From assembly GCA_965224705.1 (NCBI GenBank), contig OZ245056.1, positions 1,056,001-1,120,000 of the forward strand: a stretch of DNA of 64,000 nucleotides, in the 5' to 3' direction. The position numbers and the translations under genes are program-made. The notes under the pieces were generated by a model. The model was given only the letters and a program-made list of their open reading frames with translations. It was not told where the DNA came from and did no database searches. Positions 1 to 64,000 of this stretch are shown one piece after another. The DNA comes from Spirochaetaceae bacterium. Its GTDB lineage: Bacteria > Spirochaetota > Spirochaetia > DSM-2461. Position 1 is the first letter of the stretch. The number at the start of each line of letters is the position of its first letter.

Positions 1-13
1 TTAACTGATCGCA

Positions 14-575
14 GTCGCCCCCCGTGCGGGGGTGTGGATTGAAACGGAAAGAAAAAGAGGATCAGGTACTGTCCCCTGATGTCGCCCCCCGTGCGGGGGT
101 GTGGATTGAAACAATTCCGGCAGCTGAAATAGTCTGGCAGCAGGCAAGTCGCCCCCCGTGCGGGGGTGTGGATTGAAACGTCATTTCATCATCTTCCAGA
201 GTAACCGCCTTTGGAGTCGCCCCCCGTGCGGGGGTGTGGATTGAAACAACAACAAAATCCCCCGTAATGTCTCGTTTAGAGTGTCGCCCCCCGTGCGGGG
301 GTGTGGATTGAAACGGGGGACAGGGTCTTTCGGGGTCTGGATAGAGAGTCGCCCCCCGTGCGGGGGTGTGGATTGAAACTTCGGGGTCTGGATAGAGACG
401 TCCTATTACGCAGTCGCCCCCCGTGCGGGGGTGTGGATTGAAACCTCATTTTATCAGGTGATAGCACCTGATTTTCTGTCGCCCCCCGTGCGGGGGTGTG
501 GATTGAAACTTCTACGCTGGGCTGGTAGTTGCCAATGCCATAGGTCGCCCCCCGTGCGGGGGTGTGGATTGAGAC
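14..575 (+). CRISPR. Type I-C CRISPR array, trailer end; 9 repeats, 8 complete spacers of 33-36 bp; continues beyond the window start
   Basis: 32-bp repeat GTCGCCCCCCGTGCGGGGGTGTGGATTGAAAC at 14, 81, 148, 216, 283, 348, 413, 478 and 544. The last copy is degenerate (ends GAGAC), marking the trailer. GTCGC...ATTGAAAC with an internal hairpin is typical of I-C. Confidence 0.98.
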
Positions 576-639
576 ATGTGTTATGTTAATTGTATAGACC
601 AGAGGAGGTTGTTTAGAGTTGTGAAGATGCCCCAAGTAG

Positions 640-950
640 TTGATGCAAGCATACACGACTAGTACCGATGGATCCGCATGGAATGCCCTGACGAGAAGAC
701 ACGAGAAAAGGGAAATGATTGACACCATAAGGCATGTCCAACAGGAAAACTCCTATAGGACAGATCCTCCCCGTGTGCATGAGGAACTAAAGAAGAAGGG
801 GTTCGGTCGCAGCAAAGTGGCCCGCCTTATTTAGTGAAAACGATTTAAAATGCCGCACTAAAAGAGTTTATATCAAAACAACTGTATCGGACCCGGCAGA
901 AGGAATCAACTCCCGATTTGTTGCGGAGAGACTTTGCTGCCAGAGGGCAT
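640..950 (+). pseudogene. IS3-family OrfB transposase remnant
   Basis: Broken frames read RVHEELKKKGFGRSKVARLI*, then ENDLKCRTKRVYIKTT and PDLLRRDFAA, resembling the IS3 OrfB N-terminal region. Confidence 0.6.
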
Positions 951-1238
951 GAGAAGGTGTTTTTTCAGTTGATGTGTGGAGTTCTTTGTCTTAACGCACA
1001 AAAGATACTTCAATATTACATTCTGCCAGCCCTGAACAAAGAAGCGGCATTGAAGTAATAGGAAGAAGTATATCTAAAACAGAGAAAAATGGCTTTTTTC
1101 ATATAAAAGGCTTGACAAAAGCTTTATTTTTAACGAAAACTTGGCCAAAGTAGCATCAGGGGCAGCGACATTTCTTGCTCTAACTGATACCTTATAGAGG
1201 GTTTTTGAATGAGTTCCGTCACTTAACGAGACAGGAAT

Positions 1239-1892
1239 ATGTGTAAATATCAAATTTCAATGGAGATTTCAGGAATTCTGGCGATGTGGGCCAGGCCTGA
1301 TACTGGTTCAAGCCCAACTTCTTATCCCATACCCACATGGTCAGCAGTTAAAGGGCTATTTGAATCAATCGCTTTTTTAAAAGATGGTCGGGCTTGGGTT
1401 AACCCAACTCATGTTGAAGTGTGCAAGCCTGTTAATCAGCAAAGTCATGGTGAAATCCATTATCAAAAGTACATGACCAATTATGGCGGGCCATTGAGAG
1501 AAACGACTCTGGTTAACAATGGTAATAACTACCAATTTCCTGCTTTAATGGTGGCTAACCCTTGTTACCGTCTATATGCCAAAATAGAAAATGGTTCTGG
1601 GAAGCCGATGAAGCGTGGTGATAATCCCTGCCATACTTTGCAGGGAATTTTTGAACGGCGCTTGCATAAGGGGCAGTGCTATCATACGCCTTGTTTAGGT
1701 TGGAGTGAGTGCGTACCCGGCTACTGGGGTGAATTTAGGGAAGGTACCGAAGTTGATAAAAAAATAAATATCAATTTGGTATCTGTATTGAAAGGCATGT
1801 TTGATTCTCCTTTAAATGGTCAATATGCACCACATTTCCAGCAGGGTGAGGATGCATGGATAAAAGAAGGGGAATTTCGTTATGCTGAATGA
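1239..1892 (+). CDS. cas5: CRISPR-associated Cas5 (I-C, Cas5d-like)
   Basis: N-terminal MEISGILAMWARPD...SYPIPTWSAVKGLFESI and C-terminal PCLGWSEC Cas5d-like motifs; first gene of the cas operon. Confidence 0.9.
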   Translation: MCKYQISMEISGILAMWARPDTGSSPTSYPIPTWSAVKGLFESIAFLKDGRAWVNPTHVEVCKPVNQQSHGEIHYQKYMTNYGGPLRETTLVNNGNNYQFPALMVANPCYRLYAKIENGSGKPMKRGDNPCHTLQGIFERRLHKGQCYHTPCLGWSECVPGYWGEFREGTEVDKKININLVSVLKGMFDSPLNGQYAPHFQQGEDAWIKEGEFRYAE

Positions 1893-3989
1893 GTTAGCAC
1901 TTATTCGCAATGGGATTGCGGAACTGGATGGAACCTCATTAAAACCTATCCATAAACAATTGCATGAACCGGGTAAAAAAATCTTTTGCGGGTGGTTTTA
2001 TCAGTTAACAGCTCAACCAATGCTGTGGAAATTGCAGAACTTGATTATTTGTCGGGAGATAGAAATAAAAAATATTGGAGCCAGGGTGACGGCAATAAAA
2101 ATCAATTCCCGGCAGTGAAATTGGAATTCCCTCTACGCCCTGGCGGAGTAAGAGCTTATCAAGATTGGAAAGCAGCCAATAAAAAACCATCGTCTGACAG
2201 TTGGTTGAAAGCACTAGCGCAAATCAGAAAAAAATATCCTCTGGATATTTCCAAAACCCAAAAATGGCCTTCTTACAGAAGCAAATTAAAGGAAAAAAGA
2301 GCCAAGTTATACCAAGGATTGAAAGCTGATGCATATGTCATAAAACAATTATTGGATACCTTTCTAAGTACTAACAACTTACTAGTTAAATTGGATGAAA
2401 AATTACTGGATTATTGCCAACGTAATGCAGATAACAACAAATTGAAACTGGCTGCACTTATTTGGTTTGCGGATGGCAAAGTAGATGCTAAAGGAAATAT
2501 GCCTGATGGTGGCAGGCCGACCTTATTGCTGGATATGCAAGCAAATGGCAGTTGTTCAGCAGCGCATATACATTGGCGGCAGGTGCTTTCAGACTTTTTG
2601 TTTGAACAAGAATCAACAGACAAAGGCGATTGTGTGATCAGTGGCAAACAAGACACTTCTATCATCACAGACACCTTTCCAGCCGTTAAATGTGATCATT
2701 TAGGTGATGTAAAACTGTTTTCGCGTAAGAAAGAAACGCCAACTTATCAACGCTATGGGAAAGAAGGTGCTGCCAGCATGGCTGTTTCTGCTGCATTAGC
2801 CGATGAAATGGCAAGTGCATTACGTTATTTAAATGAAAAAGAAAGAGGTACAACCAGAGATGTGGTTCCTGGTGAGACAGGAGTAGGTGATCTATTGATA
2901 ACTTTTTGCCGCCAACTGCCTGATGTGGAACCCGTTCGTTTATTAACCCATAATGCAGAACCTTTGGATGACGAAGATGCCTATGAAGTGGAGGCAGAAC
3001 AAATTTGTAAGGCGTTCAAAGGCAAAGATAATACATTGATGGCCCAGGTTGATTTTCTGATTATCCGCAAAATCAATGATGGTGTGCAAAAAGCGATTTT
3101 TTCATCCTCACAATCGCTGGCTAATCTGGAAGCTGGGGCTAAACATTGGACACGAGCTTGCCATAACACGCCAGAAATAAAGCTGGCTTTATTCAAGAAA
3201 GGCGATAAAACACCGCGTTTCACGAAACCTAAGTCAATCTCCCCTAAGCAATTTTCAATTTTGTTCAAAAAGCACTACACGCAAGATATTGGCAATAAAA
3301 CGCCTGAAGTACCTGGACTGCCGTTTGCTGAGGCAATGCAGTTATTTTTGTACGAAATACCTAATGTTAATTTGGCAACCAGGTTATTACAGCGCTTGCT
3401 AAAACAGTTTTCCAATTTGCTGGTAAAAGCCGCACTGAAACAAACCAAACCCATTAAGCATCATCAAGATGCACTTTACGTTATTACTGCTATCGGATTG
3501 TTGCTACATAAAGCAGGCCGTAAGAAGGAGTTATATATGAGCGAACTTGCCTATAAGCTAGGGCAGTTTTTTTCCGCCCTGGATGAAATCCATATTGGTT
3601 ATTGCAGCAGCGAATGCAATGGACAAATTCCGCCCCGTTTAATCGGTAATCAGGCCTATGCAACAGCAGTGACAAACCCAGCAAAAGCACTGGAAATTAC
3701 CGCACAGAGATCAGCGGTTTACCAAGCCTGGGCAAAAAGAACAAGCGAAAAGGCAGATGAAAAAATATCAGATAAAAAAGTTAAAAATGCCAAATATGCC
3801 TATCGATGGCTGCGTAAGCATTGTGCCGATTTACATTTGTTGGCACCCCAGCTTATACAGCCGCCTTCCACAACAGATAAAGCTGAACTTTTGCTGGGCT
3901 ATATGGCAGGCAGGCCATTTGCGGGTAGTAATAATAATTCAGAAAATAGCAATAATGAACAACCTAATGATTCACGAGGAGAGTATTAA
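1882..3989 (+). CDS. cas8c: Cas8c/Csd1-like large subunit, split by a frameshift at the A7 tract 1975-1981
   Basis: Lies between cas5 and cas7. MLNEL... start at 1882 overlaps the cas5 stop; adding one A joins it to the 1986-3989 frame. C-terminal AYKLGQ...LLGY segment resembles Csd1. Confidence 0.75.
3537..3989 (+). CDS. cas11: Putative Cas11 small subunit, translated from an internal in-frame start in cas8c (150 aa)
   Basis: AAGGAG at 3525-3530, 6 nt before an in-frame ATG (MSELAYKLGQ). Internal Cas11 translation is established for I-C. Confidence 0.65.
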   Translation: MSELAYKLGQFFSALDEIHIGYCSSECNGQIPPRLIGNQAYATAVTNPAKALEITAQRSAVYQAWAKRTSEKADEKISDKKVKNAKYAYRWLRKHCADLHLLAPQLIQPPSTTDKAELLLGYMAGRPFAGSNNNSENSNNEQPNDSRGEY

Positions 3990-3991
3990 TC

Positions 3992-4903
3992 ATGGAAAAT
4001 CATTCTGTACCTTTTAACCGTTGTATTGGCCTGGCCGTTTTGGAAGTGGTGATGTCTAACCCAAATGGCGATCCTGATATGGAATCTGATCCTCGCACAA
4101 TAGACACTAACGGTCATGGCTTGATTACGCCTGTTTCTTATAAGCGTAAATTTCGTGATCTGGTTGAGGACAACGAAGGTCTTGTTTTTCAAACCGCCAA
4201 AGAAAAATTGAGTTTGGATGAAAGCCGATACAAGATTTTGGAATCCAGGGGGCGGAATCGTAAAGCAATCCTTGACATGGATAAACAAGAATTTAAAGAT
4301 ACTTATTGGGATGCCCGATTGTTTGGTAACACTTTTCTTGAAAGTCTAAAAGATAAAGATCTGAGTACTGAAGAAAAGACGCGTAAAAAAAACGGTGGTT
4401 ATGCGCATTTTATTCGTACCGGTGCAGTTCAAGTTGGGGTCGGTACATCTGTAGCACCTGTTGAAATTGAACGCCTAACCATGACCAATAAATCCGGTGT
4501 ACAAGAAGATAAAGACCGAGGCATGGCGCCTTTGGCTTTTCGCGTGGTGCGGCATGGTATTTACACTATTCCTTTTTATATCAACCCGTCGATTGCACAA
4601 AAAACAGGTGCGGATGCTAAGGATTTAGAACTCTTTAAGTTTTTGGCACCTCTGGTATATCAGCACACCGCTTCGGCTATTCGTCCGCAGGTTAATACCT
4701 TGCATGTTTGGTTTGCAGAGCACAAAAGTCCACTGGGTTCATGCCCTGACCATTTACTGATTGATGCCTTAACGCCTGTTGTTAAGGAAGATATTGATCA
4801 ACCTGGTGCACGAAGTGATTATCAGGTGCCAACACGGAGCGATTTAGACGAAGCAACCAGCCAGCGTTTTAATCAGATTGTTGACCTGTGTAATGTCAAA
4901 TAA
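3992..4903 (+). CDS. cas7: Cas7/Csd2 backbone subunit (I-C)
   Basis: SNPNGDPD...PR, ITPVSYKRKFRD, YWDARLFG and TGAVQ Csd2 motifs. Confidence 0.93.
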   Translation: MENHSVPFNRCIGLAVLEVVMSNPNGDPDMESDPRTIDTNGHGLITPVSYKRKFRDLVEDNEGLVFQTAKEKLSLDESRYKILESRGRNRKAILDMDKQEFKDTYWDARLFGNTFLESLKDKDLSTEEKTRKKNGGYAHFIRTGAVQVGVGTSVAPVEIERLTMTNKSGVQEDKDRGMAPLAFRVVRHGIYTIPFYINPSIAQKTGADAKDLELFKFLAPLVYQHTASAIRPQVNTLHVWFAEHKSPLGSCPDHLLIDALTPVVKEDIDQPGARSDYQVPTRSDLDEATSQRFNQIVDLCNVK

Positions 4904-7238
4904 TTATGCAGCACATTCATCACCCAAAGACCGGCCTGAAGATAATCCGCATAGCTATGCGGATCATGTTCGAGCCGTCGAACGCCTTGGTTTGCGCCAT
5001 GCGCGAAATATGTTCAAGTATGCAAACTTATCGCCTGAGGGGATTGCTAAATATACGCAATCATTAAACTGTGCGTTACGTATTCACGACATAGGCAAAT
5101 TGGAAGCAGGCAATCAGGCCGTACTGAGTGGCAAAAAAACCGGCAAATTACCCTATGACCATGTGGATGCGGGGGTAGCAATTGCCTTGGCACAGCAGGA
5201 TCAATTGACTGCTTTACTGATACGCGCCCATCATGCACCAGGTTTGGCGAGCACCAAAGATGAGGGATTATTAAAGCGGCGTTTAGGGGAAATAAACTTG
5301 CTGAGAGGCAAACGGCATCAGCGAAATAGTGTTGAAGCCCTGTTTCTTGAAGAACATAAAAAACTTATCGATAGAACGGATGCTTTGGTCAATCAATTGC
5401 GCATAGCGCATGAAAGTTCATGCGATGATGATTTGACCAAAACAAGTATCACGGCGTTAAAAGAAGGCGAGGCATTAACAATAAGATTGTTGCTTTCTTG
5501 TTTGGTCGATGCTGATCATAGCGATGCAGCAGCCTATTATGCCAGGCAAGCCGCCTCGCTGTGTGATGATTTAGTCAAGCCCAAATGGTCAGAACGCTTG
5601 CAGCAACTCACACGAAAAATAAACGCATTGCAAGGCGATGACCCTGAACGTCAAGTGTTGCGCGATGAACTATTTAGTCAATGCCTAAACAATGACAATC
5701 ATAAACCTATTGTCACATGTGCCGCACCAGTCGGCTTGGGTAAAACCACAGCAGTAAGTGCTAATCTATTACAGCGTGCTATTCAGCATGATTTGCGCAG
5801 AATTTTTGTTATTGCGCCTTTTACCAATGTGATTAGTCAAACCGCTAAACGTTTACGTGACTATCTAGTGTTAGATGGCGAAGACCCTAATACCGTCATT
5901 GTTGAGCATCACCATCGTGCAGAATTTGATAGTGTTGAAAAACGCCAATATACAGAAACCTGGCAGGCACCGATTATCGTAACAACTGCGGTGCAGTTTT
6001 TTGAAACCTTAGCCAGTGCATCACCGACCCCATTGCGTAAATTACATCAACTACCTGGATCAGCGATCTTTATTGATGAAGCACATGCCTGTGTGTCGCC
6101 TCATTTAATGCGCCAGACTTGGCATTGGATCAAACAATTGGCGGCTACCTGGTCATGCCATGCGGTGTTGGCTTCTGGCTCGTTGGTGAAATATTGGGAA
6201 GACCGAGAAATTGTTGGCGGGGATAATGCGGTGAGTTTGATGAGTTTGCTGCAGCAGGACTTTTTTCAGGTAACCCAAGCTGCAGAGCATAGTAGATTAA
6301 AGTTTGCTCGGTTGAATGACGGGAAGGATATTGATAAAAGCGCCTTATTAAATGCCGTAGCAGAAACTGATATACAAGGCAGCCGCTTGATTATTTTAAA
6401 TACTGTGCAATCAGCCGCTGTGATAGCCCAGGCCTTACAACAGATGCTGCAACCGGATATTGGCCAATCGATTTCACTGGCTGAACGTAAAGTATTGCAC
6501 TTATCGACCGCTTTAGCACCGGTAGATCGTGCAAGAGTTATTGATGAATTAAGTAGCCGTCAACGAAAAGATAGTTATTGGAAGAATAAAGATTGGTTCT
6601 TGGCGGCAACCAGTTGTGTAGAAGCTGGCGTTGATCTGGATTTTGATTTCGGCTTCCGTGAACGTTGTTCCATGACCAGCTTTTTGCAAACTGCCGGACG
6701 CATTAATAGAGAAGGTTTAAATCCAAATAGCACCCTTTATGATTTCTTCTTGTCGAGTGATGAAGGTATTTTGCACCATCCTGGCTTTAAGGATTCGATA
6801 CAAATATTCGATAACTTTTGGGAAAAACTCATAGCAAAACAAGATCCCCTTGATGAACTATCAACTTTAGCAATTAAAGAAGAAATTAGAAGAATAGAGG
6901 CAAGTAAAGAAAAAACGGTAACCCGTTTAGCAAAAGATGAAAATAACCATAATTTTCAACAAGTACAAAAAACATTCAAAATTATTTTATCCGATACAAT
7001 CACGGTAATAGTGGACGAAGAATTAAAAGAGTCCATAAGCAAAAACATTCCAGTCAGTTATAAAAAAATTCAAAATCAATCTATCCAAATATGGCGTAAT
7101 AAAATTGAGCAGTTTGGCATCACGCCCTGTGAACAGGAATCAGGAATTTATTTTTGGAATTATGGTTACGATCCTGATTTTTTGGGTTATATGAAAGACA
7201 TGGATAGAATGATTCGGCATAGCGGGTGGATTATCTAA
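4893..7238 (+). CDS. cas3: Cas3 HD nuclease-helicase
   Basis: HDIGK, HH and LVDADHSD HD motifs; APVGLGKT, DEAH, EAGVDLDF and QTAGRINR helicase motifs. Confidence 0.95.
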   Translation: MSNNYAAHSSPKDRPEDNPHSYADHVRAVERLGLRHARNMFKYANLSPEGIAKYTQSLNCALRIHDIGKLEAGNQAVLSGKKTGKLPYDHVDAGVAIALAQQDQLTALLIRAHHAPGLASTKDEGLLKRRLGEINLLRGKRHQRNSVEALFLEEHKKLIDRTDALVNQLRIAHESSCDDDLTKTSITALKEGEALTIRLLLSCLVDADHSDAAAYYARQAASLCDDLVKPKWSERLQQLTRKINALQGDDPERQVLRDELFSQCLNNDNHKPIVTCAAPVGLGKTTAVSANLLQRAIQHDLRRIFVIAPFTNVISQTAKRLRDYLVLDGEDPNTVIVEHHHRAEFDSVEKRQYTETWQAPIIVTTAVQFFETLASASPTPLRKLHQLPGSAIFIDEAHACVSPHLMRQTWHWIKQLAATWSCHAVLASGSLVKYWEDREIVGGDNAVSLMSLLQQDFFQVTQAAEHSRLKFARLNDGKDIDKSALLNAVAETDIQGSRLIILNTVQSAAVIAQALQQMLQPDIGQSISLAERKVLHLSTALAPVDRARVIDELSSRQRKDSYWKNKDWFLAATSCVEAGVDLDFDFGFRERCSMTSFLQTAGRINREGLNPNSTLYDFFLSSDEGILHHPGFKDSIQIFDNFWEKLIAKQDPLDELSTLAIKEEIRRIEASKEKTVTRLAKDENNHNFQQVQKTFKIILSDTITVIVDEELKESISKNIPVSYKKIQNQSIQIWRNKIEQFGITPCEQESGIYFWNYGYDPDFLGYMKDMDRMIRHSGWII

Positions 7239-7400
7239 TTCCCACCTGTACCCCCATCGCAGGCCCGAATGGTGTAGGTAAGACCACTTTCGCTTTGCGT
7301 CATCTGCCTTCGGTTGCTTGCTCCCTTGATAAAAAAGGGAGTTTTGTGCTTTTATATTTTTGAAGAACAGGAAAGAGAACTTTCTTCATTAGAGGTATCC

Positions 7401-8240
7401 TTGAGCAATACGAAACGCGCGGCTGCCATAATGCTTTTCTGCCTGAGTGGAACACTGTTCGCGCAGTCTCCTGATGATAGAGAGGCTGTGCCGAAGGAGC
7501 CGGACACTCACTCCGAGCTTGATGTGGGTTTGGGGCTGTCAACGTCCGTTATGGCGGATACGGTTTACGCTTATCTGTACAAAGTTCCCGTGATTGGAAG
7601 ATTGCGATTGGAATACAGTCATACCAAGGGGATTGTAAACCATCAGGTGGGACTGGGCGGCGGGATAGGCCGTCTTTTTTCCCCCTATGAGAGTACGCCC
7701 GGTTATGCCTCACCGGATGATTTAACTTTTTTGATGGAAGCTTACTACACCCCGCGTTTCCGTTTTCTTCATACCGGAGGCCTTTCCCTGTACGCGGGTC
7801 CGGGCGTTCATCTGTACGGCAGCGGTTGGATTCCCGACAGCGGCGAAGTCGATGTGCTGCGCTACGCCTGGTCCATTCATACCGGGTTAGGGGCTTCATT
7901 CTTCCTGAATTATGCCCCGAAGAAAGGCGGACAGATCAATTTGAGTCTGTACATACCGGTGTTTGGTGTGTTGTGGAGACCTCCTTATTCAGGCTATACC
8001 CTGAGGGAGGAGAATCTCCTGGAAACCGAGGGCATGCTCAGCGCAATCTTTGCCAATCCTTTATTCGCATCCTTCCATAACCTTCTGAGTGTCACTCTCC
8101 GCTTCAGCTACGAACTGCCGCTTTCCCGGCTTATCGCCCTGAAGTTTGAATACAGTGCTCTCTTCGAATATATTTCCGTTCCCAGAGAACGAATGGAGTT
8201 TCAAAACAATGTCAGTGCGGCTGTATCGTTTCGATTTTAA
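7401..8240 (+). CDS. Exported, probable outer-membrane beta-barrel-like protein (start uncertain)
   Basis: Signal-peptide-like segment, aromatic/Gly-rich strands, C-terminal VSFRF; paired with an S41 peptidase. Confidence 0.55.
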   Translation: MSNTKRAAAIMLFCLSGTLFAQSPDDREAVPKEPDTHSELDVGLGLSTSVMADTVYAYLYKVPVIGRLRLEYSHTKGIVNHQVGLGGGIGRLFSPYESTPGYASPDDLTFLMEAYYTPRFRFLHTGGLSLYAGPGVHLYGSGWIPDSGEVDVLRYAWSIHTGLGASFFLNYAPKKGGQINLSLYIPVFGVLWRPPYSGYTLREENLLETEGMLSAIFANPLFASFHNLLSVTLRFSYELPLSRLIALKFEYSALFEYISVPRERMEFQNNVSAAVSFRF

Positions 8241-8250
8241 TCGGTTCAGA

Positions 8251-9327
8251 ATGCCTCTCCACAGGGGATTAAGTCTGCTCGTCTCCCTGGGATTGTGGGT
8301 CATGACGGCGGCATGCACCGGCAGCTTCGGATCGGATTTTGAGAACACGCCGAAAGGCAACTATGATTATTTCTTTTACGATCTGAACAAAACCTACGCT
8401 TATTGGGATTACACTTTCGATGGAAAAACCCTCTCTCAAATCCAAAGTGAGGAATCCTCCGGTATAGACAGCTCCTGGGATTCTCTGCAAACCGCTCTGG
8501 ACAGAGTCATCAACTTACGCATTCGAGACCCCCATCTTTATTCCAAATACTCTCCGATACCGGATATCGATCTGGCCGAAGACACATTGCTCAAAAATGA
8601 GCGGCAGAGCGATTTTAGTGACTACGTGCCGGGTGAAATCGACGATATAGAATGGCTGGAGCGAGAGCAGTTTCTTTTTTTCGGCATCGTGAAGACGTCC
8701 CAGAAAATCGGGTATGTTTTTGTGGATAGCCTTGTTGACAACGTGGGCGGAAGCCAAAGGCTAAGCGATTCGCAGGACTTCGGTGCCATTACGGACAGCA
8801 TGTTAACCCAATTCCAGTCCCGCGGTGTCGAGAAGCTTATCTTTGATGTTCGCTCGCCAGCCGGGGGAGCGGTGCACAGAGGCAAGGCCATCAGCTCCCG
8901 GTTCGTATCGTCCCAAAAGGTGTTCATGATTTCCGAAGCCCCGGACACGTCGGGAGAATATAAACGCCGGGAAGAAACTATCTCGCCCGCAGGCAATGCC
9001 TATTACCGGGATAAACCGCTGGTCATTCTGACCAATACCAATACCTGCAGCGGAGGGGAAATGCTCGTTCTCATGCTCCGGCAGGCCGATGGCTACATCA
9101 AAACCATCGGAAAATCGACAAGGGGATGCGCGGGAACCATCATCGACCGGGAATTGCCCAACGGATGGATAATCCGTGTAACATCCAGCCGAACATTCAT
9201 GCCCGAAGAAAAAGAGTATTTCAAGGTTGGCATTGAACCTGAACAGATTGAAGATTTTGACTGGAAAAACGATGAGGAAGATACCGTACTGGGCGCGGCC
9301 ATTGAATTACTCGAAAAGACACAGTAG
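8251..9327 (+). CDS. S41-family peptidase, probable lipoprotein
   Basis: Lipobox-like TAAC; IGYV, LIFDVRSPAGG, ILTNTNTCSGGE, IGKSTRG and GIEPE motifs. Confidence 0.8.
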   Translation: MPLHRGLSLLVSLGLWVMTAACTGSFGSDFENTPKGNYDYFFYDLNKTYAYWDYTFDGKTLSQIQSEESSGIDSSWDSLQTALDRVINLRIRDPHLYSKYSPIPDIDLAEDTLLKNERQSDFSDYVPGEIDDIEWLEREQFLFFGIVKTSQKIGYVFVDSLVDNVGGSQRLSDSQDFGAITDSMLTQFQSRGVEKLIFDVRSPAGGAVHRGKAISSRFVSSQKVFMISEAPDTSGEYKRREETISPAGNAYYRDKPLVILTNTNTCSGGEMLVLMLRQADGYIKTIGKSTRGCAGTIIDRELPNGWIIRVTSSRTFMPEEKEYFKVGIEPEQIEDFDWKNDEEDTVLGAAIELLEKTQ

Positions 9328-9612
9328 GGCGCCTCTAAAAACCCGCTTTCGGAATCTGGCGCAGAGATTTTTCACTGATGCAAGGCGACAAAAACGGAGC
9401 TAGCTGGGCTGCGTGAGCATTCTGGCAACGCAGCAGCAGGGGATGCGAGTCTATGGACTCGCATCCTGAGAGAGTGCCGAGCGATAGCGAGGAAAAGCCG
9501 CCACGGATGGCGGCGAAAACGAACGAAGGCGGCTCTCCAGAAGCAAGCAGGAGGCTTGCTTCTGGAGAGAAGGGCAAAAATCGAGCCGTGAGGCGTAAGT
9601 CCGACAGACTCC
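9327..9612 (+). mobile_element. Hairpin-rich MITE, copy with a chimeric left end
   Basis: Body near-identical to 40498-40785; right end AAGTCCGACAGACTCC; left end GGGCGCCTCTAAAAACCC differs from the other copies. Confidence 0.8.
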
Positions 9613-9634
9613 TGGCTGCCGTTCAGAGGATAGA

Positions 9635-10285
9635 ATGAAAAAAGCAGCGCTAATGATATTACTCGCCGTTACAGGTTCGTTGTTTTCGGAAGAACCAATT
9701 CCGTTCAACGTCAAGATGATGTACTACTATGAATATCAGTTCCCAGACATAGTTGAGCTAACAATTGATTACCTCAATAGTGAATCATCACTTGAAGACA
9801 AGTGGGCTCATAAGCTAATTGCTTTCTACATAGCTCTCTTTGAGAATGATTCAACAGTCCGGTCAAAAGTCAAGAACTCGATAGACAGAATTTCCAGCAA
9901 TCGGTATGTAATCCAAAGAAGTCTGGACAAGACACCGTCTGATTATCTTGATCAGTTTCCTCCCTCACCCACAAAGAACGATTTATTCTGGAGCATGTTC
10001 TTCGCAACCGGTGATGGGGAGTACCTGAACTACCTTATCAAGAATATTCCTCTATATGAAAATCGAAAAGACTTGAATTTGTTCATGACTGGATCAACAG
10101 CGATATGGTCATTATCGGCTAACTCCAAACAACATGAGGCCGTATCTGAGTATATCGGAAGTATTAAAACCGAATCAGAATATGTCGGGCATTGGTTAAA
10201 CCAAATTCTAGAGCTTGATATAGGCGATTTTCGCGAAAATGTTGTGACGATTATAAAAAACCAGAAGGAACTCGGAATATGGTAA
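9635..10285 (+). CDS. Hypothetical exported protein, probable orphan gene cassette
   Basis: Signal peptide MKKAALMILLAVTGSLFS; followed by an attC-like left half. Confidence 0.7.
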   Translation: MKKAALMILLAVTGSLFSEEPIPFNVKMMYYYEYQFPDIVELTIDYLNSESSLEDKWAHKLIAFYIALFENDSTVRSKVKNSIDRISSNRYVIQRSLDKTPSDYLDQFPPSPTKNDLFWSMFFATGDGEYLNYLIKNIPLYENRKDLNLFMTGSTAIWSLSANSKQHEAVSEYIGSIKTESEYVGHWLNQILELDIGDFRENVVTIIKNQKELGIW

Positions 10286-10296
10286 TCGAGAATGGC

Positions 10297-10340
10297 AGCT
10301 AACAGCTGTTAATGCGCTCCGGTCCTTCGGGCACAGATTA
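10297..10340 (+). other. Truncated attC-like site
   Basis: AGCTAACAGCTGTTAATGCGCTCCGG closely matches the start of the attC ending at 26706 (ATCTAACAGCTGTTGATGCGCTCCGG); no right half found. Confidence 0.6.
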
Positions 10341-10405
10341 TTCCGCCTGTCGTAAATAGCGCTTGACAGAACAAGACTGATATACCATCTTACGGCTCTT
10401 TCTTC

Positions 10406-10678
10406 CTAATACACATCACCGTAATCCCCCACGCTCACAAGGATGATACGCTCTCTTTCCAGGATAAGCTCTATGGTTATCCGGTAGGAGATATTGATGG
10501 AAATAGAGTGTAATTCCTTTAATTTGCCTTTCAGGGGATGGAGACGCAAAGAGGGGTGAGTTGGATTTAATCGTACCAATTTCAGGCATTTCTCATAGGA
10601 AGATAGCAGTTCGGGGTGTTTTCTGAAAAACTTCTTAGCTCGCCTAACATAGCTTTCCGTATAGACGAGTTCTCTCAT
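10406..10678 (-). CDS. Type II toxin, RelE/YoeB/YafQ superfamily
   Basis: 90 aa; HPSLRLHPLKGKL...SISINISYRI; overlaps the antitoxin stop. Confidence 0.85.
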   Translation of the reverse strand: MRELVYTESYVRRAKKFFRKHPELLSSYEKCLKLVRLNPTHPSLRLHPLKGKLKELHSISINISYRITIELILERERIILVSVGDYGDVY

Positions 10679-10929
10679 TGTTTCAATGTCTTAATATGTT
10701 CGTCCACATCTCCGGTGATAAACTGCCCTTCGGCAATATCCCGACGGGTTTCCTCCAGGGCAGTATCCAGTTCACATTCACGCAGATGATTGTACTTTTC
10801 AAAGGTCATAACCACGTAGCGTTTTTTCCCCCTAACCGTGATTACCGCTTCCTCTTCCGAACCGATAACCCGTTCAATAAGGGATACGCCTCCAGTTTTC
10901 AGTTCATTGGCTGTGATTGTATTATTCAT
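10675..10929 (-). CDS. Type II antitoxin, Phd/YefM family
   Basis: TITANELKT...EAVITVRGKKRYVVM Phd-like N-terminus, directly upstream of the toxin. Confidence 0.85.
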   Translation of the reverse strand: MNNTITANELKTGGVSLIERVIGSEEEAVITVRGKKRYVVMTFEKYNHLRECELDTALEETRRDIAEGQFITGDVDEHIKTLKQ

Positions 10930-11103
10930 AGCACTGCAAATAGTATTGAAGATAAAACGATTAGTCAAGGCCGTAGGCGGCAAAAGAACACAATGAGCTG
11001 ATACGGGAGACTGACTTAAAAGCGGCATGAAGCTGTATCGACTTAGGGACCATTATAGTGCCGCATTACAACAAGAATACCTCAAACATACATTTTCACA
11101 CAA

Positions 11104-11343
11104 AGTCTTCCGCTCTGAATAAATCAAGAACCTATCATTGCCTGACTGGCAGGGGATTGATTTTAACCTTACCGGTACGGAGATAGCGGATGCCATGGAC
11201 AGCCGCGGCGGCGGCACTGGTTGTGGTTGTGTAGGAAATCTTCAGCGATACGGCTTCTGTTCTCATATCCTCGTCTCCAATTCGGCTGAACCGGCCGCTG
11301 GGCGTGTTGATGAGAAGCTGAGTCCGGTTGGAACGCATGTAGT
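11104..11343 (-). repeat. 240-bp duplicate of the carB 3' end and downstream flank (direct repeat of 19109-19348)
   Basis: Near-identical sequence at offset 8005; encodes MRSNR...INPLPVRQ*. Confidence 0.95.
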
Positions 11344-11412
11344 TTGTTGAACCTGGGTTAAGAGCGCAGAGTGGGTTAGAGATCTCCTTGATGCATAGAC
11401 CGATTATAATGT

Positions 11413-11823
11413 ATGGTTATCATTGTGAATGTTGAAATCAAAGGATTCGACAATCAGCTTGCTGTAACAATCCCCTACAATAAGGTGTTGATCGATTCAG
11501 TAAGGAGTGTTTCCGGGAGAATATGGGACAGCAAGAGGAAATTTTGGCTGATTCCAGGCCGTACACCAGACTCCCACCTTTCTGTCCGCTCTGCCCAGGC
11601 GGTGTTTGACAATGCCTGCGAAAAATGTGAAATAACAAAGAAGGTCTCCATCCATTCCCTGCGCCACGCCTTTGCCACTCATCTTCCTGAAGAGGGTGTT
11701 GATCTTCGCTATATCCAGGAACTTCTGGGACATGTCAGTTCAAAGACTACAGAAATCTATACTCATGTATCCAAAACAGGGGTCAGGCAAATTATCAGTC
11801 CTTTGGACAGGGCGAGGGGTTAA
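11413..11823 (+). pseudogene. Internally deleted integron-type tyrosine recombinase (mini-intI copy 1)
   Basis: N-terminal [20 protein letters not shown] is fused at WLIPG to C-terminal [11 protein letters not shown]...[17 protein letters not shown]; the central region with the first catalytic Arg is missing. Confidence 0.85.
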
Positions 11824-11859
11824 GTGTATGAAATTCGTGGAGATAAGATTTAGTTATGT
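11824..11859 (+). other. attI-like site 1 (crossover G/TT at 11853)
   Basis: GTGTATGAAATTCGTGGAGATAAGATTTAGTT is shared with the sites at 29849 and 32461, and identity ends at the GTT core where each cassette begins. Confidence 0.75.
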
Positions 11860-11930
11860 TCAATGCCCGGCTTAAGAGATTTGTAGTTCTCGGCCATCCG
11901 TGGCCTCGGGGGCAAAGGGAGATTTCTTTG

Positions 11931-12887
11931 ATGAATGATTTTTTTCAATATCCACCAGATCTATTTGATCTTATAGTACAAACTATTCCATTATTGAATC
12001 GTTCAAAGAAATCCGTTTTACTCTTTTTTAAAGGATCGGGTGTTTCAGAAAGTTTATATTCAGATATTTCAGATCAACTTTCATCTAATAAAGATTCCAT
12101 AAATAAATATGCTATCACAAGAACAATTTTAGAGCGAATCAATGAAGATTCAGACAAATATCTAAGAGAAAGAAGAGAACTACTAAAAAGAATTATAGAA
12201 TTTGAAGCATTTAGCACTTGCTGGGAAAATGACATTTTAAAAGCAAAAGGTTTGGTTTCTGAAATACAAAAGGTAGTAAATGTTAAAGATTCATTTACTC
12301 GTATGAATCAAGAAAGAGAAAAAGAACGAAAGAAAAAAACAGATGAATATTTGAAAAAAATCAATGAGATTAAAGTAAAAGAAGACAAAATAGCCAAACT
12401 TAAAGATGACTTTTTTAAATTGTTTGGAAACATAGAACCACATAAAAGAGGGAAAAAATTAGAATCAGTTTTGAATAGTCTTTTTTCGATCTATGAAATC
12501 TTAATTAAAGAAGATTTTAAACGAGTTTCAGAGAACAAAGAAGGTATTGTTGAACAACTTGATGGTGTCGTTGAAATTGACAATCAGATATTTTTAGTTG
12601 AAATGAAATGGAAAAAAGACTCAATTGGAAGCGATGATATATATGCTCATTTAGTGAGAATATATCATAGAACGAATGCTCATGGTTTTTATATTTCAGC
12701 TTCAAAATATACTCCATCTGCAATTGAAGCAGCAAAAGAAGCTCTGGTTAAGGGGACACTGCTCTGTTTTATTGATCTTGAAGAAATTGTTCAGTTACTT
12801 GAAAAAAAAGATAATTTGGTACAATTTTTTAAAGAAAAAATTCATGCAGCAATAATTGAAAAACAACCATATAAAGGGATTAAATAG
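11931..12887 (+). CDS. Mrr-like PD-(D/E)XK restriction endonuclease (gene cassette)
   Basis: C-terminal RGKKLE...EQLDGVV...LVEMKW; AT-rich; bounded by attI and attC. Confidence 0.75.
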   Translation: MNDFFQYPPDLFDLIVQTIPLLNRSKKSVLLFFKGSGVSESLYSDISDQLSSNKDSINKYAITRTILERINEDSDKYLRERRELLKRIIEFEAFSTCWENDILKAKGLVSEIQKVVNVKDSFTRMNQEREKERKKKTDEYLKKINEIKVKEDKIAKLKDDFFKLFGNIEPHKRGKKLESVLNSLFSIYEILIKEDFKRVSENKEGIVEQLDGVVEIDNQIFLVEMKWKKDSIGSDDIYAHLVRIYHRTNAHGFYISASKYTPSAIEAAKEALVKGTLLCFIDLEEIVQLLEKKDNLVQFFKEKIHAAIIEKQPYKGIK

Positions 12888-12954
12888 CAGGAATAAGAGA
12901 CTAAAAATCCGTCCATGGGTTTTTAGAAATTACAACCAAGCCGCCGGGCACTAA

Positions 12955-13039
12955 ACATAACAAGGCTTTCATGGCTCCAGCCTTCGGCTTCCGGCCCAAA
13001 TTGCCTTTGGCAACTTCATGAAAGCCTGAGACGTTAGGT
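12955..13039 (+). other. attC site (85 bp)
   Basis: R'' ACATAAC complements the cassette start GTTATGT; AGGCTTTCATG/CATGAAAGCCT inner stem; R' GTTAGGT. Confidence 0.88.
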
Positions 13040-13135
13040 ATAATACTCGACAAATTACATCTTTAGTCTTCGGCCATCCTTGGCCTCAGAAGAATAATAA
13101 TATAAAAACCATGATTGGTAGAATGAGGAAGTAAA

Positions 13136-13800
13136 GTGGCAAACAATTATTTTCAAGATGATGAACGCGAAAATGCTATGATTGAATTATTTGGTCTATA
13201 TAAGGCTGACGATGAGGGGCGTTCTGGTATAGATGCATTTCTTGAAATCGATGGTAAAAATCTACCTTTTGAACTTAAGACAACATCTACTGGGTCTGTT
13301 ACAACGGTAAGAGATTTTGGCCCCGATCATATAAAAAAATGGAAAAATAAGCACTGGTTAATTGGATCTTTTATCAGAGATCGGGAATTTTATTTGTATG
13401 GTTCACCGGAAAAAATGGCCACTTGGATTGAAGAGAAAGAGAATTATATTTCAACAGATTTCAAACTTGCTGATTTAATTCCACAAAAAATATCACTTTC
13501 AGATATGTTTGAAATTATCGGGAAAAAAGAAAAATATTCACTCGAGAATGCAAAGTCTATTCAAAAGAAGCAATATAAAATTGCAGAATATATACAAATG
13601 CAAGATATGGAAAATGGGTATTCACCAGAGAGGATGTTAAGAATTTTACAAGACCGTGCTAATTATTTAATACAGAGAGGAAGTACTCTTAATAATCTCA
13701 TATACCATATAGTTATTTCGACGGCTGGACAGAAATAACACACAATCATAAAAACAAGCTTCGAGAAATGGTTCAAGAGTATTTAAATTCAATTAATTAA
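13136..13800 (+). pseudogene. Putative type II restriction endonuclease, frameshifted near 13697
   Basis: GIDA...FELKT nuclease motif; convergent with the C5 methylase. Adding one base gives ...NNPHIPYSYFDGWTEIT...NSIN* ending at 13800. Confidence 0.65.
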
Positions 13801-14980
13801 ATGCTTTATGAACATTTTTGGCGACATTATATGCAACAGGTGGAGCAACAGAATTACCGATCTGACCTAAAACCTGATAAACAGCACCACCAAATTTCCA
13901 AGACTCAGGAAAGCCTTGTAGTAAAGCCACATCTTGTACTGATAATCTAAAATGTCCGTTTTTTGCAGGAAAAGCTGATGCTTTTTGTCTATCAGCCTGA
14001 ACACCATTGGGCCAAATTTGTAAGTCACCCCATGATTTTTGACCAGCAGTGCTATTTAAAATTGATGTTGTATTCCTCTTCCCGGTAAATGCACTTCTCA
14101 ATGTTGGGGATAAATTATCGTACTCTATATTGGGTAGACCTAATGCTTCCCTAACGCCTTTAGTCATTGGTAGCATTTCATTAAAAAAGTCTTTTGTTAA
14201 ATAATCATTATTCTTAAATCTATTCCAATTGTGTGTAGGAATTGGAATCTCGAAATTAGAGAAGTGCTTTTCATTTCTAAAACCTACAAAAAATACTCTT
14301 TTTCTTATTTGAGGAACACTAAAATCTGCTGTATGCATTTCAAACATTTTTATTTTATAATCTGATAATGGTTTTAGTATGTATTCATCAACAAACCCTT
14401 TGAATTTAGGAGAAATCAATCCCAAAACATTTTCCGCGACAAAACCATCAGGTTTGATTGTATTTACAGCTCTATTGAATTCTCCCCACATATTTCTTTC
14501 ATCATTTTTACCTTTTTGTTGTCCAGCAATTGAAAAAGGCTGACAAGGAGGACCGCCATGAATTATATTTACTTTACCTTTATATGAACCCCAATCTATT
14601 TTTGTCACATCCCCATTTTCAGGTCCACAAAATACTTTCCAATCAGGCTTATTTATATTGAAAGTTTCTCTGCAAATTGGAATTAACTCAAATGAACCTA
14701 TATGATTAAATCCTGCTTGATCAAAACCGAGATCTAATCCACCTCCACCGCTAAACAGACTTAAAGAAGTTAATGTGTTGTTTGTGATATAAGGCATTAA
14801 ATCCATAGGATTATACTGAGGAGTATTTACTTCATGCATTGGTTCTAAAAAACCTTCCATTGCTTTTTTCTTTGCAATCATAGACTCATATGATAGTTCT
14901 TTATAATACTTTCGTTTCTCATCAGTAATGTCATAATTTTTAATTGGTCGGTTTTTGTAAACAGTTGCTTTTGTAGGCAT
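13793..14980 (-). CDS. C5 cytosine DNA methyltransferase
   Basis: SLFSGGGGLDLG, GGPPCQPFS, ENV, QIRKRVF and QIGNSV motifs. Confidence 0.95.
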   Translation of the reverse strand: MPTKATVYKNRPIKNYDITDEKRKYYKELSYESMIAKKKAMEGFLEPMHEVNTPQYNPMDLMPYITNNTLTSLSLFSGGGGLDLGFDQAGFNHIGSFELIPICRETFNINKPDWKVFCGPENGDVTKIDWGSYKGKVNIIHGGPPCQPFSIAGQQKGKNDERNMWGEFNRAVNTIKPDGFVAENVLGLISPKFKGFVDEYILKPLSDYKIKMFEMHTADFSVPQIRKRVFFVGFRNEKHFSNFEIPIPTHNWNRFKNNDYLTKDFFNEMLPMTKGVREALGLPNIEYDNLSPTLRSAFTGKRNTTSILNSTAGQKSWGDLQIWPNGVQADRQKASAFPAKNGHFRLSVQDVALLQGFPESWKFGGAVYQVLGQIGNSVAPPVAYNVAKNVHKAFN

Positions 14981-14982
14981 TT

Positions 14983-15180
14983 TTACTCCTTAGAATTAGA
15001 ATCAATTTGCTTTATTGTGGGAAATAGCTCTTTTTGATCTCCATAACTAATTAGTTCGGAAGCTTCTTTTACAAACCACTCTTTCATGGTTTTTTGATTC
15101 TTCTCTAAGGCCATATATAAATTACGTTTTAATTCAGGATCAATTTCTAGTACGATTCTACCTGATTTTCCTCTTGCCAT
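14983..15180 (-). CDS. Small ribbon-helix-helix-like regulator upstream of the methylase
   Basis: MARGKSGRIVLEIDPELKRNLY; GGAG RBS; tightly linked to the methylase. Confidence 0.65.
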   Translation of the reverse strand: MARGKSGRIVLEIDPELKRNLYMALEKNQKTMKEWFVKEASELISYGDQKELFPTIKQIDSNSKE

Positions 15181-15189
15181 AAGATCTCC

Positions 15190-15232
15190 TATGTAACATA
15201 TGTAATATAACATAGAAATCCAATTCTTACAA
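15190..15232 (-). promoter_or_regulatory. Sigma70-like promoter with repeated TTACATA/TGTTA boxes
   Basis: TTGTAA-17 bp-TATATT on the minus strand, overlapped by repeats, upstream of the regulator. Confidence 0.5.
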
Positions 15233-15295
15233 GCCTTTCAGAAAAGTACATCCGTGTACTTTCCTGAGCATTATTCTAAAGCTGTCGAGTACTAC

Positions 15296-15336
15296 ACCTA
15301 ACAGCGTCTATGCGTTGCGACCTTCGGTCTTGGCCC
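15296..15336 (+). other. attC left half of the R-M cassette, cut by the intron
   Basis: TGTCGAGTACTACACCTAAC complements the cassette start GTTAGGTATAATACTCGACA at 13033. Confidence 0.8.
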
Positions 15337-17373
15337 ATCAAGTAGGAGGCACCCTGCGAAAGCAGGGATGCCGTCCTCTCACAGAACCGTGCGTACGGGT
15401 CCGTACACGGCTCCTCATGCATGTGTTCATATTTCTTTCAGTCTCAGGCTGAATAGATAAACTGCCCGAGTTCTTCAATGAAATAGCGATTGGGAAAAGC
15501 TTTGTGCATAGCCGGACTCCTTGAAGTCGCCCAGATACTCATATTGTTGATGATACGATTGGCCCCATACTCTGATACTCCCCTTTTTAACAGGGTTCGT
15601 TTCAGATTCCGGGGCCTCTTGTGCTCATACACTATTCGGGATCTCAATCGCCTTCTGGCATGGGCTTCTACCCTTTGAAGCTGGCGCTTATCTTCGGTTA
15701 TACCGTAATATCCACTCCAGCCCCGGTACCAGATATTCAGCTTTTCCACTGTAGCTTCAATAGACTGATTCGTTCGTCTGGGTATCAATTCACAAAGCCT
15801 ATCATTGGCTCTGCTCATTGACATCGACGAAATCGTAATCATTCCGGCCACAATGGTCATACCCAAAAACTTGATAACTTCGGCCTTTCCTGTTTTGCTC
15901 TTCTCCTCGTTGACAACGAGTTTCAGTTTCTTTTCAATGAAGGTTGAAATACTTCCCATCACTCTATCCGCCGCCTTTTGGGACTTAACGAATATGCTGC
16001 AGTCATCAGCAAATCGACAAAACTCCAGTCCTCGCTTTTCCAGTTCCCTGTCCAACTCGTCCAGAATCACATTGCTGAGCAATGGACTTAATGGACTACC
16101 CTGTGTCGTTCCGACAAAGGTATTTTCTTTCCGTCCATTCACCATCACCCCGCTCCGCAGAGTCAGGCCGATCAAACGCAGAATCCGGTTGTCGATCTTA
16201 TTGACCGTTCTCAGCTATCTGATGATTCTATCGTGGCTGACCCTATCAAAGAACTTCGACAGGTCGATATCCACCACAAAATCCTTACCGCTGCTGACTA
16301 TCGACTGAGCCTTTTCAATAGCCTGTTTCTGACTTCGTCCAGGACGAAAGCCAAAACTGCTGTCTGAGAAGGTGGGGTCGATAATGGGTTCGAGCAGAAA
16401 TTTGATGGATGCCTGGACCACTCTGTCACGCACACACGGCACGCCCAGAAGTCTCACTCCTCCTCCCAGTTTCGGGATCTCCACTCGTCTGACCGGCTGA
16501 GGTTTGCAGCTCCAGGCTTTCAGCTCCGCTGAGAGTTCCCGGATTTCCTGCTCAAGATTGGCTTTGTAATCCTCTACAGTGATCGCGTCGATGCCTGATG
16601 ACCCCCTGTTCTTACTCACCTCTCTAAAGCCTTGCCTCAATACCGATGGACGGCATAATTCCTCAAAAAGTCTCATGCTGTCCACTTTGAACAGTTCTCC
16701 TTGTCCCAATTTTCTCTCCTTCGGTCACAGACGAATATTTCTGCGTGTTCCACATCTCTTTTCCTTGTTTACGTCAGGAATGGGTGGAACACTCCCTAAT
16801 GGCTGGTTTCGTCTGATCTGATACTCATCGTTCCAACAGAACGTCTGCATGTTCCCCCCTTCACCTTTAACCTCCTTGTCCTTTGATTCCTGTTTTATCC
16901 TCAATATATGTTGCCATATCGTCACAGGCAGAAATCTTTACGGCTACTATGGGTTCTTCTGACTGCCGGTGGAAGATTACCCTACATCCCTGCACGGCTT
17001 AGGAAATCTTATGGCGCTGTTCCACAGTTTCCATTCCACAGGCCCTCCCCGGGTAAGACCAATCTCCATTTCATATCCCGCCTGCCTTCTGCACAATTAT
17101 GGGGTTACGTAAAGGATATGGGACTTCGATAGCCGAAGGTATCTCATCCTCCATAACTGCCTTTCAAAGGTTCACTCTCGTTCAGGCGAATATTTTGACT
17201 TAGACTTCCTTCAGATTCCTCATTGGGAAAGACAATCTCCATCTGGTCAGCAGGCATACTCTCAATGCGTTGTCTATCTTTCTTCGGACACCCTTGTCTT
17301 TGTCTACAAATTCCCTCCTTTCAGGGCTTTGTCGGGATTTTCACCCGCTGGATATTGGTCATGCCGGGCACAC
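15337..17373 (-). mobile_element. Group II intron (class C-like)
   Basis: 5' end GTGTGCCCGGCATG; short domain V GAGCCGTGTACGGACCCGTACGCACGGTTC; domain VI ending CTACTTGAT; internal RT ORF. Confidence 0.9.
15444..16709 (-). pseudogene. ltrA: Group II intron reverse transcriptase/maturase with an in-frame TAG at 16215-16217
   Basis: VRRVEIPK, RLLGVPCVRDRVVQ, DLSKFFD, GTTQGSPLSPLL and RFADD motifs. The two ORFs are in the same frame; no endonuclease domain. Confidence 0.9.
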
Positions 17374-17509
17374 TTCGCACAACACAGTATATCTGGCTCG
17401 CTCGTGCCCTCGCTCGACCCATATTTGCCAAAAACTTATTGATTTTCAGAAATATCGCCTTTACTATCAAAGGCAAATCTGTCAATCTTGAGAAAAAGGA
17501 GACAGAATT

Positions 17510-17812
17510 ATGGCAATTTCAGATGTCAAAACAGACGGTTCTTGGATTATCGTTTACGATGATTCAGGAAAAGAAAAAAAACGAATGGGTGGTAGTCGTA
17601 AAGAGGTTGTAGGTATGACAGGTGATTTTTTTGTTACACTTGAAGGTTCTTGGATAGTAACTTACGATGAAAACTGTAAAGAAATCAAAAGGATGGGTAG
17701 TTCAAATAAAGTTGTTAGAAGTGCCGTTGGTTCAACATTTACAGTGAAGGAAGGCAGTTGGATTGTCACATACGATAAAAACTGCAAAGAGCAGGCCCGA
17801 AGGGGGGCATAA
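17510..17812 (+). CDS. Small protein built of three GSWI(I/V)xYD repeats
   Basis: AAGGAG RBS; three internal repeats of about 35 aa. Confidence 0.75.
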   Translation: MAISDVKTDGSWIIVYDDSGKEKKRMGGSRKEVVGMTGDFFVTLEGSWIVTYDENCKEIKRMGSSNKVVRSAVGSTFTVKEGSWIVTYDKNCKEQARRGA

Positions 17813-17941
17813 CTTTCTTCTATAAAATTGGCTGGCGACACTTCCTATATTATCCTCATCAAGTATTTGCGTTTTTACTTTAACAGAAGCTATGATAGTG
17901 TGAGATTATCAAATGTTGTGTAATTTAGGAGTATATGATTC

Positions 17942-18649
17942 ATGAACAGGACAGAAAAATACAATGATGAGCTACTTAAAATAGAGCATTATAGTACCCA
18001 TCCTCAAATGATTCCTTTTGTTGGTAAGTATTGGGGAGATTACTGTAAGAAATTGCTTGTTTTAGGGGAAAGTCATTATTTGCCGCTAAGTAGCTCTCTT
18101 GAAATGATAAAAAATTGGTATAAAACTCCATACAAAAGTTTATCTCAGGAAGAGCAAAACTGGACTACAACGGCAAGAATAATTGATGATGAGGGTTATC
18201 CATACGAAGAAGGAGGGAAAATATATCCTGAAAAACCTCATGGTATTTATAAAAATATAGAGACTGCTATACGATCCATAAGCAGTAATGATCTGCAAGT
18301 TGAGGAGAACATGCTTCGTTATATTGCGTTTATGAATTTTTTTCAGCGTCCTTCTCAAAAAACTGGAGATAGTATAGACTGTGATTTAGAAGATAGGCAA
18401 AAAGCGAATGATACTTTAAAATCAGTTATTGCTATAATAAAACCTGACTACATCTTCTTTGTAAGTAGTAAATCTTGGGACTACTATGATAAACAATCAT
18501 TTCCAAAGAATAAGACAGGTCACAGTTGTCATCCTACCTGTCACTGGTGGAATAGAGAAAGTTATAAATATACCCGGTTCGGAGACTCACCTGTGACAGG
18601 ACGAGAATCTTTCCTCCAGTTTTTATCAACGAATGAAATTATGAAATAA
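17942..18649 (+). CDS. Uracil-DNA-glycosylase-like protein, probable cassette gene
   Basis: PFVGKY...LLVLGESHY and C-terminal CHP motifs; AGGAG RBS; followed by an attC-like half. Confidence 0.55.
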   Translation: MNRTEKYNDELLKIEHYSTHPQMIPFVGKYWGDYCKKLLVLGESHYLPLSSSLEMIKNWYKTPYKSLSQEEQNWTTTARIIDDEGYPYEEGGKIYPEKPHGIYKNIETAIRSISSNDLQVEENMLRYIAFMNFFQRPSQKTGDSIDCDLEDRQKANDTLKSVIAIIKPDYIFFVSSKSWDYYDKQSFPKNKTGHSCHPTCHWWNRESYKYTRFGDSPVTGRESFLQFLSTNEIMK

Positions 18650-18683
18650 AATAAAGGCTTTGAATCCTGAAAATAATTACTTC

Positions 18684-18750
18684 GCCTAACAGCCGATAAG
18701 TCTCCGTTCGCTACGCTCACTTCGCCCTACGGGGAAATTGCCCTTTGGGG
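18684..18750 (+). other. Truncated attC-like site
   Basis: GCCTAAC followed by CGTTCGCTACGCTCACTTCG and further hairpins; no R' found. Confidence 0.55.
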
Positions 18751-18887
18751 CTGTATCAGTAACACTCTGACAACCGAGCAGACAATGGCCCTCTCAATTG
18801 TTGTTCAAAATCCTCATTATTTTTAACATAAGCCAGAAGAATCGTTCCACTGGCAAATAACCGGCTAATACAAGCCACAAATGGGAT

Positions 18888-19108
18888 GTTGTCACACAAG
18901 TTAAGTCCACTTAGGAGGAGACAACATGCAGCGCTGCAGTGTTCAAGTTAGGAATACTATCATGCAAAAGATGATCGGCCCGGAGAAACGGAAGGCAGCT
19001 GATCTCTCAGAGGAATTCGGGGTTTCTGCAGCCACAATCTATGGGTGGAAATCAAAGCTGAAAGACGCTACCCTTTCAGTTAAGGGAAATGAATCAACCA
19101 GTCATGAG
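18888..19108 (+). mobile_element. IS3-family left-end/orfA fragment
   Basis: Homologous to 25951-26190; truncated at the start of the carB-flank repeat. Confidence 0.8.
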
Positions 19109-19139
19109 AGTCTTCCGCTTTGAATAAGTCAAGAACCTA

Positions 19140-22100
19140 TCATTGCCTGACCGGCAGGGGATTGATTTTAACCTTACCGGTCCGGAGATAACGGATGCCA
19201 TGGACAGCCGCGGCGGCGGCACTGGTTGTGGTTGTGTAGGGAATCTTCAGCGACACAGCTTCTGTTCTCATATCCTCGTCTCCAATTCGGCTGAATCGGC
19301 CGCTGGGCGTGTTGATGAGAAGCTGAATCCGGTTGGAGCGCATGTAGTCTACAACATTGGGATGACCTTCATGCACTTTCAATATAACCTCGGCAAATAT
19401 GCCATTTTCCCATAAGTACTGTGCTGTTCCACGGGTGGCACAAATGTTAAAACCAAGTTCTACCAGATCTTTCACTATGGGTAGAATACTATCCCTGTCT
19501 CTCTTGTGCACCGAGACAAATACCCGCCCCTTAATCGGAAGAATGCTGCCCACCGCAGCCTGGGATTTCGCAAAGGCTTCGCCGAAGCTTTCACCAGTGC
19601 CGATAGCTTCTCCTGTGGACATCATCTCCGGTCCCAAAACCGGGTCCAGGCCGGAAAATCGGTCAAACGAGAAAACGGCCTCTTTTATTGCCCAGCCGGT
19701 GAGGCAGTTCCCCTCACCGTAGTTCTCCTTGTTGATCAGTCCCTGCTCAGCCAGAGATTTTCCCTCCCAAACCTTGACTGCAGCGGCAATCAGGTCAACA
19801 CCCGAAACTTTGGAAAGAAATGGAATCGTGCGGGATGCCCGGGGATTCACTTCAATGACATAGAGAATACCATCCTTCACCGCGAATTGGATGTTCAGTA
19901 ATCCGACAATCTCAAACTCCCGGGCAATGCTTTGTGCGGCCTTCCGCATTGCTTCCAAAATATTCGGTGTCGATTTGTACGGCGGAAACACCGTTGCCGA
20001 ATCTCCTGAATGAATGCCCGCTGCTTCGATGTGCTGGAGAATGCCGCCGATGTAAATATTCTTTCCATCCGCAACGGAATCAAGGTCGTATTCAAAGGCA
20101 TCCTCAAGGAATTGATCCACCAGGACCGGACTTTCTGCCGTTACAGGAATATTTCCCGTAATGAATCCCTGGAGATCTTCTTCGCTGTAGGCAATCACCA
20201 TACTGCGTCCTCCCAGAACAAAGGAGGGCCGGAGCAGTACAGGGAAACCAATGTCCTGAGCCAGAGTCACCACTTCCTCCCGGCAGACAGCGATGCGGTT
20301 CTTTGGCTGCCGCAGCCCCAGCCGGATGATGGCTTCGGAGAAGAGCTGCCGGTTTTCGGTCCGGCGGATTTGCTGGACGCTGGTACCGATAATGCAGGCA
20401 CCGGTCGCCGCAAGTTCTTCTGCCATATTCAGCGATGTCTGTCCTCCTAATTGTACGGCGACATGCCGTGCCTTCTCCTTGCTGAGAACATCCAGGACAT
20501 GCTCGCTGGTGAGCGGCTCCATGTAGAGTCGATCCGATGTGTTGTAATCAGTGGAGACGGTCTCTGGATTGCTGTTGATCATCACTGTCTTTCGGCCCAT
20601 TTTTTGCCATGTCATGGATGCCAATGTGCAGCATGTATCGAATTCCAGTCCTTGCCCAATCCGATTCGGCCCCGAAGAGATAATGACGACACTGTCTTCT
20701 CCGAGAGCCTCTCCCTCGTCTTTTTCTCCCCAGGTAGAATAGAAATACGGCGTTGCCGCCTCAAACTCTCCCGCGCAGGTGTCCACTAGGTGGTAGCAGG
20801 GCATTAAGCCGTTTGTTTTGCGCAGGGATTGCAAGGCATGGACGCTTGTTCCGGTTAGTGAAGCTATGCGCTTATCCGATAGTCCCATACGCTTCGCATC
20901 CAGATAATCTCTTGTGCCGAGTTTTTTACCGGCCTTGGACAGGAATGCTTCCAAGTCCACCTGGATAAGTAATTGACTGAGAAACCAGATGTCAAAGCCG
21001 GATTTTTTGGACACAGGCAGCAGGGCCTTTTCCCCCTTCCTTTTAAGCACTGTGAATGCGGCCTGCAGTCGGCGGGGATGGGCGTTCTGGAGAATCATCT
21101 CCTCTTCATTCCGGCTGACTTTCAATTCTTCCATGCCGTCGACTCCGAACTCCGAGGCTCGTAAAGCCTTGTTGAGCGCTTCAAGGGCCGTCCGTCCCAG
21201 AGCCAGGGATTCACCAACGGATTTCATCTGACTTCCCAGCGCGCTATAAGCGGTGGGAAACTTCTCCATTTCAAATCGAGGAACTTTGACCGCGCAGTAG
21301 TCCAGTGTCGGCTCGAAGGCTAATGCGGTCTTGCCCGTGATTTCATTGAGTATCTCATCTAATGTGTAGCCTACAGCCAACTTAGCTGACCCCCGTGCAA
21401 TGGGGAATCCCGTGGCCTTGGATGCCAATGCGGACGAACGGGACACGCGGGGATTCATTTCAATGACGACCATTCTATTTGTTCCGGGTTGAACGGCGAA
21501 CTGTACATTGGAGCCGCCGCAGTCTACCCCGACCGCCCGAAGTATCCTGATGGCCGCGCTGCGCATCTTCTGATACTCACGATCCGAAAGGGTTTGGGCT
21601 GGAGCGATGGTGATGGAATCACCCGTATGAATACCCATGGGGTCAATATTTTCTATGGAACAGACGATTACCGCATTATCCATCCGATCCCGCATGACTT
21701 CGAGTTCAAACTCCTTCCAGCCTATAAGAGATTCCTCCACCAGCGCCTCGCCCGTTGGGCTTTCCCGAAGGGCTCGTTCCACCATAGATGCCAATTCTTC
21801 TTCATGATAGGCAATGGCACCGCCCATTCCGCCCAGGGTAAAACTGGGACGGATAATCAATGGAAATCCAATGTCCCGGGCCATGGCCCAGGCTGTTGAG
21901 ACATTGCGGCAAATGGCTGAGCGGGGTGATTCCAATCCCAGGGATTCGATCAGTTTCTTGAAGCTATGCCTATCCTCTGCTTTGCGGATAGACTCAACAG
22001 AGGCACCGATTATCTCAACATTGTATCGATCCAGAATCCCAAGCTCTGAGAGTTCCAGTGTGAGGTTCAATGCCGTCTGCCCTCCCATGGTAGAGAGAAC

Positions 22101-22355
22101 CGCATTCGGCCTTTCACGCTGAATGACGGCTTCAACATACTCGGGCCGCAAGGGTTCGACATAGACACTTCGAGCGGTTCCGGGTGTTGTCATCATCGTC
22201 GCGGGGTTGGGATTGAGCAGCACAACCCGATGTCCATCTTCCTCCAAAGCCCGGACGGCCTGGACACCGGAATAGTCGAATTCACAGGCCTGTCCTATAA
22301 TAATAGGCCCCGATCCGATGATTAAGATGGTTTCAAGATCCTTTCTTGCCGGCAT
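19140..22355 (-). CDS. carB: Carbamoyl-phosphate synthase large subunit
   Basis: IIGSGPIIIGQACEFDYSG, EMNPRVSRSSALASKATG, duplicated ATP-grasp domains, MGS domain. Confidence 0.98.
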   Translation of the reverse strand: MPARKDLETILIIGSGPIIIGQACEFDYSGVQAVRALEEDGHRVVLLNPNPATMMTTPGTARSVYVEPLRPEYVEAVIQRERPNAVLSTMGGQTALNLTLELSELGILDRYNVEIIGASVESIRKAEDRHSFKKLIESLGLESPRSAICRNVSTAWAMARDIGFPLIIRPSFTLGGMGGAIAYHEEELASMVERALRESPTGEALVEESLIGWKEFELEVMRDRMDNAVIVCSIENIDPMGIHTGDSITIAPAQTLSDREYQKMRSAAIRILRAVGVDCGGSNVQFAVQPGTNRMVVIEMNPRVSRSSALASKATGFPIARGSAKLAVGYTLDEILNEITGKTALAFEPTLDYCAVKVPRFEMEKFPTAYSALGSQMKSVGESLALGRTALEALNKALRASEFGVDGMEELKVSRNEEEMILQNAHPRRLQAAFTVLKRKGEKALLPVSKKSGFDIWFLSQLLIQVDLEAFLSKAGKKLGTRDYLDAKRMGLSDKRIASLTGTSVHALQSLRKTNGLMPCYHLVDTCAGEFEAATPYFYSTWGEKDEGEALGEDSVVIISSGPNRIGQGLEFDTCCTLASMTWQKMGRKTVMINSNPETVSTDYNTSDRLYMEPLTSEHVLDVLSKEKARHVAVQLGGQTSLNMAEELAATGACIIGTSVQQIRRTENRQLFSEAIIRLGLRQPKNRIAVCREEVVTLAQDIGFPVLLRPSFVLGGRSMVIAYSEEDLQGFITGNIPVTAESPVLVDQFLEDAFEYDLDSVADGKNIYIGGILQHIEAAGIHSGDSATVFPPYKSTPNILEAMRKAAQSIAREFEIVGLLNIQFAVKDGILYVIEVNPRASRTIPFLSKVSGVDLIAAAVKVWEGKSLAEQGLINKENYGEGNCLTGWAIKEAVFSFDRFSGLDPVLGPEMMSTGEAIGTGESFGEAFAKSQAAVGSILPIKGRVFVSVHKRDRDSILPIVKDLVELGFNICATRGTAQYLWENGIFAEVILKVHEGHPNVVDYMRSNRIQLLINTPSGRFSRIGDEDMRTEAVSLKIPYTTTTSAAAAAVHGIRYLRTGKVKINPLPVRQ

Positions 22356-22360
22356 GATTA

Positions 22361-23521
22361 TTAGTCCAGAGTCTCCATGAAGGAATCGAATACCCAGGAC
22401 GAGTCGGATGGTCCTGGTTTCGCCTCGGGATGATGCTGGATGCTTATCAGGCGAAGTTCCTGATTCTCAAAGCCCTCGACACTCCCATCGTTGGCGTTGC
22501 GGAAGCGCACTGTAAATCCTTCCGGCAAGCTGTCTTCATTCACCGCGAATCCGTGATTCTGGCTTGTAACAAAAACCCGGTTGGTTTTTTCATCCCGCAC
22601 CGGATGGTTCAGACCGTGATGCCCAAAGCGCATCTTGTAGGTACTTCCCCCCACTGCTTTGGCGAGGATTTGGTGTCCCAGACAGATGCCCCAAAGGGGT
22701 AAGTCTCCCATAAGATTCTTTGCAAGATTCACCTGGGATTCCAGGGGGCTGGGGTCGCCCGGACCATTGGAAAAGAGTAGGGCATCGGATTTTACCGCCC
22801 GGACACTGGCGGCATCGCTGTCGGCGGGCAAAATTGTCACTCGGCATCCTCGATCAACAAGTTCCTCTATGATGCCCCTTTTAACGCCGCAATCCAGTAA
22901 TACCACATGAGGCGAGCCTTCCGGGTTGACTGTTTCAGTTTTCAGCGTTCCCGCTTCACCGATCAGATTAAGTCCGTTCATATCCGGTATCCTTTCCAGA
23001 TATTTCAAGGCTGCCTGCAGTTCAGTTTTGGTCGGGCCGTCTGTGGAAGAGGATGCAAGGATCATACCGTTCTGACTCCCCGTCTTTCGAATCTTGAGGG
23101 TAAGACCGCGGGTATCCACTTCGCTGATTCCACAGACTCCATGCTGTGCCAGAAATTCCCCAATTCCGATTCGCCCATCAGGCGTGGGGCCGTGGTAGAC
23201 GGAGCGAAGCACCAGCCCGGAGGCTTTGATGCCCCTTGCCTGGAGACGGCCTGATTCCGGTCCAATTTCCGACCAGTCATCCGTGCACCCGACATTCCCG
23301 ATGTGAGGATAGGTCATCATAACAATCTGACCGGTATAAGATGGGTCTGTCAGAATTTCATGATAACCAGTCATACCGGTGTTGAAAATGACTTCCCCTG
23401 CGCAGGCCGCGGTACCTGGAGCAGCTGATAGATCGGCTGCCGTCGGCGGCGGGCAGCCAAACGAATATCCAGGCCAATAATCAGCATCTTCAAGTACGAG
23501 ATATGCGTTGGGATTCATCAA
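22361..23521 (-). CDS. carA: Carbamoyl-phosphate synthase small subunit
   Basis: GEVIFNTGMTGY, SNGPGDP, GICLGHQ, QHHPEAKPGP. Confidence 0.98.
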   Translation of the reverse strand: MMNPNAYLVLEDADYWPGYSFGCPPPTAADLSAAPGTAACAGEVIFNTGMTGYHEILTDPSYTGQIVMMTYPHIGNVGCTDDWSEIGPESGRLQARGIKASGLVLRSVYHGPTPDGRIGIGEFLAQHGVCGISEVDTRGLTLKIRKTGSQNGMILASSSTDGPTKTELQAALKYLERIPDMNGLNLIGEAGTLKTETVNPEGSPHVVLLDCGVKRGIIEELVDRGCRVTILPADSDAASVRAVKSDALLFSNGPGDPSPLESQVNLAKNLMGDLPLWGICLGHQILAKAVGGSTYKMRFGHHGLNHPVRDEKTNRVFVTSQNHGFAVNEDSLPEGFTVRFRNANDGSVEGFENQELRLISIQHHPEAKPGPSDSSWVFDSFMETLD

Positions 23522-23866
23522 CGGAGGTTTTACAGGCTGAACGGTATTCTGTCAACTATGAGTCTCCTATGATAACGAACAGGAATGCATTATCGATTGG
23601 CCGGAAGCGGGATATTTCCAGACTGATGAAATCGGTTATCGCCTGATTTTTCGTAATAGTACTTGAAAGGGGTCTTTGCTGCCAATATCGTCCGACTGAA
23701 AAAAAGCAGGGAAGATGATTTTAGCACCTGAACCAGCAGGATCTAAGCGGCGAGAAACATGTCTATATCAGGGTGGAAAGCTTGTTGGGGAACGGCTGTC
23801 ATCTTCGGAACCCGTTAATATCATAAGTGCAAATACAAGAAAGAATTATGGAATTACGGAGATGTA

Positions 23867-23895
23867 TTGACTCTTATGGTGGAAGGTGATATTAT
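23867..23895 (+). promoter_or_regulatory. Sigma70-like promoter for the nfeD-SPFH pair
   Basis: TTGACT-17 bp-TATTAT. Confidence 0.55.
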
Positions 23896-23969
23896 GTGAA
23901 GAAGAGATAGTTCATGCAAGACGACTATGGTTAATTTCTGATCTTGAACAAGAACAATGAGGCGAATAC

Positions 23970-24413
23970 ATGTTTGAGAATTTTTGGTGGGTCTTTGTAG
24001 TTGTTGGAATAGTGCTAATAATTTTTGAGATTTTTACACCTGGATTTGTAATAATGTGGTTTGGTATAGCTGCACTTGTAACAGCAATACCAGCATATTT
24101 GAATGCGCCAACATGGAGTATTGTTTTAACCTATGCCGTTTCTCTTTTTGTTTTGACAATATATGGGAGAAGAATTACTCTTAAATTATTTTCAAAATCA
24201 AGTTCAAATCTGAAAACGAATTCTAATAGCATTATTGGTAAGAAGGGATTTGTTGTAGAAGATATTGATGAGATGAATTCCTCTGGCAGAGTAAGGGTTG
24301 ATAATGAGCTCTGGACAGCAGTATCTATGAAAAATGAAATCATAAAAAAAGATACCAGAATAATAGTGAAAGAAATTAATGGTGTAAAATTAGTAGTAGA
24401 AAAGGAGTCATAA
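23970..24413 (+). CDS. NfeD-family membrane protein
   Basis: Hydrophobic N-half EIFTPGFVIMWFGI; OB-fold GRVRVDNELWTA; adjacent to an SPFH gene. Confidence 0.9.
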   Translation: MFENFWWVFVVVGIVLIIFEIFTPGFVIMWFGIAALVTAIPAYLNAPTWSIVLTYAVSLFVLTIYGRRITLKLFSKSSSNLKTNSNSIIGKKGFVVEDIDEMNSSGRVRVDNELWTAVSMKNEIIKKDTRIIVKEINGVKLVVEKES

Positions 24414-25436
24414 ATGAGTGTAAGTTTGATAATTGTTTTAAGTGTTACATTTCTTGTTGTTGCTGTATCTTTGACTGGGGTTAAACAGGTCCCTCAAGGT
24501 TTTGCCGTGATAATTGAGAGATTGGGTAAGTATCATAGAACCTTGGATTCTGGATTAAGCTTTACAATTCCCTTTTTGGATAGAATGAGAATTGTAAGAT
24601 CTGTTAATTTGAACCCTGAAAACTTAAAGCCAGTATATCTGGATTTAAGAGAGCAGGTGTACGATATCCCATCACAAAGTGTAATAACTCAAGATAGTAT
24701 AAATCTAACTGTTGATACTTTAATCTTTTATCAAATTATTGAGCCGTATAAAGCATGCTATGAAATTAAAGAATTAGTCCTTGCCATTCGAGAGTTATCA
24801 AAAACAACAATGAGAAATATATTTGGTGAATTGGATTTGGATGCTAGCTTGTCAGCAAGGGAATCAATAAATTCAAAACTACGGGGCATACTGGATGAAG
24901 CCACAGATAAATGGGGTACTAAAATTCTGAGAGTGGAAATACAAAATATAATTCCACCATCTGGTTTGAAAGATGATATGGAACGTCAAATGAAGGCTGA
25001 GCGCGCAAGACGGCAGGACATTACAATTGCAGAAGGAAAGAAGCAGGCTGCAATTTTAGAGGCTGAAGGTAGAAAGCAGCATGATATATTGACAGCACAA
25101 GGGGAAGCTGAGGCTAAGGTCTTGAGAGCTGAAGCAAACAAAAAGGAAAAAGTTCTTATCGCGGAGGGTGAGGCAGCGGAAATAAAACTCGTTCAAGAAG
25201 CAAATGCAACTGGTTGGGAAGAAATAAGGAAAGTTTTTAGTTCTGACAAGGGAGTAGATAATTTAGTTATATTGGAAATATTAAAATCCCAAAATGAAAT
25301 CGCAAAATCACTGTCTGTTGGAGATAGCCAAAAGATTTATTTGCCTAATGATGTAGCTGGTTTCTTCGGTGCTATTGGAGGAATGAAGGAATTACTGGCT
25401 GCAAAAGATAGAATAAAAAGTGATTCAAATAACTAA
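24414..25436 (+). CDS. SPFH/Band 7 (QmcA-like) protein
   Basis: ERLGKY, DLREQ, QMKAERARR and AEG repeats. Confidence 0.92.
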   Translation: MSVSLIIVLSVTFLVVAVSLTGVKQVPQGFAVIIERLGKYHRTLDSGLSFTIPFLDRMRIVRSVNLNPENLKPVYLDLREQVYDIPSQSVITQDSINLTVDTLIFYQIIEPYKACYEIKELVLAIRELSKTTMRNIFGELDLDASLSARESINSKLRGILDEATDKWGTKILRVEIQNIIPPSGLKDDMERQMKAERARRQDITIAEGKKQAAILEAEGRKQHDILTAQGEAEAKVLRAEANKKEKVLIAEGEAAEIKLVQEANATGWEEIRKVFSSDKGVDNLVILEILKSQNEIAKSLSVGDSQKIYLPNDVAGFFGAIGGMKELLAAKDRIKSDSNN

Positions 25437-25747
25437 AACTCAGCAGAGTCATCGAATAGTTGCCTTTTCAACCTATGGCCTGTGAAGGCGCAATTCATGG
25501 CAGCCGTTATGTGCCAAAAAAAGCAAAGAATAAAATTATTGCTTTGCCCGGCATGGACGGCAGGCGGCTACTTGATTGTACCGGCTATACATATTTGGCG
25601 CTGGGCATTTTCATTCATGCCTTGTCTTCTATAGGCCAAGCAGTTAAACCGCCTGAAATCTTCGGACTCTTCCAAGCGGACTTTCCACGCATTGCATCGC
25701 TCTTTTCCAGAAGCAACTATTTTTTTCACCATTAATAGTTTTGGATA

Positions 25748-25946
25748 GAGATATTGTCAAATGTTGTGGATGAAAAAAGTGCGAAATCCTCCAATTTATG
25801 CAGCTTTCCCAATGAAATTTCCATCTTTACAAAAAACTCCCTGAATAACTTTCGGGATCAGCTTGTAACCCTTCATCTTCTTCCAGGTCTTCTCCGCCTC
25901 ACAACATAGCTTCCAAGCCATCGTGAGAGTCGCAATTCTACTCCCC
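25748..25946 (-). mobile_element. IS256-family 3' remnant
   Basis: Reads GSRIATLTMAWKLCCEAEKTWKKMKGYKLIPKVIQGVFCKDG; ends TCCACAACATTTGACAATATCTC. Confidence 0.65.
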
Positions 25947-25950
25947 GCGC

Positions 25951-26524
25951 TGTGCCAAAGTAGTTGTCACACAAGTTAAGTCAACGTAGGAGGTGACAAT
26001 ATGCAGCGGTACAGTGTTCAATTCAGGAATACTATCTTGAAAAAGATGATCGGCCCGGAGAAACGGAAGGCAGCTGATCTCGCAGAGGAATTCGGGGTTT
26101 CTGCCGCCACAATCTATGGGTGGAAATCAAAGCTCAAAGACGGTACCCTTTCAGTTATGGAAAATGAATCAACCAGTCATGAGAGAAGACCGTCGGAGAA
26201 GCTCATGCTTCTACTCGAGTCAAAGAATATTTGTGAAGCAGAAATGGGTGAATGGCTTCGCCGAAATGGTCTGCATTCTGAGCATCCTGGGCTATGGGAA
26301 CAAGAACTCCGGGCCCTTGTTGATCAGAAAGGTGGGGATAAGTCCCGGGAGATGAAGGAGATTCGCAAGGAACTGAAAAAGAGGGATAAAGAGCTTAACC
26401 GTAAGGACAAGGCTCTTGCAGAGATGTCGACAATCATAGCACTTCAAAAAAAAACATCTCTTCTGTTTCAGGAAGGACGAGTGACTCATCGTAGTGTGAA
26501 GAAACAGATTGTTTCTGATATAAA
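25951..26524 (+). mobile_element. IS3-family element, left end and orfA, truncated by a MITE end
   Basis: Starts TGTGCCAAAGTAGTTGTCA; HTH orfA from 26001 with an A9 slippage tract near 26450. Confidence 0.8.
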
Positions 26525-26564
26525 GGAGTCTGTCGGACTTACGCCTCACGGCTCGATTTTTGCC
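26525..26564 (-). mobile_element. MITE right-end fragment
   Basis: Reverse complement of GGCAAAAATCGAGCCGTGAGGCGTAAGTCCGACAGACTCC. Confidence 0.8.
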
Positions 26565-26706
26565 GGTTAACCAGCATCGACCGTTTACGTATAACACTCT
26601 ACCACAGCCGCTAGAATCTGCAAGATCTATGACAGAGGCGAATGTGCCCGAAGGGCCGGAGGCAATAACGCAAGTTATCGCCGGAGCGCATCAACAGCTG
26701 TTAGAT
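26565..26706 (-). other. attC site, truncated by the MITE
   Basis: GTCATTTCATCTAAC nearly complements the cassette start GTTAAATGAAATGAC; homologous to attC 27277-27480. Confidence 0.75.
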
Positions 26707-26751
26707 GAAATGACAGCCGAAGAACCGTTCCCTAAGAAATCAATTGGAGAA

Positions 26752-27210
26752 CTAGGGAATCCCCAGCTCCAACATCTTCTTATGAATACCCCCGAGAACA
26801 TTGTTTTTTCGTTGCATGGTGTTGCTTTCATCGTTCCCGGAGTAAATGTCGGATATCGAGTCTAAGTATTTCGTGGATTGTATGAGTATCTCATCAATAC
26901 TAATAATCTGCCCGACTTTAAATCCCATGCATCGCATGATCCTGGTATCGATATGATTGTTGAATTCTTCTTTCCCATTGAAGTCCACTCGGTGTTGAAT
27001 TGTGTCAACGCATTTACCGAACTTCAACATTTTGCAGTTCCTACAGATATCATCCGACTTAACGACTAGCCTGATCTTAGATACTCTATTTTCGTATATC
27101 AGATTCCCTACGTTGTGATAGGAATGCCCATATGGGTGTTCGACCAAGTCTTTTCCTATTCCGTAATCACGAATTATGTCGAAAAAGTGATGTATTCTCA
27201 GTTCAACCAT
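26752..27210 (-). CDS. DUF1284-like Cys/His protein (cassette)
   Basis: LRIHHF...YGHSY...DDICRNC pattern. Confidence 0.6.
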   Translation of the reverse strand: MVELRIHHFFDIIRDYGIGKDLVEHPYGHSYHNVGNLIYENRVSKIRLVVKSDDICRNCKMLKFGKCVDTIQHRVDFNGKEEFNNHIDTRIMRCMGFKVGQIISIDEILIQSTKYLDSISDIYSGNDESNTMQRKNNVLGGIHKKMLELGIP

Positions 27211-27276
27211 TTCACGGCCTTGTAGCATTCGTTCTTCTGAACATCTTCTAGACTTTCATAATAACATCGTCATTTC

Positions 27277-27480
27277 ATTTAACGGCCCGCTGTTATCTGA
27301 CGTTTGCCGCCCCGAAGGGCTGGCCCAGATTTTGCCAATTATCCAGTAACAACTGTTCTCTGAACAAGACTCTACCACGACGAAACCAATTCTGCAAATC
27401 TGTGACAGAGGCAAATGCGGCCGAAGGTCCGGAGGCCGACGACGAAGTTGGCGGCCGGAGCAGATCAACAGCTGTTAAAT
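27277..27480 (-). other. Long attC site (204 bp)
   Basis: R'' ATTTAAC and R' GTTAAAT; GCTGTTGATCTG/CAGATAACAGC inner stem. Confidence 0.8.
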
Positions 27481-27519
27481 GAAAAAGACGTTGTGAATGC
27501 TATTTGACTGAGCAGGGAC

Positions 27520-28425
27520 CTACAAGAGCTTTTCGACAGCAGAAATTCGATCTTCAACATAAGCCTGGTCAATCGAATCGGGGAAATCTCGAAGGCGAAG
27601 GAACAAGCGCAGGGCTCGTTCATAGTTTGCGGACGCCATCTCAGCCATCGCCAAATTATTGATTATTATGTAGTCATTTGGCTCAAGTTCATATGCTAAG
27701 GATAGATAATGTGCCGCCTGGGCATGATTGTCGATCGCGGAATAGTAGTAGGCAATGATGTTGTATCCAAAAACATTCTGTGGATAGAGTTCAATCTGCA
27801 GTTTTGAAGTTTCATACAAGGCAGAAAGGCTTTCGGGAGATGAGACTCGTAACCATGCGGAGTAGTAGTCCTGTATTACACTGAGAAAAAATTCTTGAGT
27901 ACCAGGCGTTGGTTGATTTCGAGACCATAGCCATTTATTGTTGTTTGTCAACGAATACCTCAATGCACTCTTTAGTACCAGCGATTGGTTTTCGTACTCA
28001 CCGATTTGCTGCAAGGTGTGTATTAACCCGAATCTCATGTCCAGACGATCCGGAAATTTCTTGATTCCGTTCTGGATTACGTCGATTGCAGAGTTTTTAT
28101 TTCTCTCTTCATAAGTTATGCGGTCGTACATGTAGCCGACGACCTCATCATCTCCGTCCTTTGTGAGCTCCATATAACGCCCGTCAGGAGGCGGGTACCG
28201 ATACGTTCCAGTAACGGTGTCACGACCGAGTGCCAGGTAGTAATTGAAATACCCCACATAGACTTCGGGATCATCTGGATACTTCGAAATCCATTGATCC
28301 AAATGGGCTTTCATTTCGTCGAGATTTCCATCTTTATAAAGGCTATCGAAAGTATCTTTGTTGTCTGCAAATGAAACTGATGCGATGGTTATGACAAGTA
28401 CGAATACAAGATATCTTATTCTCAT
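27520..28425 (-). CDS. Exported TPR protein (cassette)
   Basis: Signal peptide; TPR-like helices (PDRLDMRFG, NNLAMA). Confidence 0.7.
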   Translation of the reverse strand: MRIRYLVFVLVITIASVSFADNKDTFDSLYKDGNLDEMKAHLDQWISKYPDDPEVYVGYFNYYLALGRDTVTGTYRYPPPDGRYMELTKDGDDEVVGYMYDRITYEERNKNSAIDVIQNGIKKFPDRLDMRFGLIHTLQQIGEYENQSLVLKSALRYSLTNNNKWLWSRNQPTPGTQEFFLSVIQDYYSAWLRVSSPESLSALYETSKLQIELYPQNVFGYNIIAYYYSAIDNHAQAAHYLSLAYELEPNDYIIINNLAMAEMASANYERALRLFLRLRDFPDSIDQAYVEDRISAVEKLL

Positions 28426-28444
28426 TCGAAGAATTCCCTTTTTC

Positions 28445-28535
28445 ATTAAACGTTCCGACAATATGTGAAGTCTAGCACGAAGTGGTAGACTTGGCGAAGC
28501 CCGAAGCGAAGCGGAGCATATATTGTCTGTTATAG
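28445..28535 (-). other. attC site (91 bp)
   Basis: CTCCAAATACATCCTATAAC pairs with the cassette start GTTATAGGAAATATTTGGAG; GACAATAT/ATATTGTC stem. Confidence 0.85.
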
Positions 28536-28551
28536 GATGTATTTGGAGTGG

Positions 28552-28983
28552 TTAGAAGATACTTCTTTGCCAGGTCCCCTCATTTATTTTTTGATTTGAT
28601 TCACCTTTTGAAAATCCATTTTGATCAAAGTGTAACTCTATAATAGGATATTTTCCATAATAAGTGTCTTGTCCTGCTTCAAACCTTAAATAAAAATATG
28701 GAGCGTCACTAGCTGAAGCATAGGTACCATCCCATAGTAATGAAAGTGTATGGTAGTGAATTGATGAAATCCTCTTTATTATAGCATCGGGAACTGTTAT
28801 TAGTTTATGGGGTAAAGATATTAAAATAGACTGGATTTCATTCTGACTAAAGGATATTTTTATTTCCTCTCCTGTAGAGTATGAAATCGTAATATCCCTT
28901 GGATTTTCAAATCTATCCTTATGAGCACGTACAGGACTGATTATCAGAACAAAGAAAATCAAAAAATAAAGATTTCTATTCAA
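28552..28983 (-). CDS. Hypothetical exported protein (cassette)
   Basis: GGAGG RBS, signal peptide, flanked by attC sites. Confidence 0.7.
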   Translation of the reverse strand: MNRNLYFLIFFVLIISPVRAHKDRFENPRDITISYSTGEEIKISFSQNEIQSILISLPHKLITVPDAIIKRISSIHYHTLSLLWDGTYASASDAPYFYLRFEAGQDTYYGKYPIIELHFDQNGFSKGESNQKINEGTWQRSIF

Positions 28984-29007
28984 TAGAGATATCCCTCCAA
29001 ATATTTC

Positions 29008-29152
29008 CTATAACGTTTTGCCGTTATACGACGTTTTGTGTTCTTGCCAAAGGCAAGATTGGCGGAAAAATTGCGAACTGCAATTTTTGTGACAAAACAA
29101 AATGTGCCGCAGGCCAAGGGCGAAGCCCGCAGCGTATGAACGGCTGTTATGC
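29008..29152 (-). other. attC site (145 bp)
   Basis: AACGCATAAC complements the cassette start GTTATGCGTT; GCCGTTCATACG/CGTATAACGGC stem; R' GTTATAG. Confidence 0.85.
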
Positions 29153-29168
29153 GTTGTTTTTCCTTAGT

Positions 29169-29822
29169 TTAAAACACTTGATCATATTCTTCAAATATCT
29201 TGTCTATATTGAAATATATCAGCTCCCCATTAAAGGCTTCGCTTGGATGAACCTCAAAGACATCAAACATATGCCCATCATACTCTTGAAGGCTCTGCGA
29301 TACATAGTCAATATTATTCATTCCCATGAAGATATACTCTTCATTTGTAGAAATGACCGGATAGGCTGTTGATGATGTTAATCCGTCCCCTGAATGTGAT
29401 ATTGAATCGAATAATCCCCAAAATACATATCTAAAAAAATCTAATTTTTCATCTTCGGTAGCTACCAAGGCAGGTATTGCATGATAAATAAATTGCAATT
29501 CACCCAAATGATTTCTAACATTTTCTTTGATTAGCTCTACAGCAGATATGAATTCTTCCTGTTCATTCAAGGTTTTCAATTCCTTTGAAATAGCAGAACC
29601 ATAAACATTATAATATTCTGTATCCCCATACTTCATGCGCAGATCAAAAAAAGAAACTGCCTCACCAGAAAGACATTTTTCAACAAGGATACTGTAGCTT
29701 TCGTCATTTTCTGTACCTTCATCACCTGATAAGAGGGTGGGTTGCAGACTCAGCGAGAAGTACCCCAATAAGATGATTTTGAACCAAGTTAAGGAAAACA
29801 TTTTATCATTTCTCAATTTCAC
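29169..29822 (-). CDS. Exported protein, DUF4919-like (first cassette of array 2)
   Basis: AAGGAG RBS; SGDGLTSSTAYPVISTNEEY motif. Confidence 0.55.
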   Translation of the reverse strand: MKLRNDKMFSLTWFKIILLGYFSLSLQPTLLSGDEGTENDESYSILVEKCLSGEAVSFFDLRMKYGDTEYYNVYGSAISKELKTLNEQEEFISAVELIKENVRNHLGELQFIYHAIPALVATEDEKLDFFRYVFWGLFDSISHSGDGLTSSTAYPVISTNEEYIFMGMNNIDYVSQSLQEYDGHMFDVFEVHPSEAFNGELIYFNIDKIFEEYDQVF

Positions 29823-29848
29823 CGCTTTATCTCCTTGTCAAAAATAAC

Positions 29849-29884
29849 GCATAACTAAATCTTATCTCCACGAATTTCATACAC
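29849..29884 (-). other. attI-like site 2 (crossover at 29855)
   Basis: Identical to site 1 through GATTTAGTTATG, then unrelated. Confidence 0.75.
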
Positions 29885-30110
29885 TTAACCCCTTGCTCTG
29901 TCCAAAGGGCTGATAATTTGCCTGACCCCTGTTCTGGATATAGCGAAGATCCACACCCTCTTCAAGAAGATGAGTGGCAAAGGCGCGGCGCAGGGAATGA
30001 ATGGAGACATCCTTTGTTATTTTACATTTTTTGCAGGTATTGTCAAACACCGCCTGGGCAGAGTGGACAGAAAGGTGGGAGTTCGGTGTACGGCCTGGAA
30101 TCGGTCTATG
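29885..30110 (-). pseudogene. Mini-intI copy 2 (further deleted)
   Basis: PGRTPNSHLSVHSAQAVFD...[22 protein letters not shown]; extra deletions relative to copy 1, one at GATT microhomology. Confidence 0.85.
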
Positions 30111-30160
30111 CATCAAGGAGATCTCTAACCCACTCTGCGCCCTTAACCCAAGTTCAACAA

Positions 30161-30400
30161 ACTACATGCGTTCCAACCGGATTCAGCTTCTCATCAACAC
30201 GCCCAGCGACCGGTTCAGCCGAATTGGAGACGAGGATATGAGAACAGAAGCCGTATCGCTGAAGATTCCCTACACAACCACAACCAGTGCTGCCGCCGCG
30301 GCTGTCCATGGCATCCGTTATCTCCGGACCGGTAAGGTTAAAATCAATCCCCTGCCAGTCAGGCAATGATAGGTTCTTGATTTATTCAGAGTGGAAGACT
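30161..30400 (+). repeat. Third copy (inverted) of the carB 3' end
   Basis: Reverse complement of 11104-11343 and 19109-19348. Confidence 0.95.
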
Positions 30401-30632
30401 TTCATGACTGGTTGATTCATTTTCCTAACTGAAAGGGTAGCGTCTTTCAGCTTTGATTTCCACCCATAGATTGTGGCCGCAGAAACCCCGAATTCCTCTG
30501 AGAGATCAGCGGCCTTCCGTTTCTCCGGGCCGATCATCTTTTGCAAGATAGTATTCCTGAATTGAACACTGTAGCGTTGCATGTTGTCACCTCCTACGTT
30601 GACTTAACTTGTGTGACAACTACTTTGGCACA
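30401..30632 (-). mobile_element. IS3-family left-end/orfA fragment
   Basis: Same terminus as 25951 and same truncation point as 18888-19108. Confidence 0.8.
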
Positions 30633-30685
30633 GCGCGATTTGGCGAAGCCCAAGCCGAAGGCGCAGCACATAGTTGTTGTTATAT
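30633..30685 (-). other. attC left half, cut by IS3
   Basis: CATATAAC overlaps the gene stop and complements the cassette start GTTATATG at 32467. Confidence 0.75.
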
Positions 30686-30969
30686 GCCGTTTTTTTTGAA
30701 TTTATGATAAGAAAATATATTTAGTGTTATTATCATAATAATTATAGATATGGACAAAGTAATTATTATTTCTTCAATAACCCAATTATCTTTTATACTA
30801 ATGAATTTTATAAATATAAATATAGTGTAGGTAACAATTTCAATAATACCAGCTATAATGAGAATAATTCTGTTTGTATTAACCTTTAAAAAAATCCTTG
30901 CAAGAAACATTATCAATACAAATGAAAATGAAAATATCACAGGAATAAATAGAATAAGATAAAAAAAAA

Positions 30970-32274
30970 GGATCTTCCGGGTATCATGTGGAACAAGGCA
31001 TCAAATCCAGTCCTCCCAAATGGAAGAGAATGGCAGTTTTGAACCGCTCTTTATTGCGATATCCACAAGCTATTTTTTTGATTCTCTGAATACGCGCATT
31101 TTTGGCTTCCACCATGCTGTTATTCGCTTTTAAACGAATCGCATTAAGAATACCCCACAAATTCTTCTTAATAGTTTTATAAACCGCAATGATGGGCTTC
31201 AGTCTGGAATGGCTCATCCAATACAGCAGTTTTTTCCATTGTTTTTCAGCAACTCCCATATATGTATAATCCCAGAGAAGTGAAGCGGCTTCTTTAATTC
31301 GCCAGGCTCTTGCCGTCTTAAGATTCATCTTTGTCAGTGCCATAAAATCTTTCCGCCGGGAGCTTCTATTGTCGGTTTTTGAAGAACTTCTCAGCCATTG
31401 ATGTTTTGAGCGAATCAGTGTGCGGATGCCTTCATTCATTAATTGCCTATTCTCCTGTAATCGTACCCTGTCAAGGGCTTTGCCCAGATGCATTGAGACA
31501 TGAAACCTGTCGAAAGCGATTATTTCGGCTCCATTGGCGAAGTGCTTTTTCACCGCACTGATGAAAGGCTCCCACATATCCATGGAAATACTTCTTACGG
31601 TTTCTAGATCAAATATTTCTTGTTCAATAAACCACTTATTCAATGTTGATGCCTTTCTGTCATCAAGAATATCCATAACACAGTCCTTCTCTTTGTCCAG
31701 AAGGACCGTGACATATTCATGCCGTTTTTGAAACGAAGTCTCATCAATTCCCATGTCTCTCACATTGACTTTTTTTCGTCTTGCAAGCCCTCTTTTCACG
31801 GCTCTGCATTGTATGCCGTCCACCTCGTCCCAGCTCAATTCAAAACGTCTGGCTACTTTGGAAATCGATGCCTCCTCCAGCCACTCTATAATCCGGGACT
31901 CAAATTTTGCCGTGAATCGAGACCTGTCCTCAGCCCATGGAACTTTCACTTGTTTGATGCCATGTTCCGTACATTCCACTCCTGGGACTTTTGCCTCAAT
32001 CAAGGTATGGTACTCACATGAATCCAGATGTCTCCAGCGACGAATTCGAAAATCATAGCGTTTCGCTTTGATCCCGCAAACCGGACATTGAAGACCCTCT
32101 TTGCTGTTGATGCCGACTTCGACGATTACTTCTTCTGTTTCGTCTTTGCGCGTGATTGTCAGTACTTTCCAGGGGCCGTCTATCTTCAATAAATATTTGT
32201 AAAAATCTTCTACTGTTTCTTCCATGGTGACAGCTTTATACTTTTATGGATTCCACACAACAGTCTGAAGAGCC
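30970..32274 (-). mobile_element. ISL3-family insertion sequence
   Basis: Ends GGCTCTTC/GGATCTTC; 8-bp poly-A target duplication. Confidence 0.92.
30984..32225 (-). CDS. ISL3 transposase
   Basis: CPVCG zinc finger, GIDETS, SMDMW, DRFH, EAKNARIQ..K..ACGYRN. Confidence 0.95.
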   Translation of the reverse strand: MEETVEDFYKYLLKIDGPWKVLTITRKDETEEVIVEVGINSKEGLQCPVCGIKAKRYDFRIRRWRHLDSCEYHTLIEAKVPGVECTEHGIKQVKVPWAEDRSRFTAKFESRIIEWLEEASISKVARRFELSWDEVDGIQCRAVKRGLARRKKVNVRDMGIDETSFQKRHEYVTVLLDKEKDCVMDILDDRKASTLNKWFIEQEIFDLETVRSISMDMWEPFISAVKKHFANGAEIIAFDRFHVSMHLGKALDRVRLQENRQLMNEGIRTLIRSKHQWLRSSSKTDNRSSRRKDFMALTKMNLKTARAWRIKEAASLLWDYTYMGVAEKQWKKLLYWMSHSRLKPIIAVYKTIKKNLWGILNAIRLKANNSMVEAKNARIQRIKKIACGYRNKERFKTAILFHLGGLDLMPCST

Positions 32275-32460
32275 AAAAAAAATAGAGAAACCAACACCTT
32301 CAGGCGTTTCACTGAGTCCTGTCACAAAAGGATATATTGTAATTATTCCTTCCAAGAAAATATAGAATAATAACACTGTTGTTGCGATAGCCGAAATCGT
32401 TGAGATTACTATTGATAGTACTATTTTTCTATTCATATTATTCTATTCAAAAAAAATGTC

Positions 32461-32496
32461 ATATAACAAATCTTATCTCCACGAATTGCATACACT
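32461..32496 (-). other. attI-like site 3 (crossover at 32467)
   Basis: GTGTATGCAATTCGTGGAGATAAGATTTGTT, then cassette sequence. Confidence 0.7.
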
Positions 32497-32750
32497 TATC
32501 CCCCGCCCTGCCCAAAGGACTGCTGGTATGTTCCAGAAGTTCATGGATATAGTGAAGATCAACACTCTCTTCAGGAAGATGAGTGGCAAAGGCGTGCCGC
32601 AGGGAATGGATGGAGACATCCTTATATTATCTTACATCTTTCGTAGGCTTTGTCAAACACTGCCTGGACAGAGCGGACAGAAAGGTGGGAGTCCGGTGTA
32701 CGGCCTGGAGTCAGCCAAAATTTCCTCCTGCTGTCCCATATTCTCCCGGA
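32497..32750 (-). pseudogene. Mini-intI copy 3 (degenerate)
   Basis: Homologous to 11513-11823, including the same WL.PG deletion junction; 5' side fused to the lipid kinase remnant. Confidence 0.8.
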
Positions 32751-33500
32751 GGAACGATGCCGCTTAACGAGAGTGGAACTATTCCGATCTCGGCTTTTTT
32801 GCCTAGCGTAATCGGTTCACCATCAATGTGCCCGATTAACTTACTCTCGCTTTCAACAACGATGCTTTTTGCTTTTGTCATCACATCATAACGCCGCTGA
32901 TCTACACTTCGGTCGAGAATGTTGATTAACAGTGAAAAAACATCGTAAAGAGGAAACTCTTTAATGATGCAGACATCAATTAATCCATCATCGATTTCTG
33001 CCTTTGGCGCAATATGTATGCTATTACCCCATTGCGAAGAATTGGCCAGCGTTATCATAAATGCCGACAACTCGTATGCTTTGCCATCAATCGAAATGCG
33101 GTAAACAGAAAATGTGTATTTCGCATATTCCTTGCTTATCAGTTTAACATATCCCGCCGGGCCACGGTTTTTGAGCTTTGCAAGCAATGACTGATATGCC
33201 CGTCAAAACCAATACCTGCCACATTCAACGACACCTGCCCATTAACCCGAAGCGTATCAATAACTTTCATCTCCATGTGGTTAATAACCTGCAGGGCGCG
33301 ATTGGACCTAAGCGAAATACCTGGATACCTTGCCAGACCGTTGCCGGAACCTGTTGGAACAATTGTCAATGCTGTCGTGGTATTGACCAGCGACGAACCC
33401 ACTTCGTTGACAGTTCCATCCCCCCCAACGGCAGCCGCCACATCGAATTTACCCACGGCCTCCCTGGCCAATTCACGTGCATGGCCGGGAAAGTTTATTG
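32751..33500 (-). pseudogene. YegS/BmrU-family lipid (diacylglycerol) kinase, 5'-truncated and frameshifted
   Basis: VGGDGTVNEV, PTGSGNGLAR, AGIGFD, DDGLIDV and HIDGE motifs across two frames (shift near 33185). Confidence 0.85.
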
Positions 33501-33602
33501 ACAGATGGACTCAGGCAGGCAATGCGAAGTCGGCTTACACTGCGGTACTATTTATGTTATATGGAATTATTCTAAAAGTAATGCATTTATTGAATCTGCT
33601 AA

Positions 33603-35286
33603 CCCCTATTTCTCACCAAAATAAAACGGCATAAAAATCCTGGAGGATTTCTGTTCTCTCCGCTAATATATCAAACAAAAAGTTTTCAGTTGATTGATCC
33701 TTGTTATTTCCGTCCAATTTAAGTCGATTTCTTCTGATTTTTTTGCATTTTTTCAACCCTCGGTGCACAGCTTTCCCAGGGAATCCAGATGAGAACTATC
33801 AACTGTTTTTATTACCGCTCAGATGGCCCGGGATGTTCGTATCCAGATGTCCCACCAGGGAAAACTCTCAGGAAGACTGATCCAGACTCGGCGAACCGTA
33901 ATCTTTACAGCGGCCGAAACTTTAAGCATCCTTAATCGGATTGTAGAGGACATGCTTCGAGTTTCATCACCGCTGACCTGCAGAATTGTTCTTCGAAGAT
34001 GGACAAAGAAAATATAGGCGATTGTCGAGAAATACAATCGAAGCTGATTCGAACTCATCCACCAGGTGGAGGTGCGGTCGGCAAACAGATAAAGCTGCTG
34101 TTCTTTGATGCGATTCTCCATATCGCCGCGTGCACAGTAGACATCTTCATACAGCGATTGGGCATCCCCTTCTTCAGCAGAAATGTCCGTCACAATAAAG
34201 CGGGGATTTTTCTTGCCCGGCAGATGTTCCACCCTGGCAATGACATCCCGATTGCGACTCCAGCTGCTTTCGGTCTTCCAGGAAAAACGGGTAAAAACAC
34301 GTTCGGCTTCTTTGCTTTTACCGAAGAGCTTTTCAGCCTCAACCATCTGCGGATCAATCTTCTTCAGCAGCCGTGTATTTCCTGCCATACCGGTGATATA
34401 TCTGATTTTCAATATCTCACACTGCTTCAGGATACTCTCACGGCAGAAGCCCGAGTCTCCACGGAAAATGATACGGACATCAGGAAATCTGGCCCTGATC
34501 GCGCCAACCAGCTTGACCAGAATCTCTTCGGTACCCTCACAGGCATCCAGGCTGGACGGCCGCAGCCGGGCGATCAGGGGAAAATCATCACAGAACACAT
34601 AGAGCGGAAGGTAGCAGTAGTGATCGTAATATCCGTGAAAAAACCGCTGCTGCTGCTCGCCGTGGATGGGAATATCGGTGGCATCAAAATCCAGAATCAG
34701 GGTTTCCGGCGGCTCCTCGAAACTCTCAAGAAACAGTTGACAGAGAAGCTCTTCAATCCCCCTGGCATTCCAGGTGATTTTGCTGTACCGGTCCCTGGTT
34801 TTTTCATCCAGCTCATGGCCGAGTTCCAATCTGTTCAGGGTGCTTTTTCCGGCAACTGGCGTTTTATCATCCCGCCCGCATATATATTGAAGCAGCGGAT
34901 CATCGCGCAATCGTTCATGATCATTGAGATCTTCATAGCCCTGACAGATTCCGAAGATTCTCTGTTTCAGAAGAGTAGTCAGGCTATGTGTAATTTTTTC
35001 CTGATCTCTTTTATCGGCGAAAAAATCTGACAGCTTTTCAATAATTCTGTGCTTCTGCTCAACCTGCTGGAGGAGAAGAAATCCGGCATCGGAACTGTTG
35101 ACCTTGCCGTCATTCTTTACAATGATTTTGCGGGATTTTCCGATTTCCATCCCTTGCAATTCGAGCTGATGGGCTTTACACTCTGTATTAGCAAAGCGGG
35201 CTTCTTTTTGTTTGTTATTTTTTTTCATATAAATATTTTAGCATGGGAAGCCTGCTTTGTCTCAAGGTCTTGGTGAGAAATAGGGG
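33603..35286 (-). mobile_element. IS1380-family insertion sequence
   Basis: Perfect IR CCCCTATTTCTCACCAA; CTAA target duplication. Confidence 0.93.
33819..35228 (-). CDS. IS1380 transposase
   Basis: GYEDLNDH, LDFDATD, FFHGYYDHYCYLPL, RGDSGF, YCARGDMENRIKE. Confidence 0.95.
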   Translation of the reverse strand: MKKNNKQKEARFANTECKAHQLELQGMEIGKSRKIIVKNDGKVNSSDAGFLLLQQVEQKHRIIEKLSDFFADKRDQEKITHSLTTLLKQRIFGICQGYEDLNDHERLRDDPLLQYICGRDDKTPVAGKSTLNRLELGHELDEKTRDRYSKITWNARGIEELLCQLFLESFEEPPETLILDFDATDIPIHGEQQQRFFHGYYDHYCYLPLYVFCDDFPLIARLRPSSLDACEGTEEILVKLVGAIRARFPDVRIIFRGDSGFCRESILKQCEILKIRYITGMAGNTRLLKKIDPQMVEAEKLFGKSKEAERVFTRFSWKTESSWSRNRDVIARVEHLPGKKNPRFIVTDISAEEGDAQSLYEDVYCARGDMENRIKEQQLYLFADRTSTWWMSSNQLRLYFSTIAYIFFVHLRRTILQVSGDETRSMSSTIRLRMLKVSAAVKITVRRVWISLPESFPWWDIWIRTSRAI

Positions 35287-36245
35287 CTAATAGTTCCGCA
35301 CTATTTAGTTTTTTATCATATGTAGTACTTATATTTCTTGTTTTTTCATTTTCTACGTAGACAATCACAATACAGTTATCCAGGTTTATATTTGTAGAAT
35401 TATTCATTACATCAATAAAGGACAGTGATTTATAGGTTTTTCTAGGCTCTGTTATTTGCAAGTCAATAAAGTCATCATTATATTCAATATCAAAATTCAG
35501 GAATTTTGCGATGGCTATTGAAAGGTGGGGTAGAGCTTTATTGTCTTTCATTGGTAATAATGCGGGTATCCCCCTGAGTATATCTCTATTGAAATCAGTA
35601 TTAACATGCCCAACTCCCTGTAGGCTTTTACCTATTTCATTATTTGGAGATACTAATATTTGCTCTATGTCCTTTGTCTTGATATTTGAATCAACATAAA
35701 ATTGACTTAGATAATTTTTCGGTACTATGTTTATTGGTTTTAAATCAGTTGTAGCTTGACTGAAAACATTGTCAAATTCACTTATCTTTTCTGCAAGGAG
35801 TTCATCATTTTCTTTTTCTTCATCAAAAAAGAATTTCAGAATAATCGCTGCAGTATCAAACTCTTTCAATGAGTTCAGTAAGTGGATATAGTATTCTCGA
35901 TCAATTGGAAAATGACCAAGTTGCTTTTCAGTTTCTTCATCAACATATATCAGGATGATTTCATGATGATTGTTAATTCGATTTCCTACATAGTATTCTT
36001 GTTTGTCTGAACATGAACTGAGTATTATCGTAATTGTAATTAGTAAATTTATTTTGTATCTCATTTTTCCCTCAAAATGGGGTGAAGTACTCACCTCGAA
36101 CAAATTATCCACGCACTCCAGCTACAGTTCCACCACTTCTGTTATCTTTTTTTATTGAAAAGATTTTTACCTTTGTGTTTTCCATGCGATACATAATTCC
36201 CTGCTTAGAGACATTTAAGTCTTTTGGGAATAAAATCCTGGCTTT

Positions 36246-37511
36246 TTATTCGGAAAACCCTGAAATACTACCACCGATATCCCTGCGGAATACCTTGTTT
36301 GGAAAATGTATCTTTGCGACATCCCTGTAACATTTTTTTCGAGCATCCTGCAGAGTAGGGCCGCATGCCGTAACGTTTAGCACACGGCCTCCTGATGTAA
36401 GCAGTTCCGATCCATTCAATACGGCCCCTGCAATACATACATCACTTTCACATTCTGCGATATTCTCAATGGGCAAACCCTTTTCGTAGGCATCAGGATA
36501 AGCTCCCGATGCCATCACAACACAGCAGCTGCTTCCTTCTCTCCATCGAATTTCTGTTGACTCCAATTTTGCCGACAAGGTATTTTCTATGAGTTCCAGT
36601 AAATCGGAATCTAAAAGAGCCAATACGGCCTGTGTTTCAGGATCTCCCATCCTCAAATTGTACTCCAGAAGAAACACTCCCCGGCGATTTATCATCAGCC
36701 CAAAAAATATAACGCCGCAAAATTGAAGTCCTTCAGCTTCAAGCCCCTCCAATGTGGGAAGGAGAATATCCTTATGGAAATCTTTCATAACAGCGTCATC
36801 GACATGCGGATTAGGAACCACCGCTCCCATGCCGCCGGTATTAGGTCCCCTCTCCCCTTCTCCAATTTTTTTGTGATCTTTTGCGCTGAGAAGAGGAAGG
36901 ATGGTCTTGCCGTCATAAAAAGAAAGGATGGACGCCTCCACCCCTTCCAGAAACTCTTCAATGACGATGCTGTCGCCGGCCGATCCGAATCGCCGTTCTT
37001 TCATAATTTGATTTAGAGCTATCGTTGCCTCTGCTTTGTCCTGGCAGATAAGCACCCCCTTTCCCATGGCCAGGCCATCCGCCTTCAAAACAATTGGATA
37101 ATGACAGTGCTCCAGGTACTGTGCAGCTGCTTCAATGGAATGGAAATTTCTATATTCGGCTGACTTTATACCGTATTGACGCATAAAGTCCTTGGCCAGG
37201 CATTTACTGCCTTCCAAAAGAGCCGCTTTTCTATGTGGACCAAGGATGGGAATTTCATTTCTACGAAATTCATCGACAATGCCCGCAACAAGCATGTCCT
37301 CAGAACCAGGAACAACGAGGTCAACTTCATTTTTAAGGGCAAAGTCGACAAGCGCCTGGATAGCCAGAACAGGGATGTTTTCACACCTGTCTTCCAGAGC
37401 CGTACCACCGTTCCCGGGAGCGCAATAGATTCTATGCACTTTCTCATTCTGGAGAAGCTTCTTAATCAGGGCATGTTCCCGTCCGCCGCTACCTGTTATA
37501 AGTATTCTCAT
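36246..37511 (-). CDS. purD: Phosphoribosylamine-glycine ligase
   Basis: GSGGREHAL, KADGLAMGKGV, GPNTGGMG. Confidence 0.97.
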   Translation of the reverse strand: MRILITGSGGREHALIKKLLQNEKVHRIYCAPGNGGTALEDRCENIPVLAIQALVDFALKNEVDLVVPGSEDMLVAGIVDEFRRNEIPILGPHRKAALLEGSKCLAKDFMRQYGIKSAEYRNFHSIEAAAQYLEHCHYPIVLKADGLAMGKGVLICQDKAEATIALNQIMKERRFGSAGDSIVIEEFLEGVEASILSFYDGKTILPLLSAKDHKKIGEGERGPNTGGMGAVVPNPHVDDAVMKDFHKDILLPTLEGLEAEGLQFCGVIFFGLMINRRGVFLLEYNLRMGDPETQAVLALLDSDLLELIENTLSAKLESTEIRWREGSSCCVVMASGAYPDAYEKGLPIENIAECESDVCIAGAVLNGSELLTSGGRVLNVTACGPTLQDARKKCYRDVAKIHFPNKVFRRDIGGSISGFSE

Positions 37512-37516
37512 TTTGA

Positions 37517-38089
37517 TCACCTCCTATTGATAATCGCGGCAACAGCATCCACCAATAGACGATGCTCTTCTGCCAGAATTCTTTTCCCCAGTGTCTCCGG
37601 GCTGTCGTTATCAAGTACCGCAACTTTTCGCTGCATAATGATTTTTCCCGTATCCACACCCGCATCCACATAATGAACAGAACACCCGCTCATTGTCCGG
37701 CCTGATTTGATAACAGATTCATGAACTTTTTTCCCATACATTCCTTTTCCGCCAAAATCCGGAAGCAGGGATGGATGAATATTGATAATCTTTCCCAGCC
37801 ACCTTTTGACAAACACGGAATTGAGTATGGAAAGAAATCCGGCAAGAACAATCAGATCCGTGTCTTCGGGAATCTTTTCAAGAATTTTACCGGACAGCTT
37901 CTTCCCCCATATTTTCCTGTCAATGATTTGGGTTGCAATACCAGATGCGGCCGCCCGTTCCAATGCAGACACAGACCTGTCGGCAATAACTGTTGTGATG
38001 CAAGCGTTGAGTTTCCCAGTGCTCACAGCATTTATCAAAGCTTGAAGATTGGATCCCGTACCCGATACCAAAACAACTATCTTAAACAT
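37517..38089 (-). CDS. purN: Phosphoribosylglycinamide formyltransferase
   Basis: SGTGSNLQAL, NIHPSLLP, DAGVDTG. Confidence 0.97.
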   Translation of the reverse strand: MFKIVVLVSGTGSNLQALINAVSTGKLNACITTVIADRSVSALERAAASGIATQIIDRKIWGKKLSGKILEKIPEDTDLIVLAGFLSILNSVFVKRWLGKIINIHPSLLPDFGGKGMYGKKVHESVIKSGRTMSGCSVHYVDAGVDTGKIIMQRKVAVLDNDSPETLGKRILAEEHRLLVDAVAAIINRR

Positions 38090-39081
38090 ATTTTTTTACT
38101 ATTTCGGGTGATTTTTCCCAGCGGGCTTACGGTTTCACCAAGCGATTCAATCTGACTGATGATGGCATCCCTGTAATCAGGCCGAACAATCACAATGAAT
38201 CCAATTCCCATATTAAAGGTGTTCCACATTTCCTCTTCAGAAACACCTTTCGCCTGAAGCCATTTAAAAATGGGGAGTATCGAGATGGAATTTTTATGCA
38301 CTTCCCCGCAAAGACCATCGGGAATGGTTCGGAGAAGATTCTCCGGGAGTCCCCCGCCTGTAATATGGGCCAGACCGGTGATTAAGCCAGGAAACATATC
38401 GAGTGTTTTTAACACACTGTTCACATAGACCCGTGTTGGCTTCAGCAGCTCTTTGCAGACGGGAACACCCTGGAAATCTTCATCGAAATCCCTTAGCAGT
38501 GAACGAACAAGGCTAAAGCCATTGCTGTGAACACCGCTGGAAGAAAGTCCCAGAATAACATCTCCTTCACGGACATCGTTCCCGCTGACAAGTTTATCCC
38601 GTTCCACGACACCAACACAGAACCCGGCCATATCATAGTCGCCATCCTTGTAAAAACCAGGCATTTCGGCTGTTTCGCCGCCAACCAGGGCACAGTCGGC
38701 TTCCTTACAGGCTTCTACCATTCCGGAGATAATTTCACTGGAAACATCCGAATTCAGTTTCCCACAGGCAAGGTAGTCAAGAAAGAATAATGGCCTGGCA
38801 CCCTGGCATATAATGTCGTTTGCACACATCGCAAAGCAATCCTGTCCAATCGTATTGTAGGATTTTTTAGCAAGAGCAATGGACAGTTTTGTCCCGACAC
38901 CATCAGTTCCTGACACCAAAACAGGATCCCTATACTTCTTCAAAGCATAGAGAGAGGCAAAGCCGCCCAATCCGCTTAAAACTCTGTCATTATGCGTTTC
39001 TGCCGCTCTGGATTTAATTTTCTCAACGGTTTTGTACCCTTCCGCTTTGTCAACACCGGAATTTTTGTATGTGTGCATCAT
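38077..39081 (-). CDS. purM: AIR synthase
   Basis: GTDGVGTK, GGETAEMPG, HSNGFSLVR, HITGGG, TFNMGIG. Confidence 0.97.
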   Translation of the reverse strand: MMHTYKNSGVDKAEGYKTVEKIKSRAAETHNDRVLSGLGGFASLYALKKYRDPVLVSGTDGVGTKLSIALAKKSYNTIGQDCFAMCANDIICQGARPLFFLDYLACGKLNSDVSSEIISGMVEACKEADCALVGGETAEMPGFYKDGDYDMAGFCVGVVERDKLVSGNDVREGDVILGLSSSGVHSNGFSLVRSLLRDFDEDFQGVPVCKELLKPTRVYVNSVLKTLDMFPGLITGLAHITGGGLPENLLRTIPDGLCGEVHKNSISILPIFKWLQAKGVSEEEMWNTFNMGIGFIVIVRPDYRDAIISQIESLGETVSPLGKITRNSKKICLR

Positions 39082-39087
39082 TTCAAC

Positions 39088-40482
39088 TCAGTTATTGGGC
39101 GTCAGAGGATAGTTTCCCGTAAGACACCCATTACAGAAATGCATCTTTTCTGAATTTAACGCCCTTGTCAAACCATCAAGACTTATATACCCCAGGCTAT
39201 CGGCTCCGATTTCCCTGCAAATCTCGTCCACATCCCTGCCAACCGCAATCAATTGTTCTGTATTGGGTGTATCAATTCCAAAAGAGCAGGGATACTTGAT
39301 GGGAGGAGAGACTATTCCCAGATGAATTTCAGAGGCCCCAGCCTTTCTCATAAGCGCAACAAGGTGACGGCTGGTTGTTCCTCGAACAATGGAATCATCT
39401 ATGAGGATGACCCGTTTATCTTTTACCAGCGATTTAACAACATTCAGTTTGACCAAGACGGTTTTTTCCCTGAATTCCTGTGAGGGATAAATAAAGCTTC
39501 TGCCGATGTATCGATTTTTGATGAATGCCATTTCAAAGGGAATTCCCGAGGCTTCTGAATAACCGATAGCTGCTGATATGCCAGAGTCCGGTACGGCAAC
39601 AACAATATCCGCATCAATAGGATTTTCCTTGAAGTACTCAGCTCCGCATCGTTTTCTGGCTTCCATAACACTGATATCGTCAATCTGACTGTCGGGCCGG
39701 GCAAAGTATATGTATTCAAAAATACAGGTTGAAAGTCTGGAAGATGTGTCATATCCCAGGGATTGCACTCCGTCCTCATCAATCACAACAATTTCTCCTG
39801 GTTCCAGATCCCGGACAAAATCGGCACCCAGGGTATTCAATGCACAGGATTCAGATGAAAGTATCCATGCGTCATCCATTTTCCCAAGGCAGAGAGGACG
39901 GATACCATGCGGATCTCTGATTCCAATCATCTTGTTATTTAGAAATAAGATGATGGCATAAGAACCTTTTACGGCCCTGCTAACATCTCTCAATGCCTTT
40001 TCAACCCCATGAAGGATTCCTCTGGCAATCATATTCAAAATGACCTCTGTGTCGCTGGTGGTTTGAAATACAACGCCGCCATCCTCCAGCAGAGAACGAA
40101 TGATTTCAGAATTGACCAGATTCCCATTGTGGGCCACTGCGAAGGATCCAAGTTTGCAGTGTCCTTCCAGAGGCTGCGCATTGGCAAGATTACTGCTTCC
40201 GGCGGTGGAGTATCGCGTATGACCGATAGCGGCATTTCCCCCATTCAATTCCTTGATTACAGCATCCTTAAAAACTTCGGCAACAAGACCCATTCCCTTG
40301 CGAGTTGTCAGTTTTCCCTGCCGACTCACCGTAATTCCGGCACTTTCCTGCCCTCGGTGCTGCAAGCCAAGAAGCCCGAGAAAGGTTATTTCGGCAACTG
40401 GACATTCGCTAAGAGAATAAATACCAAAAACACCGCATTCCTCATGCAGCCTGTCATCAGAAGGCAGGTCTCTAAACGACAT
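39088..40482 (-). CDS. purF: Amidophosphoribosyltransferase
   Basis: EECGVFG, LQHRGQESAG, FEYIYFARPDS, DDSIVRGTT. Confidence 0.97.
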   Translation of the reverse strand: MSFRDLPSDDRLHEECGVFGIYSLSECPVAEITFLGLLGLQHRGQESAGITVSRQGKLTTRKGMGLVAEVFKDAVIKELNGGNAAIGHTRYSTAGSSNLANAQPLEGHCKLGSFAVAHNGNLVNSEIIRSLLEDGGVVFQTTSDTEVILNMIARGILHGVEKALRDVSRAVKGSYAIILFLNNKMIGIRDPHGIRPLCLGKMDDAWILSSESCALNTLGADFVRDLEPGEIVVIDEDGVQSLGYDTSSRLSTCIFEYIYFARPDSQIDDISVMEARKRCGAEYFKENPIDADIVVAVPDSGISAAIGYSEASGIPFEMAFIKNRYIGRSFIYPSQEFREKTVLVKLNVVKSLVKDKRVILIDDSIVRGTTSRHLVALMRKAGASEIHLGIVSPPIKYPCSFGIDTPNTEQLIAVGRDVDEICREIGADSLGYISLDGLTRALNSEKMHFCNGCLTGNYPLTPNN

Positions 40483-40497
40483 TATAGCATCATCCCT

Positions 40498-40785
40498 GGA
40501 GTCTGTCGGACTTTAAGACTTCGAGGCGATTTTTGATGATTTTTTCCTGATGCAAGGCGACAAAAACTTAAGCGTAGCTGGGCTACGTGAGTATTTTGGC
40601 AACGCAGCAGTAGGGTATGCGAGTTTATGGACTCGCATACCGAAGAGAGTGCCGAGCGATAGCGAGGAAAAGCCGCCACGGATGGCGGCGAAAACGAACG
40701 AAGGCGGCTCTCCAGAAGCAAGCAGGAGGCTTGCTTCTGGAGAGAAGGGCAAAAATCGAGCGTGAGACGTAAGTCCGACAGGCTC
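40498..40785 (+). mobile_element. MITE, longest copy (288 bp), between purC and purF
   Basis: TIRs GGAGTCTGTCGGACTT/AAGTCCGACAGGCTC; no coding capacity; several internal hairpins. Confidence 0.88.
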
Positions 40786-41500
40786 ATTGTTCTACTCGGG
40801 ACAATATCTCTCTATAGGCTCCCTGAACATCACCCAGATCCCTCCTAAACCTGTCTTTATCCAGTTTTTGATTTGTTTCCTTGTCCCAGAAACGACAGGT
40901 ATCAGGGCTGATTTCATCCGCCAGCAGGAGAGTTCCATCATCGGTCTTTCCAAATTCCAGCTTGAAGTCAACAAGGAGAATCCCCTGACGATTGAAAAAA
41001 TCAGTCATAATACGGTTTATATCCGAGGTAATGGCATAGATCTGTTTAAGCTCTTCGTATGTGCTGATACCCATGGCCACTGCATGGTGGTCGTTGATTA
41101 AAGGATCTCCAAAGTCATCATTCTTATAGCAGATTTCAAAGACGGTATTGGGGATTCTGGTTCCTTCCTCTATGCCCAGTCTTTTGGCCATGCTGCCTGC
41201 AATCACATTGCGGACAATCACTTCAAGAGGAATAATGGAGAGGGCCCTGCATAACTGGTTTCGATCATCCAGTTTTTCCACAAAATGAGTCCGGATACCC
41301 TGTTCTTCCAGCATCCGAAACAAAACCGAAGTAATGGCATTGTTAAAAACACCCTTGGATTCTATCTGTCCTTTCTTTGCCCCATTGAAGGCTGTAGCAT
41401 CGTCCTTATAGCAGACAATGACGTAGGCCGGGTTATTCGTTGCATAAACCTTTTTTGCCTTGCCCTCATACATCATCTTTTGCCTTGTAACACCTTTCAT
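40784..41500 (-). CDS. purC: SAICAR synthase
   Basis: [35 protein letters not shown]. Confidence 0.97.
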
Positions 41501-41976
41501 AAATCAATCCTCCCGCTATTATCCGCAATAAAATCTTCCTTCATATTTTTCCTAAAATGAATCAGTTTTTCTCTCAATTCAGGATACTTAAGCGCCAGTA
41601 TCTGCACTCCCAGCATGGCCGCATTGTAGGAGTTATTGACACCGACAGTCGCAACGGGTATGGATCTGGGCATTTGTACAATGGAAAACAATGCATCCAG
41701 ACCCTGGAATGCCGCATCCAGCGGCACACCGATTACCGGCAGAGTCGTTTTTGAGGCAATAACACCGGGAAGATGCGCTGATAGTCCCGCTCCAGCGATG
41801 AAAAACTCACAGCCATCTTCTTCCATTCGCTTAATTTCTTCTGTTAGTTTTTCCGGAACTCTATGGGCGGACAGAATGTGAACTTCGTATCGCACCCCGA
41901 ATTTTTTCAAACAAACAGCGGCACCTTTCATTTTCTCCAGATCCGATCGGCTTCCAAATAGAATTGCGCATTTCAC
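41497..41976 (-). CDS. purE: N5-CAIR mutase / AIR carboxylase
   Basis: [31 protein letters not shown]. Confidence 0.97.
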
Positions 41977-41997
41977 ATGAACCTCCTTAATCTCAAT

Positions 41998-44900
41998 CTA
42001 TTCAAAATACTTGATACCCGACTCAAAAAGAGCCTGATACTTCTTACCGGGTATGTTGATGAAATTATTGGAACTATAGCGTTCCGTATGACCCATTTTC
42101 CCAAGGATTTTTCCACATGGCGATGTAATCCCTTCGATAGCAAGATCAGAACCGTTTGGATTAAACCGAGGGTTCATACTGCTGTATCCTTCGTCATCAC
42201 AGTATTGAAAGGCAATCTGTCCGTTCTTCTCTAATTCCTTCAATATGTATGATTTTGCGCTAAACCTTCCTTCCCCATGGGAAATGGCGATTGTATGCAG
42301 GTCTCCTGTGTTCATGTTCTGAAGCCAGGGGGAGTGTGTACTCTGAACCCTGGTTGTAACCATTCTGGAAATATGTCTGTCATTTATATTTTTTGCCAGA
42401 GTAGGTGAATCACTATTGAGTTTACCTATCCTGCCATAGGGCAGAAGACCGGATTTAATCAAGGCCTGAAATCCATTACAGATTCCCAGAATAAGGCCAT
42501 CACGGTCAAGAAAAGTCGCTATGGCCTCTGACACCAACGGGCTCAAAAGAACATTGGCAATGAATTTTCCCGAACCATCAGGTTCGTCTCCTGCCGAAAA
42601 ACCTCCGGCCAGCACGAGTATCTGCGATGTTTGAATTCCCTGCACCATGGCATCAAGACTTGCCAGGATGTCGGCACGATTCCTATTACAGAATACAGAG
42701 ATGAGTGTTGCGGCACCGGCATCCTTAAAGGCACGTTCCGTATCATACTCGCAGTTGCTACCGGGAAAAACCGGAATAAACACTTGCGGAACACCCGCAA
42801 AAAGACCGCTTTGCCAGACGGTCTGACTCTTGTACAAAGCAAGATTGCAGTTCTCAGCACTAAGGATGTCCGGATCATCCTTGAAGACATGATCCAGGGG
42901 TTTCTTCCAGAATCTCAGAGCATCATCAAGAGCTATCGTAAATTGGGAGAATCTAAGTTCCTTCTCTTCAATGGTCTGTCCAAGAACCTGGAGTTCAGGG
43001 TATTCATCGGTCAGGTTTGCATCATCGGATTCAAAAAGGATATCCCCCTTTCCCCGGTCGAAGAGAGGTATGTTTTTACCTTTCCAATCAAATCCAATGC
43101 CATTTCCAATAGCCATTTTGAATATCTGCGAAGCAATGCCTCCTTCTTTCACCGTTGATGCGGATTTAATTTTTCTTTTATGAATCAGAGCCTCCACCAG
43201 ATCAAATCCGTGTTTCAACCTATTCCAGTGTGGTAAATGAAATTCATCCATCTCAACCTTCAGGTAATAGACGGTATTGCCCGGATTTTTGAATTCGGAC
43301 GATACAATATGTTCGATTCTGGATGTTGTGACGGCAAAGGAAATCAATGTAGGAGGAACATGCAGGTCATGAAAGGTTCCAGACATGCTGTCTTTGCCGC
43401 CGATGGCCGGTATATCCAGTTCTTCCTGCACAGACAAAGCCCCCAGAAGAGCGGCAGCGGGAAGACCCCAGTTTTCAGGATCCTTTCCAAGCCGTTTGAA
43501 ATACTCCTGCAGGCTCAGCCGTGCTTTCCTCCATCTTCCGCCGGAGACAACCAGACGCGCCAAAGATGAAATCACGGCATAAATGCTGCCGTGATAGGGA
43601 CTCCACTTTGATATGGCCGGATCAAAACCGTATGCCAAAAGGCTGCAGGTCATCGTTCTGCCATGCTGTACAGGCAGCTTGTGTATGGACGCCTCCGATT
43701 CGCTAAGCTGGTATTTTCCCCCATAGGGCATCTGTACCGTTGCAGCACCGATGGACGCATCAAACATTTCAACCAGACCTTTCTGGGAGCAGACGTTCAA
43801 TCCCGAAACTATGCGTTTCATGGTTTCTTGAGTCGGTTCAGAATCGTCAGTAAATGGCGTCTTTTCCCAGTTGATTGCAGGAAGGGATACGCTGGCCATT
43901 GGCCTGACGCCATTGGTGTCCAGAAAATCCCGGTCAAGATCGACAATCTTCCGGTCTCTCCATTTCAGAACAAATCGATTGTCATTTGTGACATCCGCCA
44001 CATGACTCGCTTCCAGATTTTCTGATTCGGCCAATTGAATCAACTTCTCTTTATCTTCCATGCTCACCAAAACAGCCATTCGCTCCTGAGATTCTGATAT
44101 GGCCAGATCCGTTCCGCTTAATCCCTGATATTTTGTAGGCATCCTATCCAGATTAGCGATAAGCCCCGGACAGAGTTCCCCAATGGCGACGGAAATGCCT
44201 CCGGCCCCCAAATCATTGCATTTTTTGATGAGCTGAGTCACTTTCGGATTACGGAACAATCGCTGGATTTTTCTTTCTTCGGGAGCATTGCCCTTCTGAA
44301 CTTCCGCATTGCAGGTCCGAAGAGATTCATGCGTGTGCTCTTTGGAAGAACCAGTTGCCCCGCCACAGCCATCGCGCCCGGTTCTGCCGCCGATAAGAAT
44401 AATGGCATCCCCGGCAATGGGGAGCTCTCTTCTTACCATGTATTTTGGCACAGCGCCCACAACGGCTCCAAGCTCCATTCGCTTGGCCTTGTAACCGGGA
44501 TCATATATTTCCCTAACAAAACTTGTGGCAAGACCAACTTGATTTCCGTATGAGCTGTAGCCGCGAGCGGCGGTTTTGGTAATACATCTCTGCGGTAGTT
44601 TACCAGGGAGAGTCTTCTCCACGGCTTCTGTCGGATCCGATGCGCCTGTGATTCTCATCGCCTGGTACACATAAGAGCGTCCGGACAGGGGATCCCGGAT
44701 GGCGCCTCCCAAACAGGTGGAAGCTCCTCCAAAAGGTTCAATTTCCGTTGGATGATTATGCGTTTCATTCTTAAACATCATAAGCCAGGGTTCGGCCCTG
44801 CCATCGACATCGACATCAATTTCCACACTGCAGGCATTGATTTCCTCCGAGACTTCCAGATCCTCAAGAAGTCCTTCCAGCCTTTGCCGTCTGGCGGAGA

Positions 44901-45705
44901 TGGTGGCCATATCCATAAGTGTCAGAGGCCTGTTCTCCCGACCACAGCGTGAGCGGAGACTTTTATAATGCTCCAGAGTCCGTACAAGAGTTTCACGAAA
45001 CCGGTCTTCCGGGAGTGTAATTTCAATGAGTTCTGTCTCGAATGTCGTATGACGGCAGTGATCCGACCAATAGGTATCAAGGACTCGGATTTCTGTTTCA
45101 GTTGGAGCGCGGTTTTCTGTTTTACGGAAGTAGTTCTGACAATGCCGTATATCTTCAATGGACATGGCCAATTCCATGGAACGCCGCAGATTATCGGGTT
45201 TGTCCTTGTTGAAATCGGTCAAAACAGAAATATCTGCAGCTTCGGTGCCTAAGTGAAAAATGGACTTATCCGAGAGGTCTTTTTCCCGGGATTCAATGGG
45301 ATTGATGCAATATAACTTAATGCGGGCAAAATCGCTATCTGTAATATGACCTTTTACTATGAACAACTGACTGCTTCTAACACTGCCTGACCAGTCAGGA
45401 TAGATAAGCTGTATACACTGAGCCGCGGAATCTGCCCTTTGATCGAATTGACCGGGGAGATATTCGACAGCGAACTGATGTCTCTCTCCGGGAACCTCTT
45501 CCAATATGACATCTGAAGGAATCTCAGAGAAGATCAACGCTTTTATGGTATCAATCTGCCGGGAATCAACGCCGGTCAATTCGTATATGTTGATCGTTCT
45601 GATTTCTGAAAGATTCTGAAGGCCCAGGGTTTCCACGAGTTCTGATTTCATACAATTGGCATGGTCAATTCTTTTTTCAACGAAAACACGAAAATAATCA
45701 GGCAT
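41998..45705 (-). CDS. purL: FGAM synthase, large fused form
   Basis: YWSDHCRH, KNETHNHPT, GGKDSMSG; C-terminal glutaminase GICNGFQ and MGHTER. Confidence 0.97.
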   Translation of the reverse strand: MPDYFRVFVEKRIDHANCMKSELVETLGLQNLSEIRTINIYELTGVDSRQIDTIKALIFSEIPSDVILEEVPGERHQFAVEYLPGQFDQRADSAAQCIQLIYPDWSGSVRSSQLFIVKGHITDSDFARIKLYCINPIESREKDLSDKSIFHLGTEAADISVLTDFNKDKPDNLRRSMELAMSIEDIRHCQNYFRKTENRAPTETEIRVLDTYWSDHCRHTTFETELIEITLPEDRFRETLVRTLEHYKSLRSRCGRENRPLTLMDMATISARRQRLEGLLEDLEVSEEINACSVEIDVDVDGRAEPWLMMFKNETHNHPTEIEPFGGASTCLGGAIRDPLSGRSYVYQAMRITGASDPTEAVEKTLPGKLPQRCITKTAARGYSSYGNQVGLATSFVREIYDPGYKAKRMELGAVVGAVPKYMVRRELPIAGDAIILIGGRTGRDGCGGATGSSKEHTHESLRTCNAEVQKGNAPEERKIQRLFRNPKVTQLIKKCNDLGAGGISVAIGELCPGLIANLDRMPTKYQGLSGTDLAISESQERMAVLVSMEDKEKLIQLAESENLEASHVADVTNDNRFVLKWRDRKIVDLDRDFLDTNGVRPMASVSLPAINWEKTPFTDDSEPTQETMKRIVSGLNVCSQKGLVEMFDASIGAATVQMPYGGKYQLSESEASIHKLPVQHGRTMTCSLLAYGFDPAISKWSPYHGSIYAVISSLARLVVSGGRWRKARLSLQEYFKRLGKDPENWGLPAAALLGALSVQEELDIPAIGGKDSMSGTFHDLHVPPTLISFAVTTSRIEHIVSSEFKNPGNTVYYLKVEMDEFHLPHWNRLKHGFDLVEALIHKRKIKSASTVKEGGIASQIFKMAIGNGIGFDWKGKNIPLFDRGKGDILFESDDANLTDEYPELQVLGQTIEEKELRFSQFTIALDDALRFWKKPLDHVFKDDPDILSAENCNLALYKSQTVWQSGLFAGVPQVFIPVFPGSNCEYDTERAFKDAGAATLISVFCNRNRADILASLDAMVQGIQTSQILVLAGGFSAGDEPDGSGKFIANVLLSPLVSEAIATFLDRDGLILGICNGFQALIKSGLLPYGRIGKLNSDSPTLAKNINDRHISRMVTTRVQSTHSPWLQNMNTGDLHTIAISHGEGRFSAKSYILKELEKNGQIAFQYCDDEGYSSMNPRFNPNGSDLAIEGITSPCGKILGKMGHTERYSSNNFINIPGKKYQALFESGIKYFE

Positions 45706-45811
45706 ACCTAAAAGGTTTCTTTGAGGTTTTCACCGTCAGCATCCTATAAACCATCCCGGAGAAATCGGAGGGTGTTTGAGTGCCGACCGCTCAGGTCGGC
45801 TTGTTTAGCCT

Positions 45812-45838
45812 ATTATAATACAGTTTAGTAAACTGTAT
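45812..45838 (-). promoter_or_regulatory. Perfect palindrome next to a -10 box upstream of the pur operon
   Basis: ATACAGTTTA-G-TAAACTGTAT (45818-45838) abuts TATAAT on the minus strand. Confidence 0.5.
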
Positions 45839-45860
45839 ATAGTGTCCCGAAGAATGAGGA

Positions 45861-46035
45861 GGGCAATCACATCTAAAATCCACAAAGAACTTCAAGCAGA
45901 TAGTCATTATCCGTCCAGTTTTTTACGCCTGGCGCAATGTCGTCCTGAGTCACTTTGTCCTTCTTCAACAGGTTCAGAGAAATGTGGCGGAGTTTCCCGA
46001 ATTCTGTGGAATCGCATTATTCTCCCTAAAATCTT
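45861..46035 (-). mobile_element. ISAs1-family 3' remnant
   Basis: Broken frames LRHISLNLLKKDK...DNDYLLEVL; end ATGTGATTGCCCT. Confidence 0.55.
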
Positions 46036-46126
46036 CCCCAGGGTGGGAAAAAACTGCGGTTTAGTACCGCTTTTAGGAGATTTCACATTCTTTGAGACGT
46101 GATGAAAGTCTTATTCATGGTTTTTA

Positions 46127-46222
46127 ACCGCAGAGGACGCAGAGAGCGCGGAGTGTTCAAGGTAATTATTGACCAATCTTTTTATCTCGTATTTCTCTGC
46201 GCACCGTTGCGATCTCTGCGTG
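46127..46222. repeat. REP-like inverted repeat pair
   Basis: ACCGCAGAGGACGCAGAGAGCGCGGAG ... CTCTGCGCACCGTTGCGATCTCTGCGTG. Confidence 0.45.
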
Positions 46223-46423
46223 AATGACGGAAGAGAAAACGCAATACCTGTTTGATCTCTCTGGCGAATTAGTTTTTAATGACCGGAGGAAGGGGTTGTG
46301 TCAAATTTCGGCCTGACATAGCTGTGAACGGAAAAGAGGGTGTTCAGGTAGAATGAAGACAGGCTATAACAGGATCAAGCACAATCAAATCGAGGATTTC
46401 CCTGATTCTGGAGGAGGAGTTTG

Positions 46424-47116
46424 ATGAAGACAGCATCCAGGCCGAAGAAGTCATCCAGAGAACCCCTTGCGGTCTTCGCCTATAAGGCCATTGCTCGGCG
46501 GATTGTCTGCCTGGAATATGAACCCAGCCAGCATCTGGAGGAAAATCAGCTCATAAGGGACCTGGGCATCGGACGCACTCCGATAAGGGAAGCCCTCGTC
46601 CGTCTACAGGGTGAAAAGCTGGTGGAATCCCACCCTAACCGCGGGATGATCGTCCGCCCCATCACCCTTCAGAATACCAGGGCCATGTTTGAATCCATGA
46701 GCATATTTGAAAGCGGAGCGGCGGAAGTCTCCGTAACAAAGGATTGCAGCCAGGTCCTTCAGAAGCTGAGGGAAGACAATGCCGCCATGATCGAGGCCAT
46801 TAAAGCCAACGACATAATGACAATGGTGGAGGCCAACCATACTTTTCACATGCATTACGCCAGGGCATCCCAGAATGAATTTCTAATCCGGGCCATCCAG
46901 GAAGTGCGAACAGAGGCCAAGCGCCTTTCCTATCTGTCCTACAGTACCAGGATCAATCAAAATCATGTCCTTGAGGAGCACTATGCCACGGTCATAGAGG
47001 AACATGAGGGAATTATCGCCACTCTGGAATCTAAAGATCTCCCGGCTCTTAAAGAGCTGTTGAAAAAGCATGTCCAGACATTCCGGGATCGCATCATCAA
47101 GTTCATGGTAATGTGA
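46424..47116 (+). CDS. GntR/FCD transcriptional regulator
   Basis: LGIGRTPIREAL HTH; FCD C-domain. Confidence 0.92.
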   Translation: MKTASRPKKSSREPLAVFAYKAIARRIVCLEYEPSQHLEENQLIRDLGIGRTPIREALVRLQGEKLVESHPNRGMIVRPITLQNTRAMFESMSIFESGAAEVSVTKDCSQVLQKLREDNAAMIEAIKANDIMTMVEANHTFHMHYARASQNEFLIRAIQEVRTEAKRLSYLSYSTRINQNHVLEEHYATVIEEHEGIIATLESKDLPALKELLKKHVQTFRDRIIKFMVM

Positions 47117-47134
47117 AAATCCAGAGGAGGAATT

Positions 47135-47893
47135 ATGAAAACCATCGATTTGAACTGTGATATGGGTGAAAGTTTTGGGCGATACACATTGGGTATGGAT
47201 AATCAGATTATGCCGTACATCAGCTCGGCCAACATCGCCTGCGGCTGGCATGCCGGAGATCCCCCTGTCATGAATGCCTCGGTACAGGCGGCTAAATCCT
47301 GCGGTGTCGCGGTAGGTGCCCACCCGGGATACCCCGATCTCATGGGCTTTGGCCGCCGCCGAATGGCCCTGAGTCCCGAGGAAATTCAGCACTACCTTAT
47401 TTACCAGATTGGTGCCCTCCAGGCTTTCTGCCGGGTGTACCAGGTTGAACTTCAGCATGTCAAACCCCATGGAGCCCTTTATCTCGATGCTCTGGAGACC
47501 CCGGAGACAGCCAGGGCGATCGTCCTGGCCGTTCAAAAACTGGATCCCCGCCTCCGCCTCGTTACTCTTGCGGGAAAAAAAGGCGAAGCTATGCGGTATA
47601 TGGCGGAGGAAATGGGACTGCGTGTCATCCTTGAGGCCTTCCCCGACCGGGCTTATACCGCCCAGGGGACATTGATGCCCAGGAGTCGGCCGAATGCCGT
47701 CATTACGGATCCCGGACAGGTGGCACAGCGCGCCCTGGATATGGCCAGGGGATTCGTTATTGTTGAAGACGGCTCGCGGCTCAAACTGGATGTTCAAACC
47801 CTCTGTGTCCATGGAGATAACGAAGAAGCCGTGGCTCTGGTCAAAAGCATCCGTGCCCTTCTGGAGGCCGAGAAAATTCGGGTTTCCCCATAA
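47135..47893 (+). CDS. pxpA: 5-oxoprolinase subunit A (LamB/YcsF)
   Basis: DLNCDMGESFG, ANIACGWHAGD, HVKPHGALY, CVHGDN. Confidence 0.95.
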   Translation: MKTIDLNCDMGESFGRYTLGMDNQIMPYISSANIACGWHAGDPPVMNASVQAAKSCGVAVGAHPGYPDLMGFGRRRMALSPEEIQHYLIYQIGALQAFCRVYQVELQHVKPHGALYLDALETPETARAIVLAVQKLDPRLRLVTLAGKKGEAMRYMAEEMGLRVILEAFPDRAYTAQGTLMPRSRPNAVITDPGQVAQRALDMARGFVIVEDGSRLKLDVQTLCVHGDNEEAVALVKSIRALLEAEKIRVSP

Positions 47894-47941
47894 ACGTCTG
47901 ACAGACTCCTATGTGAATCGACGAAAAAAGTCAAAAAACAC

Positions 47942-47980
47942 TTGACATGCATGATGGAAATATGTCAAATATATTTCATG
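47942..47980 (+). promoter_or_regulatory. Promoter/operator upstream of pxpB
   Basis: TTGACA followed by the inverted repeat GAAATAT-N7-ATATTTC. Confidence 0.5.
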
Positions 47981-48016
47981 TGTATGGAGTTTCGTTCCAT
48001 CCGCAGGAGATTTAGC

Positions 48017-48727
48017 ATGTTCCCGAACAGAGCGAACCATGATTTACCTCTTTTCCGCTTAATCGGAGACAGCGGACTGCTTATGGAATTGGGGAAGACC
48101 ATCGATCCAGAAGTGAACTCCGTCATACGGGCCATGAGTGTCCGCCTGGAAGACAGTCCACCTCCGGGAGTTAGGGAAATCATTCCCTCCTACTGCGCAC
48201 TGACCCTTATCTACGATCCCCTTGCCGTTGAAATTGAAGACCTGATCTCCGAGCTGTCGGGTCTTCACGCGACTCTTGATGTCCAAAAACTCCCGCCGCA
48301 GAAAACCATAGAATTACCGGTCTGCTACCATTCCAGCCTCGGCCCGGACCTGGATTATGTGGCCAGGGTGAACCGATTGACGCCCGAAAAGGTTGTGGAA
48401 ATCCATACAGCACCGGATTACCCAATTTACATGATTGGATTCACCCCGGGATTTCCCTATCTTGGGGGGCTGTCTGAAAAGATTCACACCCCCAGACTCA
48501 GTACGCCCCGAACCTGCGTACCGGCGGGTTCCGTGGGCATTGCCAACAACCAGACGGGGATATATCCTATCGACAGTCCAGGCGGATGGCAGATTATCGG
48601 GCAATGTCCGATAAAACTCTTCGATCCAGCCAGGGACCCGCCTGTCCTTCTCAAGGCGGGGGGAAAACTCAGATTCAAGGCCATTCCCCTCGACGAGTTC
48701 CAGCGACTCAAGGAGGCTGTCCGATGA
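48017..48727 (+). CDS. pxpB: 5-oxoprolinase subunit B
   Basis: GFTPGFPYLGGL, VPAGSVGIA..QTGIYP..SPGGWQIIG. Confidence 0.93.
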   Translation: MFPNRANHDLPLFRLIGDSGLLMELGKTIDPEVNSVIRAMSVRLEDSPPPGVREIIPSYCALTLIYDPLAVEIEDLISELSGLHATLDVQKLPPQKTIELPVCYHSSLGPDLDYVARVNRLTPEKVVEIHTAPDYPIYMIGFTPGFPYLGGLSEKIHTPRLSTPRTCVPAGSVGIANNQTGIYPIDSPGGWQIIGQCPIKLFDPARDPPVLLKAGGKLRFKAIPLDEFQRLKEAVR

Positions 48728-49686
48728 AGGTCCTGCGCATCATTGAACCGGGCCCATTTACCACCGTTCAGGATCGAGGCCGCTTCGGGTTCCGGCAGTT
48801 TGGGATCCCTCCCTGCGGCATAATGGACCATTGGGCGGGCATCCTGGCCAATCTTTTGGTGGGCACCCCCCCGGATGCCGCCGTTCTGGAATGGACCTTC
48901 ATGGGAGGCCGTCTGGAAGCTCTGGATGAATTCGATCTGGCTGTTACCGGCGGCAATATGGCATTGCGTATAAACGGCGTTCCCCGAAAATCCTGGGAAT
49001 CGCATCGTGTTCACCGGGGAGAGATTATTGAACTTGGAAAGGTAGAAAACGGATGCCGGACCTACCTTGCCATAACCGGCGGCATCGATGTCCCCATCCT
49101 CATGGGCAGCCGATCCACCCATATAGCCGCCCGAATGGGAGGATATGAGGGACGGATTCTCGCCCGGAACGATGAACTTTCAAGGGGACAGGGCAGTCCG
49201 TTGAAGCAGTCCAGAGCTATCCCGAAGGAATACATTCCAGATTATGGATCCGAAATTCTCCTTCGGGTTGTTTCCGGCCCCCAGAGTGACTACTTCGGCA
49301 AGGGAAAGAAAGCCTTCCTCCGCGAAGTATTCACTGTGACGTCCCAATCCAACCGTATGGGATGCCGCCTTCAGGGCCCTTCCATCCACCGTAGGCGAGG
49401 CAGGCCCCAGAGCATTATCTCCGAATCCGTACTCCCCGGGGTAATCCAGGTTCCCGAAGATGGACAGGCCATCGTCCTTTTTTCCGAGCAGACAGTCGGA
49501 GGATACGCCAAAATTGCCACAGTGATTTCCGCGGATATTCCGGTTCTGGCTCAAAGTATTCCCGATACCAGGATCCGATTTGAAGAGATCAGCCTGAAAG
49601 AGGCCCATAGTATCTACCGGAAACAGGCGGATCGTCTCCGGAGTCTGATGGAAACAAATTTTTTCGATACAGGAGGAAGCCTATGA
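48724..49686 (+). CDS. pxpC: 5-oxoprolinase subunit C
   Basis: TTVQDRGR, YLAITGG, SNRMGCRL, TVGGYAKIA. Confidence 0.93.
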   Translation: MKVLRIIEPGPFTTVQDRGRFGFRQFGIPPCGIMDHWAGILANLLVGTPPDAAVLEWTFMGGRLEALDEFDLAVTGGNMALRINGVPRKSWESHRVHRGEIIELGKVENGCRTYLAITGGIDVPILMGSRSTHIAARMGGYEGRILARNDELSRGQGSPLKQSRAIPKEYIPDYGSEILLRVVSGPQSDYFGKGKKAFLREVFTVTSQSNRMGCRLQGPSIHRRRGRPQSIISESVLPGVIQVPEDGQAIVLFSEQTVGGYAKIATVISADIPVLAQSIPDTRIRFEEISLKEAHSIYRKQADRLRSLMETNFFDTGGSL

Positions 49687-49840
49687 TCTGGTTTTAACAG
49701 CACATCGAAGGGATTGTCGGCCAACCGACGGACAATAAGCGGATCACGGAAGAGTATTCTGTGTCTCAGAGAAGGGGGGTCTCTCCTGATTTTTTGGAGC
49801 TTCCCGTAGTATTTTGTTTTGCGAATAAGGAGTAAACATA

Positions 49841-50851
49841 ATGAATAAAAGAACGATGATCGTTGCGGCCATGTTTGTTTGTGTCGGAAGTTTTCTGACG
49901 GCTGCCGGTACATCCGATGCCGATGCATTGGGAGAAGAGAAGACGATGAAGCTGGATATGAACGCCATCTATGGGGCTACCAGCTTCCATACGGAGGGGG
50001 CCATGGCTTTTGCGGCCCTCGTCAAAGAGTATAGCGGCGGCACTGTGGACATCACTGTGCATGCTGGCGGCAGCCTGGGCTTCAAGGGCCCGGAATTACT
50101 CAAGGTCGTTGGCGATGGTCAGTTGCCCATGAGCGACATCCTCATGGGAGGTGTCGCAGGCAGTGAGCATCTGTTCGGGCTCAGTTCCCTGCCCCGGCTG
50201 GCCGCGTCTTTCGAAGAAGCCCGGGCTCTCTACCAGGATTCCAAACCCCTCTATGAGAAGGCGGCAGCTAAATGGAACCAAAAATTTCTCTATGCCGCAC
50301 CCTGGCCCCCCAGTGGATTGGTCACCAAAATTCCCGTTGCCGGATCCAGTGACATCGACGGTCTGAAGACCCGGACATACGACAAGAACGGGGCCAATTT
50401 CCTTAAAGAACTGGGTGCCGCGCCCGTGGCCCTGCCATGGGGAGAGGTCTACTCATCTCTGAGAACCGGTATGATCGATTCGGTTCTGACATCGGCGGAA
50501 TCGACCAAAAACGGCAAGTTCTGGGAGGTGCTGGATCATTTTACCAACATTAACTACGCCTTTCCGCTGAACATGGTTACCATAAATACCGATTACTGGG
50601 AGGCTCTGTCCGGGAATCAGCAGGAAGCCATCCTCAAGGCGGCGGCGGAAACGGAAAAGACACAGTGGGAAAAAGCTCAAACCACAACCCGGGAAGCTCT
50701 GGCTGTCATCAAAGAGAACGGATTCACCACCGCCGAACCAGGGGATAGTTTTTCCGCCGAAATGGACGAAGTCGCTAAAATTATTGTGGATGAATTTGCC
50801 GGCCAGGCGGATGAGGAAACACGATCCATCCTTGCGACCTATGCACAATGA
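49841..50851 (+). CDS. dctP: TRAP transporter substrate-binding protein
   Basis: Signal peptide; GLKTR, PVALPWGEVYSSL..G.ID. Confidence 0.9.
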   Translation: MNKRTMIVAAMFVCVGSFLTAAGTSDADALGEEKTMKLDMNAIYGATSFHTEGAMAFAALVKEYSGGTVDITVHAGGSLGFKGPELLKVVGDGQLPMSDILMGGVAGSEHLFGLSSLPRLAASFEEARALYQDSKPLYEKAAAKWNQKFLYAAPWPPSGLVTKIPVAGSSDIDGLKTRTYDKNGANFLKELGAAPVALPWGEVYSSLRTGMIDSVLTSAESTKNGKFWEVLDHFTNINYAFPLNMVTINTDYWEALSGNQQEAILKAAAETEKTQWEKAQTTTREALAVIKENGFTTAEPGDSFSAEMDEVAKIIVDEFAGQADEETRSILATYAQ

Positions 50852-51324
50852 AAAAATTCATCGCTATGATAGAAAAGTTCTCACTTCTGGGAGCTTTTCT
50901 ATCGGCCCTGTTTTTAATTCTTATCGTCGTACTGATCGCCGTGGAAATCGTCTCTCGGGCAGTTTTTAACACATCAATTCTGATTGCCATCGAGTACAGT
51001 GCCTATTTCTTCATCGGTGTGGTTTTGCTGGGCCTGGCCTACACATTGAAGGAGGAAGGGCATATACGAATTACTCTGGTTACATCAATTTTGGGACGGA
51101 GGGCGCAGCTTGTCCTGGATGTCCTGGCCTCCCTGACGGCTATTGCCCTGACAACATTTGCCTTCTACCATGCCTCTATTATGGTATATGACTCCTGGCG
51201 GCTCGGCATACGGGTCGATTCCATTTCAGAACCTCCCCTCTTCCTGTCCCAGTTGGTGATTCCCATTGGCCTGCTCATGCTCGATTTGCAGATGGCGGCA
51301 CGTGTTCTCAGGAGGCTTTCATGA
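50848..51324 (+). CDS. dctQ: TRAP transporter small permease
   Basis: Four TM segments; GHIRI motif. Confidence 0.9.
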   Translation: MKKFIAMIEKFSLLGAFLSALFLILIVVLIAVEIVSRAVFNTSILIAIEYSAYFFIGVVLLGLAYTLKEEGHIRITLVTSILGRRAQLVLDVLASLTAIALTTFAFYHASIMVYDSWRLGIRVDSISEPPLFLSQLVIPIGLLMLDLQMAARVLRRLS

Positions 51325-52658
51325 TTTCTGATCCTTTACTTATGTCCATAGTCCTATTCGGCTTCATGTTCCTGTGTCTGTTTTCCGGTCTGTGGATAGG
51401 ATTTTCCCTGCTGTGTACCGGAATCTTCGGAATGCTGGTCTTCGATCTGAACCTCCCTCCGATTATATCGGTCTGGGAGAAGATCGGGGGCCTGCTGGCT
51501 AATTCTATCTACAACTCCACAAATTCCTGGTCCCTAATGGCCCTTCCCCTGTTCATTTTAATGGGAGAACTCCTCTACAGGACTGCGATATCCGACAAGC
51601 TGTTCAACGGCCTGCTTCCCTGGCTTTCAAGGATCCCGGGCCGCCTCCTTCACATCAATGTATTTGCCTGTTCCCTCTTTGCCGCCGTATCCGGGTCGAG
51701 TGCCGCCACAACGGCCACCGTCGGCAAGATAACTCTGGTTGAATTATCCAGGCGGGGATACAATAAAAGCCTGACCATCGGCTCCCTCGCTGGAGCCGGA
51801 ACCCTTGGCTTTCTCATCCCCCCCAGTTTGATTATGATTATCTACGGGATTCTTTCCGATACATCTATTGGGAAATTGTTTATCTCCGGGATAGTTCCCG
51901 GACTCATTCTTGCCGGAGCTTATTCCCTCTACATTATAATTGTCTCTTTGATCCATCCATCCTCAATACCATCAGGGGAAGATAGCTACACTTTTAAGGA
52001 AAAGCTTTCAACACTCAGGGATATTGTTCCCGTTTTGGGGCTGATTTTCGCCGTTCTGGGAGGTATTTACCTGGGCATCACCACCCCAACGGAAGCGGGG
52101 GTTGTCGGTGTTATAGGTTCCCTGATTCTGGCCCTGGCTTTCAGAAGCCTGACCTGGACCAATTTCAAGGAGGCCCTCAGCAATTCCGTCAAAACAACCT
52201 GCATGATCTGCTTCATCATTCTGTCGGCTTCCTTTCTGTCCCAGGTAGTCGGCTTCGTGGGGATCGCCCGGGCCATCAGCACCTACATTGTTGAGCTGAA
52301 CCTTTCCCCCTACCTGCTGATTCTGGTGGTGGGCCTGATGTACCTCATCCTCGGCATGATACTGGACGGCATTTCCATTGTCGTCATGACTCTTCCCATT
52401 GTACTTCCCGTTGTGCTGGATGCCGGATTCGAACCGCTTTGGTTCGGCGTTTTCCTGGTTTTCATGGTGGAACTGGCGCAGATAACACCGCCGGTGGGAT
52501 TCAGCATCTTCGTCATTCAGGGCATATCTAACGAAAAGGTCAGTACAATTCTGAAGGCTTCTTTTCCCTTCTTCATCATCTTGCTGCTGATGGTGATTAC
52601 GGTAACCCTGTTTCCAGGACTGATTTCCTATTTACCGGAAAAAATGGTGGGAGGGTAG
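51321..52658 (+). CDS. dctM: TRAP transporter large permease
   Basis: ALPLFILMG, SGSSAAT, LIPPS, TPTEA, ITPPVG. Confidence 0.93.
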   Translation: MISDPLLMSIVLFGFMFLCLFSGLWIGFSLLCTGIFGMLVFDLNLPPIISVWEKIGGLLANSIYNSTNSWSLMALPLFILMGELLYRTAISDKLFNGLLPWLSRIPGRLLHINVFACSLFAAVSGSSAATTATVGKITLVELSRRGYNKSLTIGSLAGAGTLGFLIPPSLIMIIYGILSDTSIGKLFISGIVPGLILAGAYSLYIIIVSLIHPSSIPSGEDSYTFKEKLSTLRDIVPVLGLIFAVLGGIYLGITTPTEAGVVGVIGSLILALAFRSLTWTNFKEALSNSVKTTCMICFIILSASFLSQVVGFVGIARAISTYIVELNLSPYLLILVVGLMYLILGMILDGISIVVMTLPIVLPVVLDAGFEPLWFGVFLVFMVELAQITPPVGFSIFVIQGISNEKVSTILKASFPFFIILLLMVITVTLFPGLISYLPEKMVGG

Positions 52659-52716
52659 GACGTATCGGCTCATTCCATTCCGGCACCGCAGCCGCAAGCT
52701 GTGACACAATGGGCAA

Positions 52717-52879
52717 GGAGTCTGTTGGACTTTAAGACTTCGAGGCGATTTTTGATGATTTTTTTTCTGATACGAGGCGGCGAAAACGAACGAAGGCGGC
52801 TCTTCAGAAGCAAGCAGGAGGCTTGCTCCTGAAGAGAAGGGCAAAAATCGAGCCGTGAGACGTAAGTCCGACAGGCTCC
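52717..52879 (+). mobile_element. MITE, short internally deleted form
   Basis: Both TIRs present; lacks the central ~125 bp. Confidence 0.85.
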
Positions 52880-52957
52880 TGGGCTTCCCCTCCTTACGAG
52901 CTTTCATAGCGCACTACATGAACATTTTAAGCGGATTTTTCAACGCCGTATGCGACC

Positions 52958-54715
52958 TCAGAACTGGGCGCGAAACGCCCCCTCACTTGCCTCCAGAGCC
53001 AGTGCCTTGCCGCGAAAGCCCACCCCGTAGATGACAGTTTTCTCCGGGTTCCACTTCTCCTGCGCCCCCTCCAGGTATTTCTGCTCCGCCTGGGAATAGG
53101 CCTCCTGTGCCAGCTGCTTGAGCGGTGTGGTTCCGGCGGCAGGCTCCCGTTTGAACTCGAACAGCAGAACATGACCCGGCCGCCCGGAGCTGCGTTGGAT
53201 CAATACGATGTCGGGGCGGCCCATGCCGCATTCCCGGTTGCTCTCCACCGTGTACTCGCCGCTCAGGTAGGCCAGCATCCCCAGTACCAGGCCGTGGTAG
53301 AAGCCCTCCGCTCGCTTCTTTTCTTCTTTTTCGCCCTGGGAGGCGGTATCGTGGAAGCTGGCAAGGCCCAGGAGAATTTCCCCAAGACCCTCCGCTATCA
53401 GGGTCGCGTCCCCTTCCCTGATGCCGCGGATGAAAGAATGAAAGGATTCGCCTGCCTCCACATCCTCCTCCAGCCAGTCCTTGATTGTGGTCATGTAGGA
53501 ATAGCGTACCTCGCGGTTGGGGATATCCAGCCGGTAGTCCTGGCTTATCTCGTGCTGTCGCCTTTCGCTGGCCTTGAGATAGCCGCCGTGGAGCAGGAAA
53601 CTCCACGCCACATCCGGGCGGGTTCGTATCTGCGGGTAGACGATGTTGACCGCTACCTCCCGCCTGACCTCCTCTCCCTTAAGCAGCCTCTCCATGGTTT
53701 CCCGGCTGTCCCTTTTGTTCAGCTGCAGCGTTTCCTTCACCATCCTGTTGGCACTGGTGTGCACCCAGTAGGGACGCAGCCCGGCCGATGGCCTCCTGAG
53801 GTAATTGACTATGCTCCAGGGATTGTAAATGATCGTGTCCCCGCCGAAAATGTAGCCGTTGTACCATTCTCTGATGCCGTCCATCCTGTCCCCAAGCTCA
53901 TAGTAGTCCGCCATGGCCTCCACTTCGGGTTCCGTGAAGCCGAAACAGTCCTCCATTTCGGGATCGAGCAGGGTGGACACCGCCGGATTGTTGAAGTCGC
54001 TGAAGATGCTCTCCTGGGCCACTTTGAGTATGCCGATGACCACCGCCTGCTTCAAATTGGGGTTGTCCTTGAAGCTCTGCACCATGAAGCTGCGGATGAA
54101 GGCGATCATCTCATCGTAGAACTTGTCGGTGTAGGCGGCGTGCAGCGGGGTATCGTACTCGTCCAGAAGGATGTAGACCGGTTTGTTGTAGGCGCGCTTC
54201 AACCAGGTGGAGAGGAGTTTTATGGATTGCTCGCAGTCCTGATCAGTGCTTTTTCTTTGCAGCATCCTGATAAAACATTCTTGATCAGCATCATCCAGCA
54301 TGCCGGAATTCTGCAGGTATTGATGTCTACGGAATTCATCGGAAAGCATATCCTTGATAAGTGCCATGCAATCTTCATGATTCGATTTTTTCACGTCCTT
54401 GAAGCTTAAATGTATCACCGGATACTGCCCCATGTATTCGCGGCATCGGGGATGTTTTGATATGGACATGCCATTGAACAAAGGCGCATTGGGTGGTGGA
54501 TCGCTGCTGCCGCCGCCTAGTGGCGAGGCCTCAAAGAAGTAGCGGATCATGCTGAGGTTCAGGGTTTTGCCGAAGCGCCGGGGGCGGGTGATGAGATGCA
54601 CCTTGCTGGGGTCATTGATAAGATGCGCTATGAGATGGGTTTTATCGACAAAGTAGCAATTATTGTCAATGAATTCCTTGTAATCGGTGATGCCCTGAGT
54701 CAGATTCTTTTTCAT
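52958..54715 (-). CDS. AAA-ATPase-like + PD-(D/E)XK nuclease protein, copy 1
   Basis: RPRRFGKT, LLDEYD, YNPWS, GRPDIVL...FEFK. Confidence 0.9.
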   Translation of the reverse strand: MKKNLTQGITDYKEFIDNNCYFVDKTHLIAHLINDPSKVHLITRPRRFGKTLNLSMIRYFFEASPLGGGSSDPPPNAPLFNGMSISKHPRCREYMGQYPVIHLSFKDVKKSNHEDCMALIKDMLSDEFRRHQYLQNSGMLDDADQECFIRMLQRKSTDQDCEQSIKLLSTWLKRAYNKPVYILLDEYDTPLHAAYTDKFYDEMIAFIRSFMVQSFKDNPNLKQAVVIGILKVAQESIFSDFNNPAVSTLLDPEMEDCFGFTEPEVEAMADYYELGDRMDGIREWYNGYIFGGDTIIYNPWSIVNYLRRPSAGLRPYWVHTSANRMVKETLQLNKRDSRETMERLLKGEEVRREVAVNIVYPQIRTRPDVAWSFLLHGGYLKASERRQHEISQDYRLDIPNREVRYSYMTTIKDWLEEDVEAGESFHSFIRGIREGDATLIAEGLGEILLGLASFHDTASQGEKEEKKRAEGFYHGLVLGMLAYLSGEYTVESNRECGMGRPDIVLIQRSSGRPGHVLLFEFKREPAAGTTPLKQLAQEAYSQAEQKYLEGAQEKWNPEKTVIYGVGFRGKALALEASEGAFRAQF

Positions 54716-54894
54716 GACGTCTTTAGCATAGCATGGTTTTGTGAGTGGCCGCTCGGGCCGCTGGGCCTAAACTTTCTTTTTTTTCGACAAAAAGAAAGTT
54801 TAACAAAGAAAAATACGACTCAAGGGGGTGTCCCCCTTGAGAATCCCCCCTGTGTTCCGTGAAAAGCAGCTTTTTACGCCGTATGCGGGTCAAC

Positions 54895-56652
54895 TCAGAA
54901 CTGGGCGCGAAGCGCCCCTCCGCCTGCCTCCAGAGCCAGTTCCTTACCGCGGAAGCCCACCCCGTAGATGATAATCTTTTCCGGGTTCCACTTCTCCTGT
55001 GCCCCCTCCAGGTATTTTTTCTCCGCCTGGGAATAGGCCTCCCGTGCCAGCTGCTTGAGCGGTGTGGTTCCGGCGGCAGGCTCCCGTTTGAACTCGAACA
55101 GCAGAACATGACCCGGCCGCCCGGAGCCGCGCTGAATCAATACGATGTCGGGGCGGCCCATGCCGCATTCCCGGTTGCTCTCCACCGTGTACTCGCCGCT
55201 CAGGTAGGCCAGCATCCCCAGTACCAGTCCGTGGTAGAAGCCCTCCGCTCGCTTCTTTTCTTCTTTTTCGCCCTGGGAGGCGGTATCGTGGAAGCTGGCA
55301 AGGCCCAGGAGAATCTCCCCAAGACCCTCCTCTATCAGGGTCGCGTCCCCTTCCCTGATGCCGCGGATAAAGGAATGAAAGGACTCGCCTGCCTCTACAT
55401 CCTCCTCCAGCCAGTCCTTGATTGTGGTCATGTAGGAATAGCGTACCTCTCGGTTGGGAATTTCCAGCCGGTAGTCCTGGCTTATCTCGTGCTGCTGCCT
55501 TTCGCTGGCCTTCAGATAGCCGCCGTGGAGCAGGAAGCTCCATGCCACATCCGGGCGGGTTCGTATCTGCGGGTAGACGATGTTGACCGCTACCTCCCGC
55601 CTGACCTCCTCTCCCTTAAGCAGCCTCTCCATGGTTTCCCGGCTGTCCCTTTTGTTCAGCTGCAGCGTTTCCTTCACCATCCTGTTGGCACTGGTGTGCA
55701 CCCAGTAGGGACGCAGCCCGGCCGATGGCCTCCTGAGGTAATTGACTATGCTCCAGGGATTGTAAATGATCGTGTCCCCGCCGAAAATGTAGCCGTTGTA
55801 CCATTCTCTGATGCCGTCCATCCTGTCCCCAAGCTCATAGTAGTCCGCCATGGCCTCCACTTCGGGTTCCGTGAAGCCGAAACAGTCCTCCATTTCGGGA
55901 TCGAGCAGGGTGGACACCGCCGGATTGTTGAAGTCGCTGAAGATGCTCTCCTGGGCCACTTTGAGTATGCCGATGACCACCGCCTGCTTCAAATTGGGGT
56001 TGTCCTTGAAGCTCTGCACCATGAAGCTGCGGATGAAGGCGATCATCTCATCGTAGAACTTGTCGGTGTAGGCGGCGTGCAGCGGGGTATCGTACTCGTC
56101 CAGAAGGATGTAGACCGGTTTGCCGTAGGCGCGCTTAAGCCAGGAGGAAAGGTATTTTATCGACTGTGCGCAGTTCTGATCAGTGCCTTTTTTATTCGAT
56201 ATTTTGAGAAATAATTCTTTATCAATTTCGCGCAGCACTTCACAGTCCTGCAAGTATTCATGTCGCTGATATTCTGCGGAGAGCATATCCTTGATGATCT
56301 CCATGCACTCCGTATGCGAAGAACCCTTGGCATCCTTGAAACTCAAGTGTATTACCGGATACTGCCCCATGTATTCGCGGCATTGGGGGTGTTTTGATAT
56401 GGACATGTCGTTGAACAATGAGGCATTGGGCGGCGCACTGCCGCTGCCGCCGCCCGGTGGGGGGGCCTCAAAAAAGTAGCGGATCATGCTCAGGTTCAGG
56501 GTTTTGCCGAAGCGGCGGGGGCGGGTGATGAGGTGCACTTCGCTGGGGTCGTCGATAAGGCAGCCGATGAAATGGGTTTTATCGACAAAGTAGCAGTTAT
56601 TGTCGATGAATTTCTTGAAATCGGTGATGCCCTGAGTCAGATTCTTTTTCAT
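54895..56652 (-). CDS. AAA-ATPase-like + PD-(D/E)XK nuclease protein, copy 2
   Basis: Same motifs; tandem duplicate at offset 1937 that includes the upstream region. Confidence 0.9.
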   Translation of the reverse strand: MKKNLTQGITDFKKFIDNNCYFVDKTHFIGCLIDDPSEVHLITRPRRFGKTLNLSMIRYFFEAPPPGGGSGSAPPNASLFNDMSISKHPQCREYMGQYPVIHLSFKDAKGSSHTECMEIIKDMLSAEYQRHEYLQDCEVLREIDKELFLKISNKKGTDQNCAQSIKYLSSWLKRAYGKPVYILLDEYDTPLHAAYTDKFYDEMIAFIRSFMVQSFKDNPNLKQAVVIGILKVAQESIFSDFNNPAVSTLLDPEMEDCFGFTEPEVEAMADYYELGDRMDGIREWYNGYIFGGDTIIYNPWSIVNYLRRPSAGLRPYWVHTSANRMVKETLQLNKRDSRETMERLLKGEEVRREVAVNIVYPQIRTRPDVAWSFLLHGGYLKASERQQHEISQDYRLEIPNREVRYSYMTTIKDWLEEDVEAGESFHSFIRGIREGDATLIEEGLGEILLGLASFHDTASQGEKEEKKRAEGFYHGLVLGMLAYLSGEYTVESNRECGMGRPDIVLIQRGSGRPGHVLLFEFKREPAAGTTPLKQLAREAYSQAEKKYLEGAQEKWNPEKIIIYGVGFRGKELALEAGGGALRAQF

Positions 56653-56942
56653 GACATCTTTAGCATAGCATGGTTTTGTGGGTGGCCGCTCGGGCCGCTG
56701 GGCCTAAACTTTCTTTTTTTTCGACAAAAAGAAAGTTTAACAAAGAAAAATACGACTCAAGGGGGCACCCCCTTGAGAATCCCCCCCCCTGCGCTTCGTT
56801 GTATTATTTTTATTTATCTCCTAAAGACTCTGGTAGACTTCACATATCGTCGAAGCGTAATACGAAGCATATTCATGGTGAGAGCTGTCGCTGGTTAGGT
56901 GCTTATCAGACTGACGGTGGTGTCAAGTCAGTATTGCAGCCC

Positions 56943-57155
56943 CTACTCCTCATCCCTCTCATATTCCAGCAAATCCCCCGGCTGACAGTCCAATTCCCGG
57001 CAGATGGCCTCCAGGGTGTTGATGCGCAATGCTCTGGCCTTGCCGGTTTTCAGGATGGACAAGTTGGTGTTGGTTATGCCGACCCGTTCCGCCAGTTCGC
57101 CGAGGGAAATTTTTCTGTCCACCATCACCCGGTCCAGACGGAAGATGATTCCCAT
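56943..57155 (-). CDS. XRE-family HTH regulator (YozG-like)
   Basis: LAERVGITNTNLSILKTGKA...CQPGDLL. Confidence 0.92.
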   Translation of the reverse strand: MGIIFRLDRVMVDRKISLGELAERVGITNTNLSILKTGKARALRINTLEAICRELDCQPGDLLEYERDEE

Positions 57156-57165
57156 CAAAACTCCT

Positions 57166-57642
57166 TCAGACCGTCAGGTCGTGTTCTTCCTGAAGTGCCG
57201 TTCCTTCTTTGAAGACCTCGCAGAGCATCAGGAGCAGCAGACTGACAAAAAGTGCCCCAAGCTGGAAGGTGATGATGGAAAAGATCAGCAGGAACTTCCC
57301 CACTTCCCGAATCAGCGTAACATTCTCTTTTTGGAAGACCTGCTCTCGCCGAAAGTTTTCAAACAGGTTCCGGCACTTGCGGATGATCACCAGAAGCAGA
57401 ACCAGGGCCACCACCGCATAGGGTACCATCAGCAGCTTAAAAATCAGCGGCAAATTCACCATGTCCTGCCAGTCTGGATCATCATTGAAGTCTGCTATCA
57501 AGGCCTGGGTTTCGGGCGGTAAGAACAGCATCAGAAAAAAAATGATTCCTGCGATGACCCCGCCAATCAGAATCACGTACCAGACGATGTTCAGAACAAC
57601 GCTCATTACCGAAGAGAGGGATCGTTCCCCTAGATATTTCAT
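57166..57642 (-). CDS. DUF2975-like membrane protein
   Basis: TM segments; ends LQEEHDLTV; paired with the XRE gene. Confidence 0.85.
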   Translation of the reverse strand: MKYLGERSLSSVMSVVLNIVWYVILIGGVIAGIIFFLMLFLPPETQALIADFNDDPDWQDMVNLPLIFKLLMVPYAVVALVLLLVIIRKCRNLFENFRREQVFQKENVTLIREVGKFLLIFSIITFQLGALFVSLLLLMLCEVFKEGTALQEEHDLTV

Positions 57643-57663
57643 AACTCTTTCCTCCTACCGGGG

Positions 57664-57720
57664 AATATAATACGGTTGAGATTGAAAGTCAACAATAATT
57701 TATCGTTATTCGATGAAATT
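57664..57720 (-). promoter_or_regulatory. Promoter and probable XRE operator
   Basis: TTGACT-17 bp-TATATT; palindrome ATCG-N5-CGAT just upstream. Confidence 0.55.
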
Positions 57721-57949
57721 TATTCATTTTTCGAAAACAACGCCGGGAACATCCATGCCTCAATAGTCTTAAATTCTTCCGTGAGATTTCCGCTTGTTCC
57801 GCATCTGCTGCCATTCTTTTGTGCTGCCGGAAGAATTTCATGTACTGACAGAGATAAATCTCAAAACGGTAAGAGCTTGGTGAATCAAAGAAGCCGCTCT
57901 CGCTTCGTTGGGATTATGCATAGGTTGCTGAAAAACAATGAAAGAGACT

Positions 57950-58080
57950 GTTGTATTGGATGAACCATTCCAGTCAATTTCCACGCCGATGACGTCTCTG
58001 TAGAAGGCCACCATCTGTTTCAAGTCTCCAACAAACAGGCCATCATGTCGAATCTCGTTCCCATCGTATAAACTCCTCAT
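57950..58080 (-). pseudogene. VOC/glyoxalase N-terminal remnant
   Basis: GLFVGDLKQMVAFYRDVIG; the remainder does not look coding. Confidence 0.45.
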
Positions 58081-58125
58081 CTATGTTTTGAACTTGAACT
58101 TACAGCCTCAGTCTCAGAACTCTCT

Positions 58126-58749
58126 TTAGAGGTGTCCTTTATCCGTTATACTGCATTTGGGATGCTTGAGACGAAACTCCATCACCGTTGAAGCTCCGAA
58201 TCCCAGCAGCCAGCGCAAATAAGGAAATTTATCGGTTCGCACAGGAACAAAACCGCTCCTTTCATACAATCGTCGTGCAGCCGGATTTGTGTCGATAACA
58301 TCTAGTCGGACTGTGCTAAATCCCCTTTCCCGTGCGTGGTTCACTACGTCACTTAACAGCCTGCTGCCTATGCCTCGTCCACGATAGTCCTGATGAACGG
58401 CAATACCGTCCATTACGAGCTGCCCGGCCATCGGAGTTCTTTCATACAGGCTGAAAACAGTGGCGGCCCAAAGCCCTCGAACTAAACCCAACTCCTCGAA
58501 AAGCCGCCGTACTCCAATACCGCCAGTCAAGGATCCTTCACCTATATGAAAACCGGCGAGACCCACCAAATCCGTTCCCGCTATCGCAGTAACCGCAAAT
58601 TTACTAACGAACGTTCTTTCCAGGAGGGTCATACGGTCCACCTTAGACCTGATGGCCACCCTGAACTTTTCCCCAAATGCCTCATCGTACAACTGTGCGG
58701 CTGCTTTGAAGTGATCCGCCCTCAAGCCGATTTCATAAACAATGGACAT
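58126..58749 (-). CDS. GNAT acetyltransferase
   Basis: IAVHQDYRGRGIGSRLL, NPAARRLYERSGF. Confidence 0.9.
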   Translation of the reverse strand: MSIVYEIGLRADHFKAAAQLYDEAFGEKFRVAIRSKVDRMTLLERTFVSKFAVTAIAGTDLVGLAGFHIGEGSLTGGIGVRRLFEELGLVRGLWAATVFSLYERTPMAGQLVMDGIAVHQDYRGRGIGSRLLSDVVNHARERGFSTVRLDVIDTNPAARRLYERSGFVPVRTDKFPYLRWLLGFGASTVMEFRLKHPKCSITDKGHL

Positions 58750-58774
58750 CCTTGCGCCTCCTTACTCTCCGCTC

Positions 58775-58936
58775 GGAGTCTGTCGGACTTTAAGACTTCG
58801 AGGCGATTTTTGATGATTTTTTTCTGATGCAAGGCGGCGAAAACGAACGAAGGCGGCTCTCCAGAAGCAAGCAGGAGGCTTGCTTCTGGAGAGAAGGGCA
58901 AAAATCGAGCCGTGAGGCGTAAGTCAGACAGGCTCC
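58775..58936 (+). mobile_element. MITE, short form
   Basis: Same TIRs and same deletion as 52717-52879. Confidence 0.85.
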
Positions 58937-59083
58937 TTGAACAATGTGAATGCTTGATCCCATCGTAAGACAGCATACTGCGAATCATATGGTGATCATC
59001 ATAGTAAACACCATTAACTCTCACAACTCTCGGCTCAGTCCCCAAACCTTGAATCCAAAGTGCCATACAGTTTTTCCGCCCTG

Positions 59084-59203
59084 GGAGCCTGTCGGAGTTT
59101 AAGGCTTTGAGGCGATTTTGATGATTTTTTCCTGATGCAAGGCGACAAAAACGGAGCGTAGCTGGGCTGCGTGAGTATCTTGGCAGCGCAGCAGCAGGGA
59201 AAA
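59084..59203 (+). mobile_element. MITE, left-part copy
   Basis: GGAGCCTGTCGGAGTTT... homologous to 40498-40615. Confidence 0.7.
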
Positions 59204-59380
59204 TCATTCGCTTGTAACCGCAATTGACACGCGAGGCTGGGGGTGCAAGTATGGGCCATGCGTTCAGATGGAGGGCCAATCAGGTATATGGCGGAAAGCT
59301 GTCATGCTGCTGCTGGCGGGGAACATGAAGAAGGCAAGCTCTCGCGCTCTCTATCCCGCTGACCGAGAGGCCTGGACGGG

Positions 59381-60535
59381 ATGAAAGCATTTCGTCATCT
59401 CGGGAATGCGCAGATGGTCTTCGGCGCCGGTCAGGTCAACAATCTCATTAACTATCTACCAGGCCGCGGCCCACTCCTTGTGGTGACCGGCAGGCATCTT
59501 GCCGGTTCGGTCATCTGGAAAAATCTGGAGAATTGCCTCCAAGCCGCGGGAATCGTGTACACGCGGGAAACCGTCGATGGGGAACCCTCACCGGAAATGA
59601 TAGCCGAACTCACCGCGAGGGCTCGGAGTCAGAAAACGGAATCCATCGCGGCCATAGGCGGCGGGTCGGTGCTGGATGCCGGGAAGGCCGCAGCCGCTAT
59701 GCTCAAGCATGAACACAGGGTTGAAGACTACCTGGAAGGAGTGGGGGAAAGATCTCTCACAGGTGCCGCAGTTCCGGTGATTGCGGCTCCCACCACCGCC
59801 GGTACCGGAAGCGAAGCCACCAAGAACGCCGTTATCAGCAGGCGGGGAAAGGGCGGCTTTAAGAGGTCTCTCCGGCACGATGCCTTCATACCCCGAACCG
59901 CCATCATCGATCCGGTTCTGGCCGTGGGCTGTCCGCCGATGGTGAGTCTCGCCTGCGGCATGGACGCGCTTTGTCAGCTGCTTGAATCATTCATCTCCAC
60001 TGACGCCACCCCCCTCACCAGACTCCTGGCCAGAGACGGCCTGCTCCATTTCGGCAGGGGAAGCCGACTTTTCTCCGAACAATGCTATGGAGGGGCGGAT
60101 GAACTGGAACTGAGAGGTGAACTCGCGCTGGCGGCTTATTTCTCTGGGCTGGCTCTGGCCAACGCCGGTCTGGGTACGGTCCATGGCCTTGCCGGTCCCC
60201 TGGGAGCTTTATCCAGGGCGCCTCATGGCGTTGTCTGCGGTTTGCTGCTGGGGCCGATTTTCCGGCGTCTGGTCCGCCTGCTGGGTGATTCCCCGGAAGG
60301 TGGGCATACCCTGCGGGCCCTTGAGAGTGCTGGGACCGCCCTGTTTCCTGGAGAAACGAATGTGGACCGTATGTTGGACAAATGTGAATCCTGGGCCGAT
60401 GCGTTGCCGCGATTGTCCTCCTACGGTCTGTCGAAAGAAGATCTGGATGCGGCTGTTACGGCCTCAACCAATAAGAGCTTTCCTGTTAGACTCAGTGAAG
60501 ACGATCGCCGCGCCGCCCTGGCGGAGATTTATTAA
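59381..60535 (+). CDS. Iron-containing alcohol dehydrogenase
   Basis: GGGSVLD, PTTAGTGSE, GLGTVHG, HG. Confidence 0.9.
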   Translation: MKAFRHLGNAQMVFGAGQVNNLINYLPGRGPLLVVTGRHLAGSVIWKNLENCLQAAGIVYTRETVDGEPSPEMIAELTARARSQKTESIAAIGGGSVLDAGKAAAAMLKHEHRVEDYLEGVGERSLTGAAVPVIAAPTTAGTGSEATKNAVISRRGKGGFKRSLRHDAFIPRTAIIDPVLAVGCPPMVSLACGMDALCQLLESFISTDATPLTRLLARDGLLHFGRGSRLFSEQCYGGADELELRGELALAAYFSGLALANAGLGTVHGLAGPLGALSRAPHGVVCGLLLGPIFRRLVRLLGDSPEGGHTLRALESAGTALFPGETNVDRMLDKCESWADALPRLSSYGLSKEDLDAAVTASTNKSFPVRLSEDDRRAALAEIY

Positions 60536-60567
60536 GCCTGCGCAGTATAAGAAAGGAAATTTCCATA

Positions 60568-61479
60568 ATGAACATGAATAACTGGCTATTACTCCTGCTC
60601 TTGTCTTTTCTTTGGGGAGGATCTTTTTTCTTCGTCGAGGTTGCCCTCACTGAATTGCCTATTTTCACAATAGTTTTTCTGCGGGTTTCTATGGGGGCGG
60701 CGATACTATTTGTTTTTATTCTTATGACCAATAGGCGGATTCCAAGAGACAGGAAGATGTGGTTCAATTTCCTTGTGATGGGGATCCTCAACAATGTTAT
60801 TCCTTTTTGCATGATTACAGGTGGTCAACAGTTTATTAGCGGCGGGTTTGCGTCAATCCTGATTTCAACGACACCTTTCTTTGGGGTGGTTGTCGCCCAT
60901 TTATTGACGAAGGACGAGAGAATCAATGCTGGGAAAATTTTGGGCGTCGTCCTGGGGCTTTCCGGTGTCTCAATTCTTATAGGATTCGCGCCTTTACGGG
61001 ATGGGTCGAATGAATTCATTGGAATAATCGCTGTTCTCGGGGCAGCACTCTCTTACGCTTTCGCCGGTGTTTGGGGTAAACGCTTCCGATCTCTTGGCGT
61101 CGATTCAGTCGTTATCGCCGCGGGTCAGCTTATCTGCTCGACTATTCTGCTTATCCCTATAATGTCCATCGCGGACAAACCCTGGCTTCTTCCTGTGCCG
61201 TCAATCAACGTGTGGGGATCGGTTCTTGGAATAGCTTTGCTCTCAACATCTTTCGCCTACATCATCTATTTCAAAATTCTTTCGACTTCCGGAGCGACCA
61301 AAGTATTACTCGTGACATTTCTGATACCAGTCAGTGCTAATCTTCTTGGCGTTTTGATACTGTCGGAAGAGTTCCACATCCAGCACCTACTCGGTATGTT
61401 CGTTATCGGTATTGGTTTAATCGTCATGGACGCAAGCGACAGGGTCAAAATATCTCAAAAGGAGGCGGCCAAATCATGA
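60568..61479 (+). CDS. DMT/EamA transporter
   Basis: LWGGSF start; ten TM segments with a duplicated EamA pattern. Confidence 0.9.
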   Translation: MNMNNWLLLLLLSFLWGGSFFFVEVALTELPIFTIVFLRVSMGAAILFVFILMTNRRIPRDRKMWFNFLVMGILNNVIPFCMITGGQQFISGGFASILISTTPFFGVVVAHLLTKDERINAGKILGVVLGLSGVSILIGFAPLRDGSNEFIGIIAVLGAALSYAFAGVWGKRFRSLGVDSVVIAAGQLICSTILLIPIMSIADKPWLLPVPSINVWGSVLGIALLSTSFAYIIYFKILSTSGATKVLLVTFLIPVSANLLGVLILSEEFHIQHLLGMFVIGIGLIVMDASDRVKISQKEAAKS

Positions 61480-61541
61480 GTTTGGCTGCAAACGGCTGCA
61501 CCACCGCTAGTTTGGGCGTTTCTCCCTGGAAAGAAATGAAA

Positions 61542-61889
61542 ATGAGTGATCAATATCTGAAGATTGTTGAATGGTCAAAGGAAGATCAGTGCTATGTTGG
61601 CACCTGTCCCACCCTGATGCTTGGCGGCATTCACGGGGACAATGAAGCCGAGGTCTATAAAGAGCTTTGTCAAGCGGTAGAGGAATGGATCCGTATATAC
61701 GAAGAGGATGGCGATCCTCTTCCAGCGGCAACGGCCGGAAAGGAATACTCAGGCAAATTCGTTGTTCGTGTCGGTAAAGATCTGCACAAATCGCTCGCCA
61801 TTGGCGCAATGCGCCACGGCGAAAGTCTTAATGAGTATTGCGTCCATTTACTGCGAAGAGAACAGCACACGGACCGGCACTCCGGTTAG
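61542..61889 (+). CDS. hicB: HicB-family antitoxin
   Basis: WSKEDQCYVG.CP; YSGKFVVRV...LH...ESLN. Confidence 0.8.
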   Translation: MSDQYLKIVEWSKEDQCYVGTCPTLMLGGIHGDNEAEVYKELCQAVEEWIRIYEEDGDPLPAATAGKEYSGKFVVRVGKDLHKSLAIGAMRHGESLNEYCVHLLRREQHTDRHSG

Positions 61890-62172
61890 TGCTGCGCCGG
61901 ATTGGCAAAGCATTACAATAAACTCATAAATCCGCAAAATGAACCAGATAGGGATATTCAACTACAACTGAAATATATCAATCGCCTGAAGATAAATGTC
62001 GCATTTCATTGAACACATCTTTCCTCAAAATCCATACCTCTGGTGGAAACGCGACTTAGGTGGTGACGAATACAATTCCATCAAAGAAACTTACTTGAAC
62101 ACTATCGGCAACTGACCCTTAGTGAAGCGGGGGACGGTATCCCAATCAGTTCGACCAATGCCGGGGGGGAAC

Positions 62173-63309
62173 TTAAACCGAGTACTTACGAATAATCTCT
62201 TCGTTAATGTCTATACCCAAACCCGGCTTCACCGGAATACTCATAGTGCCGTTTTTCATCTCCGGGATTCCTTCGGCCAGTTCTTTCCGGAAAATATTGG
62301 AAGTCTGATCGTATTCAAGATAAACCGGTGCTGGTTCTAGGGACGGGGGAAAATCCGGGAGAGATACAGCCGCCTGAATTCCCGCTGCAAGGGCGATACC
62401 GCTTCCCCATATATGCGGAAAACATTGCACATTCGCAAGACTGCACAGCGTTATAATTTTACTCAGTTCCGAAAATCCTCCGGTAATCGTGCAATCCGGC
62501 TGAACGATATCGACACATCGGTTATTTATGAGATGTTGAAAGCCGTACCGCGTGAATTCGGCCTCTCCTCCAGAAATGGGCACGGTCAGTTTTGATTTGA
62601 CTTCCTGATAACCGGCAAGATCTTCGGGCGGAACCGGTTCTTCAAACCAACTGATATTCATCTGCTCCAATTCCCGGCCAATGGAAATAGCTGCGGCGGC
62701 GTTGTAAGCATGATTGGCATCGACCATGATTCGGATCTCTTCCCCAACCGTTTTTCGTATCGACTGAACAAGTTTCAAATCGTACTCAGCACCAAAGCCA
62801 ATTTTGATTTTAAGTGCTTTAAATCCTCTTTCGGCATAAGAGAGAGCTTCTCCTGTTGATTCAATGATTTCATTTTCGGTATACCGTCTATACATGCCCG
62901 TTGCGTATGGCGTTAGTTGATTACGAAACGCTCCGCCCATCAGCTGATACACCGGTTTGCCGGTTGCCTTTCCCTTTATGTCCCACAGGGCAATATCGAT
63001 GGCACTCAATGATTGAACCGTGACACCTTTTTGGCCGTTGTCCCGGAACATGTTGTAGAGACTGTCCCAAATCACCTGGGTGTCAAAAGGGTCTTTGCCA
63101 ATAAGCCAGAGTTTATAGTAATTATCTATAATACTTTTATGAATTTTTGCCGGTCCAAAGGCTTCTCCCCAGCCGGAGATACCTTCATCTGTGTCAATCC
63201 GGCAAATCAGAATTGTCCGGCTCCGGCACCAGGATTGGGAAAATGCGAACTGCTCTTTTTCGTCTAAGTCCTGATTTAAAATAAAAGGTGCTACGTTTGT
63301 TATGCGCAT
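62173..63309 (-). CDS. Mandelate racemase/muconate lactonizing family enzyme
   Basis: SAIDIALWDIKGK, KIKIG, MVDAN, WFEEP, GGE, QPD. Confidence 0.92.
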   Translation of the reverse strand: MRITNVAPFILNQDLDEKEQFAFSQSWCRSRTILICRIDTDEGISGWGEAFGPAKIHKSIIDNYYKLWLIGKDPFDTQVIWDSLYNMFRDNGQKGVTVQSLSAIDIALWDIKGKATGKPVYQLMGGAFRNQLTPYATGMYRRYTENEIIESTGEALSYAERGFKALKIKIGFGAEYDLKLVQSIRKTVGEEIRIMVDANHAYNAAAAISIGRELEQMNISWFEEPVPPEDLAGYQEVKSKLTVPISGGEAEFTRYGFQHLINNRCVDIVQPDCTITGGFSELSKIITLCSLANVQCFPHIWGSGIALAAGIQAAVSLPDFPPSLEPAPVYLEYDQTSNIFRKELAEGIPEMKNGTMSIPVKPGLGIDINEEIIRKYSV

Positions 63310-64000
63310 TAGAGATCAGTCCCCCTTTTTTCTTTTTTGCGGCTTCCGAAGTATTTCTTCTGCAGATAAGGAAGTATCAGAGAAATCAGAATTAGGACAA
63401 GAAAAAATTTGGAAATTCCAGTAGACACAAAACATCTGGGATCTCCCTCCGACATAAGTAGAGCACGCCTAAAATTGCTTTCAGCCATTGGCCCAAGTAT
63501 TAACCCCAAAATGGCTGGTGATGCAGAGATTTCCGCTTTTTGAAAAGCATAACCAATAATGCCAAAAAACAACATGACACCCACGTCAAAAATATTGTTT
63601 TTAAGAGCATAAGAACCGACAAAGCAAAGGACAAAAATAATCGGGACAAGAGTACTTTTCGGAACGGAAAGCACTTTTGTAAAGATTTTGACACTATTTA
63701 TTCCAAAGACAAACATACATACATTGGCAATAAGAAATCCAAAAAATAAGGAGTACACAATTGCTCCATTGTTCTGAAAAAGCAAAGGCCCAGGCTGAAG
63801 TCCCTGGACAGTCAATGCACCAATCATTATTGCAGCAACGGCATCACCGGGCACTCCCAAAGTCAGCATAGGTATAAGAGCACCGCCGGTAACGCCATTA
63901 TTTGCAGCTTCAGGAGCCGCAATAGCTTCCGGTATTCCCGTCCCAAATTTTTCCGGTCGTTTTGAAAAACTCTTAGCCTGTCCATAGGCAAAAAAGGATG
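63309..64000 (-). CDS. tctA: Tripartite tricarboxylate transporter TctA, 3' part (runs off the window)
   Basis: APEAANN..TGGALIPMLTLGVPGD, GLQPGP, ILGLILGPMAE. Confidence 0.9.
   Translation of the reverse strand, partial: SFFAYGQAKSFSKRPEKFGTGIPEAIAAPEAANNGVTGGALIPMLTLGVPGDAVAAIMIGALTVQGLQPGPLLFQNNGAIVYSLFFGFLIANVCMFVFGINSVKIFTKVLSVPKSTLVPIIFVLCFVGSYALKNNIFDVGVMLFFGIIGYAFQKAEISASPAILGLILGPMAESNFRRALLMSEGDPRCFVSTGISKFFLVLILISLILPYLQKKYFGSRKKEKRGTDL

Follow-up and report, generated by a model that had tools for sequence, protein, structure and literature searches.

Three decayed copies of a tyrosine recombinase gene, each facing an attI-like site beyond which a different cassette begins, lie within the 64,000-nt stretch of contig OZ245056.1 analysed here (the window). 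With slightly better than even confidence, they are best read as the outcome of duplication and decay, in an era of IS activity, of an atypical integron platform that was served in trans until recently, and not as a dedicated non-autonomous element. The genome to which the window belongs (G000) is a single contig, its assembly being 95% complete.

A preliminary description made from the letters of the window had reported the three copies, and all of them align. Copy 1 (11413..11823, forward strand) is a 136-aa remnant in which HARP-like residues 1-48 run straight into the final ~88 residues of the recombinase; it lacks the core-binding domain and the catalytic R and K, and retains H-x-x-R, H and Y. 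Copy 2 (29885..30102, reverse) is the C-terminal part only, with an internal deletion of its own, and copy 3 (32500..32750, reverse), joined to the end of a split YegS/DAGK gene, has the WLIP junction considered below, a frameshift and a second deletion, the last of these shared with a fourth copy at G000:1750488. The conserved site at which homology was said to end is equally real: in all three copies it stops at ...GATAAGATTT(A)G/TT, within attI-like sites at 11812..11859 (copy 1, forward; crossover 11853/11854), 29849..29896 (copy 2, reverse; 29855/29854) and 32461..32508 (copy 3, reverse, with a few changes relative to copy 1; 32467/32466). The count of three stands for the window, but a genome-wide scan gives seven attI-like sites, four behind recombinase remnants and three behind an IS3-like remnant; five of the seven have a paired first cassette and a homology end at G/TT, and two are degenerate. 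(An eighth match, at G000:988406, with four mismatches and without flanking homology, was set aside.) As the integron criterion has it, attI adjoins the recombinase gene and insertion is at G/TT. Among 60 relatives the unit is present only in the sister species G009, which has one attI-like site, and a scan of metagenome contigs with the exact attI pattern gave no matches.

The pairing of each cassette start with its own attC R'' was also borne out, at 16, 15 and 16 of 18 nt for the first cassettes of copies 1, 2 and 3, the own-end match being in each case the best among 57-62 AAC candidates within 3.7 kb. For the 11 cassettes compared, which come from five arrays, mean pairing is 15.3/18 with the own end and 9.1/18 with the ends of other cassettes, and the own end is strictly best in nine, the other two being a duplicated cassette that ties with itself. 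Three attC bottom strands fold (z = -3.1, -5.0 and -3.0), attI is without a fold (z = +1.95), and some G000 attCs carry one extra-helical base. Cassette 1.1 (11854..13033, forward) contains a gene for a nuclease with an Mrr_cat domain, and its attC (12955-13039) reads 1 nt / 11-bp stem / 5 nt, with no bulge. Cassette 1.2 (13034..15345, forward) holds a 200-aa ORF and an opposed C5 methyltransferase gene, probably a type II RM pair, and the left arm of its attC is interrupted by a broken group II intron with a frameshifted RT/maturase (15337..17372, reverse); further decayed cassettes of array 1 occupy 17510..18770 (forward), where an attC left arm near 18684 is truncated. Array 2, on the reverse strand, comprises cassette 2.1 (29015..29854; a DUF4919-like gene; attC 29152-29008, with one extra-helical base), cassette 2.2 or cassette X (28452..29013; a 143-aa ORF; attC 28535-28445), and cassettes 2.3, for a TPR protein, and 2.4, with a weak, below-cut-off DUF1284 match (together 26570..28450); it terminates at a MITE and an IS3 fragment. 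Cassette 3.1 (30638..32466, reverse) is split by ISL3 (30984-32225) and its attC is cut by IS3. Among 13 cassette proteins PADLOC gave a good match for the methyltransferase only. By the CALIN definition (at least two attCs and no nearby intact intI) the arrays of copies 1, 2 and 4 and of the site at G000:1194624 are CALINs. A geometry-based attC scan has ~4 chance matches per Mb per strand, for which reason no genome-wide attC count is given; an initial strict scan for attC, like an initial HMM, had low sensitivity.

What kind of enzyme was the parent? The integron integrase identity proposed for it did not survive, the recombinase being without the IntI insertion and not an IntI. In this ~355-aa tyrosine recombinase a HARP-like N-domain and a SAM4 core-binding domain are combined with a catalytic domain that lacks the I2 insertion; in an alignment, the ~31+10-aa insertions of eight IntI rows are absent from 20 family rows and from P0241, a near-identical parent in another assembly that is frameshifted after residue 267 and matches the mini-protein N-terminus at 45/48 residues. 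Family members score 173-212 bits with TIGR02249 (below the 265 cut-off, the match being split in two), 205-232 bits with NCBIfam NF040815 recomb_XerA_Arch (cut-off 220) and 178-207 bits with the XerC/XerD equivalogs, below their cut-offs of 330-335; G000 has separate XerC- and XerD-like genes. A fold search with one family member ranked VchIntIA (2A3V) and archaeal XerA first (pTM 0.52), which does not decide function, and the placement of the mini protein in a quick tree, one row of which (YR2964) was out of frame and whose root is unused, has a support of 98. The full-length parent that the preliminary description proposed to look for is nowhere intact in the G000 assembly, in which the middle of P0241 has no match; a search for a helper on mobile DNA gave no P0241 relatives in viral contigs and one distant match (37%) in plasmids. 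Family members head same-strand attC arrays in 9/15 genome regions and in 18/33 metagenome loci whose downstream DNA reaches 1.5 kb or more, the metagenome loci having 42 same-strand hairpins in 133 kb downstream, compared with 7 on one strand and 1 on the other in 112 kb upstream. In 31 of the 42 matches the two spacers are unequal by 3-4 nt, and the hairpins have a one-sided 4-nt bulge, a single-base bulge occurring in only 3/42. The arrays of intact relatives run in the same direction, with asymmetric, mostly bulge-free attC hairpins, and their layout suggests recombination activity. One relative, G274, has three intact platforms that are 99.7-99.8% identical, and the two with DNA past attI hold different first cassettes.

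The junction at which the middle of the gene was lost is marked in copy 1 by WLIP codons (11545..11556, forward). It is shared by copies 1 and 3, as had been described; copy 2 keeps only 4 nt before it. In P0241 WLIP occurs twice, at residues 45 and 263, and the remnant has lost residues 49-266, between two WLIP-coding repeats (at the protein level). With WLIP at both deletion ends in the parent, copy 2 is not demonstrably a junction carrier. The Ile in WLIPG as proof of the junction in copy 2 and in the G009 copy was dropped, P0241 being natively WLIPG; Phe takes that position in 104/120 relatives. Copies 1, 3 and 4 and the other-strain proteins P0121 and P0122 have the same junction, and P0122, joining copy-1-like first 98 residues (3 differences) to the second deletion, suggests that deletion 1 came before deletion 2. 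The four G000 copies differ by 37 N : 14 S changes (omega 0.82; P = 0.31 in a test of neutrality). On the branch to G009, where the copy is a 5'-truncated piece, omega is 0.20 (P = 1e-4), and such purifying selection makes the G009 copy an independent decay. (The divergence from G009, where a search for carB gave no match, was taken from the xer region instead, at 93%.) In this genome 163 of the 2181 long ORFs fall in 19 families with at least three partial copies, the remnant being one of the 19, and most of these families resemble, by eye, IS, MITE or repeat proteins.

Upstream, a duplicated carB 3' end (11102..11343, forward, the gene itself reading on the reverse strand) is joined through a 5-nt GTAGT microhomology, common to copy 2, to segment X (11344..11412, forward), which is found only before copies 1 and 2 and is probably the parent's native upstream DNA. 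The block with an IS3-family left end and the native carB 3' end (18888..19348, forward; 8005-nt spacing to copy 1) is the source of the copy upstream of copies 1 and 2. Before copy 2, an IS3 left end lying within the cassette 3.1 attC, the carB 3' copy and segment X make up 30099..30637 (reverse). The 5' homology ends differ in every lineage and the attI end alone is common. A search for common ends or terminal repeats among the units found none, their 5' sides being ragged microhomology or IS junctions, so that a mobile 'mini-integron' unit gains no support from them; nor was an autonomous partner found in G000.

An integrase acting in trans, as had been supposed, finds support in cassette X, which is 99.3% identical to the first cassette behind the attI at G000:1194601 (4 mismatches in 573 nt), the homology beginning exactly at the G of G/TT. 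So recent and precise a duplicate calls for an integrase in trans. Past cassette X the two arrays that hold it have different DNA, and in both the homology extends 9 nt past the attC crossover, something that gene conversion could also give; such duplications have been proposed to arise via replicative recombination (Loot 2012). The suggested comparison of first cassettes brought, for copy 1, no sign of exchange: in a run from another study its first cassettes are the same (4 differences, 11876-13300), and the site is accordingly not turning over fast.

Did multiplication follow inactivation, as the preliminary description had it, or precede it? Neutral drift and the lack of an intact cis integrase fit the former; the possible recurrence of the WLIP deletion and the multiplication of intact platforms in G274 weaken it. 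Intact platforms could have multiplied first, been loaded in cis or by a sister copy, and then decayed apart, the same WLIP-WLIP hotspot being used at least twice, a course that we think unlikely yet deserving of serious attention. A deletion joining two WLIP repeats, such as P0241 has at 45 and 263, could recur in separately decaying full copies and so leave a shared junction, G274 has its three intact copies, the G009 copy did decay independently and copy 2 need not have the junction. This has to be set against five sequences (copies 1, 3 and 4, P0121 and P0122) with one and the same junction, P0122 with its suggested order of deletions, the absence of a purifying signal among the four G000 copies, and cassette X, which needs trans activity after most of the decay. 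Improbable in our estimation is that attI moved to the cassettes, whether by integrase-mediated attI x attC exchange across a distance or by attI-bearing circles entering arrays; each new attI/cassette junction would have arisen in the step that also duplicated the platform, IS deletions then trimming the upstream side. As this would have it, two pairs (copy 3 then copy 2; G000:992368 then 994911) lie in tandem ~2.6 kb apart, an array being followed by half an attC, an IS3 end and attI, and cassette-like DNA precedes copy 1 too; own-end pairing, being true of any array cassette, does not distinguish such movement from capture. None of the units is immediately preceded by a complete attC, microhomologies or IS ends mark the junctions on that side, and the sequences past cassette X in its two arrays are different, all of which speaks against it.

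Who was the helper, and do the remnants still matter? Canonical attC spacers are roughly balanced, and attI sites are usually cognate-specific. That a canonical IntI passing through the lineage, in place of the I2-less parent, did the work in trans is quite improbable: the TIGR02249 profile has no match and there is no IntI trace in G000, the attI belongs to the I2-less gene and the 3-4 nt spacer difference holds in 31/42, even if TIGR02249 is above its cut-off in 24/38 family genomes, often without a nearby array, G009 has a truncated IntI, G012 three matches, and several G000 attCs one extra-helical base. Very improbable indeed is the regulator into which the preliminary description had thought the 136-aa frame might have turned, for instance a dominant-negative subunit with a HARP domain in a dedicated non-autonomous system. 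The frame is open both here and in P0121 (95% identical, carried by a 2.81-Mb contig of another assembly and belonging to a 4-member cluster) and copy 1 has the fewest changes, 4 as against 10-18, but three of these four are non-synonymous, family-conserved positions are altered (P34S and L92P in copy 1; L16R and P34S in P0121), there is no core-binding domain, a promoter scan gave one weak promoter-like match, at chance level, and the neutral drift of the copies (omega 0.82) lends no support. Contigs from an RNA run cover the repeat; contigs cannot reveal expression. More open to argument, though less likely than not, is that selection has kept the attI copies as a dispersed docking network, on which an I2-less integrase with a HARP domain would act in trans, recombining an undescribed class of bulge-free attCs. 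At copy 1, copy 2 and G000:1194624, 43 nt of attI are identical, despite 16% drift of the upstream lineage of the last from its sister; the pairwise tests of core conservation are not significant (Fisher P 0.08 and 0.20), and copy 3 goes the opposite way, partly through a misplaced end gap.

Several known arrangements come close. MITE-flanked defective integrons and the integron mobilization unit are likewise non-autonomous, with a truncated integrase, attI and cassettes moved by other elements, and have paired terminal repeats and class 1 parts; the units here differ in that common ends were not found. Class 2 integrons with truncated intI2* are complemented in trans by IntI1. They too have a dead integrase before attI and cassettes, their integrase being a canonical IntI (PMC8876359, in the portion drawn on), as do Xanthomonas integrons with deleted or truncated intI, which, in the parts of that study used here, have canonical IntIs, lie mostly at one locus (ilvD), are divergent and were not multiplied after decay (10.1101/2025.06.18.660453). 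In the sections consulted of the account of reverse-oriented chromosomal integrons of Treponema (Wu, Doak and Ye 2013, PMC3607928), the integrase is likewise transcribed toward attI, the attC hairpins are AAC...GTT and T. phagedenis has lost the integrase and retained attCs; those integrons have IntIs, one attI each and attCs with a protruding G, whereas here there are no IntI insertion, a HARP-like domain, asymmetric attC spacers and attI seven times. CALINs and In0 elements, in the passages used of Cury 2016 (PMC4889954), are similar in having arrays without an intact integrase, proposed trans service and IS-driven splitting, with intI pseudogenes near 15/279 CALINs; CALINs have by definition attCs only, whereas a recognisable attI is repeated here before the arrays, and recombinases without intI_Cterm near attCs were there concluded not to be IntI. 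The 'Integron-like' tyrosine recombinase subgroup has an insertion said to be 'not fully conserved', and in the relevant part of that paper cassette arrays or a HARP domain are not described for insertion-less members (Smyshlyaev 2021, PMC8138268).

The favoured account, duplication and decay of a platform served in trans, would run as follows. An ancestor would have had a reverse-oriented integron-like platform, with attI just past the recombinase stop and cassettes with asymmetric attC hairpins. In an IS-rich genome the gene would have lost residues 49-266 between its WLIP-coding repeats, and duplications, local and tandem or IS-associated, would have spread the 3' end with attI to seven sites, further deletions trimming the copies; the junctions are plain and their order is conjectural. 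An integrase in trans would then have inserted or excised cassettes precisely at G/TT, giving each site different first cassettes. The likeliest helper is a then-intact parent copy like P0241, now lost or outside the assembly, and active recently enough for its replicative excision and re-insertion of a cassette to have left one duplicate of 99.3% identity; the 136-aa ORF would be a decaying by-product. Against this account, independent WLIP deletions are plausible, redundant intact copies would also decay neutrally, G274 proves that intact platforms multiply, no helper integrase was found in the 95%-complete assembly, P0241 is itself frameshifted, and the 9-nt overrun of cassette X is also explicable by gene conversion.

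The passages drawn on of PMC4889954 and PMC7790495 take the IntI insertion to be both the hallmark and a requirement of integron integrases, and detection tools depend on its presence. The case described here ties a near-identical insertion-less parent to a clear attI, precisely bounded cassettes and a recent copy-and-paste duplicate. One attI seven times and ~10 attCs offer a small set of substrates, and the repetition of attI reveals its own sequence, normally unknown. If the sites are not maintained, they are a clean record of platform fragmentation during IS expansion in a host-associated bacterium. If they are maintained, a genome having a single integrase of its own, or none, could keep many cassettes in first position, and a docking network, if true, would mean cassette shuffling without the supposedly essential domain and one helper feeding many first-position slots.

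The remnants had been taken for those of an integron integrase, an identity that does not survive comparison with their full-length relatives. These are of 345–415 aa with HARP (PF07443), SAM_4 and Phage_integrase domains, lack both IntI insertions and do not reach the TIGR02249 (IntI) cut-off; 65 of 80 metagenome loci aligned across the IntI-insertion region, and all three long gaps detected are N-terminal to residue 80. Genes of this family head same-strand arrays in 9 of 15 fetched genome regions and, among the 33 metagenome loci whose downstream sequence reaches at least 1.5 kb, at 18. Same-strand hairpins number 42 downstream (133 kb) versus 7 and 1 on the two strands upstream (112 kb), the 23 opposite-strand downstream matches being partly the same palindromes, and a few matches overlapping. 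The usual family attC geometry is AAC, 1 nt, a stem of ~11 bp, 4–5 nt and GTT; the two spacers differ from each other by 3–4 nt in 31 of the 42 matches, against roughly balanced spacers in canonical attC, and there is a single-base bulge in 3.

In the genome under study (G000; a single contig of 3.0 Mb, 95% complete, 47% GC, rich in multi-copy IS-like ORFs) the three remnants of the window (C1:1056001–1120000) and their attI-like ends lie where the preliminary description placed them. A protein of G037, a genome of the same class, is identical to one from a Spirochaetales bacterium, which suggests that G000 is a spirochaete. A motif scan for further attI copies brought the sites in the genome to seven: 992368, 994911, 1067830 (copy 1) and 1750811 (copy 4) on the + strand, and 1085878 (copy 2), 1088489 (copy 3) and 1194624 on the − strand. 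The two near 992–995 kb are degenerate. Upstream there is a recombinase remnant at four of the seven and one common decayed IS3-like fragment at three (84% identity over 473 nt between sites 992368 and 1194624). At five of the seven, 15–16 of 18 nt at the start of the first cassette pair with that cassette's own attC end. Among 11 cassettes scored, own-end pairing is 15.3/18 nt versus 9.1/18 nt for other cassettes' ends; in all 11 the complementarity, at 13–17/18 nt, extends well past the 7-nt core, and so a long outer stem would form in the circular cassette. Cassette regions have 31–40% GC versus 53% for carB, and their products include a Mrr-like nuclease, TPR and DUF proteins, and a probable restriction–modification pair. 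The attCs of G000 have the geometry of the array-heading family's, in some cases with a single additional base. It is a real feature, larger in extent than previously stated.

There are several further observations on the surroundings. Directly upstream of copy 1 (window 9635–11028) are a Phd/YefM-type antitoxin pair and a cassette-like 216-aa gene whose attC is truncated. Sites or halves of attC with no attI in front occur at G000 positions 870145, 870924, 582305, 1319271, 1242919 and 976266, one such array having an IS256-like element at its head and a two-gene cassette inside. A broken group II intron (window 15337–17372, −) interrupts the left arm of an attC at a distance from the R'' core; the motif that it targets is found again at G000:1242800, and there are 97% copies at 331774 and 1652438. 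The ISL3 in cassette 3.1 (window 30984–32225, −) is 99.7% identical to the copy at G000:2938698 and has therefore moved recently. The window also has a CRISPR array of 9 repeats (13–587) adjoining cas5, a weak cas8/Csd1 match, cas7 and cas3 (1239–7238).

What became of the parent? No intact family member or IntI was found in G000, and the missing middle has no match there. A search with residues 5–76 of the mini protein (the 136-aa copy 1 ORF) gave one match among 31 candidates, P0241, from another assembly: 292 aa on a 17.7-kb contig, with 45 of 48 N-terminal residues identical. The full-length parent that had been sought is represented elsewhere by a near-identical, frameshifted gene. P0241 has the core-binding domain, the catalytic R and K, and no insertion. 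Since its tail aligns to two shifted frames of copy 1, it is a gene of full length that carries two frameshifts, either real or from sequencing error; since WLIP stands at both residues 45 and 263, the mini ORF is a 218-codon deletion between the two repeats. An extra XerC-like recombinase (359-aa frame, G000:2963708–2964787) lies outside the array-heading family, its C-terminal fragment being duplicated beside an IS at 1643281–1643460.

IntI scores above its cut-off in 24 of the 38 family genomes examined, and an N-terminally extended IntI of ~405 aa is common in the family (L106, L108–L112, in G029, G021, G015, G022, G005 and G458), and the scan found no arrays adjoining it at these loci. 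In the sister species G009 a canonical intI with its C-terminus cut off (L107, C1:720829–721455) ends a block syntenic to G000:1349362; no trace of it was found in G000.

Was the unit amplified after inactivation, as had been proposed? Copies 1, 3 and 4 share the WLIP junction with P0121 and P0122 from other assemblies, and for that reason amplification of a dead unit is the simpler reading; it is not proven, because the repeat at the deletion ends allows the same deletion to recur. Copies 3 and 4 have a second deletion in common. Copies 1 and 2 have in common a junction, with 5-nt microhomology, between the 3' end of carB and segment X, the probable native upstream DNA of the parent; a second occurrence of the carB piece 8005 nt away from the original is what a tandem duplication would produce. 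No common 5' end was found among the copies. In run X8 one contig joins other DNA before segment X (window 11339), probably the sequence that natively precedes the segment in another strain. The remnants are 85–93% identical. Changes within G000 relative to majority codons (37 non-synonymous, 14 synonymous; omega 0.82, P = 0.31) indicate that the copies there diverged without constraint, and those on the branch to G009 (9 and 15; omega 0.20, P = 1e-4; xerC control pN 0.025, pS 0.18) that the one copy of that species derives from a gene under selection and decayed independently; the xer region is 93% identical between the two species. The left end of an IS3-family element, in 10 copies, lies in attC left arms three times (window 30637; G000:870976 and 994184), in two cases immediately before a second attI, and a preference for hairpins is possible. 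In G274, of the same phylum, three intact int-attI copies are 99.7–99.8% identical (L082, L083, L078), and first cassettes differ between the two having DNA past attI; that assembly (7 contigs, 1% contamination) may mix strains. Each copy follows the same type I methyltransferase fragment, which looks broken.

Recent activity in trans left one clear footprint, to judge from the sequence: cassette X, second in the copy 2 array (window 28452–29013, −) and first behind attI 1194624. Class 2 integrons, whose truncated intI2 is complemented in trans by IntI1, offer a comparison. The two copies of cassette X differ at 4 of 573 nt, so slight a divergence that the duplication is far younger than platform decay. 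Homology starts at the G of G|TT and runs 9 nt past the attC crossover; the following cassettes pair with their own ends over 13 and 14/18 nt, and a third cassette begins with the same 8 nt. Excision and re-insertion via replicative recombination fits, that being a proposed route for cassette duplication (PMC3458562). Most runs containing the window are labelled mollusc metagenome. In contigs compared at 88% likeness, the first cassettes of copy 1 are unchanged in another study's run (4 differences over window 11876–13300). Loose contig ends right after GTTA (in at least five contigs of X1, three of X3 and one of X4) continue with a letter other than the T of the five intact G000 sites. These populations therefore have further attI-cassette junctions, unassigned to loci or strains.

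Nothing favours the suggestion that the mini protein (window 11413–11823, +) is a regulator: it has lost the core-binding domain together with the catalytic R and K, and family-conserved positions are altered. Seven residues differ from P0121, some radically. It may nevertheless have a role: the frame is still open in the P0121 assembly, and of the copies, copy 1 has changed least.

In earlier reports, 50 of 18,808 non-IntI recombinases lay near attCs and were judged not to be IntI (Cury 2016, PMC4889954), archaeal IntIs have the IntI domain with attI downstream of intI (Ghaly 2022), and dead intI is common in Xanthomonas (bioRxiv 10.1101/2025.06.18.660453). Literature searches, which covered few subscription journals, listed no description of a multiplied attI behind a dead integrase, nor of arrays run by HARP-bearing recombinases without the insertion; supplementary figures beyond that coverage (Cury Fig S1, Smyshlyaev Appendix Fig S3) could be relevant. 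As for the multiplication, it looks mostly like the outcome of duplication followed by decay where IS are abundant. The system works like a reverse-oriented integron turned into CALINs (attC arrays with no nearby integrase), differing from an integron in that its parent family falls outside IntI, and this atypical parent system is the most surprising part of the feature.
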